From: a virus
Length of the DNA stretch: 64,000 nucleotides
Reading direction: 5' to 3' (one strand)
IMG/VR virus record: IMGVR_UViG_3300029286_003706
Coordinates: 14,011-78,010 of that record
Under the pieces are notes generated by a model, which was not told the origin of the DNA, did no database searches, and saw only the letters and a list, made by a program, of their open reading frames with translations. Every line of letters begins with the position of its first letter. Within the stretch, counting starts at the first letter, position 1. The position numbers and the translations under genes are program-made. Shown piece by piece: positions 1 through 64,000 of this stretch.

Positions 1-1
1 A

Positions 2-79
2 AATAGATTTGATGATCAAGAAATACCGGAAGATGTTCTAAATGAAATTAGATATAGAAAATTGAAATCGATATTATGA
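2..79 (+). CDS. 3' end of a hypothetical protein (partial)
   Basis: Open frame NRFDDQEIPEDVLNEIRYRKLKSIL* running in from the window edge. Confidence 0.5.
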   Translation, partial: NRFDDQEIPEDVLNEIRYRKLKSIL

Positions 80-145
80 TTGTTTTATTTGGATGATTTA
101 TCCTTTTTTGAATTTTTAACCTATCTTTTTTGTGATGGAATATTC

Positions 146-433
146 TCAAATGTTCCAAAAATCTGAGCTGTATTTACCAATAAGTATATCGCAAGTATTC
201 ATTATAGATTTATAAACCTCCCATACTTCATAAGAATTAGGATCACCAAGATTATGTTCTTGAAAAAATTTCTCTATTCTATCTTTTAATTTTTTATCAC
301 TTATTTCAATAAATTTATAAACAAGTGGACTATTTATATAATATTCTAATTTATCACAGATATCCATTCCTTCTATCCATACTGGTCCGTGATAATTTCT
401 ATTAAATGCCTCAAAAGTTTTAATCTTTCTCAT
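146..433 (-). CDS. Hypothetical protein with capsid-targeting-like leader
   Basis: N-terminus MRKIKTFEAFN matches the leader shared by ~18 ORFs. Confidence 0.6.
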   Translation of the reverse strand: MRKIKTFEAFNRNYHGPVWIEGMDICDKLEYYINSPLVYKFIEISDKKLKDRIEKFFQEHNLGDPNSYEVWEVYKSIMNTCDILIGKYSSDFWNI

Positions 434-450
434 AATTTTAAATTATTTTT

Positions 451-1041
451 TTATTTATTTAACCCGGATTTTAATTTTTTTATTGTTTCTTTATTTCTTT
501 TAATATCAGCAAAAAATGTACTACCTTTCTTTTGTCCACCGTGTAATAATATACCAAATGGTTCTTTACTATCAGATGAAGCTAAAGTATCATCAATATC
601 AATTGGAAGTTCTCTTTCTATAGCTTCTTCAACATTTACAACAACATCACACCATCTTAAATTATATTTGTCAATTAAACTATCTAGTTTTCCACCTTTT
701 GACGCAGTTAATCTAAAATTATTTGGTATATCATTTAATCTATTAACCCAATAATCTAATGATGTAGTGAAACCATAAAATACAGTTTTTGGATTTTTTT
801 TAGCAACTTCTAACCAAGAATCAAAATATGTTTGATTAAAAAAATCACCAGATTCATGTATTCTAAAAAATCTAGGTGGATATGGAAAATAAAATTTAAA
901 AGATTTTTCTATAAGTTTAATTATGTTTTCTTTAGTTCCCATAGATCGTAATAATTTATAATTATTCCAATTTCTTCTTCTTAAATTGGGATATTTTACT
1001 TCATCAAATGCTGCATAACAACGGAATTGACCATAATCCAT
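451..1041 (-). CDS. Gp88-like phage protein, probably 5'-truncated
   Basis: CYA, FRIHESGDFF, FYGFT and NFRLTAS motifs; the N-terminal Cys-containing segment expected before CYA is absent. Confidence 0.65.
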   Translation of the reverse strand: MDYGQFRCYAAFDEVKYPNLRRRNWNNYKLLRSMGTKENIIKLIEKSFKFYFPYPPRFFRIHESGDFFNQTYFDSWLEVAKKNPKTVFYGFTTSLDYWVNRLNDIPNNFRLTASKGGKLDSLIDKYNLRWCDVVVNVEEAIERELPIDIDDTLASSDSKEPFGILLHGGQKKGSTFFADIKRNKETIKKLKSGLNK

Positions 1042-1060
1042 TTGTAAAAATCATAAATAT

Positions 1061-1380
1061 ATGAATTATAAATTAACATCGAAATATCAACACGCTAAAG
1101 TTTTACCGAACGGAAAACGAAGAAGTATTAGATTGTATTTTTTAAATGGTATTCAAATTTTTAAACAAAAGGTTCCATTTGATGAAACCAGTGAATATGG
1201 ATATGCTAAAATGAATATTTACTAAATGGATATATTTATCAGACAAGATGAGATGAAGGAAACTGGGATCAAAATGAAGGTGGTTTGGTTGGTGGTAGAT
1301 CTGGGGATGTTCATTTTCCGGTATCAAAAAGAATATTTGAACCTTTCAACATACCATGATATGAAAATTGATTTAATAGA
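1061..1380 (+). pseudogene. Disrupted hypothetical gene
   Basis: MNYKLTSKY...EYGYAK continues in another frame as NEYLLNGYIYQTR*DEGNW...VHFPVSKRIFEPFNIP; one frameshift plus an internal TGA. Confidence 0.45.
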
Positions 1381-1385
1381 AAAAA

Positions 1386-1883
1386 ATGAAAAAGAAATTA
1401 GATGAAGTTCCATTATCAGATGATTCTGATGTTCATTGGGATTATTTGTATGTAGCTGATGGAAATGTTGTACGTAGTGATATAAAGGGGACTGTTAGAG
1501 ATTTGAAAAAAGATTTAAAATCCAGAGGTATTAGTTGTAATGTTATTACCACCTGTGATATTTTTTCCAGAATAGAAGATATTAAAATCCCAATTGAAAA
1601 TATAATTATAGAAAAACCAAAATATAAACCAGTACCAAGAGATTCAGATTCTTATTTCTTTATAGGAAATAATAGAATAAAATTCAAAAAGATTGAATGG
1701 TATGAAGATACTTTTTGGAATAAAGTAGTGGGTGTTTGTGGAAATTTCTTCTTTGAAATTCAAGGAATGGATAAATTTTCACCAAAAAAATGGATTTCAG
1801 ATCAAAATTATGGAGATTATTTTACTATCAGGACAACAAAAAAAGTAGATTTATCAAAGTTGAATAAAATAAATTTGGATTAA
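1386..1883 (+). CDS. Hypothetical protein
   Basis: 165-aa ORF with an A-rich leader. Confidence 0.7.
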   Translation: MKKKLDEVPLSDDSDVHWDYLYVADGNVVRSDIKGTVRDLKKDLKSRGISCNVITTCDIFSRIEDIKIPIENIIIEKPKYKPVPRDSDSYFFIGNNRIKFKKIEWYEDTFWNKVVGVCGNFFFEIQGMDKFSPKKWISDQNYGDYFTIRTTKKVDLSKLNKINLD

Positions 1884-2191
1884 AGTTGGTGATTGGTAAT
1901 TAAATCTAAATTATTTTCTATTTTATTACAAACTTCTGGAAATTTAACAACATCATTCATACTCAATTTAAACCATTCATTTTTTATTCTAAGATGTGAA
2001 TAAAGATGGTGAAGAACCCCCTCAACAGCTAATTTATGATGGGTATGATGTTCATATACAATTTTTAAATTACCATCGTTTCCAGTTTGAAGTTGTTTAG
2101 ACCTCTTTTTAGACGATTTACGGGTATATCCAATTTTATACACCGTATCATAGTCTCTTACTGATTCGATTAAATAAACTATTCCCAGCAT
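1880..2191 (-). CDS. GIY-YIG superfamily nuclease (T5orf172/MUG113-like)
   Basis: VYLI...YKIGYT...R.KQLQTGN...E..LH...NEWF. Confidence 0.85.
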   Translation of the reverse strand: MLGIVYLIESVRDYDTVYKIGYTRKSSKKRSKQLQTGNDGNLKIVYEHHTHHKLAVEGVLHHLYSHLRIKNEWFKLSMNDVVKFPEVCNKIENNLDLITNHQL

Positions 2192-2323
2192 GATTTAAAG
2201 GTATTTTTCAGTATATATTTATATCTGGTGGTCAAAACGGAAAAACAAAACATAAAAAACGTTATATATAATAGTATGAAAAAATTTAACACATCATAAT
2301 TTTTCGATCTTAGATCGAAAAAT

Positions 2324-2554
2324 ATGAATACAAGTGATTCTATTCGACTTTGGAGAGTCGAACTGGTAAACCGTAATGGCTACCAAGCCCCATCACAATT
2401 GATCGAGGCTAAAAAGAGAGATGTTCACAGTGAGGTGAGAAAATTAAATCTAAGATTATTAGATTTTCCCAAAGTGTGGAGTTATCGTTTAATCGATTTA
2501 CATAAAGAATTTGATTCGAAACGTGGTAAATGGGTTGAATCGATTTGGATGTAA
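2324..2554 (+). CDS. Hypothetical protein
   Basis: 76-aa ORF followed by a terminator. Confidence 0.6.
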   Translation: MNTSDSIRLWRVELVNRNGYQAPSQLIEAKKRDVHSEVRKLNLRLLDFPKVWSYRLIDLHKEFDSKRGKWVESIWM

Positions 2555-2587
2555 AAAAGAAAGGTTGTCAATTGACAACCTTTTTTG
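2553..2587. terminator. Bidirectional intrinsic terminator
   Basis: Palindrome aaggttgtcaattgacaacctt flanked by A and T runs, between convergent genes. Confidence 0.75.
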
Positions 2588-2987
2588 TTTCGCTTTGGAC
2601 AATTAAATCAACATTATCTTCCGGTTTTGGTAATCTAGTTGTTAATTCGGATTTATTAACCAATGAAATTTCAGATAAAAGGGTTATATTTGGATCTTTA
2701 CCAAACATTTTTTCATATAAATATTCAGCACAAAATTGATACCTAAATTTACCATTGAATTCATCTGTTATTTGCAATAATTCTTGATTATTATCGAAAT
2801 ATTTTTCAATATAATCCCTTGTTTGATCCCATTGTTTGAAACTTTTTTCACTAATATGATTTATATCACATACAATTCCAACTAAATGATCAAAAACTTT
2901 ATCAACATATGTGTTATCTTCAAATAAATTATCGGTAGTAACAACAGTTTTATAATTTTCGTTTACAAAATCGTTAAATTTTTTCAT
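2568..2987 (-). CDS. Hypothetical protein with capsid-targeting-like leader
   Basis: Start re-assigned to MKKFNDFVNE at 2987, just downstream of an AATATATA motif. Confidence 0.65.
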   Translation of the reverse strand: MKKFNDFVNENYKTVVTTDNLFEDNTYVDKVFDHLVGIVCDINHISEKSFKQWDQTRDYIEKYFDNNQELLQITDEFNGKFRYQFCAEYLYEKMFGKDPNITLLSEISLVNKSELTTRLPKPEDNVDLIVQSETKKVVN

Positions 2988-3006
2988 ATTGATATATATT
3001 ATTTTT

Positions 3007-3035
3007 TTTATACCAAAAAATATTGTAATTTTGTA
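3007..3035 (+). promoter_or_regulatory. Bacteroidota-type host-sigma (early) promoter, copy 1 of a 29-bp exact repeat
   Basis: tttataccaaaaaatattgtaattttgta, containing TAATTTTG (TAnnTTTG). Confidence 0.7.
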
Positions 3036-3038
3036 TTT

Positions 3039-3272
3039 ATGACAAAAATAAAAATAGGAAAAGGATATTTTCAAAAAGGTTACGGTAAGGGGTTTAATAA
3101 AACAGCCACGATATATCTAATTGGTGACAAATTATATGCAAGAAATATAAAAGGTTGGCGTTGTGATTTTGAAAAACTTAATGGAGAATTAGAGGGGTAT
3201 GTAAGGGTAAACTTTTTATTAGATCATTTTTTTCAAGTTTCGTTACCAACTGAACACAAAATATACAATTAA
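3039..3272 (+). CDS. Hypothetical protein
   Basis: ORF directly after the TAnnTTTG promoter. Confidence 0.6.
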   Translation: MTKIKIGKGYFQKGYGKGFNKTATIYLIGDKLYARNIKGWRCDFEKLNGELEGYVRVNFLLDHFFQVSLPTEHKIYN

Positions 3273-3282
3273 AATTTAAATT

Positions 3283-3468
3283 ATGATAGTAGGTTTATAT
3301 AATAATGAAGATGATTATATATTCACAACTAATGGGTGTGGGTGTTGTTCAAACACATTGTTTCTTTCAAGTGATAAAGAGGAAATTATTAAAGAGTTAA
3401 AAGAAAATATTGAGATTGTTAGAATATCCTGTGATCAGATTGGAATTAATTTTGATGATTTATTATAA
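3283..3468 (+). CDS. Hypothetical protein with CGCC motif
   Basis: 61-aa ORF in an operon. Confidence 0.6.
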   Translation: MIVGLYNNEDDYIFTTNGCGCCSNTLFLSSDKEEIIKELKENIEIVRISCDQIGINFDDLL

Positions 3469-3487
3469 TTTTTAATACATGGAAAAC

Positions 3488-3516
3488 TTTATACCAAAAA
3501 ATATTGTAATTTTGTA
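3488..3516 (+). promoter_or_regulatory. Bacteroidota-type promoter, copy 2 of the 29-bp repeat
   Basis: Identical to 3007-3035. Confidence 0.7.
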
Positions 3517-3528
3517 GAAACACAAATC

Positions 3529-3798
3529 ATGAAAAGTGAAATGTTAATCAAATTAAAAAATCAATATTACTTAACAAGTGATGATAAAATAAATATTGGT
3601 GATTGGTTTTATTGTAGTGATAATACCAATTATGCACACATTTTCAAATGTATTGGATTAACTGACGACACACATCTACAAGTTTCGAGTAAAAATGGTT
3701 ATGGTGATTGGGATATTGATTACTCATTCAAAATAGTCGCATCAACCAAAAAATTAAACGGAGTAAAATTTTTAAAATTTAAAGAAATATGTCAATAA
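3529..3798 (+). CDS. Hypothetical protein; the frame stays open past the TAA to 4014
   Basis: 89-aa ORF plus 71 further in-frame sense codons. Confidence 0.6.
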   Translation: MKSEMLIKLKNQYYLTSDDKINIGDWFYCSDNTNYAHIFKCIGLTDDTHLQVSSKNGYGDWDIDYSFKIVASTKKLNGVKFLKFKEICQ

Positions 3799-4087
3799 CA
3801 CAAAGATCACTTCATTAATCCAGATTACGCTAACTTTGGTGATCCACCTGAAGATGATGAAAGAACAAAAAATCATAAAAAAATTCTTAAAAAAACGTAC
3901 CCCGGAAACCCCGATGATTTTTTATGTACTAAGAAACACCCTTTATATTTATGGTGGTTGGAATTCGGATATAATAGAATATTCCGGACATTGATAAACT
4001 ACAATTTCCGTTAAAATATTTCCGTTTATAAATTTTTTATTTCAATAATTTTATTGTATATTTGTAAATAACTAAATAACTACACAT

Positions 4088-4522
4088 ATGAAAAGAGAAC
4101 ATAAATGGGATAAGGATGATACTATCATCGCCCTATATTACACAAAATTTGGTATAAAACATCTTCCGGTTAAAGATGAAAAAGATTTAGCTGAAAATAT
4201 TATTGGGTCATCTTTGGATTCACTTAAAATGTTATCCACCACTTTGGGAAAAACACATGATGTGAGTTTTTCAAAAATTCAAAGGGAAGTTGTTGATGAA
4301 TTCAAAAAAATGCAAGAAACTGATTTTCGGGATGTTGTTCTTGAAATCTTTTCTGATACTGAACGAAAAGTTGTTGTTGAAGAAAGAATCAAGGATCGAA
4401 AAGAAAATGAAAAAGAAGAAAAAGCAAAGGAAGAAAAGAAAAAATTGGATTCCATTTTTCGGAAAATGGGGAAAGACCCATCAAAAATGAGGAGTGTTGG
4501 TGTAAGACCTAAAGAATTTTAA
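4088..4522 (+). CDS. Hypothetical early protein
   Basis: TATATTTG at 4057-4064 upstream. Confidence 0.7.
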   Translation: MKREHKWDKDDTIIALYYTKFGIKHLPVKDEKDLAENIIGSSLDSLKMLSTTLGKTHDVSFSKIQREVVDEFKKMQETDFRDVVLEIFSDTERKVVVEERIKDRKENEKEEKAKEEKKKLDSIFRKMGKDPSKMRSVGVRPKEF

Positions 4523-6184
4523 GCTTCCAGAATCATAAATACGATAAATTTTTCTTTCTAACATGATTTCATGTTCGGTTTTATTTGGATCAAAACCATC
4601 ACGAATTAATTTATCTTTTCTAAAATTAAATCTATGTTTTCTAACACCATTCACTACATAATAGTAGTCGGGTGGTGTTTTACTTAGAAATGTAAAACCT
4701 AATTTTTGATATAATTCACCCTGACTCCAAGAACGATCAGTACAACTAATCACTTCTTTTGGATTATAAGTTTTGATGAAATATTTAAATAATTTTTCGG
4801 CACTACCCACTACTGATGTGTTTAATTTACTACAAAATATCAACATTTCATAAACACCATCAGAATTACTTTGTTTCATAAATTTACGTTTCGATCCAAA
4901 AGTCATTAAAGACACCAATTCATCATTGTAAAATAATCCTAATTTAATAGGTGAACCAACAAAACCCTGTAAATGGTTTTTTTCTAGAAAACAACGAACT
5001 AATTTATTATCTATTATTTCTTTTATGATACATTTACGGGCATAAATTTTATTTGGTGTTTTTCCAAGTAAATTTAAGATTCTAGATTTAACAATTTCCT
5101 GTTTAAATACCCAATCATCTTGAAAAATATGTATTAATTTAATATTAATACTTTCTGATAGTTCTGTTTTAATTGAATGATAATTGTTTTCTTTTTCTTT
5201 TTCATTATGCCAATAAACACCATTAAACTCAAACGCCAATTTCAAATCTGGTAAATAAATATCTAATTCATATGGTGAAATTATATTTCTTTTATTTAAT
5301 TGAATTTCATTATTATAATTTTCTTTAATGAAATTTTGTAAATCTTTTTCTTGATTGGAAACTGAATCATTAAATGGATTACATATTATACAATATGGTA
5401 TTTTATATTTATATCTTTGAATTAAATTATTTATTTTTATATCGAAAATAGTTTTACATTTATCACACTTTATTGTATAAACACCTTTATTAAAAGAAAC
5501 TATTTCACAATTATATTTATCTATTGATTTTTTTAATTGTTTATCTTTATAAATATCAGATGTCATATAATTTTCAGAACCATATTTTTCAATATTAGTT
5601 TTTATCATTTTTTCTTTTATTGTGTCAGATTTAATGGGAAAATTTACACCGAATTTTTTAAAATTGGAATTTTTCATTTTTTCTTTAATTTCATTATTTA
5701 AAAAAAATGTATTATTTTTAATTTTCGTTTCTTTAATTTTATTTTTAACTTTATCAGATTTGGATGGATGACCACCATATATATATATACAAGTATCATT
5801 TCTTTTTTGATGATTTAAATAATTTTCATTACCATATTTTTTTAACTTTGTATGTTTAGATTTTTTTATGATATCTTTATTTTGAAAAACATTTTCAGTA
5901 CCATAAATTTCTATATTTGTTAATTTTCTTTTCTCACTTGAACATTTATTTGAACAAGAATAATAATTATATTTTTTAATATTTTTGTTATAATTATAAA
6001 ATGATATAATCTTTTCTTTATTACATACATCACATTTTGCTAAAATTTTAACACCAGATCCTTTAGATAAAATTTCTATGGGAATTTCTATAATATCATT
6101 AAAATTAAAATTATATCCTAATTCTTTATAATATTTATAATTATTTGGATTGATTGTTATTTTTACACTGGTTGTTATTAACAT
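4481..6184 (-). mobile_element. Putative free-standing homing endonuclease (Zn ribbon, KYG repeats, Vsr/PD-(D/E)xK-like domain, conserved C-terminal domain)
   Basis: KCDVC, KYG repeats, ELDIYLPDLKLAFEFNGVYWH; paralogous to 47535 and 49883; directly behind uvsW. Confidence 0.7.
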
Positions 6185-6186
6185 TT

Positions 6187-7764
6187 TTAAAGACTAAATT
6201 TTAATTCTTCAAACGGATATCCTTGTGGAATATAAATGTCCTTTTTTCTTGATAAGAAATGATTATACAAAATCCCCTTGAATTCGTGATGAAATTGATC
6301 AACCAAATCAAAGATAATTGCATTTTCTTTGGTGGAATGTAATCTTAGAGCCCTTCCAATGGCTTGCCTTATTATTTGATCAGATTTAAATGAATCCGCG
6401 AAAATAAGATTTACAACAGCTTTGATATTTATACCTGTTGCAGACGTTCCAAATGATGCCACAAGTATTTTTACATTACCAGATGTATCTTCCATTTGTT
6501 TTTTGATAAGTGCCCTTTTTTCTTTTGGTGTAGAACCATCTATGTAATAGATGTCTTTGTTTGGTACATTATCTCTCAAATAGTTATATAATTCTTTTCC
6601 ATATACGATATTTTGAAATAATATCATTGAATTATTTTTGAATTTATTGACTAATTTTCCAATGAATATTCTTCTGGGTTGGGAATTCTGTGCGAATTTT
6701 TTTTCCAATTCCCAAGCCTTCCTACCATTACCGTTTTTCTTAACTGAAAAAACATTTGACGCAAAATTATATTCACCGTGATTTAAAATAATACCTTTTA
6801 TTTTACATGGTGAAATAATACCCAAATCCATTAATTTTTTAGCCCTGATGTTAAATAATAATGGACCAGTTACACTTTCAATCATAAGTAATTCCGCACT
6901 TTCTTCACCCGGATATGTTCCACTCATTCCAAATCTTACTTTAGCATATCCAAATGTATTTCTTAAAATGGTTTTTAGAGAACTTCCTTTCGCTCGATGT
7001 GACTCATCACAACAAACAACATCAAATTGTTCGAAGAATTTAGTAGGCCATTTAACTAAACTTTGATAAGTTCCAATATAAATATTTGGTTCTTCACCAT
7101 GATATTTTCTTGGATGATCACTCATAATTTCATCCATTCTAATATTTGTTATTGGATTTTTATTTTCATTATGATAACCAAAATTATAATCATTGATTTC
7201 ATTATAAAATTGAGTAACCAAATCCATTGTTGGAACAATTAATAAAAATTTAGAATTTGGATTAATATGATTTAAATAATAAAAAATTAAACTTCCAAAA
7301 ATCAAAGATTTTCCACCAGCTGTCGCTACTTCAATTCTACCAAATTTGTGTTTTAATATTCTGAAAATTGATTCTTCCTGATGTTCATATGGAACAAAAG
7401 GTTTAGTTATATCATCCCTATCTTTATGATCTTTATAGAATTCTTTACAGAAATTTTCAATATCTTCAATTTTTATAGTTCTATCCAGTGGTAATTTATC
7501 TTTATTAATAACCTCAAATGGAAAACCATACTCTTTACAACATTTATAACATTCATGCCACAATCCGAAATCAATATATCCACCATGAAATTGTTCGGCC
7601 TTACCGTCCCAAGGATTGGAAGAAAATTTAGTCAATTTATATTTTGCCATAAAAACATAATTCTTCAAATGTCTATTTAAATATAATTTTAATTGATTAA
7701 ATTCTTCTTTGGTTGATTCCTTTAAAATAATTTTTGTAACATTTTCATCTATAATAAATTTCAT
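6187..7764 (-). CDS. uvsW: UvsW-like SF2 DNA helicase
   Basis: ATAGGKS (Walker A), IVPT, DESH, SGT, TGINI, QAIGRALR; size and layout match T4 UvsW. Confidence 0.9.
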   Translation of the reverse strand: MKFIIDENVTKIILKESTKEEFNQLKLYLNRHLKNYVFMAKYKLTKFSSNPWDGKAEQFHGGYIDFGLWHECYKCCKEYGFPFEVINKDKLPLDRTIKIEDIENFCKEFYKDHKDRDDITKPFVPYEHQEESIFRILKHKFGRIEVATAGGKSLIFGSLIFYYLNHINPNSKFLLIVPTMDLVTQFYNEINDYNFGYHNENKNPITNIRMDEIMSDHPRKYHGEEPNIYIGTYQSLVKWPTKFFEQFDVVCCDESHRAKGSSLKTILRNTFGYAKVRFGMSGTYPGEESAELLMIESVTGPLLFNIRAKKLMDLGIISPCKIKGIILNHGEYNFASNVFSVKKNGNGRKAWELEKKFAQNSQPRRIFIGKLVNKFKNNSMILFQNIVYGKELYNYLRDNVPNKDIYYIDGSTPKEKRALIKKQMEDTSGNVKILVASFGTSATGINIKAVVNLIFADSFKSDQIIRQAIGRALRLHSTKENAIIFDLVDQFHHEFKGILYNHFLSRKKDIYIPQGYPFEELKFSL

Positions 7765-8054
7765 GTTCTTATATATAAAACTAAAAGTGTTTTGTTTTTA
7801 TTTTTAAAGGACTCAAATATCGTTTATATCCAAATGATGAACAGAAAATTTTGTTGGGAAAACATTTTGGTTCGGTTCGTTTCGTATACAATTTAGCATT
7901 AGAAACAAAAATGAATGCATATAACGGAAATAAAATAAATTTATCAAGATTTGATTTACAAAAACAAGTGGTGGATTTGAAACAAGATTGTGAGTGGTTA
8001 AAAGAAATACACCAAACATATTAATATATAATAAAAACAAATATTTAAAAAAAA

Positions 8055-8783
8055 TTGAAAACAACAACAATAATTCAAGAATATATGAAAGAACCTGTTA
8101 TAGGAACAAAGACAGCAAAAGATGTTAAATCTTTTTTTGGAACCAATTTAATTGATATTGAAGATCAAATAACGATTAATGACATTTCTATTCAATATTC
8201 AGATACACCCACGACACATTATCAATATTATAATGGGGTATCATCTGTTAGTGAAGAAGAAAAAGAAGTTAGTATATTAAGAAATTTAGATAGTGTTAAA
8301 TTTGAAAATCATACAATTGATTTATATAAATTGTATTACACACAATATAATAATTTACAATGGAATTTTGTTTTGAAGGCTAGAAATATTCTGAAGGAAT
8401 ATTTATTTTTAAAATTGAAAGAGGCTAGAACATTCAAATCAATAAGAAAGGGAGAAACACAAAAAAATGACATTAATACTTTTATTTATGACTACATCGA
8501 ATTCAATTTATTGGATAGATATAATATTGAAAAAATAATATTTTATGTTCAATATATCGATGTGTTGAATATTGGAAATACAACCAATAATAATTATACT
8601 ATAAAATCCCCAACATTTAATAAAATAATTTTCAATCCTAACAATATAACCCGTGATATTAAAATTTTAACAACTGATTATTTGAATAATTTGGGTGATG
8701 TTAATATGACCTATAATCAAATAAAAAACTCAAATCAATATACATTTTATTATTATTTTGTTATCGACTATAAAAAAATATAA
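8055..8783 (+). CDS. Hypothetical protein, probably late/structural
   Basis: 242-aa ORF with TTG start; AATATATA at 8023-8030. Confidence 0.6.
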   Translation: MKTTTIIQEYMKEPVIGTKTAKDVKSFFGTNLIDIEDQITINDISIQYSDTPTTHYQYYNGVSSVSEEEKEVSILRNLDSVKFENHTIDLYKLYYTQYNNLQWNFVLKARNILKEYLFLKLKEARTFKSIRKGETQKNDINTFIYDYIEFNLLDRYNIEKIIFYVQYIDVLNIGNTTNNNYTIKSPTFNKIIFNPNNITRDIKILTTDYLNNLGDVNMTYNQIKNSNQYTFYYYFVIDYKKI

Positions 8784-8825
8784 AACATTAATAATAAAAT
8801 AAAATATAAAAATAAAAATTAGATT

Positions 8826-9302
8826 ATGGCAATATCAAAAGAAAATAAAGATATAAAAGAAACCATTGAAAATCAGAATGAAGAATTGAAAAAAGAATTG
8901 AATGAAAGAGAAAAATATTGGAATGAAACAATTGAAAATATATCAAAAAAATTAGTTAAACCGATTCAAGAAATGATACAGCTTCAAGCCGAAGTTATTA
9001 GTATTAGACAAATTTTAACAGAAGAAATAAAAAGTATATCTTATCAAATTTATAAGTTTAAACAAAAAATGAAAGTTTATGAAAAAGAAAGATTAGAATT
9101 TTATCTACTTGGTTATGTCGCTAAAACGAGTGGTGGTGAAAAGGCTAAATTGATAGAATCTGATTTATCTTTATATCAATATCGTTTAGATATTTTTGAT
9201 GTTCATGCTAATTTTTTAAGAGAAACACAAAAGGATGTTGATAATGTAAATTTTGCAATCAAAAATAAAATAACACTTTTTCAGCTGACTGAAATGGAAT
9301 AA
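8826..9302 (+). CDS. uvsY: UvsY-like recombination mediator
   Basis: Coiled-coil 158 aa with ERLEFYLLG, IESD and NFAIKNKI, near uvsW. Confidence 0.55.
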   Translation: MAISKENKDIKETIENQNEELKKELNEREKYWNETIENISKKLVKPIQEMIQLQAEVISIRQILTEEIKSISYQIYKFKQKMKVYEKERLEFYLLGYVAKTSGGEKAKLIESDLSLYQYRLDIFDVHANFLRETQKDVDNVNFAIKNKITLFQLTEME

Positions 9303-9304
9303 TT

Positions 9305-12300
9305 TTATAATTGTTGATTTGTTTGATTAGTTTGATTTAAAATAGATTCACTATATTTTTGATTAAGTGTGTTCAATGTTACTGTTGATTCATCGAAACT
9401 TTTTGAACTGTTTGTTCTAATAAAAAAATTTCTATCCCACGGAGATTTAAAGATAAATCTATTATAATACGAATAACCATATTCATCAATCATGGGATAT
9501 ACTGATGTATCTTTATCTTGATTTATTTTTAATATACTTGAATTTTCATTAACTTTCGAAAACGTAAAATTATTAATCATACCAAAATCAGATATGGTTG
9601 TATCAAACTTAACATTATTATCCATAAATATTGAACTCGTATAATCGAATAAAATTCTATTATAATAATAACTAATTGTTATATAAACACAACGTATTTG
9701 TGGCATAATAAGTGTTACTTTTTCATTATTATATACTTCACATGTAATTGAAACACTTAAATTGGTATTTAAATCACCCGTACTCATCGATTCAAACCCC
9801 CATAAACCAGACCCATATGAAAATTCTTGAAATGTTTCCCCCCAATTAGTATCTAAATTTGCATAATTTGTTGAAGTTAAACCGGATTTTATAATAATAA
9901 TTTCATAATCTTTAACATAATTATCAGAATATAAATTTGCATTGAAATGTCTTCTGTTTATTGTTATTGTAATTCCACTTATAATTGCATCTATTGGTAT
10001 TGATCCATCAAAATTAAAATTACTAATTAAAAGATTATTTGTTGTTATTGGAATTGTTGGTGGAATATTTATTTGTGGGTTTTGTCTTTTATCACATAAT
10101 TTATCACAATTTGTCCATAAATAATTATAATTATAATCACCATTATTACATGTATTTGAAGAGAACTTTTCTGTTATTCCTGTGGTATATATTTCTCTTC
10201 TTGAATAATTTGTATAATAATATAATCCACCTCTAAAAAGATTTATATCATTAAATATTGGTTCATATGGACCGGAAAATCTAAAAATTTCATTTTTAGA
10301 TGGAATTAAATTTGTCGAAACACCAACAATAGATGAAATTTGTGGTTTATCATCTTGTAACGAATTAACAATTCTAGAGATTGGTTCGTTTAATGAATAT
10401 CCCATTATTGATTTTGTATCTGGTCCTTTGTATGGTTCTATTTTATAATTTTTCTGTGAATTTAGGTGAATAGAATCCGGATAATCGATATAAAGAAGAA
10501 ATGGTGAAAATGGTTTTTGCCAATTTGGTATATTTACCATTGTTGATTCTGTGGTATAGAAATTATTTGTCATACCAGTATATGTTTGATTATCATATTG
10601 TGTGATATAATAATAATTTATATATGGTTCATCTTGATATGTAGTATTATTAATTAATGTTATAAAATTATAAGCAGTTAGAAAAATCGAATTATAATTT
10701 GATATATAACTACCATCTTTTTTCAATCCATAATATAAACCGTTTTTTTCATCGTATTTATTTAAATCATTTAAATAAGCATCATTTTCATTATTACTTA
10801 CTACAAAATTAATTATTATTAAAATATTTTTCCATTTTTCATTTAAAATTATATTTATTCCGTTTCTATTTTCAATAATAATATCATTATTAACAATCCC
10901 ATTTGTTTTTATATTTGATGATGTTTCAGAATTATAATATTCGTTTAAAATTATACTAAATTTATAATCATTAAAATTTTTATTTGTATTATATAAAATT
11001 TTATAAATTTTATTATTAACAATATCAATATTATCAATTGATTTTATTGAAATTTTTAACCCTTTAAATAATGTTAAAGATAAATTAGAAACATCACCAA
11101 AATTAAATATAGAATATTTATCATAATTTTGATTATATAAAATTCCACCATCTAAAGAATTCATTTTGTTTTTAAAAAAGTAAGTGAAATAGTCGAAATC
11201 TGTATTAAAATATGAACCAATATCAAAACCCAAACCTTCCTGACTAAATATAAAATCACCATCAATATTAGTTGATTGAAATTTATAATATTGTTTATTT
11301 ATTGGGTTACTATTATAAAAATTTCCAATTCTATAAAAATAATCTAAGTTTTTTGATAAGACATCTGGATGTGTTAAAAACGGATCTATTGTTTTGTTAA
11401 ATGTTCCACCTACTGATAAACTATTATTTAATTTATAATCATAATCGGAATGACTTATAGAACCCATAAACCCCCATTTACAAATGGTTTGATTTTTTCT
11501 CCATATATCAGATAATTGTGTTTGATATCTATCACCAGTTTTATAAATTTTAGAATAATTATCAATTTGTGAATTTGGATTTTGAAATGGGTATTGTTTT
11601 ATTTCAAATAATTCATCATCAGCGATATATTCTGATGATACATTGCTTATTTTATATTGAAAACTTGTTCCATATTTTTCATTTTTATAATCACGTGGAA
11701 TAGAAGTGTCGGTGTAATCTATAGCATATAATTTTTCTTCCGGAGTATCAACATAATAAGTTTGTTCATAATCAAAATTTGAAAAATTACTATTAATTCT
11801 TTCAAAATCAAAATCTTTTATATCCGAAAATTTAATTTTATAAATGTTAAATTGTAATGGTTGGCTATCTTTTGATTCCGTTTTTAATGATCTATAAAAT
11901 TCCGAATTTTTCCCATTTATCCAATATTCTAAATTTTCTGAATTACTATTAATTCCCCAATCAGTCTGAATGTAATATTTATTGATTACTTCATTTTTAT
12001 TATTAAAATTAAAATCAGAATATGTTATTCCTGTTCCATTTTTTAAAACATGAAACATTCCATCAATTTCAATTAAATATAAATCACCATACATATAATT
12101 CATTGTTTGCGTTTGTCCGGAAATTGGGGAATTTTCATAATACCAATCAATTTGAAAATCAGTTGAATAATTTGTTAAAATATTAAAATTTTGATATTCT
12201 ATATTACAAGTTTTTATATTAACTCTTTGTGGGTGATATTTTAAACTGGTGATTCCAGATGGGTCACCAATTGGATCATCCCATATTTTATCCATAATAT

Positions 12301-13471
12301 CATCTGATATTATTTTAAAAACTTGAACACCATTTTGAATTACTTTTTTAACAGGATATAAACCAGATATTAATTTTTTCCTATAAAAATCATTTGTATT
12401 ATCTAAAAAAATATAATAATTTTTGGTATCATCCCAATTCTCAACAAATGGATTTATAGATGGATATTGCCATTGATACGAATCTGAATCATAAGAAGTT
12501 GTACCAGTTGAACCAGATACTATGATATTATTAATCAACCACAATCCGGATTTTATTTCTGGTGTAATATATGATGTTATACTACCAACAAAATCCATAG
12601 TTTCTGAATAAAATCCATAATATCTATTCATTGAATATTTTTTCAAATTGTTTGGTGTGGCTGGTGTATCATCAAATAAAAATTTCAAATTTAAAATATT
12701 TGGAAATATTAATTTGTTATTTTTATATCCTTCTGTTATAAGTTTTTCCATTCTAAAATGTAGTTGTTCAATGGATAATGTATCTTCTAAATAAAAATCT
12801 TTTTCAGTATAAATTCCAGAATCGTAATCCATACCATACCATTTTGAAAATTCAGTTTTCCTAACATCAAAATAAAATGGTACTGTTGGGAATCTAGAAT
12901 TTGATGTATAATTTTTATCTAAAAATTTACCAAAATTTGATTTAGTAGTTAAATCAAAAACTTTAATACATTTCCACTTATCTATAATTTCAGAATAAAA
13001 ATTATTTTTATTTAAAGTAGATAATTCAAAATTATTATTATTATCCAAATTATAGTTTGATGGATCGTCACATCTTAAAATTATAAAATTGGATGGTAAA
13101 GAAGTGTTTCTTATATATAACGGTGCAAAATATTCAAATTCTTCTTCATACCAAGTATCTTCAACTTTATTTGCACCAGATAAATAAGTTGTATCAAACT
13201 GATATGAATAATCACTATAAGTTGAACTTGCATCATTATCATATCTAACATAAAATGCCATATCCGATGGTAGTTTATCATAAAATTTTGGAATTTTATC
13301 TTCTAAATAATCGTTTTTATTTATTGAAAAATGCTTAAATTTATTACTACTTAAATCTGATGAACTATTAAAACTTTCTAAATATAATTTATCTAAACTA
13401 CTAACAACTAATTTTATATTTGTTGTTAGTAATGGATTTGTTCTTATCAATTGGAAACTTGTTCTTATCAT
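9305..13471 (-). CDS. Large probable virion structural protein (baseplate/tail-associated)
   Basis: 1388 aa, N/Y/S/T-rich with beta-strand character, last gene of a late-type operon; no motif-level identification. Confidence 0.5.
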   Translation of the reverse strand: MIRTSFQLIRTNPLLTTNIKLVVSSLDKLYLESFNSSSDLSSNKFKHFSINKNDYLEDKIPKFYDKLPSDMAFYVRYDNDASSTYSDYSYQFDTTYLSGANKVEDTWYEEEFEYFAPLYIRNTSLPSNFIILRCDDPSNYNLDNNNNFELSTLNKNNFYSEIIDKWKCIKVFDLTTKSNFGKFLDKNYTSNSRFPTVPFYFDVRKTEFSKWYGMDYDSGIYTEKDFYLEDTLSIEQLHFRMEKLITEGYKNNKLIFPNILNLKFLFDDTPATPNNLKKYSMNRYYGFYSETMDFVGSITSYITPEIKSGLWLINNIIVSGSTGTTSYDSDSYQWQYPSINPFVENWDDTKNYYIFLDNTNDFYRKKLISGLYPVKKVIQNGVQVFKIISDDIMDKIWDDPIGDPSGITSLKYHPQRVNIKTCNIEYQNFNILTNYSTDFQIDWYYENSPISGQTQTMNYMYGDLYLIEIDGMFHVLKNGTGITYSDFNFNNKNEVINKYYIQTDWGINSNSENLEYWINGKNSEFYRSLKTESKDSQPLQFNIYKIKFSDIKDFDFERINSNFSNFDYEQTYYVDTPEEKLYAIDYTDTSIPRDYKNEKYGTSFQYKISNVSSEYIADDELFEIKQYPFQNPNSQIDNYSKIYKTGDRYQTQLSDIWRKNQTICKWGFMGSISHSDYDYKLNNSLSVGGTFNKTIDPFLTHPDVLSKNLDYFYRIGNFYNSNPINKQYYKFQSTNIDGDFIFSQEGLGFDIGSYFNTDFDYFTYFFKNKMNSLDGGILYNQNYDKYSIFNFGDVSNLSLTLFKGLKISIKSIDNIDIVNNKIYKILYNTNKNFNDYKFSIILNEYYNSETSSNIKTNGIVNNDIIIENRNGINIILNEKWKNILIIINFVVSNNENDAYLNDLNKYDEKNGLYYGLKKDGSYISNYNSIFLTAYNFITLINNTTYQDEPYINYYYITQYDNQTYTGMTNNFYTTESTMVNIPNWQKPFSPFLLYIDYPDSIHLNSQKNYKIEPYKGPDTKSIMGYSLNEPISRIVNSLQDDKPQISSIVGVSTNLIPSKNEIFRFSGPYEPIFNDINLFRGGLYYYTNYSRREIYTTGITEKFSSNTCNNGDYNYNYLWTNCDKLCDKRQNPQINIPPTIPITTNNLLISNFNFDGSIPIDAIISGITITINRRHFNANLYSDNYVKDYEIIIIKSGLTSTNYANLDTNWGETFQEFSYGSGLWGFESMSTGDLNTNLSVSITCEVYNNEKVTLIMPQIRCVYITISYYYNRILFDYTSSIFMDNNVKFDTTISDFGMINNFTFSKVNENSSILKINQDKDTSVYPMIDEYGYSYYNRFIFKSPWDRNFFIRTNSSKSFDESTVTLNTLNQKYSESILNQTNQTNQQL

Positions 13472-13486
13472 TTATATAAAATTAAT

Positions 13487-14938
13487 TTATGCTGTACTAG
13501 TATTAGTTATATTATTTGTATTATTTGTATAATTTATTCCTTTGTAATAATTTCTATAATTGGAAATGTTAAAAATTAATAAAAATTGATAAATTTTACC
13601 ATCGTTGGATTCAAAATAAATTTTTATTTTTCTTGTTTTCTGTTGATGAATAACACTATTATCAACTATATATTCACTACCGTTTGCAGAACTACCATTA
13701 AGTTTAAACCACAATTTAGTACCTATAATAAAATTATTTTTTGGTCCTATTATTTTGGTTTTATCTTGACCAGTTTCTACAATATTTGTTAAATCTGAAA
13801 AATAAGGATGTAATGTAACCAATAAATTAGTAGATGACCCTGACCAAAAATTCAAATTATTTATATTTGCAATTGGTAAATATAATTGATTTGTAGAACC
13901 AGATGATCCCAAATTATATTCTTGTGTATTTAAAATATATGGTGCACTATTTGTTGTCATCCCACTACTTATATTTACACCAGCATCAATATCCATAAAC
14001 CAAATAAATTGATTATTTTGTTGAGGATATAAATCATCATTATAATCTACTAATAAAATTTGATTAAATGGATCATTATAAAATATATTTGTTCCACCAG
14101 ATGTATAATTTCTATTTGATAATAATCCCAAATTACCATTTTGTGCTATATTTGATAAAATAATTTTATAATCATCTATCATATATACACTATTAATATA
14201 TCTTCTAGTCCCACCAGTGGATGGAAGAACATAATCTTCACATTCTATTTTTATTTGTGTTGTTGTATTATTTATTATTTCTTTTATTAATGTATCATCT
14301 TTATATAAATATATATGAAGTTCACCTTGAATTTTATTTATAATTTCTTCAAGTGATTTAATTCTATCGGTTAATGATCCCAAATATTCAAATAAATTTA
14401 ATGTATTATTCATATCACCTTTATAACTAACAGCAATATTTTTATCTATATGTTTATACAATATGTTATTAACATAAAATTGATCGTCTATATGAGAATA
14501 TACACCTTTTGTATTTAGTGTCGAATCCATGTTTACGACACTTTGATCTAGTGCGGCCTCAGATATAATCAATCCGTTTTCACTTAATACATCATTAATA
14601 TTATCTGGAAAATCAATAATGGATATGTTACTCCATTCTGATTCTAATATGGAATCAGGCCAACCAACTTCGGAAATAGCAGAAATTCTAATTTCAACTC
14701 GTTCATTTTGTTGTATTGGTATATCTAATTGATTTATGTTTGGTGTATCAGCATCTTGAACATCTTCTACTTTCCAATACCAAACACCTGCCTTTTCATC
14801 CCAATATCTTTTACGTACATCACTCAAATAACTATTCCAATTAGAAAATTGTGCAGTTATAGTCTGATTTGTTGTACTTTCAGAAATTGTTGATACTTGA
14901 GTACTTTGAATAACTTGTTTATTTTTTTGTTGTGCCAT
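13487..14938 (-). CDS. Probable virion structural protein
   Basis: Fn3-like segment (VEIRISAISEVGWP...ESEWS), coiled coil, same operon. Confidence 0.5.
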   Translation of the reverse strand: MAQQKNKQVIQSTQVSTISESTTNQTITAQFSNWNSYLSDVRKRYWDEKAGVWYWKVEDVQDADTPNINQLDIPIQQNERVEIRISAISEVGWPDSILESEWSNISIIDFPDNINDVLSENGLIISEAALDQSVVNMDSTLNTKGVYSHIDDQFYVNNILYKHIDKNIAVSYKGDMNNTLNLFEYLGSLTDRIKSLEEIINKIQGELHIYLYKDDTLIKEIINNTTTQIKIECEDYVLPSTGGTRRYINSVYMIDDYKIILSNIAQNGNLGLLSNRNYTSGGTNIFYNDPFNQILLVDYNDDLYPQQNNQFIWFMDIDAGVNISSGMTTNSAPYILNTQEYNLGSSGSTNQLYLPIANINNLNFWSGSSTNLLVTLHPYFSDLTNIVETGQDKTKIIGPKNNFIIGTKLWFKLNGSSANGSEYIVDNSVIHQQKTRKIKIYFESNDGKIYQFLLIFNISNYRNYYKGINYTNNTNNITNTSTA

Positions 14939-14957
14939 ATTTTAATATTTTTTATTT

Positions 14958-16676
14958 TTAAACATTTGTTGTATTTGATATATTGGTGGTTGATGTTGTT
15001 GACGATGGTGTTAATTTATACCCCTCAGTTGGATTCGAATTACCATTTTTTGTTGTATAACGATATTGAATTCTAAATTGAACAATATGTTGGGGTGCTG
15101 TTTGATCGGATAAAATTGGATCTGGTATATTCCAAAATCCCCTAATTCTATATTTTGGTTCAATAGAATTTGTGACACTATTAACACTTGTTAATTGAGA
15201 AATTATAGTAGATAAGTTTTTTGTTTGTAAATCTAAATCCAATTTTAATTTATTCAATTCAGTATTAATGGATACTTTTTCAGCTTGTGATAAATTTCCA
15301 GAATTTAAATTTTTTAATCTATCTTGTATCGAATTTTGTATTTGAGATATTTTTGTTTTTACGGTATTTTTTTCAGAATGTAATTTTCTTATTAAATCTT
15401 GGTTTACACTGTCAGTTAAATGTTTATTTATTTGAACCACTTTAAAATTTTCTGATTGTAATACGGGGGAATTTGGTTTGGTTCCATATTTAGTTGGTAT
15501 TTTTTTTAATATTATATCTTTCAAAATTTCACCATAATCATAAACAGTATCAATATAATAATTTGCCAAATTTATATTATTATCAGTATCTAAAACCAAA
15601 TCATTCGCGAAAAATGACATCCCCTTTGACCACAAAGACCCGATAATATTATTATCTGTATTTATTGGTTTTACAAATAAAACATTAAATTCATCAAAAC
15701 CAACTGTTATTTGAACGGTTTTATTCTCTGCGATATTACTATAATATTTTAAAACATTAGTTCCTATGGTAATTGGGTCATAACCCTCTACTATTTCAAG
15801 TCTAACTTTATTATTAGAATAATCAGTATTAACTTCTGCAATTTTATATCTGGTAGAACTATTTAACGCATTTATAATAAGTTCATCACCAATCGATAAT
15901 GTTTTAATAGTTCCATCTTTTCCATAATATTTTAAATCGGTAAGATGATACCAAATTTTATTATTGATATCATCAACTTCTGTTTTTATAACTGAAAATG
16001 TACCATAATAATTTAATTCTTTAACCGCGAGACTAAATATTTGTTCATCATATGGTGAAACAACATTTGTTATTACTCCAATATTTAATGGATTTTCCAA
16101 CCAAGATATAAAATCATTGATATTAATATCATTTCTATTTAACCAATTTGTGACAAAATCATTATATGATATGGTTCCATTACTTGTTAGGGTTCCATCA
16201 TTATTTTTTTCAAATTCTAGAATATATCTACGGGATAATATTTTATTTACATCATGTGTGATTTTATCGGTTAAATCTATATTTACAGCCAACATAGGAT
16301 TCATCAAGGATTCAAAAAAACTATTATTTATTGTTGTGAAATTTGAAACTTTATTAATATCTTGGATTGGAACCGGCTCCCTGTTTAGATCACTAGTTAT
16401 TATTTTCTGAACACTTTGACCATTTGTAATGAATGTAGACCCATTAATTGATGACCAACGTTTCATGTTCTGATTTAAAACTTCAATTTGTGTTTTTAAA
16501 GAACCAACAGTGGGTAATGAGAAACTTTGTGTTGTTCCAAAATCATCATAATTAATTTTAACAGTAGATTGTTGTGATGATACCAAATCATTTATTTTTG
16601 TGAGTATTTCAACACAATTTTTGTTCAAAATTGTAACTTTTTCTGCCAATGATACGAATGAATTAACTTGATCCAT
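14958..16676 (-). CDS. Probable virion structural protein with coiled coil
   Basis: 572 aa; AATATATA motif upstream (16696-16703, minus strand). Confidence 0.5.
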   Translation of the reverse strand: MDQVNSFVSLAEKVTILNKNCVEILTKINDLVSSQQSTVKINYDDFGTTQSFSLPTVGSLKTQIEVLNQNMKRWSSINGSTFITNGQSVQKIITSDLNREPVPIQDINKVSNFTTINNSFFESLMNPMLAVNIDLTDKITHDVNKILSRRYILEFEKNNDGTLTSNGTISYNDFVTNWLNRNDININDFISWLENPLNIGVITNVVSPYDEQIFSLAVKELNYYGTFSVIKTEVDDINNKIWYHLTDLKYYGKDGTIKTLSIGDELIINALNSSTRYKIAEVNTDYSNNKVRLEIVEGYDPITIGTNVLKYYSNIAENKTVQITVGFDEFNVLFVKPINTDNNIIGSLWSKGMSFFANDLVLDTDNNINLANYYIDTVYDYGEILKDIILKKIPTKYGTKPNSPVLQSENFKVVQINKHLTDSVNQDLIRKLHSEKNTVKTKISQIQNSIQDRLKNLNSGNLSQAEKVSINTELNKLKLDLDLQTKNLSTIISQLTSVNSVTNSIEPKYRIRGFWNIPDPILSDQTAPQHIVQFRIQYRYTTKNGNSNPTEGYKLTPSSTTSTTNISNTTNV

Positions 16677-16760
16677 GTGATGGTATTTTTATTTTTATAT
16701 ATTAAAAACAGTAATACCTATTTTGAAAAAATAATATATAAATAAAAAACAAAAATAAAA

Positions 16761-17204
16761 ATGAAAAATCTAAAAACGTTTGAAAGTTTTAACGTTAAAA
16801 AACAAGAACAAAAAGGATTTACAAGTAATATAGAAAATGACACTTTGAAAAATGATAATTTTAGAAAAGTGTTATATACGAGTAAACATATGCAACTTGT
16901 ATTAATGAGTTTAAAACCCGGTGAAGATATTGGAAAAGAAACACATACTAATGTTGATCAATTTTTTAGATTTGAAGCTGGTAATGGTAAATGTATTGTT
17001 AATGAAAATGAATACTTAGTAAATAATGGTGATGTTTTAATAGTACCATGTGGTAGTACACATAATATAATAAATATCGGAAAATCAGATTTAAAAATAT
17101 ACACAATATATACACCACCTAATCATAAAGATGGAATAACATTCGGAACAAAATCCGAAGCATCTAATAGTAAAGAAAAATTTGATGGAATAACAACCGA
17201 ATGA
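16761..17204 (+). CDS. Cupin-domain protein with capsid-targeting-like leader
   Basis: PGEDIGKETH...DQFFRFEAG...GDVLIVPCGSTHNIIN; N-terminus MKNLKTFESFN. Confidence 0.85.
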   Translation: MKNLKTFESFNVKKQEQKGFTSNIENDTLKNDNFRKVLYTSKHMQLVLMSLKPGEDIGKETHTNVDQFFRFEAGNGKCIVNENEYLVNNGDVLIVPCGSTHNIINIGKSDLKIYTIYTPPNHKDGITFGTKSEASNSKEKFDGITTE

Positions 17205-18136
17205 TAACAAAATTTATTCAATACATAAAAGAAAATGATGATTACGATGAAAAACTTGTCAGAATAATGGCTTGGTTATTTATGTCATATGTATATGATA
17301 ATAATGATGGAATGAAAGAATCAAATTGGATTAATGATAACAGAATGGGAATATCTTTTAAATTGGCAATTAAATATTTATCTGAAAATGGTTTTGTTGA
17401 ATTTATAAATGATAAATGGAAAATAACAAAAAAAGGAATAGATGAATTATTTTCATTTTTTAAAATTCCCACAAATAGAGATGAATGGTTGAATTATGAT
17501 AATAGTTGGTTGAAAAAATATGATACTGTTCAATATCCAATTTCTAGGATTCCAACTGAAATATTTGAAAGAGAATTTGAAAAACACACATCAGAAAATA
17601 TTAAATATATACTTGAAAAAAGTGAATATTATGATATTGGTAAATGGTGGTATAAATATCAAAGAGGTACAATAGGTTGGTGGACAAAAATGAACAAATA
17701 TCTTGGTTTAAAAGGAGATTTAATGCCAGATGTTGATTCACTAATTTTATATAGGGGTATTAATTTAAAATGTGGTTCACCAGATAATGAAGAATATTTT
17801 AATAAAGAAATTTGTATTGGAATAAAAAATGGTGAAATTAAAAAAGGTGATAAAATAAAATGTAATAAATCCAGTTGGTCATTATCATCTAGTGTAGCTA
17901 AATCTTTCGCTAGTGGTAAAAAGGGTTTATCGGATCCAATATCAATGAAAGACACCGAAATCGGTATTGTTTTAAAAAATGAATTTAAATCTTCTGAAAT
18001 TTTATTAGATTCGGATTGGGTTAATAATCATAAATTTTTAAAAGATAAATCTGTATTTCCAAGTGAAATGGAGGTAATTATTCAACCAAAAACGAGATAT
18101 GTTGAAATAATTCATATTTTTGATAATAAAAATTAA
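17201..18136 (+). CDS. ADP-ribosyltransferase (R-S-E clade) with leader
   Basis: LYRG, SSWSLSSSVAKSFA, SEMEVII; N-terminus MITKFIQYIKE. Confidence 0.65.
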   Translation: MITKFIQYIKENDDYDEKLVRIMAWLFMSYVYDNNDGMKESNWINDNRMGISFKLAIKYLSENGFVEFINDKWKITKKGIDELFSFFKIPTNRDEWLNYDNSWLKKYDTVQYPISRIPTEIFEREFEKHTSENIKYILEKSEYYDIGKWWYKYQRGTIGWWTKMNKYLGLKGDLMPDVDSLILYRGINLKCGSPDNEEYFNKEICIGIKNGEIKKGDKIKCNKSSWSLSSSVAKSFASGKKGLSDPISMKDTEIGIVLKNEFKSSEILLDSDWVNNHKFLKDKSVFPSEMEVIIQPKTRYVEIIHIFDNKN

Positions 18137-18179
18137 CTAAATTAAATTTTGGACTTCCACTAATTAATATATATTTGTA

Positions 18180-18480
18180 GTGTTGTTCTTTGATATTTGG
18201 TTCCGGACTAAAAACTTAGTTCGGGTAAAATCAATAAAGTAAAAATAATTTTCGGAGCCTACCATAACAGGATGTGCCAACCGTATATAAATTATACTGA
18301 CCGATGGAATGTCGGTTGTTGAACGTGGAGGCCGGCTCTGTGGACGAACGTTTCATTTCGGTGAAACCTAAGAAGCATCTTGTCTGTGAAACGTTAAAAG
18401 AGACGAGTTGAAAGACCCAGAAACCACTATTTAGTGGTCATTCATAATGTTCATCTTTTACCAAAAAATCAAAAGAATAA
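18180..18480 (+). ncRNA. Candidate structured non-coding RNA (~300 nt), class unknown
   Basis: GC-enriched, no long ORF, complementary 5' and 3' ends, several hairpins including a UUCG loop, promoter motif at 18166-18177 and terminator at 18487-18512. Confidence 0.6.
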
Positions 18481-18486
18481 ATTATT

Positions 18487-18512
18487 AAAAAACCCCGAAT
18501 TCGGGGTTTTTT
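18487..18512. terminator. Bidirectional intrinsic terminator
   Basis: Perfect palindrome aaaaaaccccgaattcggggtttttt. Confidence 0.85.
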
Positions 18513-19692
18513 AGTTATTTTTCAAATGTTTTTCAAATATTTCTTTTACTTTATCACGATATTTAACAGGATATATTATTGAATCATGAACAGTAAAAAT
18601 TTTGATATCTTTAATTTGTTTATAAATATCATTTACGACCTTTCCAAATATAAAATCACTTTCCATTCGCATTAGAACGTGACTCAAATATCTATAATCA
18701 CCCTTTGTTTTTTTAATTTTTACAATGAAATCAAATATTTTTGGAAATAATTGTTGAAACATTTGACATTGAATTGATTTTATATTGTTATGTCCAAAAA
18801 GAACTTTATATGTTAATATTTTAACTAAACTTCTATTGTTTTTTTGATTGAAATAATTTGGAAAATGATAAATAATATATTCATAGAACATACCGTTTTC
18901 AACAAGTTCTGTAAAAAGTTTTAATTCTTTATCAGAAACATCCATTTCATACCTTAATAATCTGGAAAGAAAAAATGGTTGTGAATTCGGTAAATCTATT
19001 TCTTCAATTTCTTCATCGTCTATTTTGAGATAATTTTTTCGAATTTGTTTTTTAAGAACAGTAAAGTTTGTATGAAATCTACCATAACTATCAAAAATGA
19101 AATATAAATTTGAATTTTTGATATGATTTATTGAATAGAAATTTTTAAAATATTTTTCATTTGTAATTTCATCACTAGATTTTAAATCACTGATACATTG
19201 TAAAGATTTCTCACTATTTATAGATACATGCTTAAGATCATCAACCAATCTTTTTCTAATATTTATATCAATTGGACTATCACTATAAAGTATATTTCTA
19301 AGATAATCTTTACTAACTCTTTTATTAATAATATTATCATACACAGTAACTCTTCTGATTTTATCTATATCAAACCAATTGAGGACATATGTTCTGGATT
19401 TTTTACCAACACAATAATTAGATGTCATTTTCATAAAACCATTATCAACTAAAAAATCAATATAATACTTATAAAATTTACCATATCGACTTAATAATAT
19501 TTTACTAAATAAATTAAATTCATAATCATCAACATCATAATCATTTGCATTTAATTGAAATTTAATAATTATATCGTTAATAACATTTAACAAATTAGAT
19601 GTTTTTAACATTTTTCCATTATATTCGATAAATGGTGTTTTATTTAAAAAAATGAATTTTTCTGGACAAAAGAATTTCATTCCCTTTTTCAT
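18511..19692 (-). CDS. Minimal family-A/T7-like polymerase (TV-Pol-like) with a possible N-terminal winged helix
   Basis: YGRFHT, motif A EIDLPNSQP, motif B K...YKVLFG, L...ES, motif C TVHDSI; no exonuclease domain. Confidence 0.65.
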   Translation of the reverse strand: MKKGMKFFCPEKFIFLNKTPFIEYNGKMLKTSNLLNVINDIIIKFQLNANDYDVDDYEFNLFSKILLSRYGKFYKYYIDFLVDNGFMKMTSNYCVGKKSRTYVLNWFDIDKIRRVTVYDNIINKRVSKDYLRNILYSDSPIDINIRKRLVDDLKHVSINSEKSLQCISDLKSSDEITNEKYFKNFYSINHIKNSNLYFIFDSYGRFHTNFTVLKKQIRKNYLKIDDEEIEEIDLPNSQPFFLSRLLRYEMDVSDKELKLFTELVENGMFYEYIIYHFPNYFNQKNNRSLVKILTYKVLFGHNNIKSIQCQMFQQLFPKIFDFIVKIKKTKGDYRYLSHVLMRMESDFIFGKVVNDIYKQIKDIKIFTVHDSIIYPVKYRDKVKEIFEKHLKNN

Positions 19693-20516
19693 ATATTTTT
19701 TTTATTTATCGTGTCGGTAATATATTTACAAATAGCATCGGTTGATAAAAAATTATTATAATAATTTACATTTTTTTCATAATAAGAATCAATATTGTTT
19801 AAAATATTTTCAATGAATCTTTTATTTATTTGTTCATAATTACTTATAAAAATAGCTGGACTATCTCTATAATACCAAATATCTTGATTTTGATGAATTG
19901 GAAAATCTGTTATAACAACACAACCAGATTCAAACGATTCCATATAACGAAAACTTTCGGGTACTACTTTTCCAAGTGGGACAAAAGATATTTTTGTTTC
20001 ATTCATTATTTTAAAATAATCATCAATTGGAAATTCGGTCCTAAAACCATTTGTTTCCCTAAAAATACCGTTAAAATTTGAACCACTTATTGATTTTTTA
20101 ATACTATTTATAAATGGAATTCTATTGGGTGAAAATTGGCCACTATAAAAACAATCATATTTTCGTTCACTTAATTTCTTTTTTGGTTGTTCCATTTCAT
20201 ATGTTACAAAATCTGGCATTACCAAACCAAGTGGTATTGGAAATATTTTAATATAATCAAAATTACCTTTTCTGGGATAAGTTCTGAATATTAAATCAAC
20301 TTTATTAAACCAAGTTTTAACAATACCATATTCATCACTTATATAAATAACAATATTTTTTTTATCTGGTTGAAAAAGTGGTAAAGTGTTATCATCGTAA
20401 TTTGTTATAATAAAATTATAATTGTCATCTAAATAATAAAGTTTTTCCATTATTTTTTGAAAAAATTTTCGTTCACAAAAATTTGGAACAACTTGTTCCG
20501 AAAAATTCCATATCAT
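19689..20516 (-). CDS. Exostosin/GT47-like glycosyltransferase
   Basis: CFYSG...Y.KIMNETKISFVPLG...ESFRYMESFESGCV. Confidence 0.65.
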   Translation of the reverse strand: MIWNFSEQVVPNFCERKFFQKIMEKLYYLDDNYNFIITNYDDNTLPLFQPDKKNIVIYISDEYGIVKTWFNKVDLIFRTYPRKGNFDYIKIFPIPLGLVMPDFVTYEMEQPKKKLSERKYDCFYSGQFSPNRIPFINSIKKSISGSNFNGIFRETNGFRTEFPIDDYFKIMNETKISFVPLGKVVPESFRYMESFESGCVVITDFPIHQNQDIWYYRDSPAIFISNYEQINKRFIENILNNIDSYYEKNVNYYNNFLSTDAICKYITDTINKKNI

Positions 20517-20616
20517 ATAAAAATAATTTTTATATTTTTAAAGTTAAAAAAATAAAAAGTTTAATAAAACACATCAGTGATATTTGTCGTGAATAAATTT
20601 TATGACAAATGATCTT

Positions 20617-20868
20617 TTAATCCAGTAAAACTTCTAGATTTTTGATAAAAGATTTTTTAATTTTTGATCCTTTAATATGAGAAAATTCATCATCCTTAAT
20701 AATGTTGATAATATTTCTCAATTCACTTTCACATAATATAATGTTATCTGTTTCTTTATCATTATGATAAATACCAATTTTTATATTATCTTCATCAATT
20801 ATTATACATTTATACGATACTATTATATCGTTTTCATAAAATTTCATACTAAGTACTGGTTCTTCCAT
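20617..20868 (-). CDS. Hypothetical protein
   Basis: 83-aa ORF with AAAC-N18-TATAA upstream. Confidence 0.55.
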   Translation of the reverse strand: MEEPVLSMKFYENDIIVSYKCIIIDEDNIKIGIYHNDKETDNIILCESELRNIINIIKDDEFSHIKGSKIKKSFIKNLEVLLD

Positions 20869-20899
20869 AAATCTTTATATAAAAAATAATTATTTTTGT

Positions 20900-21226
20900 T
20901 TAAATCGAAAATTCATCTTCTATTAATCCTTTAAGATTTTTTAAATTTATTTTTAATTCCGGTTCTGATGATTTCAATAAACTTTTGAAGTAAGAAAATG
21001 GTGGTTTTTTCTTACTTAGACTGTCATTTAAGATTTTATTTGTTTTTAGAATATCTAAAACTAATCTATATTTTCTTAGATTTGTTTGATATAATTTTTC
21101 TAATTCATTATAATATATTTCTTGCAACTTTTTCTCTAATGGTTCAAAATCAGATTCCATATCGTAATATTTTTTATCAACGAAATGTCTATCTTCATTC
21201 AAAAAGTCTTTAAATTTAGTTATCAT
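20900..21226 (-). CDS. Hypothetical protein with capsid-targeting-like leader
   Basis: MITKFKDFLNE. Confidence 0.65.
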   Translation of the reverse strand: MITKFKDFLNEDRHFVDKKYYDMESDFEPLEKKLQEIYYNELEKLYQTNLRKYRLVLDILKTNKILNDSLSKKKPPFSYFKSLLKSSEPELKINLKNLKGLIEDEFSI

Positions 21227-21513
21227 TAAGTATAAGTGATTTCAACTACAACTGTTTCATATCCAAAAGTATTATACCATTGACCAGTTACAGTGTCCCA
21301 ATAATTATAGGTTCTACCACCATCGTTTGAACATCTGGAACCAATAATTGGATCTCTAACATAACTAGTAAAAGTATGACCAGAATAATTTTGAAGCATA
21401 TATTGAGTTACAGATGCATCATCACCCCTCATTGGTAATTCTGGAAAATATAAAGTGTTAATATGAAGTGTGTCATCAAAAGCTCTCACCGTTGGACTAT
21501 CTATTGTTGGCAT
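21226..21513 (-). CDS. Hypothetical late protein
   Basis: 95-aa ORF; AATATATA at 21537-21544 (minus strand). Confidence 0.6.
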   Translation of the reverse strand: MPTIDSPTVRAFDDTLHINTLYFPELPMRGDDASVTQYMLQNYSGHTFTSYVRDPIIGSRCSNDGGRTYNYWDTVTGQWYNTFGYETVVVEITYT

Positions 21514-21550
21514 AAATTAATTGATTATTTTTATTGTATATATTAATTTT

Positions 21551-21739
21551 TCAAACACTATTTATATATTTTTCTAAAAAAGGTTTTATTGTAGATTTAT
21601 CTGTTGTATAAAATTCATTATCCAACCAATCTGAAATGGCGTTTTTTAAACCATCTTTGGTTTTCATATACTGATTCGTTCTAAAATAATTTAAAATTTC
21701 TGCAGTGTGGTCGTAAATGTTTACCATAGTTCTCCCCAT
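21551..21739 (-). CDS. Hypothetical protein
   Basis: 62-aa ORF with AATATATA upstream. Confidence 0.55.
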   Translation of the reverse strand: MGRTMVNIYDHTAEILNYFRTNQYMKTKDGLKNAISDWLDNEFYTTDKSTIKPFLEKYINSV

Positions 21740-21877
21740 AAAATTATTATTTAAACTAAATTTTTTTTGGTATATATTAATTTCAACAAATGAATTTTTT
21801 TTTAGAATATATATAAAATAAAAAATAAAGTAATAATACTATCTATGTAGATATTTCAAAAAATAATAACTGAAAAA

Positions 21878-22077
21878 ATGGTAAAAAAGACTGCTTTCAC
21901 TGTATCCGTTTTAGACCTAAAAAAGGTAATATTTGTTCCGTTACTAGAAATAAAATAAATGAATACCACAGTTATTGTTGTGAAGATGATTTTTTGGAAG
22001 ATCCAATCGTTTTAAAATTGAATGAAGAAGAAGAAATTAATTGGGATCAATCTAAAAAACAAAAGACAATTATTTGA
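21878..22077 (+). pseudogene. Small Cys-rich protein with a homopolymer frameshift
   Basis: Adding one A to the run after ATG GTA gives MVKKDCFHCIRFRPKKGNIC...YCCEDDF...II*. Confidence 0.5.
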
Positions 22078-22152
22078 ATTTCTATCTTTTTCATTCATTT
22101 TTTTCATACATTATATATTGTTTTTAATAAAAATTTTTAATATATAATATTT

Positions 22153-22701
22153 ATGATAACCAAATTTCAAATATATGAAGCTCAAATTAGAGATTGTATT
22201 GAAAAAACTAAAAAATCTAAATATAAATCTAATCCAGATATAGAATCTTATATTAATAAAAGTGCTAATCGAAAATTTGAAGATGATTCACCTTTATTGT
22301 ATACTGTTTATTTGGAAGATTATGATATAAATTTAAATTTTGAATACTATGATACTCCATCTCATAGTATAAAAGAGAAAATAAAAAATAGAACATCACT
22401 CAAAAGTGTATCAGAATTTAATGATGTTTTTGAAAAAACTATAAAAACTATAATACCAGATAAATTAGGAATTGGAATAGATAAAATTGATAAAAAAGGT
22501 TGTTATGCTCTTTATTTAATGGAAAATAAATTTTTTATTTTAATAGATATTGATCCAAATTCTTTAATCGAAGGTTATTTTATTGATAAATATGGTAGAA
22601 AAACTACAAAAAAATATCATTCCTTTGTTATCACAATACACGATAAATCTAGCATTGATAGATATTATAAAATGTTTGATATAGATGATAGTAATTTTTA
22701 A
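22153..22701 (+). CDS. Hypothetical protein with capsid-targeting-like leader
   Basis: MITKFQIYE; AATATATA at 22139-22146. Confidence 0.65.
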   Translation: MITKFQIYEAQIRDCIEKTKKSKYKSNPDIESYINKSANRKFEDDSPLLYTVYLEDYDINLNFEYYDTPSHSIKEKIKNRTSLKSVSEFNDVFEKTIKTIIPDKLGIGIDKIDKKGCYALYLMENKFFILIDIDPNSLIEGYFIDKYGRKTTKKYHSFVITIHDKSSIDRYYKMFDIDDSNF

Positions 22702-22767
22702 AAATTTACTATTAAATTTTTTTATTAACAAAAATCATCGTATCTTTGTATTTCAAAAATAAAATAT

Positions 22768-23007
22768 ATGGAACTCATCGAAAAAGTAAAAGAAATGTCA
22801 CAGTTTATAGGACTTTCCGATAATAAACAGGAATATTGTATGTGTGATGGTATCGTTGAATTTCATTTTATTGGTGATCCTGATCTTGAAATAATTATCG
22901 AAAAACTTCATAATTTAACCAATTTTTTAACCCAAGAATTGAAAAGTGGAAATATCGAAACTTTTTTAGATAGAGATTTTGAAACTGATGTTTGGTTTAC
23001 ATTATAA
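22768..23007 (+). CDS. Hypothetical early protein
   Basis: TATCTTTG at 22741-22748. Confidence 0.6.
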   Translation: MELIEKVKEMSQFIGLSDNKQEYCMCDGIVEFHFIGDPDLEIIIEKLHNLTNFLTQELKSGNIETFLDRDFETDVWFTL

Positions 23008-23015
23008 ACTAAAAA

Positions 23016-23249
23016 TTACGTTGTTATTACCGAAACTTGTTGTTTTGCTAAATTTATGGTGTTATCTGTTGCATGTAGTGGGTCTTTATAATCATTATTT
23101 ACAGTAGAAACATTGGCAACAATTTCTTCTTGTTGTTTCTTTCTGGATTTTTTCCTACCTTTCTTCGTAAATTCTTTAAAAGTCTGAGTTTTACCACCAC
23201 CCCAATTACTTTCAACGTTTTCTAATAAAAATTCTTTATAATTTTTCAT
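23016..23249 (-). CDS. Small protein with capsid-targeting-like leader
   Basis: Start re-assigned to MKNYKEFLLE at 23249; AATATATA at 23255-23262. Confidence 0.6.
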   Translation of the reverse strand: MKNYKEFLLENVESNWGGGKTQTFKEFTKKGRKKSRKKQQEEIVANVSTVNNDYKDPLHATDNTINLAKQQVSVITT

Positions 23250-23358
23250 AAAAGTATATATTAAAAACAAAATGTGAAAATCGGATTCTAAAATTCCTTC
23301 GTAGGATTTTTACTATCAAACAATAATTCACATTTCCATCCTTTATGATCTGTTTTTT

Positions 23359-23979
23359 CTATACTGACCTTAAACCATTTCTCCATAAATGATGTTTCAA
23401 ACAAAATTTTTGAAACCCTCCTGTTATAATATATTCATTGCCAATTGGGTCTATTATTTTATATTTTTTATAGTTGTGATTTTTATCTCCTGTTTTAGAT
23501 AATCTAATTTTTTCTTTGGTTTTATCACTATGACCAATACCATATAACGGATGTTTTTCACCAGATATACTTTTACTCTGTTTTTCTTTTGATTCTTGAC
23601 TTCTTTTTTTACCCATTAACGACAAAGATATTTTATCTCTTATTTCATTTGTTCTACAATAAAAACCACCATCTCCACCATCCCCACCTTGAGTCATGTT
23701 ATATCCTTTTATAAAAGATTCATATTTATCAATGAAAAATATTTCTTTTTCATTGAGTTTTTTTTTATCATCACAAGTGTATAAAATTTCCCATTCAAAA
23801 TTTTCTTCACCATATTTACGAATAGCATTATAAAAGATTCTGGGATGACACCCCTTTTTCAAATCATATCCATTTTTAGCTGATCGAATGTGTATATGTT
23901 TGTATTTTTCGAAGTCCTGAATAGTTTTACCTATATACATTTTACCATTTAATTTGTTTTGCACTTTATATATTATCAT
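23359..23979 (-). mobile_element. GIY-YIG homing endonuclease (Seg-like) with NUMOD3 repeats and a frameshifted tail
   Basis: IIYKVQNKLNGKMYIGKT, AIRKYG.ENF.WE, GYNMTQGGDG, HS..TKEKI repeats. Confidence 0.88.
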
Positions 23980-24097
23980 AATCTGTGAAATGGTTTTTTA
24001 TTGTATCATCCATTGATACTAAAAATATATATTAAATCTGTGAGATGATTTTTTTATATCATAAAAAATTTATATCTTTGTAAAAAATAAAATAGTT

Positions 24098-25522
24098 ATG
24101 TTAGAAATTAAAGGAAAATATACAACTGCTAAAATTATGACTGATGTTGTAGAACTGTCAGCTTTAACACAAATTTATAATATGGTATCACATCCAGCAT
24201 TTACTAATGAAATAGTTATGCAAATAGATTTACACGCTGGTGCTTCAGCACCAATAGGATTTACGATGCCTTTATCTGAAAAAATTGTCCCGAATACAGT
24301 ATCGGTGGATATTGGATGTGGGGTTTTAGTCATTTGCATGGGTGAAAATTTCACTACTAACAAAGATAAGTTATTGAAAATGGATGAAAAAATTAGGAAT
24401 ATTGTTCCAATGGGTAATAATATCCAAGAAAAATCAGTCATTCCATCAAAATATTTTGAAAAGAATTTTCCTTGGAAAGAAACTAATGATATTGTTAAAA
24501 AATTCATTATTACATATAACAAAAAATTCAATACTAATTTTAATAGTATAGAATTTACATATGACTGGTTTTTGAAAAGACAAAAAGAAATTGGAATGAA
24601 ACAAGATGCTGAATTGGCAATAGGATCACTCGGTAGGGGGAATCATTTTATAAGTATTGAAAAATCAGTTAATTACAATTCTACTTGGTTACTTATTCAT
24701 TGTGGTTCAAGAAATTTTGGTAAAATGATTTGCGAATATCACATGAAAATTGCTAAAAAGGATTTAGACAACAAAAGAAATGTTGTGTTAACAAAAAAAA
24801 TTAATGAAATTAAATTAAATTTTTCTGGTGATATAATTCCATCTAAAATTAAGGAAGCAAAAAAAGATTTGGGTATTGATTTTGAAACAAATATGATTGG
24901 AATGGAATATCTTGAAGGACAACACGCTATGGATTATTTCATTGATATGGTATTTGCACAAAAATATGCTCAATTTAATCGTTCAACTATTTCTAATAAT
25001 ATTCTTAAATCCATTGGAGAAAAAGAAACTGATAGAATTGAATCTATTCATAATTATATAGACTTTTCAGATTTGATTCTTAGAAAAGGTGCAATTCGTT
25101 CATATATTGATGAAAGATTAGTTGTTCCAATTTCTATGGCTTTTGGTTCTTTTTTATGTAAAGGTAAATCAAATCCGGATTTTAATTATAGTGGGCCTCA
25201 CGGTGCAGGAAGATTAATGAGTAGGGGGGTTGCATCCAGATCAATTGATATGAAAGATTTTGAATTTCAAATGAAAGGAATTGTATCAACATCAGTAGTA
25301 AAAAGTTGTTTAGATGAAAGTCCAAATGCTTATAAAAAACCAAAGGATATTGAAATTGGAATAGAACCTACTGCTGAAATTATTGATCATTTGATTCCAC
25401 TCTTAAATATTAAAGATAAAAATGAAACTACCAATTGGAAAGAAAGAAAAGAGAAAGAGAAAAGAGAAAAATCTGAAAGGGTAAATCATAAGGAAATGAG
25501 AAATGCAAGGGGTAAATTTTAA
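24098..25522 (+). CDS. rtcB: RtcB-family RNA ligase
   Basis: DLHAG, VDIGCG, SLGRGNHF, HCGSRNFG, HNY, RKGA, HGAGR, DESPNAYK. Confidence 0.95.
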   Translation: MLEIKGKYTTAKIMTDVVELSALTQIYNMVSHPAFTNEIVMQIDLHAGASAPIGFTMPLSEKIVPNTVSVDIGCGVLVICMGENFTTNKDKLLKMDEKIRNIVPMGNNIQEKSVIPSKYFEKNFPWKETNDIVKKFIITYNKKFNTNFNSIEFTYDWFLKRQKEIGMKQDAELAIGSLGRGNHFISIEKSVNYNSTWLLIHCGSRNFGKMICEYHMKIAKKDLDNKRNVVLTKKINEIKLNFSGDIIPSKIKEAKKDLGIDFETNMIGMEYLEGQHAMDYFIDMVFAQKYAQFNRSTISNNILKSIGEKETDRIESIHNYIDFSDLILRKGAIRSYIDERLVVPISMAFGSFLCKGKSNPDFNYSGPHGAGRLMSRGVASRSIDMKDFEFQMKGIVSTSVVKSCLDESPNAYKKPKDIEIGIEPTAEIIDHLIPLLNIKDKNETTNWKERKEKEKREKSERVNHKEMRNARGKF

Positions 25523-25525
25523 ATT

Positions 25526-25885
25526 ATGAAATCGTCTATTGGATATTTCGAATTTAAATATAAAAATGGGTTTAAACAAATTAAAGAACTCATATCGATT
25601 TCTGATTTCAAAGAATATCAAAAACTACGAAATCAGAAAATCGAAATTGAAAACAAAGTAAAAGGTAAGAAAAAAGATCCGGAAATGGAAGTTGTTTTAA
25701 AATCCATTAATGAAGAATTAAAACAATTTTCATTTCCATTTATAGTTGAAAAATCACCAATGTCGGATGCAATTCAAACCGGAATAATTGAATTACCTAA
25801 AAGTCAGGGTGGGAAACATCCGGTTAATGTAAATGTTGTAAATAAATTAATTGATTATAATATAATTGAAGAATATGATAAATGA
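25526..25885 (+). CDS. Hypothetical protein
   Basis: 119-aa ORF coupled to rtcB. Confidence 0.65.
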   Translation: MKSSIGYFEFKYKNGFKQIKELISISDFKEYQKLRNQKIEIENKVKGKKKDPEMEVVLKSINEELKQFSFPFIVEKSPMSDAIQTGIIELPKSQGGKHPVNVNVVNKLIDYNIIEEYDK

Positions 25886-25924
25886 AAGTTTTTTTATTTG
25901 AAATAATTTTGTAAATTGTAAAAT

Positions 25925-26140
25925 ATGGCAAGAGGAATAAAATACCCGTTCGTAATTAGAACAATTGAAGAAAGATTGATTTTAGAAAACAAGTATCTTG
26001 AATTGTTTAAGAAACATCGTAATGAAGCTCCAGATTGGGGTGATTCAAATATTCACAGTTGTGAACATAGAATTGATGAATTGAAAGAAAGTATTGAATT
26101 TTTAAAAACAATTGTTTCAGATGATGAAAAAAGAAATTAA
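25925..26140 (+). CDS. Hypothetical protein
   Basis: First of a run of small overlapping ORFs; TAATTTTG at 25904-25911. Confidence 0.55.
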   Translation: MARGIKYPFVIRTIEERLILENKYLELFKKHRNEAPDWGDSNIHSCEHRIDELKESIEFLKTIVSDDEKRN

Positions 26141-26432
26141 AAGAAAAGAAATTTTCAGGAAACATTATGATGGAATTAGAACCGGATTTCTTTTTTCTGA
26201 TTTACCAACCTATATTTTACCCACCGATATTATAGATTTTGAAAAAATTGAGGGTTTTTGGAGTGAAAATAATAGTTGGGATGATCATTCAATTTTAAAA
26301 GTTTATCGTAAAATAGAAGAAACTGATGAAGAATTTGAAAAACGAAAACTTTTTTGGGAACAAAAAAGAGATGAAAGTAAACAAATGAGATATGAACAAT
26401 ATCTTAAATTAGAAAAAGAATTTGGAAAATGA
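26112..26432 (+). CDS. Hypothetical protein
   Basis: Operon ORF; the start is probably one of the internal ATGs. Confidence 0.6.
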   Translation: MFQMMKKEIKRKEIFRKHYDGIRTGFLFSDLPTYILPTDIIDFEKIEGFWSENNSWDDHSILKVYRKIEETDEEFEKRKLFWEQKRDESKQMRYEQYLKLEKEFGK

Positions 26433-26668
26433 TTTACGGCAACACAGCAATTTGTCCTTTTTGTGGTGAATTACAAAAAGTGTGTATGGGATTTTGTATA
26501 GAAAAAAATATTTCTTGTGATGAACCTTTTGATTCAGAAAAATGGTTCAGAAAAAACATAGTACAAGAAATGACGAGAAGTGAATTGGAAAATCGGATAT
26601 GTGAATATCACGAAATTATTTATCAATTAAGAAATGAAATTACTAAATTGAAAGAAAATGGAAAATAA
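26429..26668 (+). CDS. Small Cys-rich (CPFC) protein
   Basis: ATGA overlap with the previous gene. Confidence 0.6.
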   Translation: MIYGNTAICPFCGELQKVCMGFCIEKNISCDEPFDSEKWFRKNIVQEMTRSELENRICEYHEIIYQLRNEITKLKENGK

Positions 26669-26933
26669 TATCGAGTATAAAAAAGATGATAATGGTAATC
26701 ATTTCTACAAAAAATTACCAGATGGAACATATTTACATGTTTCGGTGTTTAATCACGATGTTGTAAGTGAATATAAAACTGGAAAATTTCTTGTGTCAAG
26801 TAAACATTTAAAAGGTGATTGTTGTATTAACAATTTACCACATATCAATCCACATTTTTTAGAACTAACTGATTCTACCCAAGAAGAATTTGAACAAAAA
26901 TTAAATGAAGCTATTGTTGAACTTGGTATTTAA
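26658..26933 (+). CDS. Hypothetical protein
   Basis: Operon ORF. Confidence 0.6.
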   Translation: MENNIEYKKDDNGNHFYKKLPDGTYLHVSVFNHDVVSEYKTGKFLVSSKHLKGDCCINNLPHINPHFLELTDSTQEEFEQKLNEAIVELGI

Positions 26934-27207
26934 CATCGAAACAAACAACCATAAGGGGGAACTTTTGAAAAACGAAGAACAAATAAAAATAATTTTAAAA
27001 AATCTACTTTGTAAAGAAGCTAGACCGGAAGGCCTATTGATATTAAGTAAAGCATCAGAAGGACAGATGAAAGAATTTTTAACTTATTATCAGGAAGATA
27101 AAGAAAATGTTTGTTGTTTGGTATTGGATTCTATTAAGATGAAATTGGTAGAATCTGGTGAAATGGAAATGAAAGAAGATGATTATTTTGGTAAACCTTT
27201 TATTTAA
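26905..27207 (+). CDS. Hypothetical protein
   Basis: Operon ORF. Confidence 0.5.
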   Translation: MKLLLNLVFNIETNNHKGELLKNEEQIKIILKNLLCKEARPEGLLILSKASEGQMKEFLTYYQEDKENVCCLVLDSIKMKLVESGEMEMKEDDYFGKPFI

Positions 27208-27219
27208 AAAATTAAAATT

Positions 27220-27757
27220 ATGGATATATTAATGTATATTTTTACTTACGGTTTCTTTTGGTTTAGCTATCTTAACCGCTGTTTTAATTTACACATCAAT
27301 ATTTAGAAAAATATTTGGAACTATTGTTATCACAATTGGATACTGGTCAATAACTTTTATTTTAATTTTTATTTTGGATTCGATATTATGGGAAATATCG
27401 GATAAAAAAGAAACGGTTTTAAAAACAAATATTTACGGTATAAATAAAGAAACAACCACTACCAATAATAGATTTATTATCGGATGTGGATATATTAAAA
27501 ACGAATATCGTTATTCTTATTATGTACGATATGGAAAACAAAGTTATAAATTAGATGATGTATCTGCAACCAATTCGGTGATTATAGAAGATGAAGAAGT
27601 GAAACCATATATTATCAAATGGAAAAATGTTGAAGTTGTAAATAAAAACAAATGGAAAAATTGGTTATTATTACAAACAAAAATAATTGATGTTGATGGT
27701 ATTGAAATACATGTTCCGAAAGGAACCATTGTTCAAGAATTAAGAGGTAAATTATGA
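27220..27757 (+). pseudogene. Membrane protein gene with an early frameshift
   Basis: The ATG at 27220 is out of frame with a reading frame that encodes two hydrophobic segments and runs into the 27374..27757 ORF. Confidence 0.55.
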
Positions 27758-28323
27758 AGAAAGAAATTTTATTTCTTTGTGCAACCGAATTGGAAAGTGA
27801 TGGTCTGATGATTTTAGATCAGTTGGTTCATATTACAGGTATTGGTAAAATAGCAGCCACGATGACCACAACATCATTGATAATGAAATATAATCCCGAA
27901 TTGGTCATTAATTTTGGTTCTTGTGGAGGATTACAAGATAATCATAAAGTAGGTGATATTTTAAGAGTTGGTATTGTTCATAATGATATAGATACAAGAC
28001 CATTTTCGAAATATGGATTTACACCATTTAGTAATATTGGACCGTTTGTTTTAAGTGATACTAATATTCAATGTTTTAGTTCTGATTATTTTTATCATAA
28101 AACAAGAACTGATTATTCTGATAAATATAAAGAAATGGTTCATAAGTGTAATATTATTGATATGGAACTTTATTCTATAGCTCAAGTGTGTTCTAATTTT
28201 AATATAAAATTAGAATCTTACAAATGGATATCGGATGATGGTAGTTCAACAGATTGGACTGAAAATGTAAAAATAGGATTTAAAAATTTTAAAAATAAAA
28301 TAATGAAAAAATATTCGGAATAA
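27754..28323 (+). CDS. MTA/SAH nucleosidase-like (PNP_UDP_1) protein
   Basis: TGIGKIAA, VINFGSCGG, DME, KWISD. Confidence 0.88.
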   Translation: MKKEILFLCATELESDGLMILDQLVHITGIGKIAATMTTTSLIMKYNPELVINFGSCGGLQDNHKVGDILRVGIVHNDIDTRPFSKYGFTPFSNIGPFVLSDTNIQCFSSDYFYHKTRTDYSDKYKEMVHKCNIIDMELYSIAQVCSNFNIKLESYKWISDDGSSTDWTENVKIGFKNFKNKIMKKYSE

Positions 28324-28334
28324 TCATTAATTTT

Positions 28335-28877
28335 TCATTTTTTTATAAAATTTACGATATTTTTTAAAACTTTTTGTTTTTTATTAAGTCTAATAAAAGA
28401 GAAATCAACAAGACCTATTTCATGCTCTTTTGTATAAAAAATAATTTTATTTACAATTTCAGGTATGTCTTTTAAATTCAAAAATTTTTCAAAGTTATTA
28501 ATCACTACCGTTTCTTTACAAACTATGTTTGTAATTATCAATATGATTTGTAATGAAATAGATATTCTTTTTTTTAATATAATGAAATTTGGAATTGAAT
28601 TTATCAATTCATCATGTAACAATTTTGATTTATTTAAGTCTAATTTGAGTTTTTCAGCTAAAATATGAATTATTATTAATATAAGGTTATCATCTGTTAT
28701 TTGTGTATTATCTTTTAGTATGAGTTTTTTAAATAATTTATATATAGTTGTCAAAGGAATTATTTTAGTTCCAAGAATACTTGATTCAAAACCACATTTT
28801 TTAACTAATCTATTATGATTAGAAATATATTGGTTATATTTTTTTACAAAATCAGTGAATTTATCAACTTTTTTCAT
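28335..28877 (-). CDS. Hypothetical protein
   Basis: 180-aa ORF with a weak leader-like start (MKKVDKFTDFV). Confidence 0.55.
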   Translation of the reverse strand: MKKVDKFTDFVKKYNQYISNHNRLVKKCGFESSILGTKIIPLTTIYKLFKKLILKDNTQITDDNLILIIIHILAEKLKLDLNKSKLLHDELINSIPNFIILKKRISISLQIILIITNIVCKETVVINNFEKFLNLKDIPEIVNKIIFYTKEHEIGLVDFSFIRLNKKQKVLKNIVNFIKK

Positions 28878-29021
28878 TTATGATGAAAAGTTTAATGATA
28901 TATATAAAATTCTTCATTGATATTTTTTTTATTAGTAATAATTTAGTATATTGAATATATCATAATCTTTTACGTTTTGAATTAAAAGATTGAATAAAAA
29001 TAAATTAAGAAGGGTAAATAT

Positions 29022-29870
29022 ATGGAAAATTTATTGGAAAGGAATTTTAATGAAAAGACAGGATTGGAATTTAATAAGTGTTATAAGGAATTTATGCCAA
29101 AAATTACGTGGTATTTGGCTAGTACATGGTTAGTTAATAATGTTGAAAAGGCAGAAGAATATGCACATAGGTCTTTCATTCAAGGTTTGGAAAAAATCGA
29201 TACGTTCGATCCAGAAAAAGCACAATTGATTACATGGTTAACTCAAATATCAAAGAACTTGGTCATTAAAGATTATAAGGATGCACTAAGATTCGATTCT
29301 GTTTCACTTGATGCTGAAATTGACGATACACCGGGAATTATTAATATCATTAAATATGAAACTGGTGAAGTTGAAAATGAAGAATATGAAGAAAATTTAA
29401 AAAAATGTGAAATTATTAAAAATACAATAATGACACTACCACCAAAATATAAAAAGGTGATGATTTTAAGGGAAATTCAAAGAATGCCATATAAGGACAT
29501 CGCTGATTTTATAAAAAAGGAAGAAAAAACCATTTTGGGAAAAAATGATAAGATAAGATTATCTACACCGGAAGATTTTTATTCTTTATTTATTGATAAC
29601 ACCAAAGGTAGTGGTGATATTAAAATTCATTTTTCAAATGGAAAAAACGAATTTTCAAGGGTTGTAAGGACGGGTAGTAACACAACCATAGTCAGGGAAG
29701 AAATAGAATGGGATCGTATGTCTGGGGATAGATTTGATGTGTTTTCTGATAGTAATTACTGTAATATGATTTATATTACGACAACAAATCTATCAACTGT
29801 AAAATCCCAAATAAAAAAAGGTAGGAGTTTAGTAAAAAATAAGGTTTATCGTAAATTTAAACAAATTTAA
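29022..29870 (+). CDS. Sigma-70/ECF-like RNA polymerase sigma factor with an insertion in region 4
   Basis: Region 2 AEE...F...FDPEKAQLITWLTQISKN; region 4 LPPKYKKVMILRE...YKDIA and LSTVKSQIKKGR. Confidence 0.85.
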   Translation: MENLLERNFNEKTGLEFNKCYKEFMPKITWYLASTWLVNNVEKAEEYAHRSFIQGLEKIDTFDPEKAQLITWLTQISKNLVIKDYKDALRFDSVSLDAEIDDTPGIINIIKYETGEVENEEYEENLKKCEIIKNTIMTLPPKYKKVMILREIQRMPYKDIADFIKKEEKTILGKNDKIRLSTPEDFYSLFIDNTKGSGDIKIHFSNGKNEFSRVVRTGSNTTIVREEIEWDRMSGDRFDVFSDSNYCNMIYITTTNLSTVKSQIKKGRSLVKNKVYRKFKQI

Positions 29871-29898
29871 CCCATTAAAATTAACTATATAGTTATGT

Positions 29899-30198
29899 AT
29901 GGAAAATAATAGAATACCAATTGGACCGACTAGTGTAATAGAGGATTTATTTAGTAATGAATTAAATACTTTGCTAGATGAACTGATGAAAAAAATAACA
30001 TTGAAGGATTATACACACCCAGTTGGTACAGCGTGGATTTTAGTGAATGTTAGAAACAATGATTATAATCCAGTAGTTTTAAATGAAGTTAAACGCAGAT
30101 ATTTAAATGAGGGGTGGGGTAATGTTTTTTATAATATTATTGATAATGGAACAATTACCTTTCAACTTTATTTTCCACAAACTAAGAGTGTGTTATGA
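29899..30198 (+). CDS. Hypothetical protein
   Basis: Operon ORF. Confidence 0.6.
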   Translation: MENNRIPIGPTSVIEDLFSNELNTLLDELMKKITLKDYTHPVGTAWILVNVRNNDYNPVVLNEVKRRYLNEGWGNVFYNIIDNGTITFQLYFPQTKSVL

Positions 30199-30539
30199 AA
30201 GTTTTAATGTTATATTCTGGAAATTGGAACGATGAAATCGATGTCGATGGATTTGTTATAATGGAAAAAAGTTTTGTTTCTTATATGAAGAAATTTTTAA
30301 GAGATTTTGAATATACTATATCTGTTGATATTGGTTTTATTGAAACAATAGATTATGACAATGGAAAAGATTTACTTCAGGAAATTTCATTTTCAACAAT
30401 AACCAATGATGAATCTAATATTATTTCTAAATTTTTTGGTGAATCAAATGATTTTGGTGATAATCTTTTATTATCAATAAAAAGATCGTCAATTGATAAT
30501 GGTAATGAGGAATTCAACTTTGAAAAAAATAATAAATAA
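30195..30539 (+). CDS. Hypothetical protein
   Basis: ATGA overlap with the previous gene. Confidence 0.6.
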   Translation: MKVLMLYSGNWNDEIDVDGFVIMEKSFVSYMKKFLRDFEYTISVDIGFIETIDYDNGKDLLQEISFSTITNDESNIISKFFGESNDFGDNLLLSIKRSSIDNGNEEFNFEKNNK

Positions 30540-30540
30540 T

Positions 30541-30819
30541 ATGTTTCAAAAATATTATGAAATAATTTTAATTGATATCAAACAAATATCCAATAAGGAT
30601 TCATCTGGTAATGATTTATATGATGGTGAAGAAGTTGTAAGATATAGTGATGCTATAATTCCACTTGTGGGTGATGTTATTCATTTCGATTGTGGTTCTT
30701 ATATTGTACAAGAAAGACATCATTCGGCAGAATGTAATAAAAAAGTTTTATTGGTGGAAAAAATTGAAGAGAATGATCAAAATTTAGTCGCTGATGATAA
30801 ATTGACAATCAACGATTGA
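30541..30819 (+). CDS. Hypothetical protein
   Basis: Start re-assigned to the ATG just after the previous stop. Confidence 0.55.
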   Translation: MFQKYYEIILIDIKQISNKDSSGNDLYDGEEVVRYSDAIIPLVGDVIHFDCGSYIVQERHHSAECNKKVLLVEKIEENDQNLVADDKLTIND

Positions 30820-30851
30820 AATAAAAGTAAACAAATTAAAACTATAAAATA

Positions 30852-31226
30852 ATGATTTGGTATAAGATAGTTGATATAGAAAAAGGTAACGTAAAAACCC
30901 TTTTTCATGGTGTTGGAGGGTCTAGAACTCTTCCATATAACAAATGGTTAACTGCGGAAAAAAAGATGGTATCTGATGGTAAAAGTACTGAATATTTGTC
31001 AGGGTTCCATGTGATACCATCACATGAGGAAAGTGTAGATTATTTGATCAAATTTAAAAATACGGAAAAAAAGGCAATAATTCCGGTTTATGTTGATGGA
31101 GATGTTAGAAAAAAGGAACATAGTCCATCTAATGTTTGGTTGGCTGATAAAATATTTATACCAAATGGGTTTCTTTTTTCTGATTTACAAACTAATATTT
31201 TATCAACGATAAATGAAAGAAAATGA
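30852..31226 (+). CDS. Hypothetical phage protein
   Basis: 124-aa ORF (WYKI...TLFHG...YLSGFH). Confidence 0.65.
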   Translation: MIWYKIVDIEKGNVKTLFHGVGGSRTLPYNKWLTAEKKMVSDGKSTEYLSGFHVIPSHEESVDYLIKFKNTEKKAIIPVYVDGDVRKKEHSPSNVWLADKIFIPNGFLFSDLQTNILSTINERK

Positions 31227-31482
31227 ATTAGAAAAAATGAATAATTTCGTAAAAGAATTTTACGAAAAATTCGGAAAAGTCGATGTATCTCAATTAACTG
31301 GTCAGTTGAAAAAAGATTTTTTAAATGTCAAAAAAATGGTAGAGAAAACAGAAATTCAAATAAAGATTGCTGAAAATATTTTGGATACTTTTAGTATGTT
31401 TGATGTAAATTCCATCGAAATGGGTAGTAAAACCTATTCGAAACAAATTGTACCTGATAATAATTTTGATGAATTAGTATGA
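31213..31482 (+). CDS. Hypothetical protein
   Basis: Operon ORF. Confidence 0.55.
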   Translation: MKENELEKMNNFVKEFYEKFGKVDVSQLTGQLKKDFLNVKKMVEKTEIQIKIAENILDTFSMFDVNSIEMGSKTYSKQIVPDNNFDELV

Positions 31483-31623
31483 TAAAAACTTGGTATATTC
31501 CCATTATGGATAAAAAATCATATTCTGTAGGATATTGGAAAGTTAGTGACAAAACATATAATAAAATTTTTCAAACAGTAAATAATTATTTCATTAAATT
31601 CAATTTTGAAATGAAAACAATGA

Positions 31624-31872
31624 ATGATAAGCAAAGAAAAAGTCACTAAAGAAGAATTCGTGGACAAATTAAAAAAGTCTAAATATTTGATTTTTAGAAC
31701 GGAATTTGATGATGTAAAAATTTTCATCAGTGGATTTGGTAATAAATTTAAAATTGTAAAAGTAAAAAATGGAAATGTAAAAACAAGTGTGGATGGGTTT
31801 AATGGATATAGAAATATGGATGTTAATTTTTTGAAATACTGGTTTGATGAATATAAATTAATAATTGAATGA
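31624..31872 (+). CDS. Hypothetical protein
   Basis: Operon ORF. Confidence 0.55.
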   Translation: MISKEKVTKEEFVDKLKKSKYLIFRTEFDDVKIFISGFGNKFKIVKVKNGNVKTSVDGFNGYRNMDVNFLKYWFDEYKLIIE

Positions 31873-32276
31873 AAACTATGAAACTACTATCATATAAAGA
31901 TATTTATGAAACATATAATATCGGTGATGTTTTTTATGATAAAAATTTAAAAGATTTTTATTTTATATGTAGATATCACGAACAAGATGATAAGGTAATA
32001 ATTTTTACTGATACTTCTGGTAAAGAAACAATAATTCATTATTTAACATTTGGATCTAGATTATTACTTGTTATCGGAATCAATAAAATAAAAATATCAA
32101 TTCACTGGGATAAACCATTGTTTTTTAATAAAGAACAGGCTGATATTTTGAAAAGTATTAACATGGATAATATTATTGATGAATATGATAAATTTTTAAA
32201 AGATGGTTTAGAAAAAGGTATCATAACCGAAGAAGAATATAAAAACCCACAACTTATGAATATTCCACCTAAATGA
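31869..32276 (+). CDS. Hypothetical protein
   Basis: ATGA overlap with the previous gene. Confidence 0.6.
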   Translation: MKTMKLLSYKDIYETYNIGDVFYDKNLKDFYFICRYHEQDDKVIIFTDTSGKETIIHYLTFGSRLLLVIGINKIKISIHWDKPLFFNKEQADILKSINMDNIIDEYDKFLKDGLEKGIITEEEYKNPQLMNIPPK

Positions 32277-32342
32277 TAGAAATTAACGTTTCATGAATAT
32301 GGATTATGATTTTAAAACACCCTATGAACTATTGATACCCAA

Positions 32343-33134
32343 ATGATAAACATTATTATTTTCAGCAAAAATCGAGCATGTCAATTAGAGTTATTAATTC
32401 GTTCAATGAAGGAATTTTTCAAAGAATTTAGTGAATGTGAAATTAAAATTTTATATACTTATTCCAATTATGAATATGAAACCGGATATAATAAATTAAA
32501 AATCATTCATTTTGAGCCGAACATCAAATATGTTAAGGAATCAAAATTTCAGAATGATTTAATATTTCTATTCGATAAATCACAACCATTCACTATATTT
32601 TTTGTTGATGATAATGTTTTTAAAGAACCATTTTCATTAGAAGATAAGGAATTCAAAACATTTTCAAGTAGGAAAGATATTTTGACATTATCATTGAGAT
32701 TACATCCCAGATTAAATTACTGTTATCCGGCTAGATTAAGACAAGTATCACCACAAATGGATACAGATGGTGTTTATAATTGGTTTGGAAAACCGGGAGA
32801 TTTTGGATACCCGATGTCATTAGATGGCCATATCTACTATACGAAGAATATCCAGTATTATTTTTCCAATTATCGTTTTAATGGACCTAATGATCTAGAA
32901 AGTCAAATGGCAATGAATCCGATTCCAATCCCAAATATGATGTGTTACAATAAATCTAGAATAATTAACTTACCAGTTAATAAAGTTCAAGATTTTAATA
33001 ACAATGTTCATGGAAAAATCCCAGCTAAATATTTGAATGAACAATTTTTAACTGGGAAGATAATATCAATGGAAAATATCAGGGGAATTGACAATACTAG
33101 TTGTCACCAAGAGATTGAAATTCTCTTACATTAA
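32343..33134 (+). CDS. GT-A fold glycosyltransferase
   Basis: IIIFSKNRACQL start and FFVDD acidic motif. Confidence 0.7.
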   Translation: MINIIIFSKNRACQLELLIRSMKEFFKEFSECEIKILYTYSNYEYETGYNKLKIIHFEPNIKYVKESKFQNDLIFLFDKSQPFTIFFVDDNVFKEPFSLEDKEFKTFSSRKDILTLSLRLHPRLNYCYPARLRQVSPQMDTDGVYNWFGKPGDFGYPMSLDGHIYYTKNIQYYFSNYRFNGPNDLESQMAMNPIPIPNMMCYNKSRIINLPVNKVQDFNNNVHGKIPAKYLNEQFLTGKIISMENIRGIDNTSCHQEIEILLH

Positions 33135-33279
33135 TCTGACCAAAAACTATCACTATTTTTACAAATTTCTTCACCTTCTAATGATATACTTACTTCGATT
33201 ACAGTGTATTCATTATCATAATCACGTTCTTTACTTGTTGAAATTTGTATAGTCAAGTTATCTTTTAAAAAACTACGCA

Positions 33280-33816
33280 TTACTTTCCTTGAAACAGTTC
33301 AAATGTTCCGTCTTTTTTATTAATTTTCATCACACCCCTACGTGACTTATCATTATCATATGCATTATCTAGAAAAAGAAAATCATCTGATTCCATGTGA
33401 GTATATGATTGACAATACAGAAACCCAGTTTCAATGTTATAGTAGTTATTATCAAGATGATAGATAACACTATTCTTTATCAAGTACGGTGATTTGAAAT
33501 GATCACAGATAACCTTTTCATCACCATTCTTATTTAAGATCACCCAATTGCCTTCTAGGTGTTTAGGATCTTTACTTCCTGACATTTTAAGGATATCTTT
33601 AGGATAAAATGCTTCTGTATATTTCAAAATTGCGAAGTATTCATCAATGTTGAGTTTTGGTGTACTCATACCACCAATTCTGTAAAGAGTATTTCTTATG
33701 GGTTTACCATCCCGACAAAGTAATATAAAATCATTACAATGTTCATTCCACTCTTTTCTGTATGATTCATCAATCTGAATACTACCAAATTGTAACTTGC
33801 CTATATTATTTTCCAT
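33280..33816 (-). CDS. Hypothetical protein
   Basis: 178-aa ORF. Confidence 0.7.
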   Translation of the reverse strand: MENNIGKLQFGSIQIDESYRKEWNEHCNDFILLCRDGKPIRNTLYRIGGMSTPKLNIDEYFAILKYTEAFYPKDILKMSGSKDPKHLEGNWVILNKNGDEKVICDHFKSPYLIKNSVIYHLDNNYYNIETGFLYCQSYTHMESDDFLFLDNAYDNDKSRRGVMKINKKDGTFELFQGK

Positions 33817-33849
33817 AGTTGTTCTTTTGGTTTTATGGTTTTATTGTGA

Positions 33850-34368
33850 TTACGATGCTTTTTTATATTCGTTAAGAAAATTTGAATTCAATTTAAAATC
33901 CGGTTTTAATCCACTTTTCAAACTCAATTTAGCTACGGTATCAGCTATTTCGTTACCATAAATACCTATGTGTGCTTTTATCCAACGAATTTCAACATTT
34001 TTATTATGTTTTAAATCTTTACATTTGTTGGCTATTTTTAATAAGAGATTGTTATCTTCGGTTTTATTTTTTTTCTTACATTTACATTTTTTATTCAATA
34101 ACAAAAAAACGTGAAGATTGTCGGTATAAATTACCCTTTTTTCTTTTTTCTCTTTTTTATTATTTCCTTTAATAAATGATAACGCTTTATAAATCGCGTA
34201 ACATTCACCAATGCTTGTACTGGATTTTTCGTTTGAAGAATTGAATTCACAATTTAGATGTTCGGTACTGGTTTTAAATCCAAATATTTCTTCGTTATCA
34301 TCATTTAATATGACGAAAGAAACCCCGAAATCGTTTAATGAACCTGCACAATCAGTATAAATATCCAT
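33850..34368 (-). CDS. rnhA: Ribonuclease HI
   Basis: IYTD, GECYAI, IYTDN, WIKAHIGIYGNEIAD; start at MDIYTD behind TAACTTTG (34387-34394, minus strand). Confidence 0.88.
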   Translation of the reverse strand: MDIYTDCAGSLNDFGVSFVILNDDNEEIFGFKTSTEHLNCEFNSSNEKSSTSIGECYAIYKALSFIKGNNKKEKKEKRVIYTDNLHVFLLLNKKCKCKKKNKTEDNNLLLKIANKCKDLKHNKNVEIRWIKAHIGIYGNEIADTVAKLSLKSGLKPDFKLNSNFLNEYKKAS

Positions 34369-34431
34369 ATATATTGAATTGGAATACAAAGTTACGATTA
34401 TTTCTGGAAGAAAAAAATTATATATACAAAC

Positions 34432-35001
34432 ATGAAAAACTTCAATCAATTTTTATTCGAAGAAATAATATCAGATCCAAAATCACTTTTAGATAGTATT
34501 AATGCTAAAAAAGTATCTACTAATATTTTTAATATAAATATTAATGATTTTAAGGATATAGAAGATTTGTTTGAAGATGAAAAATTTAATAAAGAATTGA
34601 TTAATGGTGAATTTAAAAAAGATAATTTAGAAAGTACAAAAGAATATGAAACTTTTTTAAAAAATACCTTAAATGTTAAATATTTTTTAATATTTAAAGA
34701 TAATCAAAATGAATTGGAAAAACCAAAATATATTTTCATTCAAATAAAAAAAGATCAAAAGTGGGGAACAATACAATTTTATAAAGTTAATTCGAATATG
34801 AAGAATTTCTATGATTTATTAACGAATAAGAAAATAGAAATAAAATCAAATGGAAAAAGTTACATTTATGTTACTACAAATGGTGGATTTGATTGGACAC
34901 TTCAAAATTTACAAAATCAGGATTCATCATTTAAAAATATAATGAGGAATGAAGATATTAATAAAATACTTCAAAATTCCATTGTTCAAGAAATAGATTA
35001 A
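34432..35001 (+). CDS. Hypothetical protein with capsid-targeting-like leader
   Basis: MKNFNQFLFEE. Confidence 0.65.
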   Translation: MKNFNQFLFEEIISDPKSLLDSINAKKVSTNIFNININDFKDIEDLFEDEKFNKELINGEFKKDNLESTKEYETFLKNTLNVKYFLIFKDNQNELEKPKYIFIQIKKDQKWGTIQFYKVNSNMKNFYDLLTNKKIEIKSNGKSYIYVTTNGGFDWTLQNLQNQDSSFKNIMRNEDINKILQNSIVQEID

Positions 35002-35066
35002 ACTTTTCAATTTTTATTAAATACAACCAAACAATTAGAATATATAAAAATAAACGGAAATTTTTT

Positions 35067-35528
35067 ATGAAAAAATACGAACTTTTAAGAATTAATGATG
35101 TTTTAGTAAAATCCATCAATTATCAAAACCATGAATTTGCTTATGCAATCTTTAAGAATAAACAAATAATAGAAAATGCATTATTGGAAGTTGATTTTAT
35201 GAATGATGTTGCACCAGAATATGTGGAATATGAAAATAAGAGAATAGATTTGTGTAGAAAAACTTGTAAAAAAGATTCTAACGGAATGGATATTGTTAAA
35301 GATGGTCGATTTGAAATTGAAGATACTGAAACTTTTAAAAGAGTTATGGAAGAACTTAGAGAAATGTATAAACTTCATATTGATAAAAGGGATGAACAAA
35401 TAAATCTTTTTAATCAAATAATGCAACAAGATATAGAATTACAATTTGTTATGGTTGAAAAGAAAGATTTACCAGTTGAAATAAAAACAGCAACTGAAAT
35501 GTTTGAATATGGATTTATGATTTTATAA
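35067..35528 (+). CDS. Hypothetical protein
   Basis: 153-aa helical ORF. Confidence 0.65.
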   Translation: MKKYELLRINDVLVKSINYQNHEFAYAIFKNKQIIENALLEVDFMNDVAPEYVEYENKRIDLCRKTCKKDSNGMDIVKDGRFEIEDTETFKRVMEELREMYKLHIDKRDEQINLFNQIMQQDIELQFVMVEKKDLPVEIKTATEMFEYGFMIL

Positions 35529-36020
35529 TCATCCTTGAAAATTCGAATTTATCATCCTGATCGGACGAACATATGACCAAGCATTTTTCCATAAAATGTG
35601 TTCCCAACCATTAACAAAATTGATTGTATGAACCATATCAACTAAATTTCCCTGTTCAGTGGAACTCCAATATATAGACATTGGTTCGTTTGATTCATTT
35701 AATTCAAATCCACCTATAATAGTTCTTTGTTTATACATTTCTCGTAGTTCATTAAGTGATGGTAAAAACCAATCTGTATATCCACTTAATGTTAAATCTG
35801 AACAAATTTTGGCTGATATATTAGATACGTGACAACCATTTATAATATTAACTGTATTACCAGAACCAGACCCAATATCTGATGAAGTTCCTATTAAAAT
35901 ATTTGGACATCCCCATTGATAAGATCCAAAAATATCATTTTGGGCAGCTATTAAACCACTATCTCCAGAATCCCACGTATAAAATACAGTACCACCACTT
36001 AAAACATCACCAATATTCAT
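35529..36020 (-). CDS. DUF1566/Lcl-like domain protein
   Basis: GG.VFY, G..NT..I, GYTDWFLPSLNEL, YWSST, VRPIR. Confidence 0.8.
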   Translation of the reverse strand: MNIGDVLSGGTVFYTWDSGDSGLIAAQNDIFGSYQWGCPNILIGTSSDIGSGSGNTVNIINGCHVSNISAKICSDLTLSGYTDWFLPSLNELREMYKQRTIIGGFELNESNEPMSIYWSSTEQGNLVDMVHTINFVNGWEHILWKNAWSYVRPIRMINSNFQG

Positions 36021-36070
36021 TTTAATATAATTTTTTTTATTATATATTAAAAATGATAATTCTTAAAATT

Positions 36071-36703
36071 CTAATATTGATAATTCTTTGTGCTTTTACG
36101 GCATTTTATTTGTGCAAGATTATTTTTTTCTCGATCCCCTTTTTCTAATCCAAATTTTTTCTTTTTTAAAACCAACCCCTCAATCATGTCTATTTTTGTT
36201 AATTTTTCCCAAATTGAATCGAATTCAGTGAAAAATGATTTTACCAACCAAACGTTTTCAGTTATTTGATAACTATATTCATTTTCACCTATGATCTGAT
36301 CCTTAAAAATATCGTATAAAAGTTTCCATCTATCTTCAAATGTTTTTCCAAGAAAATAATCATCATTAAAAACAAGAATATCGAATATAACAAATTTATG
36401 GTTGAATGTTTTATTTGTTTCATCTTTCTTTGATTTGTCCATGTATTCACCCACCACAACATTCCAACCATCGTTTTGAAATAATTTACGTAATTCAGAC
36501 GGATCTAATTTCCATCTTGTTAACGGTTCGTTATGACGATTCATTGGTAGAAATTTTTCGGAATTGAAAAAAATCGGACCACAATCACCATTGAATTTTG
36601 GTTGAGCTAAAAATGAACCATCATCATATTCTCTAAGAACTGATTTTGGTATTTTTTTTTCCGGACGTGGTGGATAAATGTAACGATAAGATTTATATTC
36701 CAT
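36071..36703 (-). CDS. ATP-dependent ligase adenylation-domain protein
   Basis: QPKFNG (motif I), NRH, GE, FDIL, EGLVLK, K.R; no OB domain. Confidence 0.8.
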   Translation of the reverse strand: MEYKSYRYIYPPRPEKKIPKSVLREYDDGSFLAQPKFNGDCGPIFFNSEKFLPMNRHNEPLTRWKLDPSELRKLFQNDGWNVVVGEYMDKSKKDETNKTFNHKFVIFDILVFNDDYFLGKTFEDRWKLLYDIFKDQIIGENEYSYQITENVWLVKSFFTEFDSIWEKLTKIDMIEGLVLKKKKFGLEKGDREKNNLAQIKCRKSTKNYQY

Positions 36704-36927
36704 AGATTATTTTTCTTTCAAATATGATTTTAAAATAACAATTCGTTTCAGTCGATTTTTACAAAAATGATTAGTACCGTGTTTGATAATTGATTTTCGA
36801 CATGATAATTCTAAATATTTTATTTTGGATAAAGCTTCTACTTTAGTTAAATTTTCCATATTTCCATTATTTTTCAAATACAAAATTACAACTTTTTTTA
36901 ATTAAAAAAAATTTTATATATATCTTT

Positions 36928-37902
36928 ATGATAAAAAAATTCCATTTATTTGAAAAACAACTGCAACTTTTTGATTTACCAAAAACAGATAAGGATGTTA
37001 TACACCAAGTCATAACCAAACATCAAACAAAACCAGTACCAGTAAATATTAAAAGGGGAAATAAATTACAAGATGATTTGGATAAGTGGACGAGTGAAGA
37101 AATTATAAACAAAAAAATTTATGATTATTTGAAAAATAGTGATTTTGGTGGTGATTATATGGATTTATTATCGAAAAATCTTGAAGTTTTATGTGATTAC
37201 GTGGAAGAAAAACCAGAAATGATTTCTAATAGTTATAAAAATTTACCAGAATGGCCAAAAAATGAACGGGGAAAAGAAAAAACTTTATCAGAAATAATAA
37301 GGTCTGATGATTATTGGTTTTGTCATGTAGATAATTACGTTGAAGATGAAGACGATTTTAAAAATTATTTTTTGGAATCCACAAAAAATAATTTATATCA
37401 ACTTTATGACGTAGAATATTTATATGATTTGAAAGATGCTATTTATGATTCAAAAGACCCATATAGATTGAAAATTTATAGGGCTATAACATTACCAAAG
37501 AATGTCGAAGAGTTGGACGATTATAATGGTGTCGGTGTTTATTGGACGTATGACAAAGAAAAAGCGGAGGCTTATTGGTCCAAACATAATAGAGAATTTA
37601 TTTTAGAAGGATGGGTTTATTCTAATGGAATTGATTGGGAAGAAACGGTTTATAAGTCTATTTATATTATGAAAGATGAAAGGGAAATTTTTTTATATAA
37701 TGAAACACCAATTGAATTGACTTCGGTTTATATGAAAAGTATATATAATGAATTTAGAGAAATTAATTCAGTAATTGATGAAGAAAAACGGATTATTAAA
37801 TTATTTGGTTTGAAAAGCGATCAAATTTCAAATTATTTAATAAACAAACACAAAAATATGTCTACGATTATTTTTGATGAACCAATCTGGGTGAAAGCAT
37901 GA
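36928..37902 (+). CDS. ADP-ribosyltransferase-fold protein with leader
   Basis: IYRAI, GVYWT...AEAY, DEREI; N-terminus MIKKFHLFE. Confidence 0.55.
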   Translation: MIKKFHLFEKQLQLFDLPKTDKDVIHQVITKHQTKPVPVNIKRGNKLQDDLDKWTSEEIINKKIYDYLKNSDFGGDYMDLLSKNLEVLCDYVEEKPEMISNSYKNLPEWPKNERGKEKTLSEIIRSDDYWFCHVDNYVEDEDDFKNYFLESTKNNLYQLYDVEYLYDLKDAIYDSKDPYRLKIYRAITLPKNVEELDDYNGVGVYWTYDKEKAEAYWSKHNREFILEGWVYSNGIDWEETVYKSIYIMKDEREIFLYNETPIELTSVYMKSIYNEFREINSVIDEEKRIIKLFGLKSDQISNYLINKHKNMSTIIFDEPIWVKA

Positions 37903-37929
37903 AAAAAGGTGATAAATATCACCTTTTTT
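37902..37929. terminator. Bidirectional intrinsic terminator
   Basis: aaaaaaggtgat-aaat-atcacctttttt between convergent genes. Confidence 0.8.
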
Positions 37930-37960
37930 CAAAAACATAAACAACCAAAAACAACCAAAT

Positions 37961-38578
37961 TTATTTTACATTTTCACCAATTTTGGCGTTTTTCAGACCA
38001 AAAATCGGACGAATATCAGAAATATATTCTGAGATATTTCCTTTTCCGATGGTAATTGCCCGATCAATAGAACCCTTTTTTACTATCATCACGGTCTTGG
38101 CCTTGATCAAACGATCCTTTTCATCAGTAGGAATATCCTTAATCTTTTCAATGGCCTTAGAAATCAAATCACCATATTTCTGAATGAGTTCAGTATCGAG
38201 TGAAAATTCGGTAATTTCTTCTGTTACTTCACCATTGTATTTTTCGGTGAGTTCGGTGAATGTATCCTCAGTTGGTTTGATATACTTATCCGATGGAATC
38301 AACATTACCGATGATCCACTTTCAGAAGTAAGAATGAAAGAATCCGGGTTTACTCCGGTTTTCTTGTATTGTGAGTTGAAAACATCAATACAGGATGGTT
38401 TAAAGTCAGCTTCCACCATTTCTAACTTTGCCTTGATGTTGTCCATCTCAGCTTTCAATTGTGCATACTTAATTAAATTCTGATCGAAATCAGTTCCGTC
38501 AACCTTGACGATAACTTTTTCGGATTTCTTGGTTGAAGAACCTGTAGCTTTTGCTTTTGATTTGTCGAATAAGTTCAT
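37961..38578 (-). CDS. Hypothetical early protein
   Basis: Own TACCTTTG promoter (38615-38622, minus strand) and terminator. Confidence 0.75.
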   Translation of the reverse strand: MNLFDKSKAKATGSSTKKSEKVIVKVDGTDFDQNLIKYAQLKAEMDNIKAKLEMVEADFKPSCIDVFNSQYKKTGVNPDSFILTSESGSSVMLIPSDKYIKPTEDTFTELTEKYNGEVTEEITEFSLDTELIQKYGDLISKAIEKIKDIPTDEKDRLIKAKTVMIVKKGSIDRAITIGKGNISEYISDIRPIFGLKNAKIGENVK

Positions 38579-38650
38579 AATTTTTTGTTTTAGGGTTTAT
38601 TTAATTTGACTGTACAAAGGTACGAACATTTACAATATAAAAAAAATTTT

Positions 38651-39085
38651 TCACAAAATTTTTGATATTTTTTTTACTTTAGTTAATTCGTCATATAAAA
38701 CACCATAGTAATTTTTGGTTGGTCTATCATTATCAAATTTTAAAAAATTCAATTTAATTCCCTTAGATTTTAATAAATTACAAAATTCATAATCACAACA
38801 TTCTGGATAAAAAGTTAAACCAAATGTAAATGTAAACATATCAGATGACATTTCTATTTCTTCCCTACATTTAAAAGATTTCAAATCATCAATATATTCG
38901 TTTTTTGGATTAGTATATATTGTAAAATGAAACATTTCATCTTTTAAATAAAGATGATAAAATATTATATAATTGTGTGGAATATTAGTCTTACCGAAAA
39001 GTAAAGTTTTATTAGATTTGTTTTCTAAATCTTCGATTTTTATTTTTGATTTTCTTGTTAGAATTTCTAATTGTTTCTTATTCAT
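38651..39085 (-). CDS. Hypothetical protein
   Basis: Follows prs. Confidence 0.6.
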   Translation of the reverse strand: MNKKQLEILTRKSKIKIEDLENKSNKTLLFGKTNIPHNYIIFYHLYLKDEMFHFTIYTNPKNEYIDDLKSFKCREEIEMSSDMFTFTFGLTFYPECCDYEFCNLLKSKGIKLNFLKFDNDRPTKNYYGVLYDELTKVKKISKIL

Positions 39086-39091
39086 AGTTGG

Positions 39092-40033
39092 TTATTTTAA
39101 AAATAATGAACTTAATGATTTATTTGTATCTATTTTTTTAATAGCTTTTGCCAACATATCGGAACAACTTAAAACAATAATTTTCGATGATTGTTGTTTT
39201 AATGGAATGGTATCAAGAACAAATATTTCTGTTATTTTTGATTTTTCTAAATTTTCATAAGCATTTCCAGATAAAACTGGATGTGTTACCAAGCATCTTA
39301 CACTTTTTGCACCTTTATCCATCATAAGATCAGCAGCTTTACATAAAGTTCCACCAGTATCTATCATATCATCTATAATAAAAACATCCTTACCAGTTAC
39401 ATCCCCAATAAGAATCATTTTATCAATTTCATTTTTCTTTTTACGTGTTTTGGAACAAATAACATAATCAACATTAAATTTATCAGCATATCTAGACATA
39501 CGTTTCACACCCCCGTTATCAGGGGCTGCAAATTGTAGATTTTGAATTATACCATCAGTTAACATTTTCTGAATGTGTGGCCAGAAAACATATGTACCAA
39601 ATAACTGATCAAAAGGAATATTAAAAAAAGCCCCAATCTGATCAGCGTGTAAATCAATTGAAACAACGCGAGTTGCCCCAGAAATTGTTAAAAAATCAGA
39701 CATTAATTTGGATGCAATACCAACCCTTGGTTTATCTTTTCGGTCCTGTCTAGAATAAGAAAAAAATGGAATTACGGCGATGATTTGATTGGCACTCGCT
39801 CTTTTAGCGGCATCTATCATCATAAATAATTCTCCCCAATTGTCGAATGGTGGATTGGTTGATTGTATTAAATAAACATCTCTACCTCTTAAATTTTCTT
39901 CGAATGTTGGTTGAAATTCACCATCAGAAAATATCACTTTTTTAATCTTCCCCAAGGGAACACCCAGATTAAAGGCAACTTTTTCTGATAATTCTTTACT
40001 AGCCGAACCGGAAAATATTTTTATTTTTCTCAT
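39092..40033 (-). CDS. prs: Ribose-phosphate pyrophosphokinase
   Basis: FSDGE, YSRQDRK, DLHADQI, PDNGG, IIDDMIDTGGT, THPVLSG. Confidence 0.96.
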   Translation of the reverse strand: MRKIKIFSGSASKELSEKVAFNLGVPLGKIKKVIFSDGEFQPTFEENLRGRDVYLIQSTNPPFDNWGELFMMIDAAKRASANQIIAVIPFFSYSRQDRKDKPRVGIASKLMSDFLTISGATRVVSIDLHADQIGAFFNIPFDQLFGTYVFWPHIQKMLTDGIIQNLQFAAPDNGGVKRMSRYADKFNVDYVICSKTRKKKNEIDKMILIGDVTGKDVFIIDDMIDTGGTLCKAADLMMDKGAKSVRCLVTHPVLSGNAYENLEKSKITEIFVLDTIPLKQQSSKIIVLSCSDMLAKAIKKIDTNKSLSSLFLK

Positions 40034-40133
40034 ATTTTATGGACTTTTTACAAAGATATAAAAAATTATTAATAAATAAAAATAAAATGGACTTTTATTT
40101 ATTAATATATAATAAGAAACAATAAATAGTAAT

Positions 40134-40286
40134 ATGAAAAAAGTTTTTAGTTTTTCAATAGATGAAAACATTATAAAAAATCTTGATAAATTCTGTAAAG
40201 ATGGTTTGATAACAAAATCAAAATTGATTAATAAAATTATACAAGATTTTATTGAAAAAGAAAATAAGAAAAATGATAGTAAGTGA
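40134..40286 (+). CDS. Ribbon-helix-helix (CopG-like) protein, absent from the ORF track
   Basis: MKKVFSFSIDENIIKNLDKFC...TKSKLINKIIQDFI, 50 aa, overlapping the endonuclease start. Confidence 0.7.
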   Translation: MKKVFSFSIDENIIKNLDKFCKDGLITKSKLINKIIQDFIEKENKKNDSK

Positions 40287-41415
40287 TATTATTCAAATTA
40301 CAGTAAGCACCAAAGATATTTCTAGATTAAAAGAATATTATGGATTACTTAAAGTTGGAGATATTCAAGATATAAAAATTGATTATTTATCAAAAAATAG
40401 TTCCAGAAAAATTCTTGTAAAATGTGATATTTGTGAAAAAGAAAAAAAATTATCCTATGGTAAGTATAATAAAAATATAAAAAAATATAATATTTATAGT
40501 TGTTCTAATAAATGTTCAATAATAAAAAGAGAAAAAAGTAATTTATTGAAATTTGGATGTAAATATTATTCTCAAACGAATGAATATAAAGATAGATATA
40601 AAAAAACATGTTTAGAAAAATATGGTGTTGAAAACTATTTTCAATCTGAGATAGTAAAAAGTGAAATTAAAGAAGTTAATTTGAAAAAATATGGTGTAGA
40701 ACATCCCACACAGTCAAAATCAATAAGAGATAAAATCAAAATAACGAACGAATCGAAGTCTGATGAAATTAAAAATGAAATGAAAGAAAAAACAAAACAA
40801 TCCAATTTAGAAAAATATGGTGTTGAATATTCTTTTCAATCTGATATAGTAAAGAATAAAATTAAAGAAACCAATTTAAAAAAATATGGTGTTGAATATA
40901 GTTCTCAAAATAAAGACAATAGATCAAAATACAAAATTACTTGTTTGAAAAAATATGGAGTTGATAACGTATCCAAATCCGATGAAATTAAAAAATTAAA
41001 ACAAGATGTTTGTTTAGAAAAATATGGTGTAAATCACACTTCACAAGTTCCTGAATTTTATATTAGTCAACAAAAATCCGGTTATAGATTATTTTTTCAC
41101 GACAATACAAAACTTAATTATAGGGGAACTTATGAAAAACATTTTTTAGATTATTGTTTTGATAATAATATATTAATTGAACGGGGAAAAAGAATAAAAT
41201 ATTTATTCGACAATAAGGAACATTATTATTTTTCTGATTTTTATTATGAACCAAAAAATTTGATTATAGAAATCAAAAGTGATTGGACATATAATAAATA
41301 TAAAATTATCAATGATATAAAAAGAGAAAGTACAGAAAAATTAGGATATAATTATATGTTCATTTTTAATAAAGATTATAAAGAATTTGAAGAAGTAATT
41401 AAATTAAATATATAA
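40273..41415 (+). mobile_element. Putative homing endonuclease (Zn ribbon, KYGV repeats, PD-(D/E)xK domain)
   Basis: VKCDIC, several LEKYGV repeats, GTYE...YFSDFY...IIEIKS. Confidence 0.75.
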
Positions 41416-41434
41416 GAATAAATAAAAATATTAA

Positions 41435-42637
41435 ATGACACAAGAAGAAATATCTGATTTGTTATCATCGATGAATGGTTTTAGCACCAGTTCAGAAAAT
41501 TTAACAAAATCAATAGTAGATGTGAAAACTAAATCATCTCTCATTCCACCTGTTATTACCCCGGAGGATTTTGAACCGAAGGGTAAATTCCCATTTATGA
41601 CAGAAAATCAAATATTAAAAAGAATTATGACTATCGATGCAGGTACAATGCCCGGTATAGATGGTATAAATACACCAAAAGTAACAGAAGAACAAGCTCA
41701 TTTGATAATATATGGTAAACCACCAATTTATGATTCTAACGGGAAAATGATAGATAATGAAATAACAAATCCGGAATGTGTTGACCCAAATAGAAAAATA
41801 CCCGATAATTTCAATCTCAAGAATAAAATAAAAGATATGAAAAAAGAAATTAAGGATTCTATAATGCAGGTTCAATTTAAAGCCAGTGAATTAAGTGAAG
41901 CATTCGTTATGTTAATTGTTAAATTAGGATTGGGAATGGGTGTTATGATAGATTGTTTAACGACAATACCAAAACCAATTATAACTGTTGCATTGGCTGC
42001 CTTACAAGGGATGTTATTGGATATTAGTAATTTTGTATCAAAAACAATGGAAATTACACCATTTTTATTACCATTGTTGTCATTGGCATATTTTTTACCT
42101 AGTATCTCTATGATTAAAACCATTTTTGTTTTAATAACAGTTCCGGTTGACTTATTAAATGGAATTTTACAAGGGGTTTCAAAAATATTAATTTTAAAAG
42201 AAATAATTATGAGTTTAATCGGGGCTTTAATATCGGTGGCCACAACTACAATGGTGAATTTAAATCAAACAAATGAAGAAATAAAAACATCATATCCAAC
42301 ATTTGTCGATAACGGAACAGATAACAATCTTATTTATTTGGAAAAAGAATTAGTTCAAGAACAAATTAAAACACCAGTAGATGATCAAAAAGTAGAAAAG
42401 TTAAATAAATGGATAAATGATATAAAAATAAATCAAACCCAAATAAAAGAACTTACAAATATTGATAATTTAAAAACAGTCAAAAGGGATCAATTAAATA
42501 ATAATTTAACATCTATCAGTACAATAAATGATAAATTATATAAAAAGATGGAAGATGATTACAATAAAAAGCAACAAGAAATAGAACAATTTCTTGTTCT
42601 AAAACTTCAAAAAAATACTTATGAAATTTGGGATTAA
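41435..42637 (+). CDS. Hypothetical late protein with a long hydrophobic core
   Basis: 400 aa with a central aliphatic stretch and coiled-coil tail. Confidence 0.6.
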   Translation: MTQEEISDLLSSMNGFSTSSENLTKSIVDVKTKSSLIPPVITPEDFEPKGKFPFMTENQILKRIMTIDAGTMPGIDGINTPKVTEEQAHLIIYGKPPIYDSNGKMIDNEITNPECVDPNRKIPDNFNLKNKIKDMKKEIKDSIMQVQFKASELSEAFVMLIVKLGLGMGVMIDCLTTIPKPIITVALAALQGMLLDISNFVSKTMEITPFLLPLLSLAYFLPSISMIKTIFVLITVPVDLLNGILQGVSKILILKEIIMSLIGALISVATTTMVNLNQTNEEIKTSYPTFVDNGTDNNLIYLEKELVQEQIKTPVDDQKVEKLNKWINDIKINQTQIKELTNIDNLKTVKRDQLNNNLTSISTINDKLYKKMEDDYNKKQQEIEQFLVLKLQKNTYEIWD

Positions 42638-42645
42638 ATCATATT

Positions 42646-43569
42646 TTAGAATAAGATACTAGAATTATTATTCCACCTTGTATATAATTTGCAATCTGGT
42701 CTGAGAATAAGATATTTAATATCTTCTTTTACATCTTCGATATTTTTTGTTTCCCCCATACAATTATCATCAACAACAGTTGATAACCCATCAACGGAAA
42801 ATCTTACAGCACCAAATGATAATCTTTCAAGGGGATTACCGTTCTTTAAAATATAATCGTTTATTTGTTTCATATATTCATCAGAACACCTATTTTCAAG
42901 AATCCAATTGTTGATTTCTTTTTCTTCATCTGTTTTTGGATTGTTGACATAATATAGAACCCTGAATGTTATTTGATTTGCACTCAATTCTTTAGCTTTC
43001 TGAAAAATTTGTTTCGGTGTGATGTCCAATCTTTCATAAAGATTTGTCATATTAATAGACAATCTTAATGTAAAATTATATTTCTTGATGGCCTTACATG
43101 TTTCAGTAATATCAACGAAAGCCTTTTTGTTTTTATATAAAGAATTGTTTTCTGAATCAAAAATATCAAAAAGACTAAGTGATATGATTTTAATTCTCAC
43201 ATAATTTCTCAACCAACGTAAGTTTTCTTCACCCCCGTTATCAGCCTTATTGAGTAAAAAACAACCACTTGTTTGAAGTTCACATTTAACAAATGGACTT
43301 GGGAGTGATTTGTTGATTTCAACAACAGTTCCCATAAATTCCTTATTTATTAAACATTCACCATTTTCTCCAGTGAAAATAAGGTCATTACAATCGTTAT
43401 CCCGAGCGTATCTTAAAGCATCCTGATAATCTCTTCGGTATAAATCTTCAAATTGTAAATTTTTTCCCAATTCATTTTTATATGGACTATCGTGAAGTTT
43501 AGATACACAACACGCACAATTGTTTGGACATCCACCGGGAACTAAAATTGATAAACTTTGTGGTTTCAT
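42646..43569 (-). CDS. Radical SAM protein
   Basis: CPNNCACC (CX3CX2C), FTG..GE, LQTSG. Confidence 0.85.
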   Translation of the reverse strand: MKPQSLSILVPGGCPNNCACCVSKLHDSPYKNELGKNLQFEDLYRRDYQDALRYARDNDCNDLIFTGENGECLINKEFMGTVVEINKSLPSPFVKCELQTSGCFLLNKADNGGEENLRWLRNYVRIKIISLSLFDIFDSENNSLYKNKKAFVDITETCKAIKKYNFTLRLSINMTNLYERLDITPKQIFQKAKELSANQITFRVLYYVNNPKTDEEKEINNWILENRCSDEYMKQINDYILKNGNPLERLSFGAVRFSVDGLSTVVDDNCMGETKNIEDVKEDIKYLILRPDCKLYTRWNNNSSILF

Positions 43570-43572
43570 AAA

Positions 43573-44487
43573 TTAATTCTTGTTTTTATTATCATAAAAA
43601 GTAACCGCTTTGTATATTCGTTCTGTATCTTTCTTACTACAAGGATATGTGTGATCCCAAATATAAAACCCATTGACAATTTTTAACCAGTTGAACGGAT
43701 ATGGTTTAGATAAAATGTAAACAACCGATTCACTCACATTGTAGAGTTGACAAAGTTTAGAAAAATCGATTGAAATTCCGTTGGCAATTCCATTTTTCAT
43801 ATATCTCTTATTCAATTGAAGTTTTCCGGTCAAATCAATGATAAAATTACGATAATTTTGTATTTCTTCACTTTCTGTTAGAGCAACCCATTGATTAGGA
43901 TTAATTTCCTTTGATTTTACCCTTTTAATTTTTTGTGATTGATTCCTTAATTTTCTACTCAAATAAATACAATCTTGCAAAATCAATTCATTGTCGTAGT
44001 TCCATTTAAATATTTCACAACCACCATAATATCTTCCAACTTTTATTGTTGTAATGAAATTGTTAGATTCTAATATAGATGTAGTCAGTTTAACACGACT
44101 ATTTTTCAATATATCGTGAATGAAGTGTGATTTTACCCCATCGTTTAAAGAAATTTCACGAACTTTAATAAGGGCTTTTAAAAACCTTTTCGCTTCATTT
44201 TTTTCTCTTTGTGTACCTTTCAGTATGACATAATCATGAAGAAAAAAATCATGTAATTTTTTAGCGTGTTTTATAGTCGGTTTATCAACCAACCATCTCC
44301 AAGATTCACCATCCCATTTAACAAAATCAAGACCCCGATATAAACAAGTACCCATGACCGGGGATGCATTGTGTTCCAAAAAGATTTCCTTCAATCTTTT
44401 TTGAGGTAATATTTTACCATCTGACTGTTCAAAATAAATTTGATTTAAAACATCAAAATATTTTAAATCCTTTTCTTCGTTTTTCAT
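43573..44487 (-). CDS. Hypothetical early protein with three degenerate internal repeats
   Basis: TAATTTTG upstream (44508-44515, minus strand); a recurring aromatic-x-W motif about every 95-100 aa. Confidence 0.65.
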   Translation of the reverse strand: MKNEEKDLKYFDVLNQIYFEQSDGKILPQKRLKEIFLEHNASPVMGTCLYRGLDFVKWDGESWRWLVDKPTIKHAKKLHDFFLHDYVILKGTQREKNEAKRFLKALIKVREISLNDGVKSHFIHDILKNSRVKLTTSILESNNFITTIKVGRYYGGCEIFKWNYDNELILQDCIYLSRKLRNQSQKIKRVKSKEINPNQWVALTESEEIQNYRNFIIDLTGKLQLNKRYMKNGIANGISIDFSKLCQLYNVSESVVYILSKPYPFNWLKIVNGFYIWDHTYPCSKKDTERIYKAVTFYDNKNKN

Positions 44488-44541
44488 ATCATTTTTTAAA
44501 TCGAATACAAAATTACGAATTATTAATGAATTAAAAAAATT

Positions 44542-44850
44542 TTAAGATAAATCGGAATAACAATTAGGACATGTTTTATCTATTAATTCATCTTTGTTGA
44601 AATGTTCATCACATTCATCACAATAATAATAATGTGTCCAAACATAAACAGCATTCACAACCATTCTTGCATTTTCTCTATCATAAAGACATCCACTTGT
44701 CCAACATTTATTATTTCTTACATCAGGATCATCCTCAAATTCTTTTTTCATTGGATAAATTGAACATGTTAAACATGGACATATTTCATAATCCCATATC
44801 ATTTCTTTACCATTGAAAGATATTTTATTTTGTTTTATTTTATTTTCCAT
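44542..44850 (-). CDS. Cys-rich zinc-ribbon protein
   Basis: CDEC...CPNC. Confidence 0.6.
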   Translation of the reverse strand: MENKIKQNKISFNGKEMIWDYEICPCLTCSIYPMKKEFEDDPDVRNNKCWTSGCLYDRENARMVVNAVYVWTHYYYCDECDEHFNKDELIDKTCPNCYSDLS

Positions 44851-45074
44851 TTTAGACTTTCTTTATGAATGAATGATTTTTCAAAACATTTCGGACATTC
44901 AAAAACAGTAGCCATTCCACCTATATTATGTCCTATTCTTACAACATCATATATGGTTTCACAATGTATGTTTTCAGTTTCCATATCGTGATAACAATAA
45001 GGACATTGTAAAGGCATATCTTGTTCCCGTAAATCCGACAATTCAAAAAATTCTATAAATTCAATTGTTTTCAT
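44835..45074 (-). CDS. Zinc-ribbon protein
   Basis: CPYC...CPKC. Confidence 0.65.
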   Translation of the reverse strand: MKTIEFIEFFELSDLREQDMPLQCPYCYHDMETENIHCETIYDVVRIGHNIGGMATVFECPKCFEKSFIHKESLKWKIK

Positions 45075-45429
45075 TTTTCACTGGTTTTTCTTTCCTATCA
45101 ATGGCATATTCTATCATTTGTTTCTGTATTTCATAAAATTCTTCATCGATGATCGGATGTAATTTTACATAATTTTCTTCCTTTTTCTTATTTGATTTCT
45201 TTGATTCAAGAATACAAGATATTCCCCCTTTTCGAAAAAATATCCAATTACAAATTTTTAGTTCGTGTTCACCCCTTCGAAAAACGACATTATCTAATTT
45301 CCTTTTACCTAAATATTCACCATAAAATGCATAAATATCAGTTTCATCTTGATCGAACTCAAATGAAATACCAACTTTTTTCAAATCGGATAAACACTTT
45401 TGTAAAAATTTATTTTGTATATCTATCAT
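45061..45429 (-). CDS. Hypothetical protein
   Basis: Operon ORF. Confidence 0.6.
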   Translation of the reverse strand: MIDIQNKFLQKCLSDLKKVGISFEFDQDETDIYAFYGEYLGKRKLDNVVFRRGEHELKICNWIFFRKGGISCILESKKSNKKKEENYVKLHPIIDEEFYEIQKQMIEYAIDRKEKPVKNENN

Positions 45430-45848
45430 AATTTTTCAGATTCTTGTTTCCACTTTTTTATTTGTTTTGGTATTTCTACTTCATATAATGGACTTACTCC
45501 ATTTTGCAAATTGTAAATTTTGTTATGATAATATGTTACCGCTTTTGGATTGTACCATATAATAATACCCCATTCACGAAAATCTTTTTGAGGAAACAAC
45601 CAATTCATAAATTTGATATGGGATTTCAACCCTTTGTTTGAATATGAAAAATTTGGATGAAATTTACCCCAAGAATCAAATTGTCGTTCATAGTAATATT
45701 CTTTTGATTGTAATAAAATCAATTTTTGAATATTAGAATTTGATTGGTTATCCTGATTTTCAATTGTTATTTTCTTATACCTATATTGAATTATCCTTAT
45801 ATGAATAATTGCAAATGGTATTAGAATTTTATTAAAAAAGTTATTCAT
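45426..45848 (-). CDS. Hypothetical protein
   Basis: Operon ORF. Confidence 0.55.
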   Translation of the reverse strand: MNNFFNKILIPFAIIHIRIIQYRYKKITIENQDNQSNSNIQKLILLQSKEYYYERQFDSWGKFHPNFSYSNKGLKSHIKFMNWLFPQKDFREWGIIIWYNPKAVTYYHNKIYNLQNGVSPLYEVEIPKQIKKWKQESEKL

Positions 45849-45850
45849 AG

Positions 45851-46051
45851 TTATTTCTTTTTTTCAATTGTTTCGAAATCATCACATTTATTCCAACCCC
45901 ATTCAACCATATCCATACTTTCTATATAATCAGGACCATCCCACCACCCTCTATGGCAAAAACAATTTATAATAGAAGTTTTCTTTTTAGGATTTTCTAA
46001 AGTCCCCAAATCTAAACAGGATTTACATTTTAAACATTTAATCATTTCCAT
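45851..46051 (-). CDS. Small Cys-rich protein
   Basis: CLKC...C.C...CDDF. Confidence 0.55.
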   Translation of the reverse strand: MEMIKCLKCKSCLDLGTLENPKKKTSIINCFCHRGWWDGPDYIESMDMVEWGWNKCDDFETIEKKK

Positions 46052-46063
46052 AAATTTAATTTT

Positions 46064-46840
46064 TTATATATTTAAAATTAATAATTCATCTGATACTTGC
46101 AAACAATCAATAAAAGTTACACTTGTATCATTTTCTTCTTTTCCAAATGATTTATGTGTTATAATATTTGGAACATTACTATGTCCTACAATTTGATGAA
46201 ATCCAAATAAAGGTTTTTCATAAATTTCTTGTTTATCCGACCAAAGAGGACCACCCACTTTTCTACCCCATCCACCTTTTGTTCTGGCAGCTGAACACAT
46301 AAATATATCATCATCTTGAAATTCCCACATCATATTACAAACATCTGAAATTGTTTCATTTCCATTCAAATATTTGTGAAATCTATTTTCTTTATTACCT
46401 TTCATTTTTGGTCTAACATAGTGTTCCCACCACCCTCGATGAATTCCGGCGTGTGTCCAAATATAATTTTCATACTGATATGAAAATTGAAACAATCTGT
46501 AATTGGTTCTAAATATTTGATTCAAATCATGTAACATCTCATCTCTTGATCCGGTGACATTATCTCTACCATAATTCATAGTATAATAATAAACATCATG
46601 ATTACCCCACAATAGAACAACCTTATCTTCGAAATCTTTTTTGAATTTTATGATTTCTAATAAATTTTCAACAATTGGTTCATCAGTATCATATGAATCC
46701 ACATAATCACCCACAAAAACAACTTTATCGTATTTCTGCATAGTTATATTGATAACTTCTTTTGTTGGTGTAGTTGTACCAAATAAGAGAAGTTTCCAAC
46801 GATTTGAACCGTGAATATCACCAATTGATATAAATTTCAT
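46064..46840 (-). CDS. Calcineurin-like metallophosphoesterase
   Basis: GDIHG, GDYVD, GNHD, THAG, GHS. Confidence 0.92.
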   Translation of the reverse strand: MKFISIGDIHGSNRWKLLLFGTTTPTKEVINITMQKYDKVVFVGDYVDSYDTDEPIVENLLEIIKFKKDFEDKVVLLWGNHDVYYYTMNYGRDNVTGSRDEMLHDLNQIFRTNYRLFQFSYQYENYIWTHAGIHRGWWEHYVRPKMKGNKENRFHKYLNGNETISDVCNMMWEFQDDDIFMCSAARTKGGWGRKVGGPLWSDKQEIYEKPLFGFHQIVGHSNVPNIITHKSFGKEENDTSVTFIDCLQVSDELLILNI

Positions 46841-47026
46841 ATTTTTCTTTTTTTATTTAACTATCAGAATATTCCCACGACCCACAATTTAAACATTCAT
46901 AAGCGATTCCACTTTTAGCTAAAACCATTCTTTTTCCACAACAATAAGAACCATCACCCTCATCTTCTTCTAACGATTTAAATCTTTCCTTGTCGGTATC
47001 ATCGAAATTATCAATATTATTTTCTT

Positions 47027-47422
47027 TTACCATTTTATTTCAGTTGTAGTTGTTTTGAAACCATAATTTGCCGAATACTTCCATATATATCTACATTCAT
47101 TCAATACTTTTTCTTCTTTTACTGTTAATTCTATACTTTCATCATCGGAATGTAACGGAAGAATATCTCTGATGAAAGTGGATAATTTTAAAATTTCAGG
47201 GATTATTTCATCATTTTCATCATCGATTTCATTATTTTTCAAAAAATCTGATACATCATTTATAATTTTTTTATATTCCATACTAATCATTTGATCCAAT
47301 GTTTCTTGGGATCTTTGATGAATCAATTTTTTAACTAATCGAAATGGTTGAACTTCCAATTTAAGATAACTAATATCCAGAATGATTGATTTATCGTTCC
47401 AAATGTTAAAATTTCCATTCAT
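47027..47422 (-). CDS. Hypothetical early protein
   Basis: TAATTTTG at 47449-47456 (minus strand). Confidence 0.6.
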   Translation of the reverse strand: MNGNFNIWNDKSIILDISYLKLEVQPFRLVKKLIHQRSQETLDQMISMEYKKIINDVSDFLKNNEIDDENDEIIPEILKLSTFIRDILPLHSDDESIELTVKEEKVLNECRYIWKYSANYGFKTTTTEIKW

Positions 47423-47534
47423 AATATGTATTTTTTAGAATTATGATACAAAATTACAAATGTTCAATGATAAAAAAAAATTTTAATGAATAAAAAACTT
47501 TCAACTTTATTAATAAAAAAAATATATACATAAA

Positions 47535-49070
47535 ATGATATTAACAAAAAATATAAAAGTTGGGATATGTTTTAATAATATTAATCATTATAAACAATAT
47601 TTTGATAATTTAAAAATTGGTGATAAAATAGAAATTCCAATAGAAAAATTATCACCGGGTAGTCATTTGAAAATTTTATCCAAATGTGATATTTGTGGTG
47701 TAGAAAAAAATATTCCATATAGAGATTATTTAAATAGTTTTAATAACGGAAATTATTTCTGTTGTAATAAATGTGCATTAGAAAAAAGAAGAAAAACTAA
47801 ATTGGAAAAATATAACGATGCAGGATATCATAATATTGAAAAAATGAAAAAAACCAATTTAGAAATATATGGTTTTGAAAACGTTTTCCAAAACGAAGAT
47901 ATTAAAGATAAAATAAAAGAAACTTGTTACAAAAAATATAAAGTTAAATTTACATCTCAAACAAATATTGTCAAAGAAAAAACAAAAGAAACTTGTTACA
48001 AAAAATATAAATACCATCACCATTTAAAAAATGTAGAAATATTAAATAAGCTATATAGTACAAATTTAGAAAGATACAAAAATAAATTTTATCTTAAATC
48101 AACTATTTATAAAAATAAAAGAGTGAATTTTTTGTTGGAAAATTATAATTTAAATGTTATAAATTTTGATAAATCTGTTTATACAATAAAATGTGATATT
48201 TGTAATAAAGAATATAATATAAAAAATAGTTTGATGCTTCAAAGAATTTTATATAAAACAAAAATGTGTGTTTTGTGCAATCCGATTAATTCTTATTGTG
48301 AAAGTGGAAAAGAAAATCAACTATCAAATTTTATTAAAAGTTTTTGTGATAATATAATATTAAATGATAGACATTTAATAAAAGAATTAGATATTTATTT
48401 ACCGAATTTGAAATTGGCATTTGAGTTTAACGGAATATACTGGCATAGTGAATTAAATGTTGATAAAAATTATCATCTAAATAAAACTGAATTATGTGAA
48501 CAACATGGGATTCATTTAATTCATATTTATGAAGATGATTGGATATATAAACAAGAAATAGTTAAATCTAAAATACTCGATTTATTAGATAAAATACCAA
48601 ATAAAATTTATGCTAGAAAATGTGAAATTAGAGAAATAATAGATAATAAATTAATTTACTGTTTTCTAGAAGAAAACCATCTACAAGGTTTTATTGATTC
48701 ACAAATTAAACTTGGGTTGTTTTATAACGATGAACTGGTTTCTTTAATGATTTTCAGTGAACAACCAGATGGTATTTATGAAATGTTTAGAGTTTGTAAT
48801 AAAAATTATATATCAGTTATCGGGGGTTTTAATAAATTGTTCAAATATTTTGTCGAAAAATATAAACCAAAAGAAATTATTAGTTATGTTGATAGATCGT
48901 GGAGTAAAGGCGATTTATATTATAAATTAGGATTTACTTATATTAGTAAAACATCACCCAATTATTATTGTGTAATTGATGGTAAGAAATCAAATGGTGA
49001 TATAATAGACGAAAGAAAAAATTATCACATTTATGATAGTGGAAATTTAAAATTTGTTTATTTTATCTAG
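47535..49070 (+). mobile_element. Putative homing endonuclease, paralogue of 4481 and 49883, with C-terminal deletions
   Basis: KCDIC, KY repeats, ELDIYLPNLKLAFEFNGIYWH. Confidence 0.7.
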
Positions 49071-49830
49071 CCATTCTAAACCAAGAAACTGTCGTTTGAC
49101 CCTTTATTTCTTCGTTAACTTTATCTACCATAGACTGACCACCACTTATAATATCTTGAGCATTATAGTTGAAATTACCCGGCATATTAAAATTAAAACG
49201 ACCAATCTGTTCGCCCATTCTAACTCTACACAACCCAATACAATATCTTTTAAACATTTCAAAATCAAACAATTCTTCTTCTTGAATTCTAACCCACACT
49301 TCTAACATATGATTGGATTCACCGGGATATGATTCTAAACTACCCAAAAAATTAAGTTGTTTGTTTATTGGGTTAAAACTAAATTTAACAGTATCTTTTG
49401 TCATTTTATTTATTTCATCGGAAAAATAACTGATTACTGAACGATAGAGTGCGAGGTCCCCCGCAGTGGTTACAAAGCTAGTTAAGAAAGGCTGATTTGT
49501 AACCCCCAAATTAATAGATAGATTTGGTGCTTGAATACCAATTCTAAATAAAGATAAATCATTTATTTTTATAATTCTTGTTATATTTTCAACTTCTTCT
49601 GGCATGATTAAATATTTGAATCTAGAATATGTGTCCCTCAACAACATGTCTTTTTTCATAAAATAATAAAATTTTTGAAGAGAAAATTGATAATTTTTAT
49701 AGAAATATTCTAGGGCTAATTCTTTCACTACACGTTTTACTTCTTTATCAACCAAAACTTTTGGTAGTGCACCAGAAAACGTCAAGTCGGCTTGTATGAT
49801 GTCTATTAATTGTTCAATTGTTATTGACAT
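49063..49830 (-). CDS. Neck/head-completion protein (T4 gp13-like)
   Basis: 255 aa; ALEYFY, FSFNPINKQL, KRYC...G..IGRFNFNMPGNFNYN..DI...G pattern; AATATATA upstream. Confidence 0.65.
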   Translation of the reverse strand: MSITIEQLIDIIQADLTFSGALPKVLVDKEVKRVVKELALEYFYKNYQFSLQKFYYFMKKDMLLRDTYSRFKYLIMPEEVENITRIIKINDLSLFRIGIQAPNLSINLGVTNQPFLTSFVTTAGDLALYRSVISYFSDEINKMTKDTVKFSFNPINKQLNFLGSLESYPGESNHMLEVWVRIQEEELFDFEMFKRYCIGLCRVRMGEQIGRFNFNMPGNFNYNAQDIISGGQSMVDKVNEEIKGQTTVSWFRMAR

Positions 49831-49882
49831 AAACTTTAAATGTTTTTATTTATATATTAATTTTATAAAGACAAAAACTCAA

Positions 49883-51745
49883 ATGATATTAGATAAGGAA
49901 GTAAAAATAACAATTAATCCAAAAGTAGATAGGACATATTTCAAATTGGATTATTATGACATTAATATTGTGAAAGATCCATTTCAAATTTTTATTAAAA
50001 TGGAAGATTTAAATAAAAGTTCTAGGATTAAGATAAATGTAAAATGTGATGTTTGTAATAATGAAAAAATTATTACTTATTTATCATATAATGAAAATAT
50101 AAACAATTATGGTGTTTATGCTTGTTCTCCAAAATGTGCATCTTTTAAAAATAAATTAACAAATAAAGAAAAATATGGTGATGAAAATTTCAATAATAGG
50201 GAAAAAAGTAAGATAACAAATTTAGAAAAATATGGTGTTGATAATGTTCAAAAATATAAAGATATAAAAAATAAGTCTGTTGATACCATTAAAAATAGTT
50301 ATGGTTATGAAGTTATAATGGATAAAGTAAGAAGTAAAGTAAAAGAAAAATATGGAAAAGATCATGCATTACAAGTTGATGAATTATATAAAAAATCTGA
50401 AAATACCAAATTAGAAAAATATGGTGATAAAAATTATAATAATAGAGAATTGTGTAAAAAGACATGTTTAGAAAAATCAGAAATAGAAAAAAACAAAACA
50501 GTTGAAAAAAGAAAAGAAACATGCTTAGAAAGATATAATAAAGAATATTCTATTACTTCTGATATTGTAAAAAATAAAATATTAAAAATATTTAATGAAA
50601 AATATGGTGGAAATACACCATATGCTGATAAGAATTTAAGATTAAAATCTGCTGAAAAATATACTAATGAACATATAAATTATATTAAAGATAATATTAA
50701 AGAATTTCAATGTGAATATATTAATCATAAAAATAAAAATAAAAATAATTGTAATATTGAATATACTTTAAAATGTATTAGGACTAATAAATTATTTACA
50801 ATATCTTATTCAAATTTAAGAATACGAATTTTGAAAAAATTAGAAATTTCACCTTTTTTTAGAGATGAATATGGTAAATCTAATATGGAAAAAGATTTGT
50901 ATAATTTCATTAAAGAAAATTATACAGAAAACATTTTATTAAACAAAAAAGATATAATTAAACCATTAGAAATAGATATTTATCTTCCAGATTTAAAATT
51001 AGCATTTGAATTTAATGGATTATTTTGGCATAACGAAATAAATAAATCAAATGATTATCATTTAGAAAAAACAGAATTTTGTGAACAACAAGGAATACAT
51101 CTGATACATATTTATGAGGATGATTGGATATATAAACAAGAAATAGTTAAATCCAGAATTCTTAATTTACTTGGTAAAACACCAAACAAAATTTATGCTA
51201 GAAAATGTATCATAAAAGAAATTACTGATAATAAATTAGTTTACGAATTTTTAAATACAAATCATCAACAAGGGTTTATTATTTCAAAAATTAAAATAGG
51301 ATTATTTTACGAAAATGAATTAGTATCTTTAATGATTTTTGGAAATCAAAGAATATCAATGGAAACAAAAAGTAAAGAAAACACTTATGAAATATTAAGA
51401 TTTTGTAGTAAATTAAATACATCAGTTATTGGTGGATCTGAAAAATTATTTAAATATTTTATCGAAAATTATAATCCAAAAGAAGTGATTAGTTATGCGG
51501 ATAGATCGTGGAGTCAAGGTGAATTGTATAAAAAATTAAAATTCAATTTCGTTGGTAAAACCCCATCAAATTATTATTATATTGTTGATGGTATTAAAAA
51601 ATACAAATTCGGTTTTAGAAAAGATAAATTAATTCGTGATGGTTTTGATCCAACTAAAACTGAACATGAAATAATGTTGGAAAGAAATATATTTAGAATT
51701 TACGATAGTGGAAGCTTAAAATTCATTTGGAAATTTAATATATAA
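49883..51745 (+). mobile_element. Putative homing endonuclease, paralogue of 4481 and 47535
   Basis: Start re-assigned to MILDKEVKITINP; VKCDVC, EKYG repeats, EIDIYLPDLKLAFEFNGLFWH. Confidence 0.7.
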
Positions 51746-51764
51746 ACTAAATAAAATTTACCTT

Positions 51765-52382
51765 ATGAAATTCGGACTACTTAAATTTTATGATTATTTG
51801 AAAACGAATGAAGCCGTAAAAACCCAAGACAATAACGAAGGTATTTTAGTTATAGTAGATGTTCAGGGTGAATTTGACGAATATACACCACAGGGTTTTG
51901 AACAAAATATAATTAAATATTGTGAAGAATTTCCAAAGGATGAAGATGGTGGTATAAAAGGTGTTTATCAAATATGGGATTCTAATAAAGCAACCGGATT
52001 TACATATACTTTTCCTAATCAAATATTAACTGTTAGAAAGAATTATGGAACAAAATTCAATTCAAATTTAAAAAAAATATCAACGTCTTTACCACAAGAC
52101 ACTAAAGAAGGTAAGTTGTTTAGATTTAAAAACACAAATAAATATTTATGTAAAATAAATAATAATCATAAATGGTTCTATGTTAATGAAGATTTATATA
52201 ATTTATATCAAAAATTAAAAGGTAAAAAAGTAATTATGATAGGTGGTGCAGATGCCGAATGTCTTCAGGATGTGTATGTTTCAATGAAATCATTTGGTGT
52301 TATACCTGTTTATAATCATAATTATATCTATAATGCATCGATGAATGATGATATGATTGCAACAGATAAAAAAAAATTATAA
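51765..52382 (+). CDS. Isochorismatase/nicotinamidase-like cysteine hydrolase with leader
   Basis: LVIVDVQ, RKNYG, GGADAECL (D-K-C triad); N-terminus ...LKFYDYLKTNE. Confidence 0.65.
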   Translation: MKFGLLKFYDYLKTNEAVKTQDNNEGILVIVDVQGEFDEYTPQGFEQNIIKYCEEFPKDEDGGIKGVYQIWDSNKATGFTYTFPNQILTVRKNYGTKFNSNLKKISTSLPQDTKEGKLFRFKNTNKYLCKINNNHKWFYVNEDLYNLYQKLKGKKVIMIGGADAECLQDVYVSMKSFGVIPVYNHNYIYNASMNDDMIATDKKKL

Positions 52383-52384
52383 AA

Positions 52385-52810
52385 ATGATAATCAAAAAAT
52401 ATAAAGATTTTATAAATGAATCTTCCAATGATGATTTTGTTTTATTATATCACGGTTCTAGTAAAGAAAACGAAGAAAATTTATTAAAAAATGGTTGGCA
52501 ACCAAATAAAGTATTATCTGGATCGAATCAAGGAAACCCAAATTATTTATATTTGGCCCTATCACCAGAATCAGCTTGTTATTATGCAGCTTGTAAAGAT
52601 AATGATAAAAATGTTTTAGAAGTAAGAATACCAAAATCTTATTTAAAAGTTGATCCACATGATGGAATGTATCATGGTAATGTTGATATGGAATTAGAAC
52701 ATGGTGTCTCATTAGTTTGTTTTAAAAAATTACCATCTTGGGCATTTAACAAATATACTGGTGATTTTAAAGTAACGGGATGTGATGATTTCTTTGATGA
52801 TTATGATTAA
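52385..52810 (+). CDS. ADP-ribosyltransferase-fold protein (H-Y type) with leader
   Basis: LYHGS...L.NG...LYLA.SPESACYYA...VLEVRI; N-terminus MIIKKYKDFINE. Confidence 0.65.
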   Translation: MIIKKYKDFINESSNDDFVLLYHGSSKENEENLLKNGWQPNKVLSGSNQGNPNYLYLALSPESACYYAACKDNDKNVLEVRIPKSYLKVDPHDGMYHGNVDMELEHGVSLVCFKKLPSWAFNKYTGDFKVTGCDDFFDDYD

Positions 52811-52883
52811 AATTAAATTGACCCATTATTTTCAAATATATAATTAACCACAATATTTTGTGGATAAAAAATAATTATATATT

Positions 52884-53810
52884 ATGAAAAAGAAAATGAA
52901 AAATGTAAATGTAAATGTAAATGTAAAATCATCAATTGTTGATAAAGTAAAAGAAATGCAAGACATATTAAATCATGCCGTAAACATTGGAACAAATGCT
53001 AAACAAAAAATTTTAGAAGATGAAACAGCTGATTATGGAACAATAGTAAGAGATTTAACGAAAGAAGATTCGATATTAAAAGAAATTCAAGATAAGAAAT
53101 CAGAAAAGAAAACATTTACAGAAGAAGATTTAAAGGAAACATTATTAAACTTTTCTTTTGCTCAAGATGTAATGAATAAATTTAATTCTTTAATAAACGA
53201 AGAAGCTAATTTATTTTTATCTGAAACTAAAAAGGCAGAAGAAATGGAAGATGAAGATGATAAAAATCCAAATATTTATATTAAATTAACAATTATTGAT
53301 GACAGGGATAGAATGTTATTCAAAGAGTTGTTATTTGGAACTAGTGAAAGAAGAAGACCCATTTATGTTAATATTGGTGATTATGATTTTTTCTTTGAAT
53401 ATTTCGATGAAGAACAACCAGTTTTTACATTCAATAAAGAAAGTTTTAAATTTTTCTTCGATAATGATTTAAATAAATTGAAAGAATATGTCAAAATAAA
53501 TAAGTGTACTTTTGATTTTGAAAGGGAAATAAAATTTGATAATATTATTGTTGAAATATTAAATAAAGGGAAAGAAAAAGTGGGAAAAGTAGAAAAAAAA
53601 GAAAAAGAAATAGAAATAGAAAATGCAATAGTTGAAACACCACAACAAGAAGATACCAAATATAAAAAGGTTTATAAGGTAAAAACTGTTGAAAATACAA
53701 CATTATTTATTTTAACAGATAAACCGGGAGATATTTTTGAAAAAATTTCTGATGTTTTAAGTGTTAAGGTTATGGGTTTTGGTTTTCAATTAGATAGTGA
53801 TGTTTCTTAA
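52884..53810 (+). CDS. Hypothetical acidic protein
   Basis: 308-aa ORF. Confidence 0.7.
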   Translation: MKKKMKNVNVNVNVKSSIVDKVKEMQDILNHAVNIGTNAKQKILEDETADYGTIVRDLTKEDSILKEIQDKKSEKKTFTEEDLKETLLNFSFAQDVMNKFNSLINEEANLFLSETKKAEEMEDEDDKNPNIYIKLTIIDDRDRMLFKELLFGTSERRRPIYVNIGDYDFFFEYFDEEQPVFTFNKESFKFFFDNDLNKLKEYVKINKCTFDFEREIKFDNIIVEILNKGKEKVGKVEKKEKEIEIENAIVETPQQEDTKYKKVYKVKTVENTTLFILTDKPGDIFEKISDVLSVKVMGFGFQLDSDVS

Positions 53811-53820
53811 AAACTGTCTT

Positions 53821-53851
53821 CCGACAACTACCCGACAACTACCCGACAACT
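53821..53851. repeat. Intergenic tandem repeat, about 3 x 11 bp (cccgacaacta)
   Basis: ccgacaacta-cccgacaacta-cccgacaact. Confidence 0.9.
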
Positions 53852-53918
53852 TAATTAAAACTTTTAGTTTTTTTGATTATATAATAAATATAACTTATAT
53901 AAAAAAATAAACTAAATT

Positions 53919-54176
53919 ATGAAAAAGACAACAAAAATGATTAAGAAGGCTGTTAAGGCTTTAAAGAACACAAAGAAAGTCACTTCGGTGAAAAATCCAG
54001 TGACAACACCAAAAACGACCAAGACCACTTACAGGTCAATCGCTGATAACATTTATCACGATGGTTATAGTTATCGTGCCCGTATTACAGTTAATGGAAA
54101 GTGTAATTCAAAGAATTTCACATCCAAGACAGCTGCAATTCGTTGGAGAAACGAATTCAGGAGAACTATTGGTTAA
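53919..54176 (+). CDS. Small basic DNA-binding protein (AP2/integrase-N-like domain with K/T-rich tail)
   Basis: NIY...SYRARITVNGK..SKNFTSKTAAIRWRN. Confidence 0.65.
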   Translation: MKKTTKMIKKAVKALKNTKKVTSVKNPVTTPKTTKTTYRSIADNIYHDGYSYRARITVNGKCNSKNFTSKTAAIRWRNEFRRTIG

Positions 54177-54190
54177 TACCATTTTTTTTG

Positions 54191-54234
54191 AAATAAAAAA
54201 AAGCCGAACAAATTTATTCGGCTTTTTTTTATTT
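54191..54234. terminator. Bidirectional intrinsic terminator
   Basis: aaataaaaaaaagccgaa...ttcggcttttttttattt. Confidence 0.85.
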
Positions 54235-54246
54235 GGGTAAATAATT

Positions 54247-54714
54247 TTATTTTATATTATCACCCCCGAAATCTTCACTTTTACTCTTTTGATTTGGTTG
54301 AAATTCTATATCATCATCATCAATTAATCTCGTCCATTCTTCAAGTTCCGGGTAAAAAAATAAATAATATTTATCTTCTTGCAAGGAACTTACTATATTA
54401 TCTATGACATCATTAAATAAAATTTCAAATTGTCCATTACCGTAATGATATAATTCAGAATAGATTGGTAATGTGAAATTTTCCATTTCTTTAACTGTTT
54501 CCCAATTATTACCACCCTTTTCAATACTTATATTCACATCACCTGTTATATCCCCCCTGACAACCCAAGTAGTATTTTTGTTTGGAAATTCTGGTTCTGA
54601 TTCACGATCTATAAAATTTATATCATCAGTTGGATCGATTGGTTCGTCATCATCAACATCATAATTTGTATACCCCAATTCTTCTTTTATAAATTGATTG
54701 AAATTTTTTATCAT
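54247..54714 (-). CDS. Acidic protein with capsid-targeting-like leader
   Basis: MIKNFNQFIKEE. Confidence 0.65.
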   Translation of the reverse strand: MIKNFNQFIKEELGYTNYDVDDDEPIDPTDDINFIDRESEPEFPNKNTTWVVRGDITGDVNISIEKGGNNWETVKEMENFTLPIYSELYHYGNGQFEILFNDVIDNIVSSLQEDKYYLFFYPELEEWTRLIDDDDIEFQPNQKSKSEDFGGDNIK

Positions 54715-54731
54715 AATTTTTAATTATTTTT

Positions 54732-55478
54732 TCATTGGACAAATATTTTATCATATAATCCATTTTTTACGGCTATCAATTTTCCTATAAAACCCTCATT
54801 TCTTAATTTTTTAAATACTAAATTTTCTATTGAAAATTCCCCCTTCTCTTTTATTGCACTAGCTCTAGCTTCAGATAATTTTTTCTTTGTTGCTTTCGCA
54901 ATTTTGAAATATTTCATTAATTCATCTGGGTCTGTTGTTTCTTCCAGATATTTTTCCAATTCTGTAATTTCATACACATAAGAATTATATTTGGGATTTA
55001 TATCATCATCTGTTACGGTTGGTTTTTCGTGTTTTGGTTTGTTGATCCATTTGTTATTTAATAATGAAAAACGACCATTTTTTGGTCTGACTTCAGTAGA
55101 ATCTTGAATATACAATTCCACTTCGTGACCCCTTAATGTAATATTATGTCTTTCATTCCATTGAAATTTTTCACCCTCAACCGCTTTAGTAATCAAATCT
55201 TTATCTTCTCCCAAATCGGAATAATCAATCAAAACATGGACATCTAAATCTGAGGTTTTGGTATAGTTGTAATTTGAAATACTGCCAGTTAATTCAATAT
55301 CTATTATTTTTGTATCCAATTCCAAACTTTCATAAAAATCCCTAGCTATTTTAATTAATTTCTTTCTTATTCCTTCATCAAGTTTATCATTTTCCCAATA
55401 AAGAGGACATAATTTTTTATGATATGTTAAAACATTTTCACCTTCTTTTATTAACCAATTTTTATATTTTAATGTCAT
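54732..55478 (-). CDS. Pol-beta superfamily nucleotidyltransferase with leader
   Basis: TGSISNYNY...SDLDVHV (GS...DxD), EVELY; N-terminus MTLKYKNWLIKE. Confidence 0.8.
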   Translation of the reverse strand: MTLKYKNWLIKEGENVLTYHKKLCPLYWENDKLDEGIRKKLIKIARDFYESLELDTKIIDIELTGSISNYNYTKTSDLDVHVLIDYSDLGEDKDLITKAVEGEKFQWNERHNITLRGHEVELYIQDSTEVRPKNGRFSLLNNKWINKPKHEKPTVTDDDINPKYNSYVYEITELEKYLEETTDPDELMKYFKIAKATKKKLSEARASAIKEKGEFSIENLVFKKLRNEGFIGKLIAVKNGLYDKIFVQ

Positions 55479-55500
55479 AATTCTATATATTATAATTTAA

Positions 55501-55944
55501 TTACATTTTCATTGTAACTGATACATCATTAGCACCTGTTCCAATTATACCACCCCCACCACCACCAGTATTACCATTAATATTCGCTGAAGTATATCCT
55601 TGATCAGCTGATTTATAAAGTCCCGGATAAGCACCCATTATTTGTTTTTTGCTGACTGTAACAATACTATTATTTTTATCTAAAACACCCGGTTTATTAA
55701 AATCAGAGTTTTCAACATTTAATGTTACTTCTATATTATTGTTTGTTAAAAATGATAAAATTTTACCAGATGCTTCTACTTTATCATTTGGTTTATTTGA
55801 ATCAGGTACATACCAGAACATAATAGAATCACCAATTCCCGGTTCTTTATCTGTTGATTGAGTTACATTCATTGGTGCACTATTAGCTGTGTTCCCAGCA
55901 TTGATTTGATCTTGATAACTTTCAAATGTTTTTAAATACTTCAT
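55501..55944 (-). CDS. Hypothetical protein with capsid-targeting-like leader
   Basis: MKYLKTFESY; Gly-rich tail. Confidence 0.65.
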   Translation of the reverse strand: MKYLKTFESYQDQINAGNTANSAPMNVTQSTDKEPGIGDSIMFWYVPDSNKPNDKVEASGKILSFLTNNNIEVTLNVENSDFNKPGVLDKNNSIVTVSKKQIMGAYPGLYKSADQGYTSANINGNTGGGGGGIIGTGANDVSVTMKM

Positions 55945-56429
55945 TGTATGGTATTATTATTTTGTGGTTGTGGTTGTGATTCAATATTTTGTGATTCATC
56001 GTTCTGTATTTCTGGTTTAACACCAGTATCTATTTTAATACCATGTTCATCAGCCCAATCATATATTCTATTAAAATATCTATTGGATTTTTTTTCATCG
56101 TATTCACCCGACTGATCCATAACTTCCTTTATATCATACCAACAGGTTTCACTTATTTTTTGTAATTCGGATCTCTTTTCTGTTATTCTATCTTTGTATT
56201 TTTTTACAAATTCATTGAAATCAATAGATTTTGATTGATATTCACCCCAAATGTCCTTAATATCAATTGTCATAAACCATTGAATATCAGGACTATCATA
56301 ACCAACATCATTAATAATAAACAGTGTTGGTTTATTTGGATCTTGACTTTGAACGTCTTGACTTTGAGGTTGATTTTCAGTTTCTTCCTCTTTATTTTCA
56401 TTTATAAATTGAAAAAATGTTTTAAGCAT
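55941..56429 (-). CDS. Hypothetical protein with capsid-targeting-like leader
   Basis: MLKTFFQFINE. Confidence 0.65.
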   Translation of the reverse strand: MLKTFFQFINENKEEETENQPQSQDVQSQDPNKPTLFIINDVGYDSPDIQWFMTIDIKDIWGEYQSKSIDFNEFVKKYKDRITEKRSELQKISETCWYDIKEVMDQSGEYDEKKSNRYFNRIYDWADEHGIKIDTGVKPEIQNDESQNIESQPQPQNNNTIQ

Positions 56430-56497
56430 ATTTTTATCATATCCTAATATTTTTCTTATATATTAAAAATGAAAAACAAAAATAATATATAAACATA

Positions 56498-57538
56498 ATG
56501 ACAAACTTATTTACATATCAAGATTTTTTAAATGAATTAAAAATTTCTAAAGACTATAATGAAATTAAAAATTTAGAATCAACTTATTTTGTTATTTATA
56601 AGGAAAACATATATTTTTTTGATTGGGGATTGAAAGATTACGTTGAAAAATTTAAAGATTTTTATAAATATTTGTTTGATGATAATGTCATTCCCATTTC
56701 TGGTATGATTAAATATAAATTATCAAATATAACAGATTTTGATTCAGCTAATTCTTTTTTTGACTATTATTTGGTTGATAATCCTAAGATAATATCTGGT
56801 CAATTTTATTCAAATTATTACAATAAAAATATCCCAAAAGATAGTGTGGTTGCTAAATTTAATATAAATATATATTATGAAATAAAAATATCAGATATTT
56901 TAAATAAATTTATGAAATTTTTACCCGGATTGGAATATTTTGAAATTGAAGATGTGGTTTATCATCGAGATGAAATTTTAAAAAAATACGGGAAAAATTT
57001 TAATAAACAAATAAAATTACCAGATAAAATTTATCATGGAACGTCATCACAATTTATTGAAGATATTTTGAAAAAGGGGTTAGAACCTAAAAAAGAAAAT
57101 ACTGTTTTTTCAGTGAAACATAATAAATATGTTTATTTTACAACATCATTCAAAACTGCTGAACGATATGCTAAAATGTCAACAGCGAGGGATTTTAATT
57201 TAAAAACCACACAAGTTATATTGGAAATAGATTCAAATAGAATAGATAAAGATAAAATTATTTTCGATTTTGATTTTTATAATAAATTCGTGGGGAAAGG
57301 AAATGATACATATGATAATCAATTAAAAAATTTGGGAATACCACCATCCGGTGATGAATTATTATATACTAAATTTTCAAATAAAAATATGGGTGGTTTA
57401 TATAAAAAATTTGGTTATAACGGAATTATTTTACCAACAAAAATAAATAAAATATATTATTTTACTAAAAATAGAGAATGGGAAAAATTTACAATTCCGG
57501 AATTTAAAGAATATATGAAAAAGGAAAAAATGTCATGA
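56498..57538 (+). CDS. ADP-ribosyltransferase-fold protein (H-Y type, Tpt1/Arr-like) with leader
   Basis: IYHGTS...ILKKGL.P...VYFTTSFKTAERYA...VILEID; N-terminus MTNLFTYQDFLNE. Confidence 0.7.
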   Translation: MTNLFTYQDFLNELKISKDYNEIKNLESTYFVIYKENIYFFDWGLKDYVEKFKDFYKYLFDDNVIPISGMIKYKLSNITDFDSANSFFDYYLVDNPKIISGQFYSNYYNKNIPKDSVVAKFNINIYYEIKISDILNKFMKFLPGLEYFEIEDVVYHRDEILKKYGKNFNKQIKLPDKIYHGTSSQFIEDILKKGLEPKKENTVFSVKHNKYVYFTTSFKTAERYAKMSTARDFNLKTTQVILEIDSNRIDKDKIIFDFDFYNKFVGKGNDTYDNQLKNLGIPPSGDELLYTKFSNKNMGGLYKKFGYNGIILPTKINKIYYFTKNREWEKFTIPEFKEYMKKEKMS

Positions 57539-59082
57539 AAAATATTTTTACATATCAAGATTTTTTATTGGAAATGTATAATCCAATTAAATTCAAACTT
57601 CTTTTGAGTGATGAAATTACTGATATTATTAGTAAAATAGATTTACCAATTTCAGATATAATTTTAAATTTTAAAGGGGAATTGGATGTTTCTTATATCG
57701 ATACTACTTCTGTTCCGGAAATGATTAGTTATTATAGATTAGATAATTATAAAAAATCACTTTTGAAATTAGATGATGTTAAAATTGTAAATAGAGATTT
57801 ATGGAATAGTAAATATAGGGAACAAATGAGATTGGGAAAATTTATAAATCAAATATTAGCAGAAACCAAATCTTCTATTGGTCCTGTTGAAATTGAAAAT
57901 TTTGTAAATCAATATAAAGGAATATTTAGTTCTATCAGATTTGGTTTCCAAAATTTCGATATGGTTTACGGAGAAAATTTAAGAAAATTTTATTATGAAA
58001 AAACATATATGACTGGTGGTGGTTTTTTAAATAATGGTTGTATGAGACATGATTATTGTCAAAAATATCTAAATATTTATGTTGAAAATCCAGATAAGAT
58101 TAATTTATTGATTATGAGAAATCCGAAAAATAAATTGAAAATTGATGGTAAAGCATTAATTTGGAATTTAGATAGCCATAAAGGTAAAAAACTAATGGAT
58201 TTACCCTATTGTACTAAAAATTATATGATGACAATATTTCAGGAATATGCAATGAAAAAAGGATGGTATTATACAAAAATTGAAGAAGGTAAAGATAATT
58301 ATAGATTTTTAAACATATTTGATTCGAAAGGAAATAAAACAGATGAAGCATTTGAAGTAAATGTTACACCTGAAGAATATGAATATTACCCACATGTTGA
58401 TTTGTTGAAATATTATAATCCATATACAGGAAATTTAACAAATGATAAAAGTGTAATCAAAGATGACGAAGATTATATTATTTTGGACCAAGATAATGGA
58501 AGTTATACCACAGTAAAAGATACTTTGAATGAATCGTTTGAAAATAAAGAATTTAAAGATTGGTTTGGTGAAAGTAAAATTGTCAAGGGTGAAAAACCAT
58601 TGTTAGTTTATCATTTTAATAAAAAAGATAAAATTGACCCTTTTAATAAAAATGAAATATATTTTACTGATGATAAGAAATTTGGAAAAAGATATTTGGG
58701 GTTTTGTAAAGAACATAAAGCTTATCTAAAAATCATCAATCCATTTATTTGTACGAATAAAAATTTAAAATTAATATTTGAAGAATATCACCCTTATAAT
58801 AAAGAATATTGGTCGAGAGAATTTAATGATGAAAATTCTAATAAAAATAGTAATAAGGAATGTTATAGATCATATGGTTATGGAAAATCTGGATATGATG
58901 GTAAAATTTTAAATTATATATATAATTATAATCAATCTAATTTAAAAGAAAGAAAAATAGTTCATTCTATAATAACAAAATTGAAATATGATGGTGTTAT
59001 AATTCCTTATGATTGGGATGGTAAATATGGAACAATAAAATCATTTGTTGTTTTCGATAAAAATCAAATTTGGGAACTATGA
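57535..59082 (+). CDS. Two-domain protein: unknown domain plus C-terminal ART-like (polyvalent-protein type) domain, with leader
   Basis: MKNIFTYQDFLLE; FKDWFGESK...KPLLVYH...IYFTD...YLKIINPF...YDGVII...VVFDKNQI. Confidence 0.65.
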   Translation: MKNIFTYQDFLLEMYNPIKFKLLLSDEITDIISKIDLPISDIILNFKGELDVSYIDTTSVPEMISYYRLDNYKKSLLKLDDVKIVNRDLWNSKYREQMRLGKFINQILAETKSSIGPVEIENFVNQYKGIFSSIRFGFQNFDMVYGENLRKFYYEKTYMTGGGFLNNGCMRHDYCQKYLNIYVENPDKINLLIMRNPKNKLKIDGKALIWNLDSHKGKKLMDLPYCTKNYMMTIFQEYAMKKGWYYTKIEEGKDNYRFLNIFDSKGNKTDEAFEVNVTPEEYEYYPHVDLLKYYNPYTGNLTNDKSVIKDDEDYIILDQDNGSYTTVKDTLNESFENKEFKDWFGESKIVKGEKPLLVYHFNKKDKIDPFNKNEIYFTDDKKFGKRYLGFCKEHKAYLKIINPFICTNKNLKLIFEEYHPYNKEYWSREFNDENSNKNSNKECYRSYGYGKSGYDGKILNYIYNYNQSNLKERKIVHSIITKLKYDGVIIPYDWDGKYGTIKSFVVFDKNQIWEL

Positions 59083-59750
59083 TAACTAATTTTAAAATAT
59101 TTGAGAATATATCAAATAAATATCCGGAAGAATTTATTGAAGCTGTTAATAATACACCGGGGGCTGAAATTATATCAAGTGGAATAAAATTGGACATATC
59201 ACGTTATCAAAAACCAGAACAATCTGGTGGTTGGAGTGTAAGAACAGGTGTATTTTTCTTACCGGAAATTAAATCACCATATTCTAGATATTATAGAAAT
59301 AAAAAAAGTTATGGTGGTAAAGAATATGTAACAGGTAAAACAATCATAAAAAATCCATATATTATAAAAGCTGGAACTGGTGGAATTGGACCCGAAAAAG
59401 CTTTTATAAAAATTGTTGGAAAACAGAAACATGAAGAAATGTTACATGATATATTTAAAATTCAAGGTTGGGGGAGAACAAAATACCAAAAGGAAGAAGA
59501 TGTTACTGAATTTTTAGATAAATATGATGGTGATGTAGATAGTGCTTATGATATTGTTCGATGGAGTGATGAGGGGAATCGTATGAGATACGCCTTACAA
59601 GAACATATAATTGCCCACACTTTAAGAGATGCTGGTTATGATTCTATATTGAGTTATTCAAAAAGTGATGGTAAACCAAGATTATCCGAATTGTTTGATT
59701 TGAGACAAAAACAATATCCCGGTGAAACTAATTTTGAATTTTACGAATAA
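59079..59750 (+). CDS. Divergent ART-like protein with leader
   Basis: Start at MITNFKIFE (ATGA overlap); GVFF...IIKNPYII...AGYDSIL resembles the preceding domain. Confidence 0.5.
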   Translation: MITNFKIFENISNKYPEEFIEAVNNTPGAEIISSGIKLDISRYQKPEQSGGWSVRTGVFFLPEIKSPYSRYYRNKKSYGGKEYVTGKTIIKNPYIIKAGTGGIGPEKAFIKIVGKQKHEEMLHDIFKIQGWGRTKYQKEEDVTEFLDKYDGDVDSAYDIVRWSDEGNRMRYALQEHIIAHTLRDAGYDSILSYSKSDGKPRLSELFDLRQKQYPGETNFEFYE

Positions 59751-59781
59751 ACATTTGTCATTTATATTCATATAATAATAT

Positions 59782-60495
59782 ATGGATGTTAAAGAAATTT
59801 TTTTACAATTAACTCAATCAACTACACCGGAAGGTTCAGAAACAGATCTAGAACAATATATCCCATCTGATTACAAAAACGATCCCTACGGAAATTATTA
59901 TGTTCAAGTAGGATCATCAACAACAATGTTTACATCTCACCTTGATAACAAATGTGAAGAAGTTGAAGAAGTTATTCATATATTTAAGGATAATATAATT
60001 AAAACTGATGGATTTACTATTTTAGGTGCAGATGATAAAGCTGGTGTATCTATAATGATTAATATGATTGATAATGAAATTCCGGGATTATATTATTTTT
60101 TTGTGGGTGAGGAAAACAAAAGAAAAGGTTCTACTAATTTAAGAAATTATTTGGAAAAAAATGATGATAAAATTTTTACTGAAATAAATAAAGTTATTTC
60201 TTTTGATAGGGGTGGATATGATGATGTGGTTACATATCAATTGGATAAAAGAACATGTAGTGATGAATTTGCTAAAGAAATATCCAACCGATTAAATAAA
60301 TTTAATTTTAATTACGCACCAACTAAAGATGGTAGTTATTCTGATTCGTATAGTCTTTCTGGTTTGATTCCAGAATGTACGAATATTTCGGTTGGATATT
60401 TCAATGAACATTTTCCAAATGAATATCAGGATATTGATTTTTTACAAAAAATATCTGATACTTGTTGTAAAATAGAATGGGAAACTATTATTTAG
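59782..60495 (+). CDS. M28/M20-like zinc peptidase
   Basis: SHLD, GADDKAG, GEE, SFDR, YSD, GYFNEH. Confidence 0.85.
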   Translation: MDVKEIFLQLTQSTTPEGSETDLEQYIPSDYKNDPYGNYYVQVGSSTTMFTSHLDNKCEEVEEVIHIFKDNIIKTDGFTILGADDKAGVSIMINMIDNEIPGLYYFFVGEENKRKGSTNLRNYLEKNDDKIFTEINKVISFDRGGYDDVVTYQLDKRTCSDEFAKEISNRLNKFNFNYAPTKDGSYSDSYSLSGLIPECTNISVGYFNEHFPNEYQDIDFLQKISDTCCKIEWETII

Positions 60496-60754
60496 TTTCT
60501 TCAACTACTGGTTCTTCTGGTTTGGGTTCCGGTTCTGGATTTTTTACTTCTTCGAATTTTTCAATTCTTTCTTTTGGGATTATTATCCATGATAATAGAT
60601 AAATTATTAAACCAACACCAAAGGCGAAGAAAAAACCAGTCCATATTAATCTGATTATAACAGGATCAATATTTGTAAATTCACCAATACCACCACAAAC
60701 TCCACCGAATACACGATTTTTGTTTGATCTAAATAATTGTTTATAAGTTGCCAT
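60488..60754 (-). CDS. pspC: PspC-domain membrane protein
   Basis: LFRS..NRVFGGVCGGIGEF..IDPVIIRL...YL..WIIIP. Confidence 0.9.
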   Translation of the reverse strand: MATYKQLFRSNKNRVFGGVCGGIGEFTNIDPVIIRLIWTGFFFAFGVGLIIYLLSWIIIPKERIEKFEEVKNPEPEPKPEEPVVEETK

Positions 60755-60861
60755 AATTTTTGTTATTTTTATTAGTTAGACGTTATATTTATATAAGGTT
60801 ACAAAAACTTTTTGTTTTTTTATTAATATAAGTTTAAAAATAAATTTAAGGAGGAAAAATT

Positions 60862-61311
60862 ATGAAGAAATTTTTAATGATTATTGGCTTTTTATTTGTA
60901 TCTTTATTTACATTTTCACAAACAGATGATGGTCGTTCAATGAAACCGATTGTACAAGATGTGTATAGTTTTATTCAGACAGTTGAAAACAATGGAAATG
61001 AAATAGTTAAATTGGAATTTGATATTGTTACAACAGACACAAAAAATTCTTATAGGGTATTAACTAATAGTTGGACTTATAGAATTGTAGTCATGGGTGA
61101 TTATCGTTCAGAAGATATGGATTTGGAAGTTTACAAACAATTGGATGATGGTACATACGAATTTGTAACAAAAGATTCTAAAACTGAATCTTTTGCTGTT
61201 ATTGATATTACACCATCAAAAACAGCTTGGTATAAATTTGTTGTTAAATGTTATAAATTTAAACCCGGATATACTAGTTGTCATTATGGGTTAATAGTAT
61301 TTCATAATTAA
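60862..61311 (+). CDS. Secreted/periplasmic beta-sandwich protein
   Basis: Signal peptide MKKFLMIIGFLFVSLFTFS-Q; DMDLEVY; AGGAGG upstream. Confidence 0.65.
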   Translation: MKKFLMIIGFLFVSLFTFSQTDDGRSMKPIVQDVYSFIQTVENNGNEIVKLEFDIVTTDTKNSYRVLTNSWTYRIVVMGDYRSEDMDLEVYKQLDDGTYEFVTKDSKTESFAVIDITPSKTAWYKFVVKCYKFKPGYTSCHYGLIVFHN

Positions 61312-61497
61312 AATATGAAACCGAAAGATAAATATTTAGCGATAGTAGAACAAGAATATGATAATCCAGCTTATATAGTAGATGTCATAACACCGGATTT
61401 ACTTACTGATTTTATTAAATATTATGCTTTAAAATTAGAAAAAGAAAGTCGATATGATCCGTTTAAAGTTGTTAAAATTGTATAACGACCTAATGAT

Positions 61498-61785
61498 GTG
61501 TATTTTTATATAGATTATGGTGATGGTAAAGAACCAGTTTGTGCACACAGTTTTTCAATTTATAGAATTCAATCATTTAATAATTTTAACAAAGAAAAAA
61601 TGATCGATGTGGAATTTATAATTGATGTGGAATGGGTTAAAGAATTTGGTTTGAAATTGAAAAATTATAAGATGGAACCAAAAACATTAACAGATTTAAA
61701 TGAAAAAGAATTCAATGATTTAAAAGATAGTGGAATGTTATGGGAATTTTTTCCAAATGCACCAGAAAATTATGAACAAATATGA
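61498..61785 (+). CDS. Hypothetical protein
   Basis: Operon ORF, start uncertain. Confidence 0.5.
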   Translation: MYFYIDYGDGKEPVCAHSFSIYRIQSFNNFNKEKMIDVEFIIDVEWVKEFGLKLKNYKMEPKTLTDLNEKEFNDLKDSGMLWEFFPNAPENYEQI

Positions 61786-62102
61786 AAGATTTTGAAATAC
61801 AACCGGAACAACAAAACACTTGGGAACGTTTATATTTATCGCTAACAGGTAATTATGATGTGTCCACATGGAATAGTTGGGGAGAATATAAATCAAAATA
61901 TTGTGATATTGATTTTGTAAATAACAGATTAGTATTGGATATTGTGAAAATGAGAAATGAATGGAATATTCCAGATGATATTACCGAATTATCTTGTTCT
62001 TTAAAATTAGCAGATGATATGGCACATGAATGTGGAAAATTTGGAATATGTGCATTTTCTTTTATTGTCAATAGATTAATTGAATGGAAATATAAAAAAT
62101 AA
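61782..62102 (+). CDS. Hypothetical protein
   Basis: ATGA overlap with the previous gene. Confidence 0.6.
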   Translation: MKDFEIQPEQQNTWERLYLSLTGNYDVSTWNSWGEYKSKYCDIDFVNNRLVLDIVKMRNEWNIPDDITELSCSLKLADDMAHECGKFGICAFSFIVNRLIEWKYKK

Positions 62103-62111
62103 TTATAAAAT

Positions 62112-62453
62112 ATGAAAAAAGAAATAAAAAAGTTAAAATTTGAAAAAGTATTTAAGTCCTATAAGAAATTAGATGACATTGATAAAAATTTATTTTTAGA
62201 AAAACTCAATGATGAAATTACAATAGAGTTGGGTGATGAAGATGAATTAAAAATGGAATATGAATATTTGGATTTATTAAGAACAAGAACAGATATTGCA
62301 CAAAAAGTAATGAATATTAAAAATGAAGATGGTAAATCATTTTTTAATGTTGATTGGGTAGCGAAATATATTTTCCAATTCACAGAAGAAGATATTAAAG
62401 AATTGAAAGTTATTAACAAAGACATTAAAAAATCGAAAAAATCATCCAAATAA
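62112..62453 (+). CDS. Hypothetical protein whose C-terminal half resembles the end of T4-like portal proteins
   Basis: E..LLRTR.DIA...FFNVDWVAKYIFQFTEEDI. Confidence 0.5.
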   Translation: MKKEIKKLKFEKVFKSYKKLDDIDKNLFLEKLNDEITIELGDEDELKMEYEYLDLLRTRTDIAQKVMNIKNEDGKSFFNVDWVAKYIFQFTEEDIKELKVINKDIKKSKKSSK

Positions 62454-63100
62454 TGACTTATAACAAGACATGGGATTATTTTGCGGAAATCTATTGTATC
62501 AATTTGGACCGTCGCCAAGATAGATGGGAATTAGTTCAAAAGGAATTTGAAAGTGTTGGTGTATTAGATCGTGTGAAAAGGGTATCCGCTGTTGATAATC
62601 CAGATGGTAGAATAGGTTTAATTAAAAGTTTTCTAAAAATATTTCAAGATGTTAAAGAAAGAAATGTTGAAAATGTTCTTATTTTTGAGGATGATGTTCA
62701 TTTTATTCAAGAAAATAAACCAATTGAAATTTTAGAAAAAGCTATTAGTCAAGTTGGTAATATCGAATGGTCATTATTTTATTTGGGGGCAAATACTCAC
62801 GAAAGGTGTAATATTTTTAGACCAAATTTAATATTACTTAGAAATGCATTTTCAGCCCACGCTGTTGCATATAGTCGTAAAACTTATAATCAGATAATAA
62901 ATAAATTTGAGAACACAAATCAAATAAAAAGTATAAATGATATTAATGATGTATTTTTCTGTAACGAAATACAAAATAAAAGAACAAGTTTTTTGGTAAA
63001 TCCAATGATTGCAACACAAATTCCATCTTTCTCAGATTTGGAAAAGAAATTTGTAAACTATTCTTTTATTGAAGAAAGATTTGTAAATAACACAAAGTAA
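62453..63100 (+). CDS. Glycosyltransferase family 25
   Basis: YCINLDRRQDR, RVSAVD, LIFEDDV, FYLG, AHA. Confidence 0.88.
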   Translation: MTYNKTWDYFAEIYCINLDRRQDRWELVQKEFESVGVLDRVKRVSAVDNPDGRIGLIKSFLKIFQDVKERNVENVLIFEDDVHFIQENKPIEILEKAISQVGNIEWSLFYLGANTHERCNIFRPNLILLRNAFSAHAVAYSRKTYNQIINKFENTNQIKSINDINDVFFCNEIQNKRTSFLVNPMIATQIPSFSDLEKKFVNYSFIEERFVNNTK

Positions 63101-63565
63101 ATGAAATTTAGAGAAATATTAAATAAACATTGGTGGAAGTTGAATTATAAAATAAGTAATTACCAAATATATAAATTAAGAGAAAGTTTGGATATTGATG
63201 AAATAATAAAAAGAAATTTAACTGAACAAATAAGACAAAAATTTTATGAAAAAATTAAAATTGAAAAAACTGGAGATCAACAATATCCAAAAATAACAGA
63301 AGATGATGGTTTACATCCTTCTTTTAATCAAGAACCAACAACTGAATATAAAACCGAAATTATTATTTTAAACAAAGAAGATTTATTTGATTTATTCTAT
63401 TCTTTTAATCAATTATCTGAATCAGAAAAAGAAAGTGTTATGAAAAATTTAGCATTATCTGAAGAATATTATCTAAATCAAGTTAGAAGTGATAAATTAG
63501 ATAGTATTCTTATGGAAACTTGGGGTCAAGAAATTAATTTTCCACCCAGTTCAATTAATATATAA
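63101..63565 (+). CDS. Hypothetical protein
   Basis: 154-aa ORF abutting the GT25 gene. Confidence 0.6.
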   Translation: MKFREILNKHWWKLNYKISNYQIYKLRESLDIDEIIKRNLTEQIRQKFYEKIKIEKTGDQQYPKITEDDGLHPSFNQEPTTEYKTEIIILNKEDLFDLFYSFNQLSESEKESVMKNLALSEEYYLNQVRSDKLDSILMETWGQEINFPPSSINI

Positions 63566-63682
63566 AAATAAAAATTATATTATGGTTACACTACATTATT
63601 TTCTTAGACCAACTGCTCATTGTGCTAATGGTTGTTAGTTATCCCCACTAAAAAAGTGGGGAAATAAAAAAATCACAGATGA

Positions 63683-64000
63683 ATGTTTTTATCGTTAATT
63701 ATTTATTTATTGATTAATATTGGAATTACTATAATAATTACTCAAAGTAAATTATTTAAACCAATAAGAAATTATTTTTGTAAAATAAGTCCTAATTTTC
63801 TTGGTGTGCTTATTGGATGCACACTTTGTCTGGGCTTTTGGTCGGGCGTATTTACATCTTTATTTTTTCTAAGTCCTACTCTTATGGTAAATCCTTTGGT
63901 GTGGAAATTTTTATATCCTATATTTGATGGTGCTATTTCAAGTATAGTGTGTTTTACTTTTTATCTCTTGATTAAACCCCTTATGAATAAATTTGATTGA
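63683..64000 (+). CDS. Membrane protein (DUF1360-like)
   Basis: Hydrophobic helices with LF.PIR and LIGCTLCLGFW. Confidence 0.65.
   Translation: MFLSLIIYLLINIGITIIITQSKLFKPIRNYFCKISPNFLGVLIGCTLCLGFWSGVFTSLFFLSPTLMVNPLVWKFLYPIFDGAISSIVCFTFYLLIKPLMNKFD

Follow-up and report, generated by a model that had tools for sequence, protein, structure and literature searches.

Unrelated proteins of a Mahaphage-type lake-water phage share a putative T4-type capsid-targeting leader

The window, that is, the whole 64-kb stretch of DNA analysed, belongs to a 78-kb contig of 118 genes, a fragment (about 11% of the genome according to CheckV) of a roughly 700-kb Mahaphage-type phage from lake water, whose host we take to be a member of the Bacteroidota. 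The contig has 25% GC and favours K, N, I, F and Y codons; its relatives show 48-65% identity over large conserved proteins and 30-65% over all 43 shared proteins. No cultured member of this lineage was found in literature and database searches. Between positions 146 and 59750, 18 ORFs begin with a similar short N-terminus, hereafter the leader. These N-termini had been listed in a sequence-only reading, and all 18 translate exactly as quoted there, at the same positions and strands, each starting at the first ATG of an ORF in a crude gene call. In the following list, "strict" denotes a match starting within residues 1-9 to [FYW]xx[FYW][ILV]xE, a pattern derived from T4 IpII/IpIII alone, and LR756501 is a 735-kb relative.

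146..433 (-): 95-aa ORF; leader MRKIKTFE, K-T-F-E type; no Pfam or PHROG match
2568..2987 (-): 139-aa ORF; leader MKKFNDFVNE, strict; ATATATA ends 5 nt before the ATG
16761..17204 (+): 147-aa cupin (Pfam Cupin_2, 3e-13); leader MKNLKTFE, K-T-F-E type
17201..18136 (+): 311-aa ORF; leader MITKFIQYIKE, strict; start overlaps the end of the cupin gene
20900..21226 (-): 108-aa ORF; leader MITKFKDFLNE, strict
22153..22701 (+): 182-aa ORF; leader MITKFQIYE, short I-x-E form; ATATATA ends 6 nt before the ATG
23016..23249 (-): 77-aa ORF; leader MKNYKEFLLE, strict, in the register of T4 MKTYQEFIAE
34432..35001 (+): 189-aa ORF; leader MKNFNQFLFEE, strict, present in the LR756501 orthologue too
36928..37902 (+): 324-aa ORF; leader MIKKFHLFE, short L-x-E form
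51765..52382 (+): 205-aa ORF; long leader MKFGLLKFYDYLKTNE; the LR756501 orthologue, 60% identical, begins MKVIKFSDYLKE
52385..52810 (+): 141-aa ORF; leader MIIKKYKDFINE, strict; weak PARP-like match (PF00644, E 0.0014, below cut-off)
54247..54714 (-): 155-aa ORF; leader MIKNFNQFIKEE, strict
54732..55478 (-): 248-aa ORF; leader MTLKYKNWLIKE, looser variant; weak nucleotidyltransferase match
55501..55944 (-): 147-aa ORF; leader MKYLKTFE, K-T-F-E type
55941..56429 (-): 162-aa ORF; leader MLKTFFQFINE, strict, followed by an acidic, polar linker
56498..57538 (+): 346-aa ORF; leader MTNLFTYQDFLNE, strict; PARP/Tpt1-like ADP-ribosyltransferase-type domain (PF01885, 26.3 bits; PF00644, 25.7 bits)
57535..59082 (+): 515-aa ORF; leader MKNIFTYQDFLLE, strict; member of an 11-member paralogue family
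59079..59750 (+): 223-aa ORF; leader MITNFKIFE, I-x-E form

The strict pattern is found in 10 of the 18 leaders, and over the whole contig in 12 of the 118 genes, against 0.31 expected from its internal frequency in the same proteome. The composition-matched shuffle that the sequence-only reading had proposed as a check bears it out: with residues 2-16 shuffled, 0.23 strict leaders are expected in the window and at most 3 occurred in 1000 shuffles. A second type, [ILFYW]-K-x-F-E, accounts for four leaders (433-, 16761+, 55944- and 59079+; 0.05 expected), and looser variants for another four (22153+, 36928+, 51765+ and 55478-); eight of the 18 leaders thus fall outside the strict pattern, the K-T-F-E type having no I, L or V at P3. 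A broad pattern matches 25 of the 118 contig genes, with 6.7 expected when internal Met residues serve as the control. The consensus leader reads M-[IL]-K-[KN]-[YF]-x-[EQD]-[FY]-[ILV]-[NK]-E; leaders are 8-16 residues long, and P3 is I, L or V in every strict one. F and Y replace one another, as do I, L and V, synonymous codons differ, the Met offset ranges between 3 and 8, and the leaders do not form DNA repeats, all of which argues for selection at the peptide level.

Altogether about 18-25 otherwise unrelated proteins on the contig and about 80-150 in LR756501 carry a leader, their genes being dispersed over the entire 64 kb and the entire LR756501 genome. Strict leaders number 44 in LR756501 (32% GC; about 2-3 expected) and 18 in LR756502 (31% GC; 1.8 expected), whereas there is no excess in Lak-A1 (26% GC; 1 vs about 1 expected) or PTm1 (30% GC; 1 vs about 0.5). 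AT-richness therefore does not explain the leaders. We found no published description of such a multi-protein set of T4-style leaders in this lineage.

T4 IpII and IpIII in AF158101 both start with the capsid-targeting tag MKTYQEFIAE, as the sequence-only reading had said. Residues 4 and 7 of this tag determine targeting and residues 8 and 10 processing, gp21 cutting after L/I-x-E (PMC9026906). The conserved positions of the leaders are those four determinants (aromatic 4, aromatic 7, I/L/V 8 and Glu 10), with the spacing sometimes shifted by a few residues. The tags of T4 IpI, IpII, IpIII and Alt, likewise N-terminal and about 10 residues long, also sit on unrelated bodies, and in both systems these include ADP-ribosyltransferase-type enzymes, the ADP-ribosyltransferase-like ORFs of the window recalling T4 Alt. 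The scale differs: the same test finds 3-4 tagged proteins in T4, in line with the earlier statement that T4 has few, compared with 18-25 tagged genes in 78 kb here and about 80-150 in LR756501 with its 735 kb. At P2 most leaders here have N or K, whereas T4 has A. The host also differs, being presumably a Bacteroidota member, and the present system is known from sequence alone.

Each leader had been said to be fused to a different body, and this is supported by clustering: once trimmed of their first 20 residues, 101 leader proteins of the contig and LR756501 form 86 BLAST clusters. No Pfam family matches 85-90% of the leader proteins, and none of the families that were matched is a replication or structural one. 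The cupin consists of a 17-residue leader extension on a 132-aa core of cellular type, which is about 65-70% identical to 132-aa Bacteroidota cupins that start where the extension ends; its copies on other phage contigs bear different extensions, ending in LNE, LYE or IKE directly before S. The 11-member family of the 57535 ORF includes paralogues both with and without a leader, and the LR756501 homologue of the 55478- ORF has an added N-terminal domain with the leader still at the new N-terminus. Judged from these comparisons, the leader is added onto bodies that are otherwise leaderless, among them the Bacteroidota-type cupin and this paralogue family. The 57535 ORF itself has a possible GNAT-like core (predicted model and fold search, Z 6.5, weak) and, after a T-L-N-E junction followed by S, an extra C-terminal module.

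Most leader genes had been placed behind an upstream motif/TATATA or within operons. This holds: ATATATA lies within 35 nt upstream of 10 of the 18, seven closely follow a preceding gene, and the 433- ORF shows no motif. ATATATA shows enrichment upstream of leader genes (odds ratio 3.5, p = 4e-7) and in LR756501 also lies before the genes for portal, protease and capsid protein; it is found before a helicase gene and a homing-endonuclease gene as well, and so need not mark late genes. A sharp box, TTTAATATATA(G), with its end 4-5 nt upstream of the ATG, precedes 63 LR756501 genes and 10 contig genes, and many tagged genes here differ from those of T4 in following such a fixed promoter-like box. 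The claim that no leader gene stands directly behind TAnnTTTG is approximately correct, though the depletion does not reach significance.

A gp21-like prohead protease had been proposed as something to look for. PF03420, for the gp21 family (Peptidase S77), has no match on the 78-kb contig, and a profile search of this contig, about 11% of the genome, detected no protease, scaffold, portal or capsid gene; the head machinery of its phage is therefore judged from relatives, and both LR756501 and LR756502 have the protease. In LR756501 a Portal_T4 gene (236 bits), a gene for an 807-aa protease-scaffold protein and a Gp23 gene (83 bits) follow one another in the T4 gene order. The protease domain shares 26% identity with T4 gp21 (BLASTP E 3e-7) and retains the His and Ser motifs; T4 gp21 (5JBL) is the best match of its AF2 model (E 2.4e-7, TM 0.58-0.67), and PF03420 matches 38 of 45 orthologues in IMG/VR. 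On these matches, the protease of the lineage is a serine protease of gp21 fold and forms one protein with a coiled-coil scaffold. Two things differ from T4, this fusion and the tandem occurrence of the pattern [FY]xx[FY][ILV]xE in the scaffold, with 13 repeats of 14 residues in LR756501, 11 copies of the motif in LR756502 and 9-16 in every complete IMG/VR orthologue. Lak-A1 and PTm1, which lack a leader excess, also lack a motif array in the scaffold. A profile of the whole scaffold repeat fails to single out the leaders of the window (3 vs 1.2 at the 99th percentile); the likeness between leader and scaffold is confined to the four positions.

Two other kinds of delivered proteins invite comparison. 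The large heads of phiKZ, 201phi2-1 and SPN3US contain dozens of proteins, many of which are trimmed after Glu by a gp21-related (S80) protease and delivered to the host; the ejection (E) proteins of this type have S/A/G-x-E sites and mostly long propeptides of >100 residues with no common short tag, and 8-19 are processed (PMC5694885, PMC9026906). Although 28 of the 45 protease orthologues in our lineage match Peptidase_S80, the site here is [ILV]-x-E inside a short conserved tag. Processing of the phiKZ type, with a small P3 and long non-conserved propeptides, does not describe the strict leaders. Polyvalent proteins are multi-domain strings (ADP-ribosyltransferase, GNAT, ParB-like) thought to be injected with DNA, according to the account of Iyer et al. 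2017 given in PMC7824862. A 905-aa multi-module protein just outside the window resembles them, as does the C-terminal module of the 57535 ORF; in contrast, the cargo here would be mostly single-domain proteins with a leader each, and the junctions carry a protease-type motif, x-N-E followed by S.

The T4-like capsid-targeting interpretation made earlier is partly supported: the four determinant positions, the gp21-fold protease and T4-type portal and capsid genes of close relatives, the scaffold motif, the modularity and the link to a promoter-like motif speak for it, and the supposed avoidance of host-type promoters has no statistical backing. The shared N-terminus is probably a T4-type capsid-targeting propeptide used at a much larger scale. 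Following T4, the leader helix would dock on the scaffold core during head assembly, and the attached protein would therefore be enclosed when the shell closes; the protease would then cut after the Glu of [ILV]-x-E in scaffold repeats and leaders alike, the scaffold peptides would exit and the freed cargo would remain inside the head. This cargo, made up of ADP-ribosyltransferase-like, nucleotidyltransferase-like, cupin and possibly acyltransferase-like enzymes with many orphans, would enter the Bacteroidota host with the DNA and could act ahead of phage gene expression, and in multi-module proteins cleavage between E and S at internal junctions might likewise release separate effectors. A fuller proposal, tentative and falling somewhat short of an even chance, is that in the 640-735-kb Mahaphage lineage and many lake-water relatives about a tenth of the genes (roughly 100 or more proteins) are head-packaged, that each cargo gene joins a variable body to a T4-type leader behind a fixed near-leaderless promoter, and that the leader imitates one unit of the tandem-repeat scaffold fused to the maturation protease. 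Cargo on that order, roughly 100 or more protein species, would go beyond what any phage head has been shown to contain.

The leader could instead address proteins to, or dock them on, a target other than the prohead, such as a phage-made compartment, a replication or translation factory, a chaperone or a RiPP-like modifying enzyme, its likeness to T4 being convergent. The number of tagged proteins, very high for capsid cargo, fits such a tag, as does one radical-SAM-like gene in the window (42646-43569; 25.9 bits, below cut-off). We consider it unlikely, given that the four conserved positions coincide exactly with the T4 determinants of targeting and gp21 processing, that a tandem motif in a protease-linked scaffold occurs only in lineages with a leader excess, and that the leader genes appear scattered, over 146-59750 in the window, rather than gathered beside one enzyme gene. 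A related proposal keeps the cleavage and drops packaging and injection: a phage or host protease would remove a pro-peptide or degradation tag that restrains toxic phage enzymes in the infected cell. The leader does end in a protease-type site, and several tagged proteins, ADP-ribosyltransferase-like or nucleotidyltransferase-like, resemble host-modifying enzymes that may need restraint; however, in T4 gp21-family proteases assemble and act inside proheads (PMC9026906, PMC5694885), the protease here is covalently fused to the scaffold, and a 10-residue N-terminal helix is unlikely to inhibit dozens of unrelated folds, which makes this proposal quite improbable.

The conserved first codons might also belong, as an mRNA or DNA element, to a promoter class with leaderless or near-leaderless transcripts, serving initiation or promoter escape, with a functionless peptide. 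In LR756501, strict leaders are indeed fivefold commoner among genes with the close box (29%) than among the others (6%), and some RNA-level constraint may act on the first codons. Yet 77% of the strict leader genes in LR756501 have no close box, and several leaders of the window begin within operons with overlapping stop and start codons. Conservation is moreover physico-chemical (TTT/TAT and ATA/TTA/GTA interchange, synonymous changes are common and the register varies), the motif also occurs inside proteins as scaffold repeats, and Lak-A1 has no excess at similar base composition; we rate a purely nucleic-acid role as very improbable. Chance resemblance from AT-rich codon usage at N-termini, which the low GC and codon preferences of the contig might suggest, is refuted by the 10 strict leaders observed against 0.23 in shuffles and by the excess at 31-32% GC that Lak-A1 and PTm1 do not share, and retains next to no probability.

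The genomes of huge phages contain hundreds of genes with no assigned function, and the first actions of these phages on entering the cell are an open question. If the tag marks proteins packed in the head and delivered with DNA, as in the capsid-targeting reading preferred here, one short motif would set apart roughly 10% of these proteomes, and the class so defined would be pre-made takeover and counter-defence effectors, for which metagenomes could then be searched by sequence only. The protease-scaffold fusion with its tandem tag-like repeats suggests how the T4 tag may be recognized, which the T4 papers cited here leave unexplained, and engineered protein packaging is a possible use. Our results suggest that the largest known phages may deliver many dozens of proteins together with their DNA; the fuller proposal above, if true, would amount to a protein-delivery system far bigger than any described for bacterial viruses.

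All 18 N-termini that the sequence-only reading had listed as T4-like capsid-targeting leaders are present in the window as written. To avoid a fit to our own data, we derived a strict pattern from T4 only, whose internal proteins IpII and IpIII both begin MKTYQEFIAE (read from AF158101): [FYW]xx[FYW][ILV]xE, beginning at one of the first nine residues. It recovers 10 of the 18 window leaders, against 0.23 matches expected in the window when residues 2-16 are shuffled (maximum 3 in 1000 shuffles), and 12 of the 118 genes on the whole contig, against 0.31 expected from how often the pattern occurs inside these proteins. Four further leaders belong to a second class, [ILFYW]-K-x-F-E (0.05 expected), and a broad pattern finds 25 contig genes where 6.7 are expected. 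Genes were called with our own crude ORF caller (longest ATG ORF, greedy, non-overlapping), and a few starts may be wrong. The strict pattern was also applied to two huge-phage relatives of the contig (LR756501 and LR756502), to T4 and to two comparison phages.

Strict-pattern matches by genome (genome; GC; genes matched; matches expected)
LR756501; 32%; 44 of 1009; 2-3
LR756502, first 400 kb; 31%; 18 of 580; 1.8
T4; GC not listed; 4 of 259; 0.3-0.6
Lak-A1 (TAG read as Gln); 26%; 1 of 617; ~1
PTm1; 30%; 1 of 310; 0.3-0.8

The AT-rich genomes of Lak-A1 and PTm1 thus show no excess, and these counts establish that the leader excess is real, is not caused by AT-richness and is specific to a single lineage. 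In T4 the four matches comprise IpII, IpIII, gp61.1 and one start differing from the annotation; gp61.1 (AF158101 18966-19130, gene 61.1), a hypothetical protein of 54 aa, starts with MKTFKEFIKE and so fits the capsid-targeting pattern of IpII and IpIII.

The window represents bases 14011-78010 of a 78,010-bp IMG/VR virus record (25% GC) found in public runs that are lake-water metagenomes, with no RNA run among those listed for it; CheckV puts completeness of the record at 11%, so that the whole genome would measure ~700 kb. With 12 kb of window sequence as query, megablast gave no match in the phage collection. At the protein level, 43 of the 118 contig ORFs have homologues in LR756501, mostly syntenic with its 435-545-kb region, and a 572-aa protein of the window shares 64% identity with an LR756501 protein (735-kb genome), 43% with one of LR756502 (642 kb) and ~28% with Lak megaphage proteins, with remoter matches in PTm1 and pT24, two cultured Flavobacteriia jumbo phages. 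One protein was also located on a contig of 160 kb. The Mahaphage clade includes LR756501 and LR756502, and its predicted hosts are Bacteroidetes (PMC7162821). Such a host agrees with the weak Shine-Dalgarno signals on the contig and with the closest cellular cupin homologues, which come from Chitinophagaceae-type MAGs. Other window genes observed are:

13487-14938, minus, 483-aa ORF matching the C-terminal half of a 1094-aa LR756501 protein (phrog_29329)
14958-16676, minus, the adjacent 572-aa ORF, matching the N-terminal half of the same protein
9305-13471, 1388-aa ORF
4481-6184, minus; 47535-49070, plus; 49796-51745, plus: large ORFs of HNH/homing-endonuclease PHROG families (up to E 1e-117)
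40273-41415, plus, large ORF sharing an N-terminal domain with the preceding three and with one LR756501 protein
24098-25522, plus, RtcB-type RNA ligase (PHROG E 3e-107), among leader genes
39092-40033, minus, ribose-phosphate pyrophosphokinase (Pfam E 3.5e-42), among leader genes
42646-43569, minus, radical-SAM-like protein (score under cut-off), among leader genes

The 483-aa and 572-aa pair reflects the splitting of one gene or else a difference between lineages; in PTm1 there are likewise two ORFs, adjoining the PTm1 neck and head-completion genes, and virion proteins carry no mark in the PTm1 GenBank annotation. This region, the 1388-aa ORF included, is probably a structural module of the virion; searching the PDB by sequence with the 572-aa and the 1388-aa protein returned nothing useful. 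The domain common to the four large ORFs suggests a burst of mobile endonuclease genes.

When aligned on the motif, the leaders give the consensus M-[IL]-K-[KN]-[YF]-x-[EQD]-[FY]-[ILV]-[NK]-E. Phe and Tyr are exchanged (TTT, TTC, TAT, TAC), as are Ile, Leu and Val (ATA, TTA, GTA and others), Glu is encoded by either of its codons, and the offset of the motif from Met varies from 3 to 8. Among the 18 window leaders, identity reaches at most 29 of 36 nucleotides, and synonymous sites vary. Judged from these sequence features, what is conserved is the peptide, under selection. Suppressor analysis of the IpIII tag assigned targeting mainly to residues 4 and 7 and processing to residues 8 and 10, with gp21, the T4 prohead protease, cutting after L/I-x-E (PMC9026906); the contig leaders conserve the same four positions.

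Promoter-like elements also accompany the leaders. In LR756501 the motif ATATATA is found 20-25 nt ahead of the portal, protease-scaffold and capsid genes, and it shows enrichment in front of leader genes (odds ratio 3.5, p = 4e-7), with the same trend, weak, on the contig alone. A sharper box, TTTAATATATA(G), has its end 4-5 nt from the ATG in 63 LR756501 genes and 10 contig genes, and many genes behind it encode leader-like N-termini; box-to-ATG spacing in LR756501 is bimodal, at 5 nt and ~20 nt. In the form (T)TTAATATATA(G), with 4-6 nt between its end and the ATG, the box occurs in the window at:

2988-3000, 7765-7777, 22140-22152, 23250-23262, 34419-34431, 36915-36927, 47522-47534, 55479-55491 and 56485-56497

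If the TTTAATATATAG box is a -10-like element, the mRNAs would be leaderless or nearly so, and the arrangement suggests promoter-leader-body cassettes with near-leaderless mRNAs. A close box before the ATG of many leader-like genes is also what one would see if their first codons were constrained at the RNA level; we give this explanation a small probability, as most leader genes lack a close box and several begin within operons. Leader genes had further been thought to avoid the host-type TAnnTTTG motif, but its depletion before them is not significant.

A gp21-like prohead protease, which the capsid-targeting proposal had called for, was located in a relative and not on the contig itself: a Pfam search of the contig for Peptidase_S77, Gp23 and Portal_T4 gave no match, as expected for 11% of a genome. 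LR756501 carries a head module in T4 order, consisting of Portal_T4 (236 bits), an 807-aa ORF and a Gp23-type capsid protein (83 bits), and the 807-aa ORF begins with a gp21-type protease of ~175 residues. The Pfam S77 score of this domain (24 bits) is under cut-off; BLASTP aligns it with T4 gp21 (26% identity over 149 residues, E 3e-7), including the motifs NRNxRxY, GExxHP and VSSRxxG. Among 45 orthologues His77 and Ser132/133 are invariant, 38 match S77 and 28 match S80. A phmmer search of the domain against PDB found no match, and gp21 was later found by fold search: the AF2 model (pLDDT 69), whose alignment left out the Lak-A1 and PTm1 rows, matches T4 gp21 (5JBL) best among PDB entries (E 2.4e-7, TM 0.58-0.67), with herpesvirus assemblins next. 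Lak-A1 and PTm1 have S77 proteases with long fused C-terminal regions (58 and 46 bits). LR756501 also encodes a 178-aa protease paralogue (11314-11850, minus) in which the catalytic His/Ser motifs are replaced (GELGYP, FRPRAAG) and which has a DPYGEENW motif at its end; it is reminiscent of the diverged paralogue of the protease reported in SPN3US (PMC5694885).

The remainder of the 807-aa protein includes 13 tandem 14-residue repeats, each of which contains Y-x-E-Y-I-A-E or a near variant and so matches the strict leader pattern. The scaffold region resembles a designed coiled coil, the sole match of the whole protease-scaffold profile. The LR756502 scaffold has 11 motif copies. An IMG/VR search found 411 relatives, and across 80 IMG/VR loci each complete orthologue has 9-16 copies; of the 1260 genes at these head-proximal loci, 30 are leader ORFs, where 3.5 would be expected. 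In Lak-A1 and PTm1, [ILV]-x-E sites are numerous, without a tandem array and without a leader excess. Scaffold array and leader expansion occur together across the few lineages sampled. We make no claim that the leader copies the full repeat: a matrix of the whole 14-residue repeat fails to recover the window leaders (3 vs 1.2, 99th percentile), which limits the claim to the shared four-position pattern. At the position where the scaffold repeat, like the T4 tag, has Ala, most leaders have N or K. Two other repeat proteins were seen in LR756501: a 1691-aa protein (21458-26533, minus) with seven F-V-K-Y-[IL]-I-E at a period of ~58-61 residues, and a 207-aa protein (619760-620383, plus) in which Y-x-E-Y-[ILV]-A-E occurs three times, repeating every 14 residues, so that it resembles a small scaffold.

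It is also evident that the leaders sit on unrelated bodies, as had been proposed, since 101 tagged proteins fall into 86 BLAST clusters once their leaders are removed. The cupin encoded by leader-bearing ORF 16761 has a 17-residue leader extension before a core ~65-70% identical to 132-aa cellular cupins, whose start coincides exactly with the end of the extension; cupin copies on other phage contigs (some of 328-365 kb) have different extensions ending LNE/S, LYE/S or IKE/S (slash, junction), and some cellular copies have lipoprotein signals instead. Among the 11 members of the ORF 57535 family over the contig and LR756501, some start at a conserved F-I-S-P-K-L and others have a 14-36-residue leader before it. 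Moreover, the LR756501 homologue of ORF 54732 has gained an N-terminal domain, with the leader still at the extreme N-terminus.

Only ~10% of tagged proteins have a Pfam family (RimK-type ATP-grasp, DeoC, cupin, radical SAM, methyltransferase, PARP/Tpt1-like, nucleotidyltransferase, Ig), and no replication or structural family was matched. PHROGs gave no function for the 18 window leader proteins, except a weak RNA 2'-phosphotransferase match for ORF 56498. For the ORF 57535 model, Foldseek found no match at E <= 0.001 and VIA-align found GNAT folds (Z ~6.5), so a GNAT-like fold is a weak lead only. A 905-aa multi-module protein (contig 6796-9513, minus; 4.5-7.2 kb before the window) has duplicated modules, repeated K-M-N-E/S-P-D and S-L-N-E/S-P-D junctions and a leader-like C-terminus, I-I-T-K-F-Q-D-F-E, and ORF 57535 has a T-L-N-E/S junction ahead of an extra module. 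By their junctions both would fit polyproteins cut by the protease, and the 905-aa protein has the look of a cargo polyprotein punctuated by protease sites. Another short motif, D-P-[YF]-G-E-E(-x-W), occurs in 90 of 1009 LR756501 proteins (e.g. at 5130, minus, and 132555, 338419 and 474929, plus), often directly after the leader and also internally or C-terminally; the contig has none.

Taken with the relatives, the sequence makes a T4-type capsid-cargo tag the best-supported reading of the leader, and we regard it as reasonably probable. A literature search found no description of a capsid-targeting tag in Mahaphage, Lak or other huge phages. The system would be of the same kind as the capsid-targeting and gp21 system of T4, from which it differs in scale (tagged genes ~15-20% on the contig and ~8-15% in LR756501, against 1% in T4), in the protease-scaffold fusion with tandem tag-like repeats seen in the relatives, in the promoter cassette on leader genes, and in host phylum and genome size class. 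Dozens of head proteins, here predicted, would be loaded as in phiKZ-type giant phages, whereas S/A/G-x-E sites and long unshared propeptides belong to the phiKZ type only (PMC9026906, PMC5694885).

Follow-up and report, generated by a model that had tools for sequence, protein, structure and literature searches.

Phages that package ADP-ribosyltransferases (ARTs) in their heads have already been described (PMC5512222, PMC9503650), as have jumbo phages with multiple ARTs (PMC9503650). Bacillus phage G encodes at least ten, and ARTs fused to MuF or portal proteins are also known (PMC9503650). In phage T4, the ART Alt and the unrelated internal proteins IPI-III, all processed by gp21, share a tag of about 10 residues, the capsid-targeting sequence (CTS) MKTYQEFIAE (PMC8442874), in which residues 4 and 7 function in targeting and residues 8 and 10 in cleavage by gp21 (PMC9026906). 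A further group of phage-associated ARTs, the ART-PolyVal domains, is defined by a His on strand 1, a Tyr on strand 2 and an Asp on strand 5 (PMC5512222).

Here we describe six genes in a window of 64,000 nucleotides (the whole stretch of phage DNA analysed, to which all nucleotide positions refer). We propose that they encode ART-superfamily enzymes of at least four separate families, each headed by a T4-like leader, and that these are packaged, cleaved and injected in the manner of T4 Alt. For this reading as a whole we estimate a probability of about 0.6.

Source genome and gene setting

The window belongs to a 78 kb contig, 11% of the genome of an AT-rich, uncultured and very large phage, whose genome is about 700 kb and whose host is probably a member of the Bacteroidota. 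The ART genes are neighboured by genes for homing endonucleases, a helicase, RtcB (24098-25522) and PRPP synthetase, and head genes are not among these neighbours. Across the contig we recognised no gene for a capsid, portal or tail protein and none for a prohead protease; nor was a prohead protease found in two related fragments (5-11% complete). LR756501, a distantly related phage of 735 kb, has one prohead protease candidate of the S77 type (24.7 bits, below the cut-off) and one of the S80 type (25.7 bits, above the cut-off); a homologue of the first of our six proteins, P0001, is absent from this phage.

Six proteins with predicted ADP-ribosyltransferase folds

A sequence-only reading of this DNA had assigned the six proteins to the ART fold and divided them into three types. 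The motifs it quoted are all present, including those in the C-terminus of the protein encoded at 57535 (P0005) and the weaker ones in that at 59079 (P0006), and the fold assignment is supported for all six, with unequal strength, by profile matches, structure searches and conserved motif residues. The evidence argues strongly for ART identity of the P0005 C-terminus; it is good for the proteins at 36928 (P0002) and 56498 (P0004), and moderate for P0001 (17201), P0006 and P0003 (52385). The division into types is roughly right, in that there are two R-S-E families, an H-Y pair and two ART-PolyVal-like proteins, but one H-Y-D/E supergroup may include both the H-Y pair and the polyvalent type, and P0006 probably has Arg in place of His. 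P0004 is the one protein of the six on which a Pfam ART model reaches its cut-off, and this Tpt1 match covers half of the model. Structures were modelled for P0001 and P0002, and the split beta-sheet NAD-binding core of the ART superfamily was recovered, with P0001 considered separately (below). An ART-PolyVal HMM built from foreign PF18760-bearing domains only was run on the 213 ORFs of the contig, and its top three hits were P0005, P0006 and P0004.

P0001 and P0002 probably represent two new R-S-E families. P0001 (17201..18136, + strand, 311 aa) consists of the leader MITKFIQYIKE (aa 1-11), a winged-helix, Mrr_N-like domain (about aa 17-86), a helical linker (aa 93-168) and an R-S-E ART-like domain (about aa 175-311, nt 17723-18133); Mrr_N/HTH_45 matches are seen in members of its family. 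The candidate catalytic residues are R185 in LYRG (aa 183-186, nt 17747-17758), S225 in SSWS (aa 224-227, nt 17870-17881) and E289/E291 in EME (aa 289-291, nt 18065-18076). R185, S225, W226, E289 and E291 do not vary in 13 homologues, and residue 227 is Ser or Thr. An AF2 model (pLDDT 76) places the Arg on strand 180-190 and the E-x-E where strand 291-294 begins; the S-W-S lies on strand 225-227, with a helix after it. This is the arrangement of the R-S-E clade (Arg on strand 1, S-x-S/T on strand 2 plus helix, E-x-E on strand 5). Structure searches with the full-length model returned no PDB match at E<=1e-3 (Foldseek); weak rows (E 0.04-0.4) include TreX, Vis, C2-I, VIP2, BECa, C3larvin and CDTa, and both VIA lists were taken up by winged-helix matches. 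Against BFVD there were seven matches at E<=1e-3, headed by a protein with a head-morphogenesis domain; phage proteins annotated as ARTs rank lower, and an Alt-like match has E 3.7e-2.

P0002 (36928..37902, + strand, 324 aa) begins with the leader MIKKFHLFE, the rest of its N-terminal half having no assigned domain, and ends in a compact R-[S/T]-E ART domain (about aa 178-324, nt 37459-37899). Its candidate catalytic residues, R185 in IYRA (aa 183-186, nt 37474-37485), W206-T207 in YWT (aa 205-207, nt 37537-37548) and E251/E253 in ERE (aa 251-253, nt 37678-37689), fall, in the structural model, on strands 61-68, 86-88 and 134-137 (model numbering), again as in the R-S-E clade, though only one hydroxyl residue of S-T-S is kept. 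R185, W206, E251 and E253 are identical in 6-7 homologues, and residue 207 is always Ser or Thr. Two independent structure searches with the model retrieved ARTs almost exclusively. The motifs of P0001 and P0002 could in principle be coincidental, in proteins of other folds and functions, which we consider improbable: homologues of as little as 28-49% identity still agree at all three motif positions, which lie on canonical strands; ART-fold proteins make up about 44 of the 50 best rows when 48,161 chains are searched without bias with P0002; and ARTs recur among the P0001 matches in two libraries.

On sequence grounds, P0003 and P0004 are paralogues of H-Y type that look like the NAD lobe of PARP and Tpt1 (BLASTP E 1e-6 over aa 21-70 of P0003; phmmer 6e-5). 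P0003 (52385..52810, + strand, 141 aa) has, after the leader MIIKKYKDFINE, a minimal H-Y-type ART-like core with H23 in LYHGS (aa 21-25, nt 52445-52459), Y56 in the region YLYLAL (aa 54-59, nt 52544-52561), a CYYAA motif (aa 65-69) and a possible strand-5 Asp in PHDGMY (nt 52655-52672). P0004 (56498..57538, + strand, 346 aa) has the leader MTNLFTYQDFLNE, no assigned domain in the rest of its N-terminal half, and an H-Y-type ART domain (about aa 165-346, nt 56990-57535) with H180 in IYHGT (aa 178-182, nt 57029-57043), Y213 in YVYFTT (aa 211-216, nt 57128-57145) and an AERYA motif (aa 221-225). Candidates for its third position are E243 in ILEID and N308 in GYNGII (nt 57413-57430), the latter an Asn where ART-PolyVal has Asp (GYDG), if the alignment holds. 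P0003 matches phrog_6170 (E 4.5e-4) and an NCBIfam RNA 2'-phosphotransferase (E 0.04); P0004 matches phrog_11974 (E 4e-10) and the RNA 2'-phosphotransferase phrog_5470 (E 1.6e-4), as well as a Vibrio phage 'PARP catalytic domain protein' by tblastn, and scores 11.5 bits against the foreign ART-PolyVal HMM, where 3,000 shuffles reach 7.9 at most. Neither protein can be placed in the PARP catalytic family (PF00644): P0003 scores 18.6 bits (E 1.4e-3) and P0004 25.7 bits against a cut-off of 26.7, and the H-Y-E set was not recovered, the region of the catalytic Glu being unaligned because the match is limited to profile positions 26-110 of 199.

It is highly improbable that P0003 and P0004 are, instead of effectors, KptA/Tpt1-type RNA 2'-phosphotransferases that aid the phage RtcB in tRNA repair. 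KptA is frequent in jumbo phages (PMC9503650). The contig carries the RtcB gene noted above, and P0004 finds its best matches in Pfam, NCBIfam, PHROGs and PDB sequences among Tpt1/KptA proteins, including 26.3 bits against Pfam Tpt1 (PF01885; cut-off 26). This match, however, is confined to the NAD-binding lobe (profile positions 93-165 of 177) and the RNA lobe at the N-terminus is absent, so that P0004 is not a two-lobed member of PF01885; the PARP profile does as well as Tpt1, and the NCBIfam equivalog scores for RNA 2'-phosphotransferase are 13-23 bits, compared with cut-offs of 231-279. Ligation by RtcB, moreover, leaves no 2'-phosphate for KptA to remove, and a packaging-type leader would be unexpected on a repair enzyme.

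The C-terminus of P0005, in canonical H-Y-D form, is a clear relative of the ART-PolyVal (Tox-ART-HYD2-like) domains, and P0006 is a divergent one. P0005 (57535..59082, + strand, 515 aa) comprises the leader MKNIFTYQDFLLE, an unassigned multicopy domain (about aa 14-330, nt 57574-58524), which occurs at 7-15 sites per record in phages of 630-735 kb, and the ART-PolyVal domain (about aa 335-515, nt 58537-59079). In the latter, H360 in VYHF (aa 358-361, nt 58606-58617), Y376 in IYFTDD (aa 375-380, nt 58657-58674) and D486 in KYDG (aa 484-487, nt 58984-59001) align with the conserved YH, Y/F and GYDG positions; Q511 is a further landmark residue. All family positions conserved at >=80% are kept bar one Gly, and the score against the foreign-only HMM is 65.6 bits (E 9e-20). 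An exhaustive phmmer search with aa 321-515 gave 189 matches at E<=1e-3, mainly giant proteins of 1-7 thousand aa, and PF18760 was present in all ten of those sampled. Pfam's own PF18760 model gives nothing for P0005 at E<=1, and its nearest homologue, P0059, scores 28.2 bits (cut-off 31.2).

P0006 (59079..59750, + strand, 223 aa) has the leader MITNFKIFE and a divergent ART-PolyVal-like domain (nt 59121-59747) with R42 in ISRYQ (nt 59196-59210), F59/F60 in GVFFLP (nt 59247-59264), the landmark P93 (KNPY), D188 in GYDS (nt 59634-59651) and FDLRQ (nt 59694-59708). The gene also has an alternative TTG start at 59070; the ATG at 59079 yields the leader-first protein on record. Although Pfam searches gave no match for any member of the P0006 family, the foreign-only HMM scores P0006 at 20.9 bits (E 4.4e-6 among 213 ORFs; maximum of 3,000 shuffles, 11.5) and reports 23 of 24 family members (5-21 bits). 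An hhalign alignment to ART-PolyVal is co-linear in all conserved blocks, though with a probability of only 23.5%; in it R42 occupies the family's His column, in a region aligned at low confidence, and D188 aligns with the Asp of GYDG, so that the strand-5 Asp is kept and the strand-1 His probably is not. Among its ESM Atlas neighbours, 12 of 30 are ART-PolyVal proteins, and AcrIF11-type ART clusters are also found (score 0.93). Across the 24 homologues no His is conserved, while R42 and G80 never vary and at least 90% keep D188. P0006 is probably of an R-[F/Y]-D type, in which Arg replaces the strand-1 His.

We infer catalytic activity from these conserved motifs, and it is unlikely that at least one of the six is a catalytically dead ART fold, such as an NAD or nucleotide binder or a scaffold, leaving an active set of fewer than six. 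The probable Arg of P0006, the GYNG of P0004 in place of the family's GYDG and the mere 141 aa of P0003 would suit such a loss, as would the second structural match to P0002, IcmQ, an NAD-binding protein for which no transferase activity is known. Against this, the substituted positions of P0006 are themselves conserved in its homologues, a strand-1 Arg is the usual NAD-contacting residue in the R-S-E clade, and P0001 and P0002 retain the complete R/S/ExE set.

A common N-terminal leader

The leader that had been reported for these proteins is found on all six N-termini and does follow a T4-CTS-like pattern. It comprises 9-13 residues, with aromatic-x-x-aromatic and then [I/L]-x-E within aa 5-13, and all six leaders fit the pattern of the T4-type CTS tag, which is about 10 residues long and in T4 has its aromatics at 4 and 7 and I/L-x-E at 8-10. 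A strict regular expression for the leader matches 11 of 133 ORF starts, versus about 1% of internal windows. The leader is retained in homologues of P0001, P0002 and P0006 in other phages, and reappears where modules join in P0020 and P0033-P0045, which are fused homologues, as a processing site would; in fused homologues it occurs internally and also C-terminally.

A different explanation, which we regard as doubtful, is that the proteins are ARTs that are not packaged and, like T4 ModA and ModB, act in the infected cell once they have been made. The leader would then serve otherwise, for example in efficient translation start on near-leaderless AT-rich mRNAs, as a localisation or assembly tag, as a degron or as an activation peptide. 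This would accord with the contig, which shows no head or protease genes near the ART genes, and with the leader on proteins that are not obviously cargo, for instance a cupin. In unit-first genes, moreover, just 4-12 nt separate the ATG from a promoter-like ATATATA motif, and this constrains their 5' ends. However, operon-internal genes bear the leader yet have no promoter-like motif (P0004, P0005 and P0006 form a three-gene unit with P0004 first), and it is therefore a feature of the protein. Its internal and C-terminal copies in fused homologues are inexplicable by a role in translation start, and its pattern agrees with the T4 CTS at the positions whose function has been mapped.

Proposed packaging and injection

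We favour the packaged-effector reading, in which the six proteins are probably host-modifying enzymes injected from the head; packaging and injection are inferred from one feature, the resemblance of the leader to the T4 CTS. The ART proteins would be synthesised along with the head proteins, the leader would draw them into the prohead, and a Glu-specific prohead protease would cut after the leader's Glu. They would then leave the head together with the DNA and enter the host, where NAD+ would be spent on ADP-ribosylating host proteins or nucleic acids, in the service of host takeover or counter-defence.

A bolder extension, which we hold only tentatively, is that the leader is a universal address-and-cut signal, by which one prohead protease loads and frees at least eight ARTs, including undescribed enzyme classes, as stand-alone proteins here and as polyprotein modules in relatives. 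One such class might be an R-S-E ART guided by its winged helix, which might act at the entry site on DNA or on nucleoid proteins, and another an ART-PolyVal scaffold whose NAD site is of Arg type.

Comparison with known systems

The injection of host-modifying ARTs is a known strategy, which probably appears here in new enzyme families. The leaders share the pattern of the T4 CTS, with its aromatic residues (positions 4 and 7), I/L (position 8) and E (position 10), and two of them, reading TYQDFL-x-E, come close to the T4 tag itself. Unlike T4, the host is probably a member of the Bacteroidota and the genome about 700 kb; whereas T4 has a single tagged ART, there are at least six here, in at least four families; and whereas T4 has gp21, no gp21 homologue was recognised on the 78 kb contig. 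Membership of the Alt/VIP2 family is not demonstrable for the ART domains, the Alt-like BFVD match having only E 3.7e-2.

P0001 and P0002 have no detectable sequence similarity to the R-S-E toxins (TreX/TreTu Rhs, the cholera, LT, pertussis and PltA A subunits, Scabin, CARDS and DRAT), and differ from them in the winged-helix fusion of P0001, in the 22 residues from Arg to [S/T] and the W-[S/T] in place of S-T-S of P0002, and in having no secretion or B-subunit context. P0003 and P0004 share with PARP (PF00644) and Tpt1/KptA (PF01885) an H-x-[ST] on strand 1 and a Tyr-containing strand 2 plus helix, but, with scores that reach the cut-offs or fall short of them, they match neither the RNA-binding lobe of Tpt1 nor the region of the PARP catalytic Glu, and they are far shorter or have unrelated N-terminal halves. 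With ART-PolyVal (PF18760; Tox-ART-HYD2 clade; PMC5512222), the P0005 C-terminus shares homology and the H, Y and D residues, and P0006 is a divergent relative. As with polyvalent proteins, delivery with the DNA is predicted, but polyvalent proteins are giants of 2-15 domains, whereas here the domain stands behind a leader in proteins of 515 and 223 aa.

At least three of the families, of the P0001, P0002 and P0006 types, are missing from Pfam and would be new additions to the catalogue of ARTs, with potential as tools or as anti-defence factors. If the leader acts as in T4, an unusually broad set of NAD-dependent enzymes would be delivered at infection, and the paradigm of Alt and the internal proteins would extend to the largest known phages, of Bacteroidota-type hosts; a leader this short and portable could also be a cargo-loading handle in a non-model phage. 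The multi-ART jumbo phages (PMC9503650) are similar in being large phages with many diversified ARTs predicted as virion cargo, and the top BFVD match of P0001, a head-morphogenesis-domain protein, recalls their MuF- and portal-fused ARTs (PMC9503650). The difference would lie in the addressing, which in those phages is by MuF or portal fusion or by adjacency to head genes (PMC9503650) and here, as we propose, by a short cleavable leader.

Six predicted ADP-ribosyltransferase-fold proteins with graded support

A sequence-only reading had proposed that six leader-carrying proteins of the window adopt the ADP-ribosyltransferase (ART) fold. Every motif quoted in that reading is present in its place and the assignment is supported for all six proteins, in a graded manner, with P0005 (gene at 57535) the firmest case and P0003 (52385) the least firm.

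An exhaustive HMMER search with residues 321-515 of P0005 returned 189 proteins at E<=1e-3, most of them giant proteins of 1,000-7,000 aa, each with several matching stretches, and Pfam PF18760 (ART-PolyVal) was found on 10/10 of the matches sampled. An ART-PolyVal HMM derived exclusively from 19 foreign full-length domains scores P0005 at 65.6 bits. Three residues define the family, a strand-1 His, a strand-2 Tyr and a strand-5 Asp, and it belongs to the Tox-ART-HYD2 clade (PMC5512222); P0005 retains H360, Y376 and D486, and departs at a single site from the positions conserved at >=80% in ART-PolyVal. On these grounds the ART reading of P0005 is upheld, with a probability of about 0.97. Pfam's own PF18760 model reports nothing for this protein, which therefore represents a divergent member of the family. 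The N-terminal domain (aa 14-330; window 57574-58524, + strand) is unrelated to the ART part and has no Pfam or PDB sequence match. The uncultured phages LR756501-4 and LR745206 (630-735 kb) each encode 7-15 copies of it, and Cellulophaga phages one.

P0006 (59079) shares strongly conserved blocks with its homologues (24 aligned sequences), none of which matches a Pfam family. The foreign-only ART-PolyVal HMM places it second among the 213 ORFs of the contig (20.9 bits, E 4.4e-6), the best of 3,000 shuffles reaching 11.5 bits, and reports 23/24 family members at 5-21 bits. When the family was compared with ART-PolyVal by hhalign at a permissive threshold, every conserved block was co-linear, at a probability of only 23.5%; the pairings, with the P0006 side first, are F..AV/F..WF, G.KL.VSR/G.PLVVYH, GVFYLP/G.FFT, K.P/KNP, GYDS/GYDG and FDLRQ/F.P.Q. 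Its look-alikes in the ESM Atlas are ART-PolyVal and AcrIF11-type ART clusters. We take P0006 to be a divergent relative of ART-PolyVal, with its invariant R42 probably standing in for the family His. We consider it likely to be an ART, and the earlier description of its motifs as weaker is a fair one. A weak match of the family profile to CMP-NeuAc synthetase in the PDB (E 0.0036) seems to be a chance local similarity around GYDS.

P0002 (36928) has R185, W206-[S/T]207 and E251-x-E253 in common with its six to seven homologues, the most distant of them at 28% identity, and no sequence profile search of P0002 detected an ART. Residues 120-324 were folded alone (pLDDT 66, pTM 0.59). In the resulting model the first strand carries the Arg, the second W-T, and a later strand opens with E-x-E. 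VIA-align, a method independent of Foldseek, was run exhaustively against 48,161 chains, and nearly all of its top matches are ART-fold: TreX (7.0; rmsd 3.2 A, 96/128 residues aligned), IcmQ (6.3), EcPltA (5.5), CARDS toxin, heat-labile enterotoxin and Scabin (5.2 each), Arr (4.8) and pertussis toxin (4.7), followed lower down by diphtheria toxin, ParT, PARPs and Tpt1. The Foldseek list also consists of ARTs, headed by cholera toxin A1 (probability 0.89, E 0.05), and DRAT among the ESM neighbours agrees with both. No single score is high and it is the uniformity of the two lists that argues for an ART fold.

P0001 (17201) has thirteen homologues (47-71% identity) in which L-Y-R185-G, S225-W-[S/T] and E289-x-E291 are kept without exception. 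Its model (pLDDT 76) has three parts, running from a winged helix (17-86) through a helical region to an alpha/beta domain (180-308). In the last of these, strand 1 carries R185, a short strand with S225 leads into a helix, and a further strand opens with E-x-E, a predicted layout that is the canonical R-S-E one. The full model has zero Foldseek matches in the PDB at E<=1e-3; TreX, Vis, C2-I, VIP2, BECa, C3larvin and CDTa appear among the weak rows. Against BFVD there are 7 matches at E<=1e-3. A head-morphogenesis-domain protein of 1,390 aa ranks first, and several phage proteins annotated as ARTs rank lower. In both VIA searches with the full model, winged-helix repressors filled the list. 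The N-terminal domain is similar to Mrr_N/HTH_45, so a DNA-guided enzyme is a possibility.

P0004 (56498) matches Tpt1 at 26.3 bits (cut-off 26) over the NAD lobe only (profile positions 93-165 of 177) and PARP at 25.7 bits (cut-off 26.7). It also matches a protein of a Vibrio phage that bears the annotation 'PARP catalytic domain protein'. Its H-Y half scores 11.5 bits with the ART-PolyVal HMM against a shuffle maximum of 7.9. P0003 (141 aa) is a paralogue of P0004 (BLASTP E 1e-6) with a sub-threshold PARP match, and PHROGs, NCBIfam and PDB sequences agree with the Pfam picture for both. Where ART-PolyVal has GYDG, P0004 appears to have GYNG and P0003 HDG. The Tpt1 match could be taken to indicate KptA; this identity was rejected for both proteins since the RNA lobe is absent, P0004 matches half of the model, and equivalog scores fall tenfold below the cut-offs. 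The ART assignment is very likely correct for P0004, as it is for P0002 and P0001, and P0003 is probably an ART as well. In the homologue search, viral contigs yielded no relative for P0003, P0004 or P0005, and metagenome contigs none for P0004.

A Pfam scan of all members of the P0001, P0002 and P0006 families reported no ART family, and PDB sequence-profile searches with the three gave no ART match. Among the C-terminal parts of the P0001 and P0002 families, the P0006 family and ART-PolyVal, hhalign detected no relationship except that between P0006 and ART-PolyVal (23% probability).

A shared N-terminal leader

All six proteins do start with a related leader of 9-13 residues: MITKFIQYIKE (P0001), MIKKFHLFE (P0002), MIIKKYKDFINE (P0003), MTNLFTYQDFLNE (P0004), MKNIFTYQDFLLE (P0005) and MITNFKIFE (P0006). 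A strict regular expression finds it at 11/133 ORF N-termini versus ~1% of internal windows, and looser expressions pick up additional ORFs, P0002 and P0006 among them. The same leader (MKNLKTFESFN) begins a cupin-domain protein (window 16761-17204, + strand; Cupin_2, E 3e-13). The stop of the cupin gene and the start of the ART gene at 17201 overlap.

A promoter-proximal DNA feature was considered as an alternative and rejected on account of the operon-internal and fused copies of the leader. In the operon-internal genes 17201, 57535 and 59079 the leader occurs with no ATATATA promoter-like motif ahead of it; homologues conserve it, and fused homologues have it at their module junctions, all of which mark it, on sequence grounds, as a protein-level feature. 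In these fused proteins of other phages the leader also marks module boundaries: in P0020 a ParB/Srx-like domain (DGRHR) is followed by an internal leader, a P0001-type module and a C-terminal leader 'KIITKFKDFENIY', and P0033-P0045 have a P0006-type module, then IITSYKxFE, then more sequence.

An A/T-run with the ATATATA motif recurs 4-12 nt before the ATGs at 36928, 56498, 2987(-), 22153, 23249(-) and 34432, genes that are first in their transcription unit. This suggests a promoter so near the start codon that the mRNAs would be nearly leaderless.

In the capsid-targeting sequence of T4, MKTYQEFIAE (PMC8442874), residues 4 and 7 serve targeting and residues 8 and 10 processing by gp21 (PMC9026906), and the six leaders show exactly its pattern. 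A targeting-and-cleavage signal would look like this, making packaging a candidate function, and delivery of the six proteins with the DNA, as earlier proposed, is plausible. Searches of the 78,010-bp contig for a gp21/gp175-type protease were empty, which in a fragment 11% complete is no evidence of absence, and the fragment has no recognisable head gene. The sole protease candidates lie in a distant relative, the 735 kb phage LR756501.1, where two ORFs (about 73.9-75.8 kb, stretch L005, and 11.3-11.9 kb, stretch L006) have prohead serine protease as their best Pfam match (S80 25.7 bits, above cut-off; S77 24-25 bits, below cut-off).

Genome setting and further candidates

The window has a GC content of 25% and derives from a single 78,010-bp IMG/VR virus record with a CheckV completeness of 11%, implying a whole genome of roughly 700 kb; contigs bearing homologues of the studied proteins reach 643 and 736 kb. 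Among 50,697 deposited phage records, a megablast of 20 kb found no close relative, and per-protein tblastn gave zero matches for 17201, 36928, 52385 and 59079. A signal peptide of Bacteroidota type at 60862 would fit a Bacteroidota-type host.

Neighbours of the ART genes include homing endonucleases, a helicase (window 6187-7764), RtcB (window 24098-25522), a PRPP synthetase (window 39092-40033, - strand; Pribosyltran_N, E 3.5e-42) and a sigma factor. Four paralogous homing/HNH endonuclease genes (phrog_3339/559/12131; window 4481-6184 (-), 40273-41415 (+), 47535-49070 (+) and 49796-51745 (+)) are interspersed with the ART genes. The PRPP synthetase gene lies 1.2 kb from the 36928 ART gene, and a connection of this phage-encoded enzyme with nucleotide or NAD supply is possible. 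Contig searches for NadV, Macro and ADP-ribosylglycohydrolase found none, again no evidence of absence at 11% completeness.

A seventh ART candidate, of the H-Y type, is a 228-aa ORF at 1289-1975 of the whole record (window coordinates -12721..-12035, - strand) with the leader MIITFTEYLNEN, the motifs LYHGG / IFFMTPSYDEAKNYA / EVFEIKV and an ART-PolyVal HMM score of 7.2 bits (E 0.07). A 905-aa ORF (record 6796-9513, - strand) contains 'KLGYDGLIIKG', resembling the ART-PolyVal strand-5 motif, and a 257-aa ORF (record 5732-6505, - strand) carries 'IHIKKYDQFINES', similar to the leader, internally at about residue 121; these two look like multi-module proteins with leader-type junctions. With the LYHGG-type ORF and the GYDGLII module lying upstream of the window, the number of ART modules on the contig is probably greater than six.

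Comparison with known systems

Polyvalent-protein ARTs have been described since 2017 (PMC5512222), and multi-ART jumbo phages are known, e.g., Bacillus phage G with at least 10 ARTs (PMC9503650). ARTs are present in over 40% of jumbo phages, and ~44% of phage ARTs lie in contexts suggesting head packaging (PMC9503650). The novelty lies in the members themselves. Three of the families have no Pfam model; among these, one carries a winged-helix fusion and another probably has Arg in place of His in the active site. All of them stand behind a leader of T4 type, in a very large, AT-rich phage. The set adds members to the already described multi-ART phages and predicted head-packaged ARTs.

Follow-up and report, generated by a model that had tools for sequence, protein, structure and literature searches.

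A GC-rich island in a large AT-rich lake phage is probably a tnpB-less IS200/IS605 derivative with an omegaRNA scaffold

A GC-rich island that holds no gene, in the midst of very AT-rich viral DNA, raises the question of what kind of element it is. The island studied here belongs to a 78-kb IMG/VR virus record (estimated to be 11% complete), whose genes include RtcB, a helicase and several DUF7487 homing-endonuclease-like genes; all positions refer to the 64-kb stretch of this record that was analyzed, hereafter the window. The island sits between convergent ORFs at 17201-18136 (+) and 18511-19692 (-). It had been singled out as a GC-enriched island without a long ORF, and both traits are borne out: its GC content is 0.39-0.41 at 18200-18499 versus 0.19-0.27 around it (40% for the island and ~22% for the surrounding DNA), and its longest ORF has at most 41 codons for amino acids, so that no protein-coding gene is present. 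The products of the flanking 311-aa and 393-aa ORFs have neither Pfam or PHROG families nor relatives in viral contigs, which makes synteny unusable.

The original prediction was that of a novel phage ncRNA: a free-standing structured molecule, closed by a stem between its 5' and 3' ends and containing a pseudoknot or a switch. Several observations fit such a new class of RNA. None of 100 shuffled sequences folds as well as the 333-nt stretch (z-scores of -4.3 on the + strand and -3.6 on the - strand), whose minimum-free-energy fold includes the closing stem and the pairing of 18253-59 with 18334-40. The suggested Rfam search was carried out and gave no family match at gathering score (0 matches across the 64-kb window); at E<=10, the region 18100-18560 returned essentially terminator look-alikes only, such as the rimP leader with 32.7 bits against a cut-off of 47. 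The predicted lack of tRNA and tmRNA hallmarks holds as well, ARAGORN having found neither. Catalogued structured RNAs (RNase P, tmRNA, 6S, SRP, riboswitches, large ornate RNAs) were therefore rejected as candidates, with no match in Rfam or ARAGORN. A blastn search of the region against 50,697 GenBank phage records also gave no match.

Homologues were found in viral contigs. An 18-mer from the GC-rich core led to 11 viral-contig loci, from a few related samples, and in blastn comparisons window positions 18285-18436/52 are 87-92% identical to these loci; the longer stretch 18150-18436 is 79% identical to locus L009. At loci L008 and L013, the counterpart of this stretch overlaps the final ~36 codons of ORFs of 394 and 403 aa on the same strand, which contain the HTH_OrfB_IS605, OrfB_IS605 and Cas12f1-like TNB domains. 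The L008 protein matches the solved structure of ISDra2 TnpB with an E-value of 2e-72, and its alignment to a close designed relative (9yyg) recovers the DLG, EDLN and HDRD motifs along with both CxxC pairs.

The multiple alignment also reveals a sharp boundary. All copies are alike through ...GTGGT(A/C)(A/G)TTCAT and unrelated from the next base; shared sequence up to TTCAT followed by unrelated DNA marks this point as the transposon right end, joined to the DNA of the insertion site. In distant relatives, the terminal bases are TTCAT, TTCAA or TTCAC. Similarity to loci L024 and L009 is restricted to the ~300-bp cassette, with flanks that share nothing in blastn or tblastx. At least two other phage contigs carry this cassette type, each at a locus unrelated to that of the window. 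Coordinates of all features are collected in Table 1.

Table 1. Features of the island and related segments, in window coordinates.
Feature	Position	Strand	Basis
Phage-type promoter motif (GGACTT, spacer, TTAATATATA)	18150-18173	+	exact matches 18151-18173 and 40089-40111; promoter function inferred
5' module replacing tnpB, ~125 nt	18174-18300	+	stem-loop, variable middle and small hairpin
Long imperfect stem-loop of 5' module	18190-18234, core 18203-18224	+	predicted on 3-sequence alignment
Variable middle of 5' module	18243-18282	+	
Small hairpin of 5' module	18283-18297	+	
TnpB omegaRNA (reRNA) scaffold, 145 nt	18301-18445	+	homology to tnpB-linked copies and covariation
tnpB relic, non-coding, overlapping scaffold	18298-18405	+	last 36 codons; 89% identity to L008 TnpB residues 358-393; one TGA inside
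Helix 1	18301-05/18311-15	+	consensus structure; covaries
Helix 2	18322-26/18391-95	+	all 5 pairs covary
Helices 3-4	18329-41/18375-85	+	helix 3 covaries at two pairs
Helix 5	18350-56/18361-67	+	specific to close copies
Helix 6	18405-09/18414-18	+	covaries in family
Right-end hairpin (helix 7) with flanking GAA/TTC	18420-18443	+	covaries
TTCAT, last bases of transposon right end (transposon-encoded motif)	18441-18445	+	all copies diverge right after
Predicted guide segment (begins AATGTTCATCTTTTAC)	18446-18465	+	placed by analogy with omegaRNA architecture, in which a 16-nt guide follows the scaffold directly (PMC10097598)
Bidirectional intrinsic terminator	18484-18515	both	terminator scan; absent from homologous cassettes
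Separate tnpB relic, L008-type, codons 2-73, without start codon	7803-8018	+	78% identity to L008 TnpB residues 2-73

Eight close copies were aligned (alignment A1), and their RNAalifold consensus was turned into a covariance model, R1, which scores 165 bits on the window copy and 186-191 bits on full copies. R1 also matches at the 3' end of at least 15 more distant TnpB genes, whose products are only 36-57% identical to that of L008 (loci L037, L036, L030, L033-35, L084, L039, L028/29/86, L085, L047, L043 and others). In an alignment of 23 sequences, 95.9% of the cells in 44 base pairs are paired and 25 of the 44 pairs have changed on both sides; these counts are inflated because the alignment was fitted to R1, yet the gap to controls with slid partners is still large (covariation score of 0.419 versus 0.04-0.07), and shuffles gave 0.134, none of 500 scoring as high as the real alignment. 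Helices 1, 2, 6 and 7 covary throughout, and the + strand alone accommodates the invariant G-U pairs. Relative to L024, the changes in the window scaffold keep the pairs, except for an A-C mismatch in helix 6 of the window copy, and helix 5 survives two indels. In 22 sequences, neither the UUC at -5 to -3 nor the GAA that precedes the terminal hairpin varies, an invariance that suits the nested and the knotted partner alike.

Homology to copies that overlap full-length tnpB, together with covariation across the TnpB clade, identifies the scaffold as that of an omegaRNA: the 145-nt core is an omegaRNA scaffold and ends exactly at the transposon right end. The clade itself belongs to the IS200/IS605 family, as a Y1 TnpA (Y1_Tnp) gene adjoins eight of the TnpB relatives, three of these eight having R1 matches. 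In the full element (L008, L095), the left-end and right-end hairpins share the loop TCTTTAG, as expected of TnpA recognition sites; L008 and L095 are alike from TTTTAAAATGAAT onward, so that the left boundary and the transposon-adjacent motif can be placed only approximately. We therefore hold with high confidence that the island is a tnpB-less IS200/IS605 remnant with an omegaRNA scaffold. In its more specific form, the assignment is that 18148-18445 (+) quite probably derives, with loss of tnpB, from an IS200/IS605-family insertion sequence that is adapted to phages and has a TnpB of the ISDra2-like type. It counts against the assignment that, with no Rfam family matching, omegaRNA membership rests on our own model R1.

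The scaffold also behaves as a high-copy repeat in the lake community, given that the summed contig depth over 18314-18415 is roughly 20-90x that of the flanks in three lake metagenomes. No host link emerged among prokaryotic contigs: the core 18-mer matches 32 of them, all by chance, and R1 matches none. Among contigs from four DNA runs, no joint skipping the cassette, and hence no empty-site allele, was seen, a blank that weighs neither way.

The same alignments bear on the structure proposed earlier. The hairpins at 18300-18316, 18351-18366 and 18423-18438 reappear as consensus helices 1, 5 and 7, the first and last with covariation, and the hairpin at 18203-18224 is the core of the 5' module, kept in all three of its variants. 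The closing stem (18186-18200 with 18461-18477) does form here, but the 3' strand belongs to the flanking DNA beyond the conserved unit, and the homologues do not have it. Its duplex of -12.2 kcal/mol is near chance (4.5% of background windows pair as well), L024 and L009 do no better than background, and for the 5' strand a conserved partner lies close by, at 18226-18234. The crossing pairs (18253-59 with 18334-40 and 18267-75 with 18375-83) fare no better: their 5' partners occur only in the window and L024/L025, a segment of one subtype that differs in L009, and their 3' partners fall in helices 3-4, so that they compete with the family structure. The proposed switch partner, 18386-95, includes ACGTT (18391-95), which belongs to covarying helix 2. 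Covariation among homologues is thus strong for the scaffold helices, whereas the closing stem, crossing pairs and switch are not conserved. With a core homologous to the 3' end of tnpB and to a transposon right end, a new class of free-standing structured phage ncRNA is very improbable. The island can rightly be called an element of structured-RNA type, which lies on the + strand, has a promoter motif and a terminator of its own and matches no Rfam family, but not a novel or unclassified ncRNA; assigning positions 18301-18445 to a known kind of scaffold plus right end removes the novelty in spirit.

The remnant begins with a motif that recurs in the phage. The overlapping motifs noted earlier at 18166-18177 are present as quoted (AATATATA/TATATTTG) and belong to TTAATATATA, a motif of which the window contains 14 copies versus 3.5 expected. 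Twelve of the 13 other copies stand 6-55 nt upstream of an ORF start, and the copy at the island is the sole one without an ORF behind it. From this placement we infer that motifs of the TTAATATATA type act as promoters. The motif lies between the left-end hairpin and the start of tnpB in L008, L095 and L013, which indicates that the insertion sequence lineage carries a phage-type promoter; it also precedes the TnpB-like gene of the record itself. At the other end, the terminator predicted at 18487-18512 was confirmed in slightly wider and bidirectional form. It is common to the island and the convergent 393-aa ORF and is flanking phage DNA, outside the mobile unit.

Between promoter motif and scaffold, where full-length elements have tnpB, the window copy has a 5' module of its own. 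This module is seen only in the window, in L024/L025 (= L106) and, as its first half only, in L009 (= L105); a metagenome scan for it returned only these known contigs, L105 = L009 and L106 = L024, and blastn-short searches against all fetched loci found cassette copies only. Smith-Waterman comparisons with the full-length elements L008, L013 and L016 scored no better than shuffles, bar one AT-rich run. The modules of the window and L024 are 96.7% identical over 120 nt. In L009, the long stem-loop has four transitions, each of which still pairs via G-U or A-U on the + strand, although by our estimate such pair-keeping would arise by chance in about one case in eight and is weak evidence. Three other candidates were set aside. 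A 15-mer at window 29244-29258 and an 18-mer in L023 match by chance, both being located within unrelated reading frames, and a small ORF within the module (GTG at 18180 to TAA at 18242, 20 codons) is without a start codon in L009, where a stop immediately precedes it and the changes are non-synonymous.

The window copy shows early decay. A left-end hairpin is absent upstream of 18150, L009 retaining only its 3' half, and a 9-nt deletion in the right-end hairpin removes the TCTTTAG loop, which is otherwise constant in tnpB-linked copies, bar single-base variants. Given the missing left-end hairpin and the missing loop, TnpA-mediated mobility of this copy is now very unlikely. The short right-end form with GGTCATTCAT is common to L024 and a third variant in metagenome contigs. 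It is a point against our assignment that three unrelated loci were reached with a sharp right end though the left-end hairpin is missing.

No cognate full-length TnpB is encoded in the 78-kb record, which is far from complete. Apart from the second tnpB relic (Table 1), the record contains a 407-aa TnpB-like gene outside the window, 20 kb away, whose product shares 27% identity with the cognate type; the catalytic Glu and the zinc-finger cysteines seem to be missing from this product, and no R1 match lies beside the gene. The lack of a cognate TnpB and the departure of the copy from the family consensus are two further points against.

These observations lend weight to the reading that the island is an inert relic, a decayed remnant of an insertion sequence whose structure reflects past selection on the omegaRNA and which is non-functional today, even if transcribed by read-through. 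The missing left-end hairpin, the truncated right-end hairpin, the broken pair in helix 6 and the stop within the tnpB codons are as expected of such a relic; the fragment at 7803-8018 indicates that the phage carries decaying pieces of insertion sequences, and the record has no cognate TnpB. Guides, moreover, vary between copies and match nothing informative. On the other hand, the phage promoter motif is intact directly upstream of the cassette, scaffold changes relative to L024 preserve pairing everywhere but in helix 6, helix 5 tolerates indels, the 5' module is nearly identical in two phages with unrelated flanks, and the same architecture recurs in at least three contexts. We give inertness a sizeable chance, if somewhat short of an even one.

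A guide can be predicted directly 3' of the scaffold. It has no meaningful second match in the window or in viral contigs. A near match at 50133-50148 (2 mismatches), which follows TCCAA, agrees with chance expectation, and two exact 18-mer matches in viral contigs lie in unrelated GC-richer DNA; neither was retained as a target. The 3' flanks, and hence the guides, of the window, L024 and L009 are mutually unrelated. Protein-less PATE-like elements often encode omegaRNAs, which have to be used in trans by the TnpB of other elements (PMC10055086). By analogy with this proposal for PATE-encoded omegaRNAs, the cassette may still be used as a guide RNA by a TnpB acting in trans, which we regard as plausible but on balance doubtful. 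The phage transcription machinery would start a few bases past TTAATATATA, read through module, scaffold and flank, and stop at the terminator, yielding a precursor of ~330 nt in which the 3' flank from 18446 serves as guide. Once bound to the scaffold, a cognate TnpB acting in trans would cut where a transposon-adjacent motif is followed by the flank sequence, that is, at the same locus in genomes without the insertion, and recombination would then copy the cassette back into the cut locus.

A stronger version of use in trans is that the phage maintains promoter, 5' module and scaffold, immobile for TnpA, as a guide-RNA gene, an extra guide for a TnpB encoded elsewhere. It would allow multi-guide cutting of the genomes of rival or co-infecting phages without the insertion, and the 5' module would stabilize or process the RNA. 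Loss of the TnpA recognition features while the scaffold helices are kept would suit this reading, as would the presence of a phage promoter motif and a terminator and the better conservation of the 5' module than of the scaffold between the window and L024. Gene-less cassettes and tnpB occur together on two related contigs: G006 has a cassette of this type, another scaffold without a gene and, at the contig end, the first part of an L008-type tnpB, and G003 holds a gene-less copy and a full TnpB at 63% identity. The TnpB of G003, however, has its own R1 match, although a much weaker one (21.9 bits). Expression and binding are purely predicted, the three sequence variants of the 5' module provide no real covariation, and partial matches to the guide within the window do not exceed chance. 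A maintained gene of this kind is therefore unlikely.

Identification of the island as a transposon-derived scaffold removes a false lead, since a well-folding, GC-rich, Rfam-negative phage island turns out to be a transposon guide-RNA remnant. Such remnants will recur in phage ncRNA scans because this omegaRNA clade has no Rfam model. The data also show that TnpB elements of the ISDra2-like type, by carrying the phage's own promoter motif, have become adapted to large lake phages with very AT-rich DNA, that the guide-RNA scaffolds of these elements are present in high copy in these communities, and that several phages keep, at unrelated loci, a gene-less cassette that includes an extra conserved 5' stem-loop. 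Were such cassettes used in trans, they would constitute natural multi-guide TnpB systems in phage-phage conflict; if the island were a maintained guide-RNA gene, the gene-less RNA would require the undescribed 5' module to be stable or to be processed.

The closest well-characterized counterpart is the omegaRNA (reRNA) of ISDra2 (Karvelis 2021, PMC8612924; cryo-EM, PMC10097598). There, too, the scaffold is encoded on the tnpB strand, at the 3' end of the gene and beyond it, and stops at the transposon right end, with the adjoining flanking DNA serving as guide; the scaffold has several stems, a terminal hairpin and UUC just before the guide. In ISDra2, the pseudoknot joins nucleotides -5 to -3 with an upstream GAA-type triplet, and a scaffold of 116 nt suffices for TnpB, the 5' region being dispensable (PMC10097598); the 145 nt of the cassette exceed this length. 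Unlike ISDra2, the cassette has no nuclease gene, and it has a phage-type promoter, a foreign 125-nt 5' module and a shortened terminal hairpin. This likeness is one of the TnpB protein match and of architecture.

TldR proteins, which are domesticated nuclease-dead TnpB-like repressors with fixed guides (PMC10705468), offer a second comparison. They too involve an exapted TnpB/omegaRNA pair detached from transposition, and the 407-aa gene of the record resembles them in apparently lacking the catalytic Glu. In contrast to the fixed guides of TldR, those of the cassette vary between copies and match no target found. Moreover, with the 407-aa gene 20 kb off, only 27% identical and without an R1 match beside it, any link between cassette and gene is speculative.

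PATE-like elements with omegaRNAs were described in Geobacillus stearothermophilus by Meers et al. 2023 (PMC10055086), whereas a literature search for phage-borne gene-less omegaRNAs returned nothing specific. The cassette resembles PATEs in being a gene-less derivative of a TnpB element that keeps scaffold and right end, with copies at different loci, and it would likewise depend on a TnpB encoded elsewhere. PATEs, however, keep both hairpin ends and are moved by TnpA in trans, whereas the cassette has neither the left-end hairpin nor the right-end loop; it also resides in large lake phages, begins with a phage promoter motif and has an extra 5' module. OmegaRNAs and gene-less IS200/IS605 derivatives are thus known as kinds, and what sets this variant apart is its location in a phage, the phage promoter motif at its start, the absence of a left end and a previously undescribed 5' stem-loop module.

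The window holds a sequence related to full-length tnpB, the gene that the cassette itself lacks. This relic matches the tnpB carried by the viral contig L008, is devoid of a start codon and is truncated immediately upstream of the following gene's TTAATATATA motif. It is a second decayed fragment of the same IS type as the cassette, 10 kb away from it. In L008 itself, R1, the covariance model of the omegaRNA scaffold, identified a second match, which precedes the full tnpB element by about 700 bp and has no obvious tnpB of its own. Its hairpin carries the canonical TCTTTAG.

A divergent TnpB-like gene lies outside the window in the same 78-kb record. Pairwise alignment placed Gly at the catalytic Glu position of its product and showed both CxxC pairs to be missing. 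The protein may be a nuclease-dead relative of TnpB. The same promoter motif (TTAATATATA type) is found upstream of this gene; no R1-type RNA adjoins it.

Features identified in the window, in the remainder of its record and in the viral contig L008
Feature	Location	Strand	Remarks
L008-type tnpB relic	window 7803-8018	+	first ~73 codons, 78% identical
Second R1 match	L008:11312-11441	-	75 bits; more divergent omegaRNA type
407-aa TnpB-like gene	L016:1396-2619 = G000:C1:10692-11915 (record handles)	-	27% identical to L008 type
ORFs of 572 and 483 aa, adjacent	window 13487-16676	-	PHROG phrog_29329
DUF7487 protein	window 4481-6184	-	PHROG match to homing/HNH-endonuclease families (the one of three compared)
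DUF7487 protein	window 40252-41415	+	
DUF7487 protein	window 49796-51745	+	
RtcB RNA ligase	window 24098-25522		
TTAATATATA, example sites	window 8021, 16696, 21537, 22137, 36041, 40102, 49851, 56457		

When window 18174-18445 is compared with the copy in contigs L024/L106, identity is 96.7% in the 5' module but about 90% in the omegaRNA scaffold; the cassette flanks of these two phages are unrelated. This difference may reflect either scaffold exchange with other copies or tighter constraint on the 5' module. The lake metagenome (run X1; loose contig end at window 18413) contains a third shortened variant of this element's right-end hairpin, GCCATCAAAAATGGTCATTCAT. Both sides of its stem appear altered relative to that of the window, suggesting that scaffolds with a short hairpin form a sub-family. 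In contig L009 (reverse strand; also L105), the stretch GGTTCGAGTCCGG... looks like the T-arm and acceptor end of a tRNA. It is located about 60-100 nt 5' of the cassette, directly 5' of the partial left end, and might belong to a phage tRNA gene adjoining the insertion.

The TTAATATATA motif occurs at 14 sites in the window versus 3.5 expected, nearly all of them 6-55 nt 5' of an ORF start and often with GGACTT ~13 nt upstream. This recurrent, promoter-like motif may represent the consensus of the phage's own transcription system. Successive halves of phrog_29329, a family of unknown function, are covered by the two adjacent ORFs (positions 9-540 and 541-754), possibly a single large gene that was split or interrupted. 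Three DUF7487 proteins are encoded within 64 kb, along with an RtcB RNA ligase; selfish and RNA-repair genes are abundant in this phage genome.
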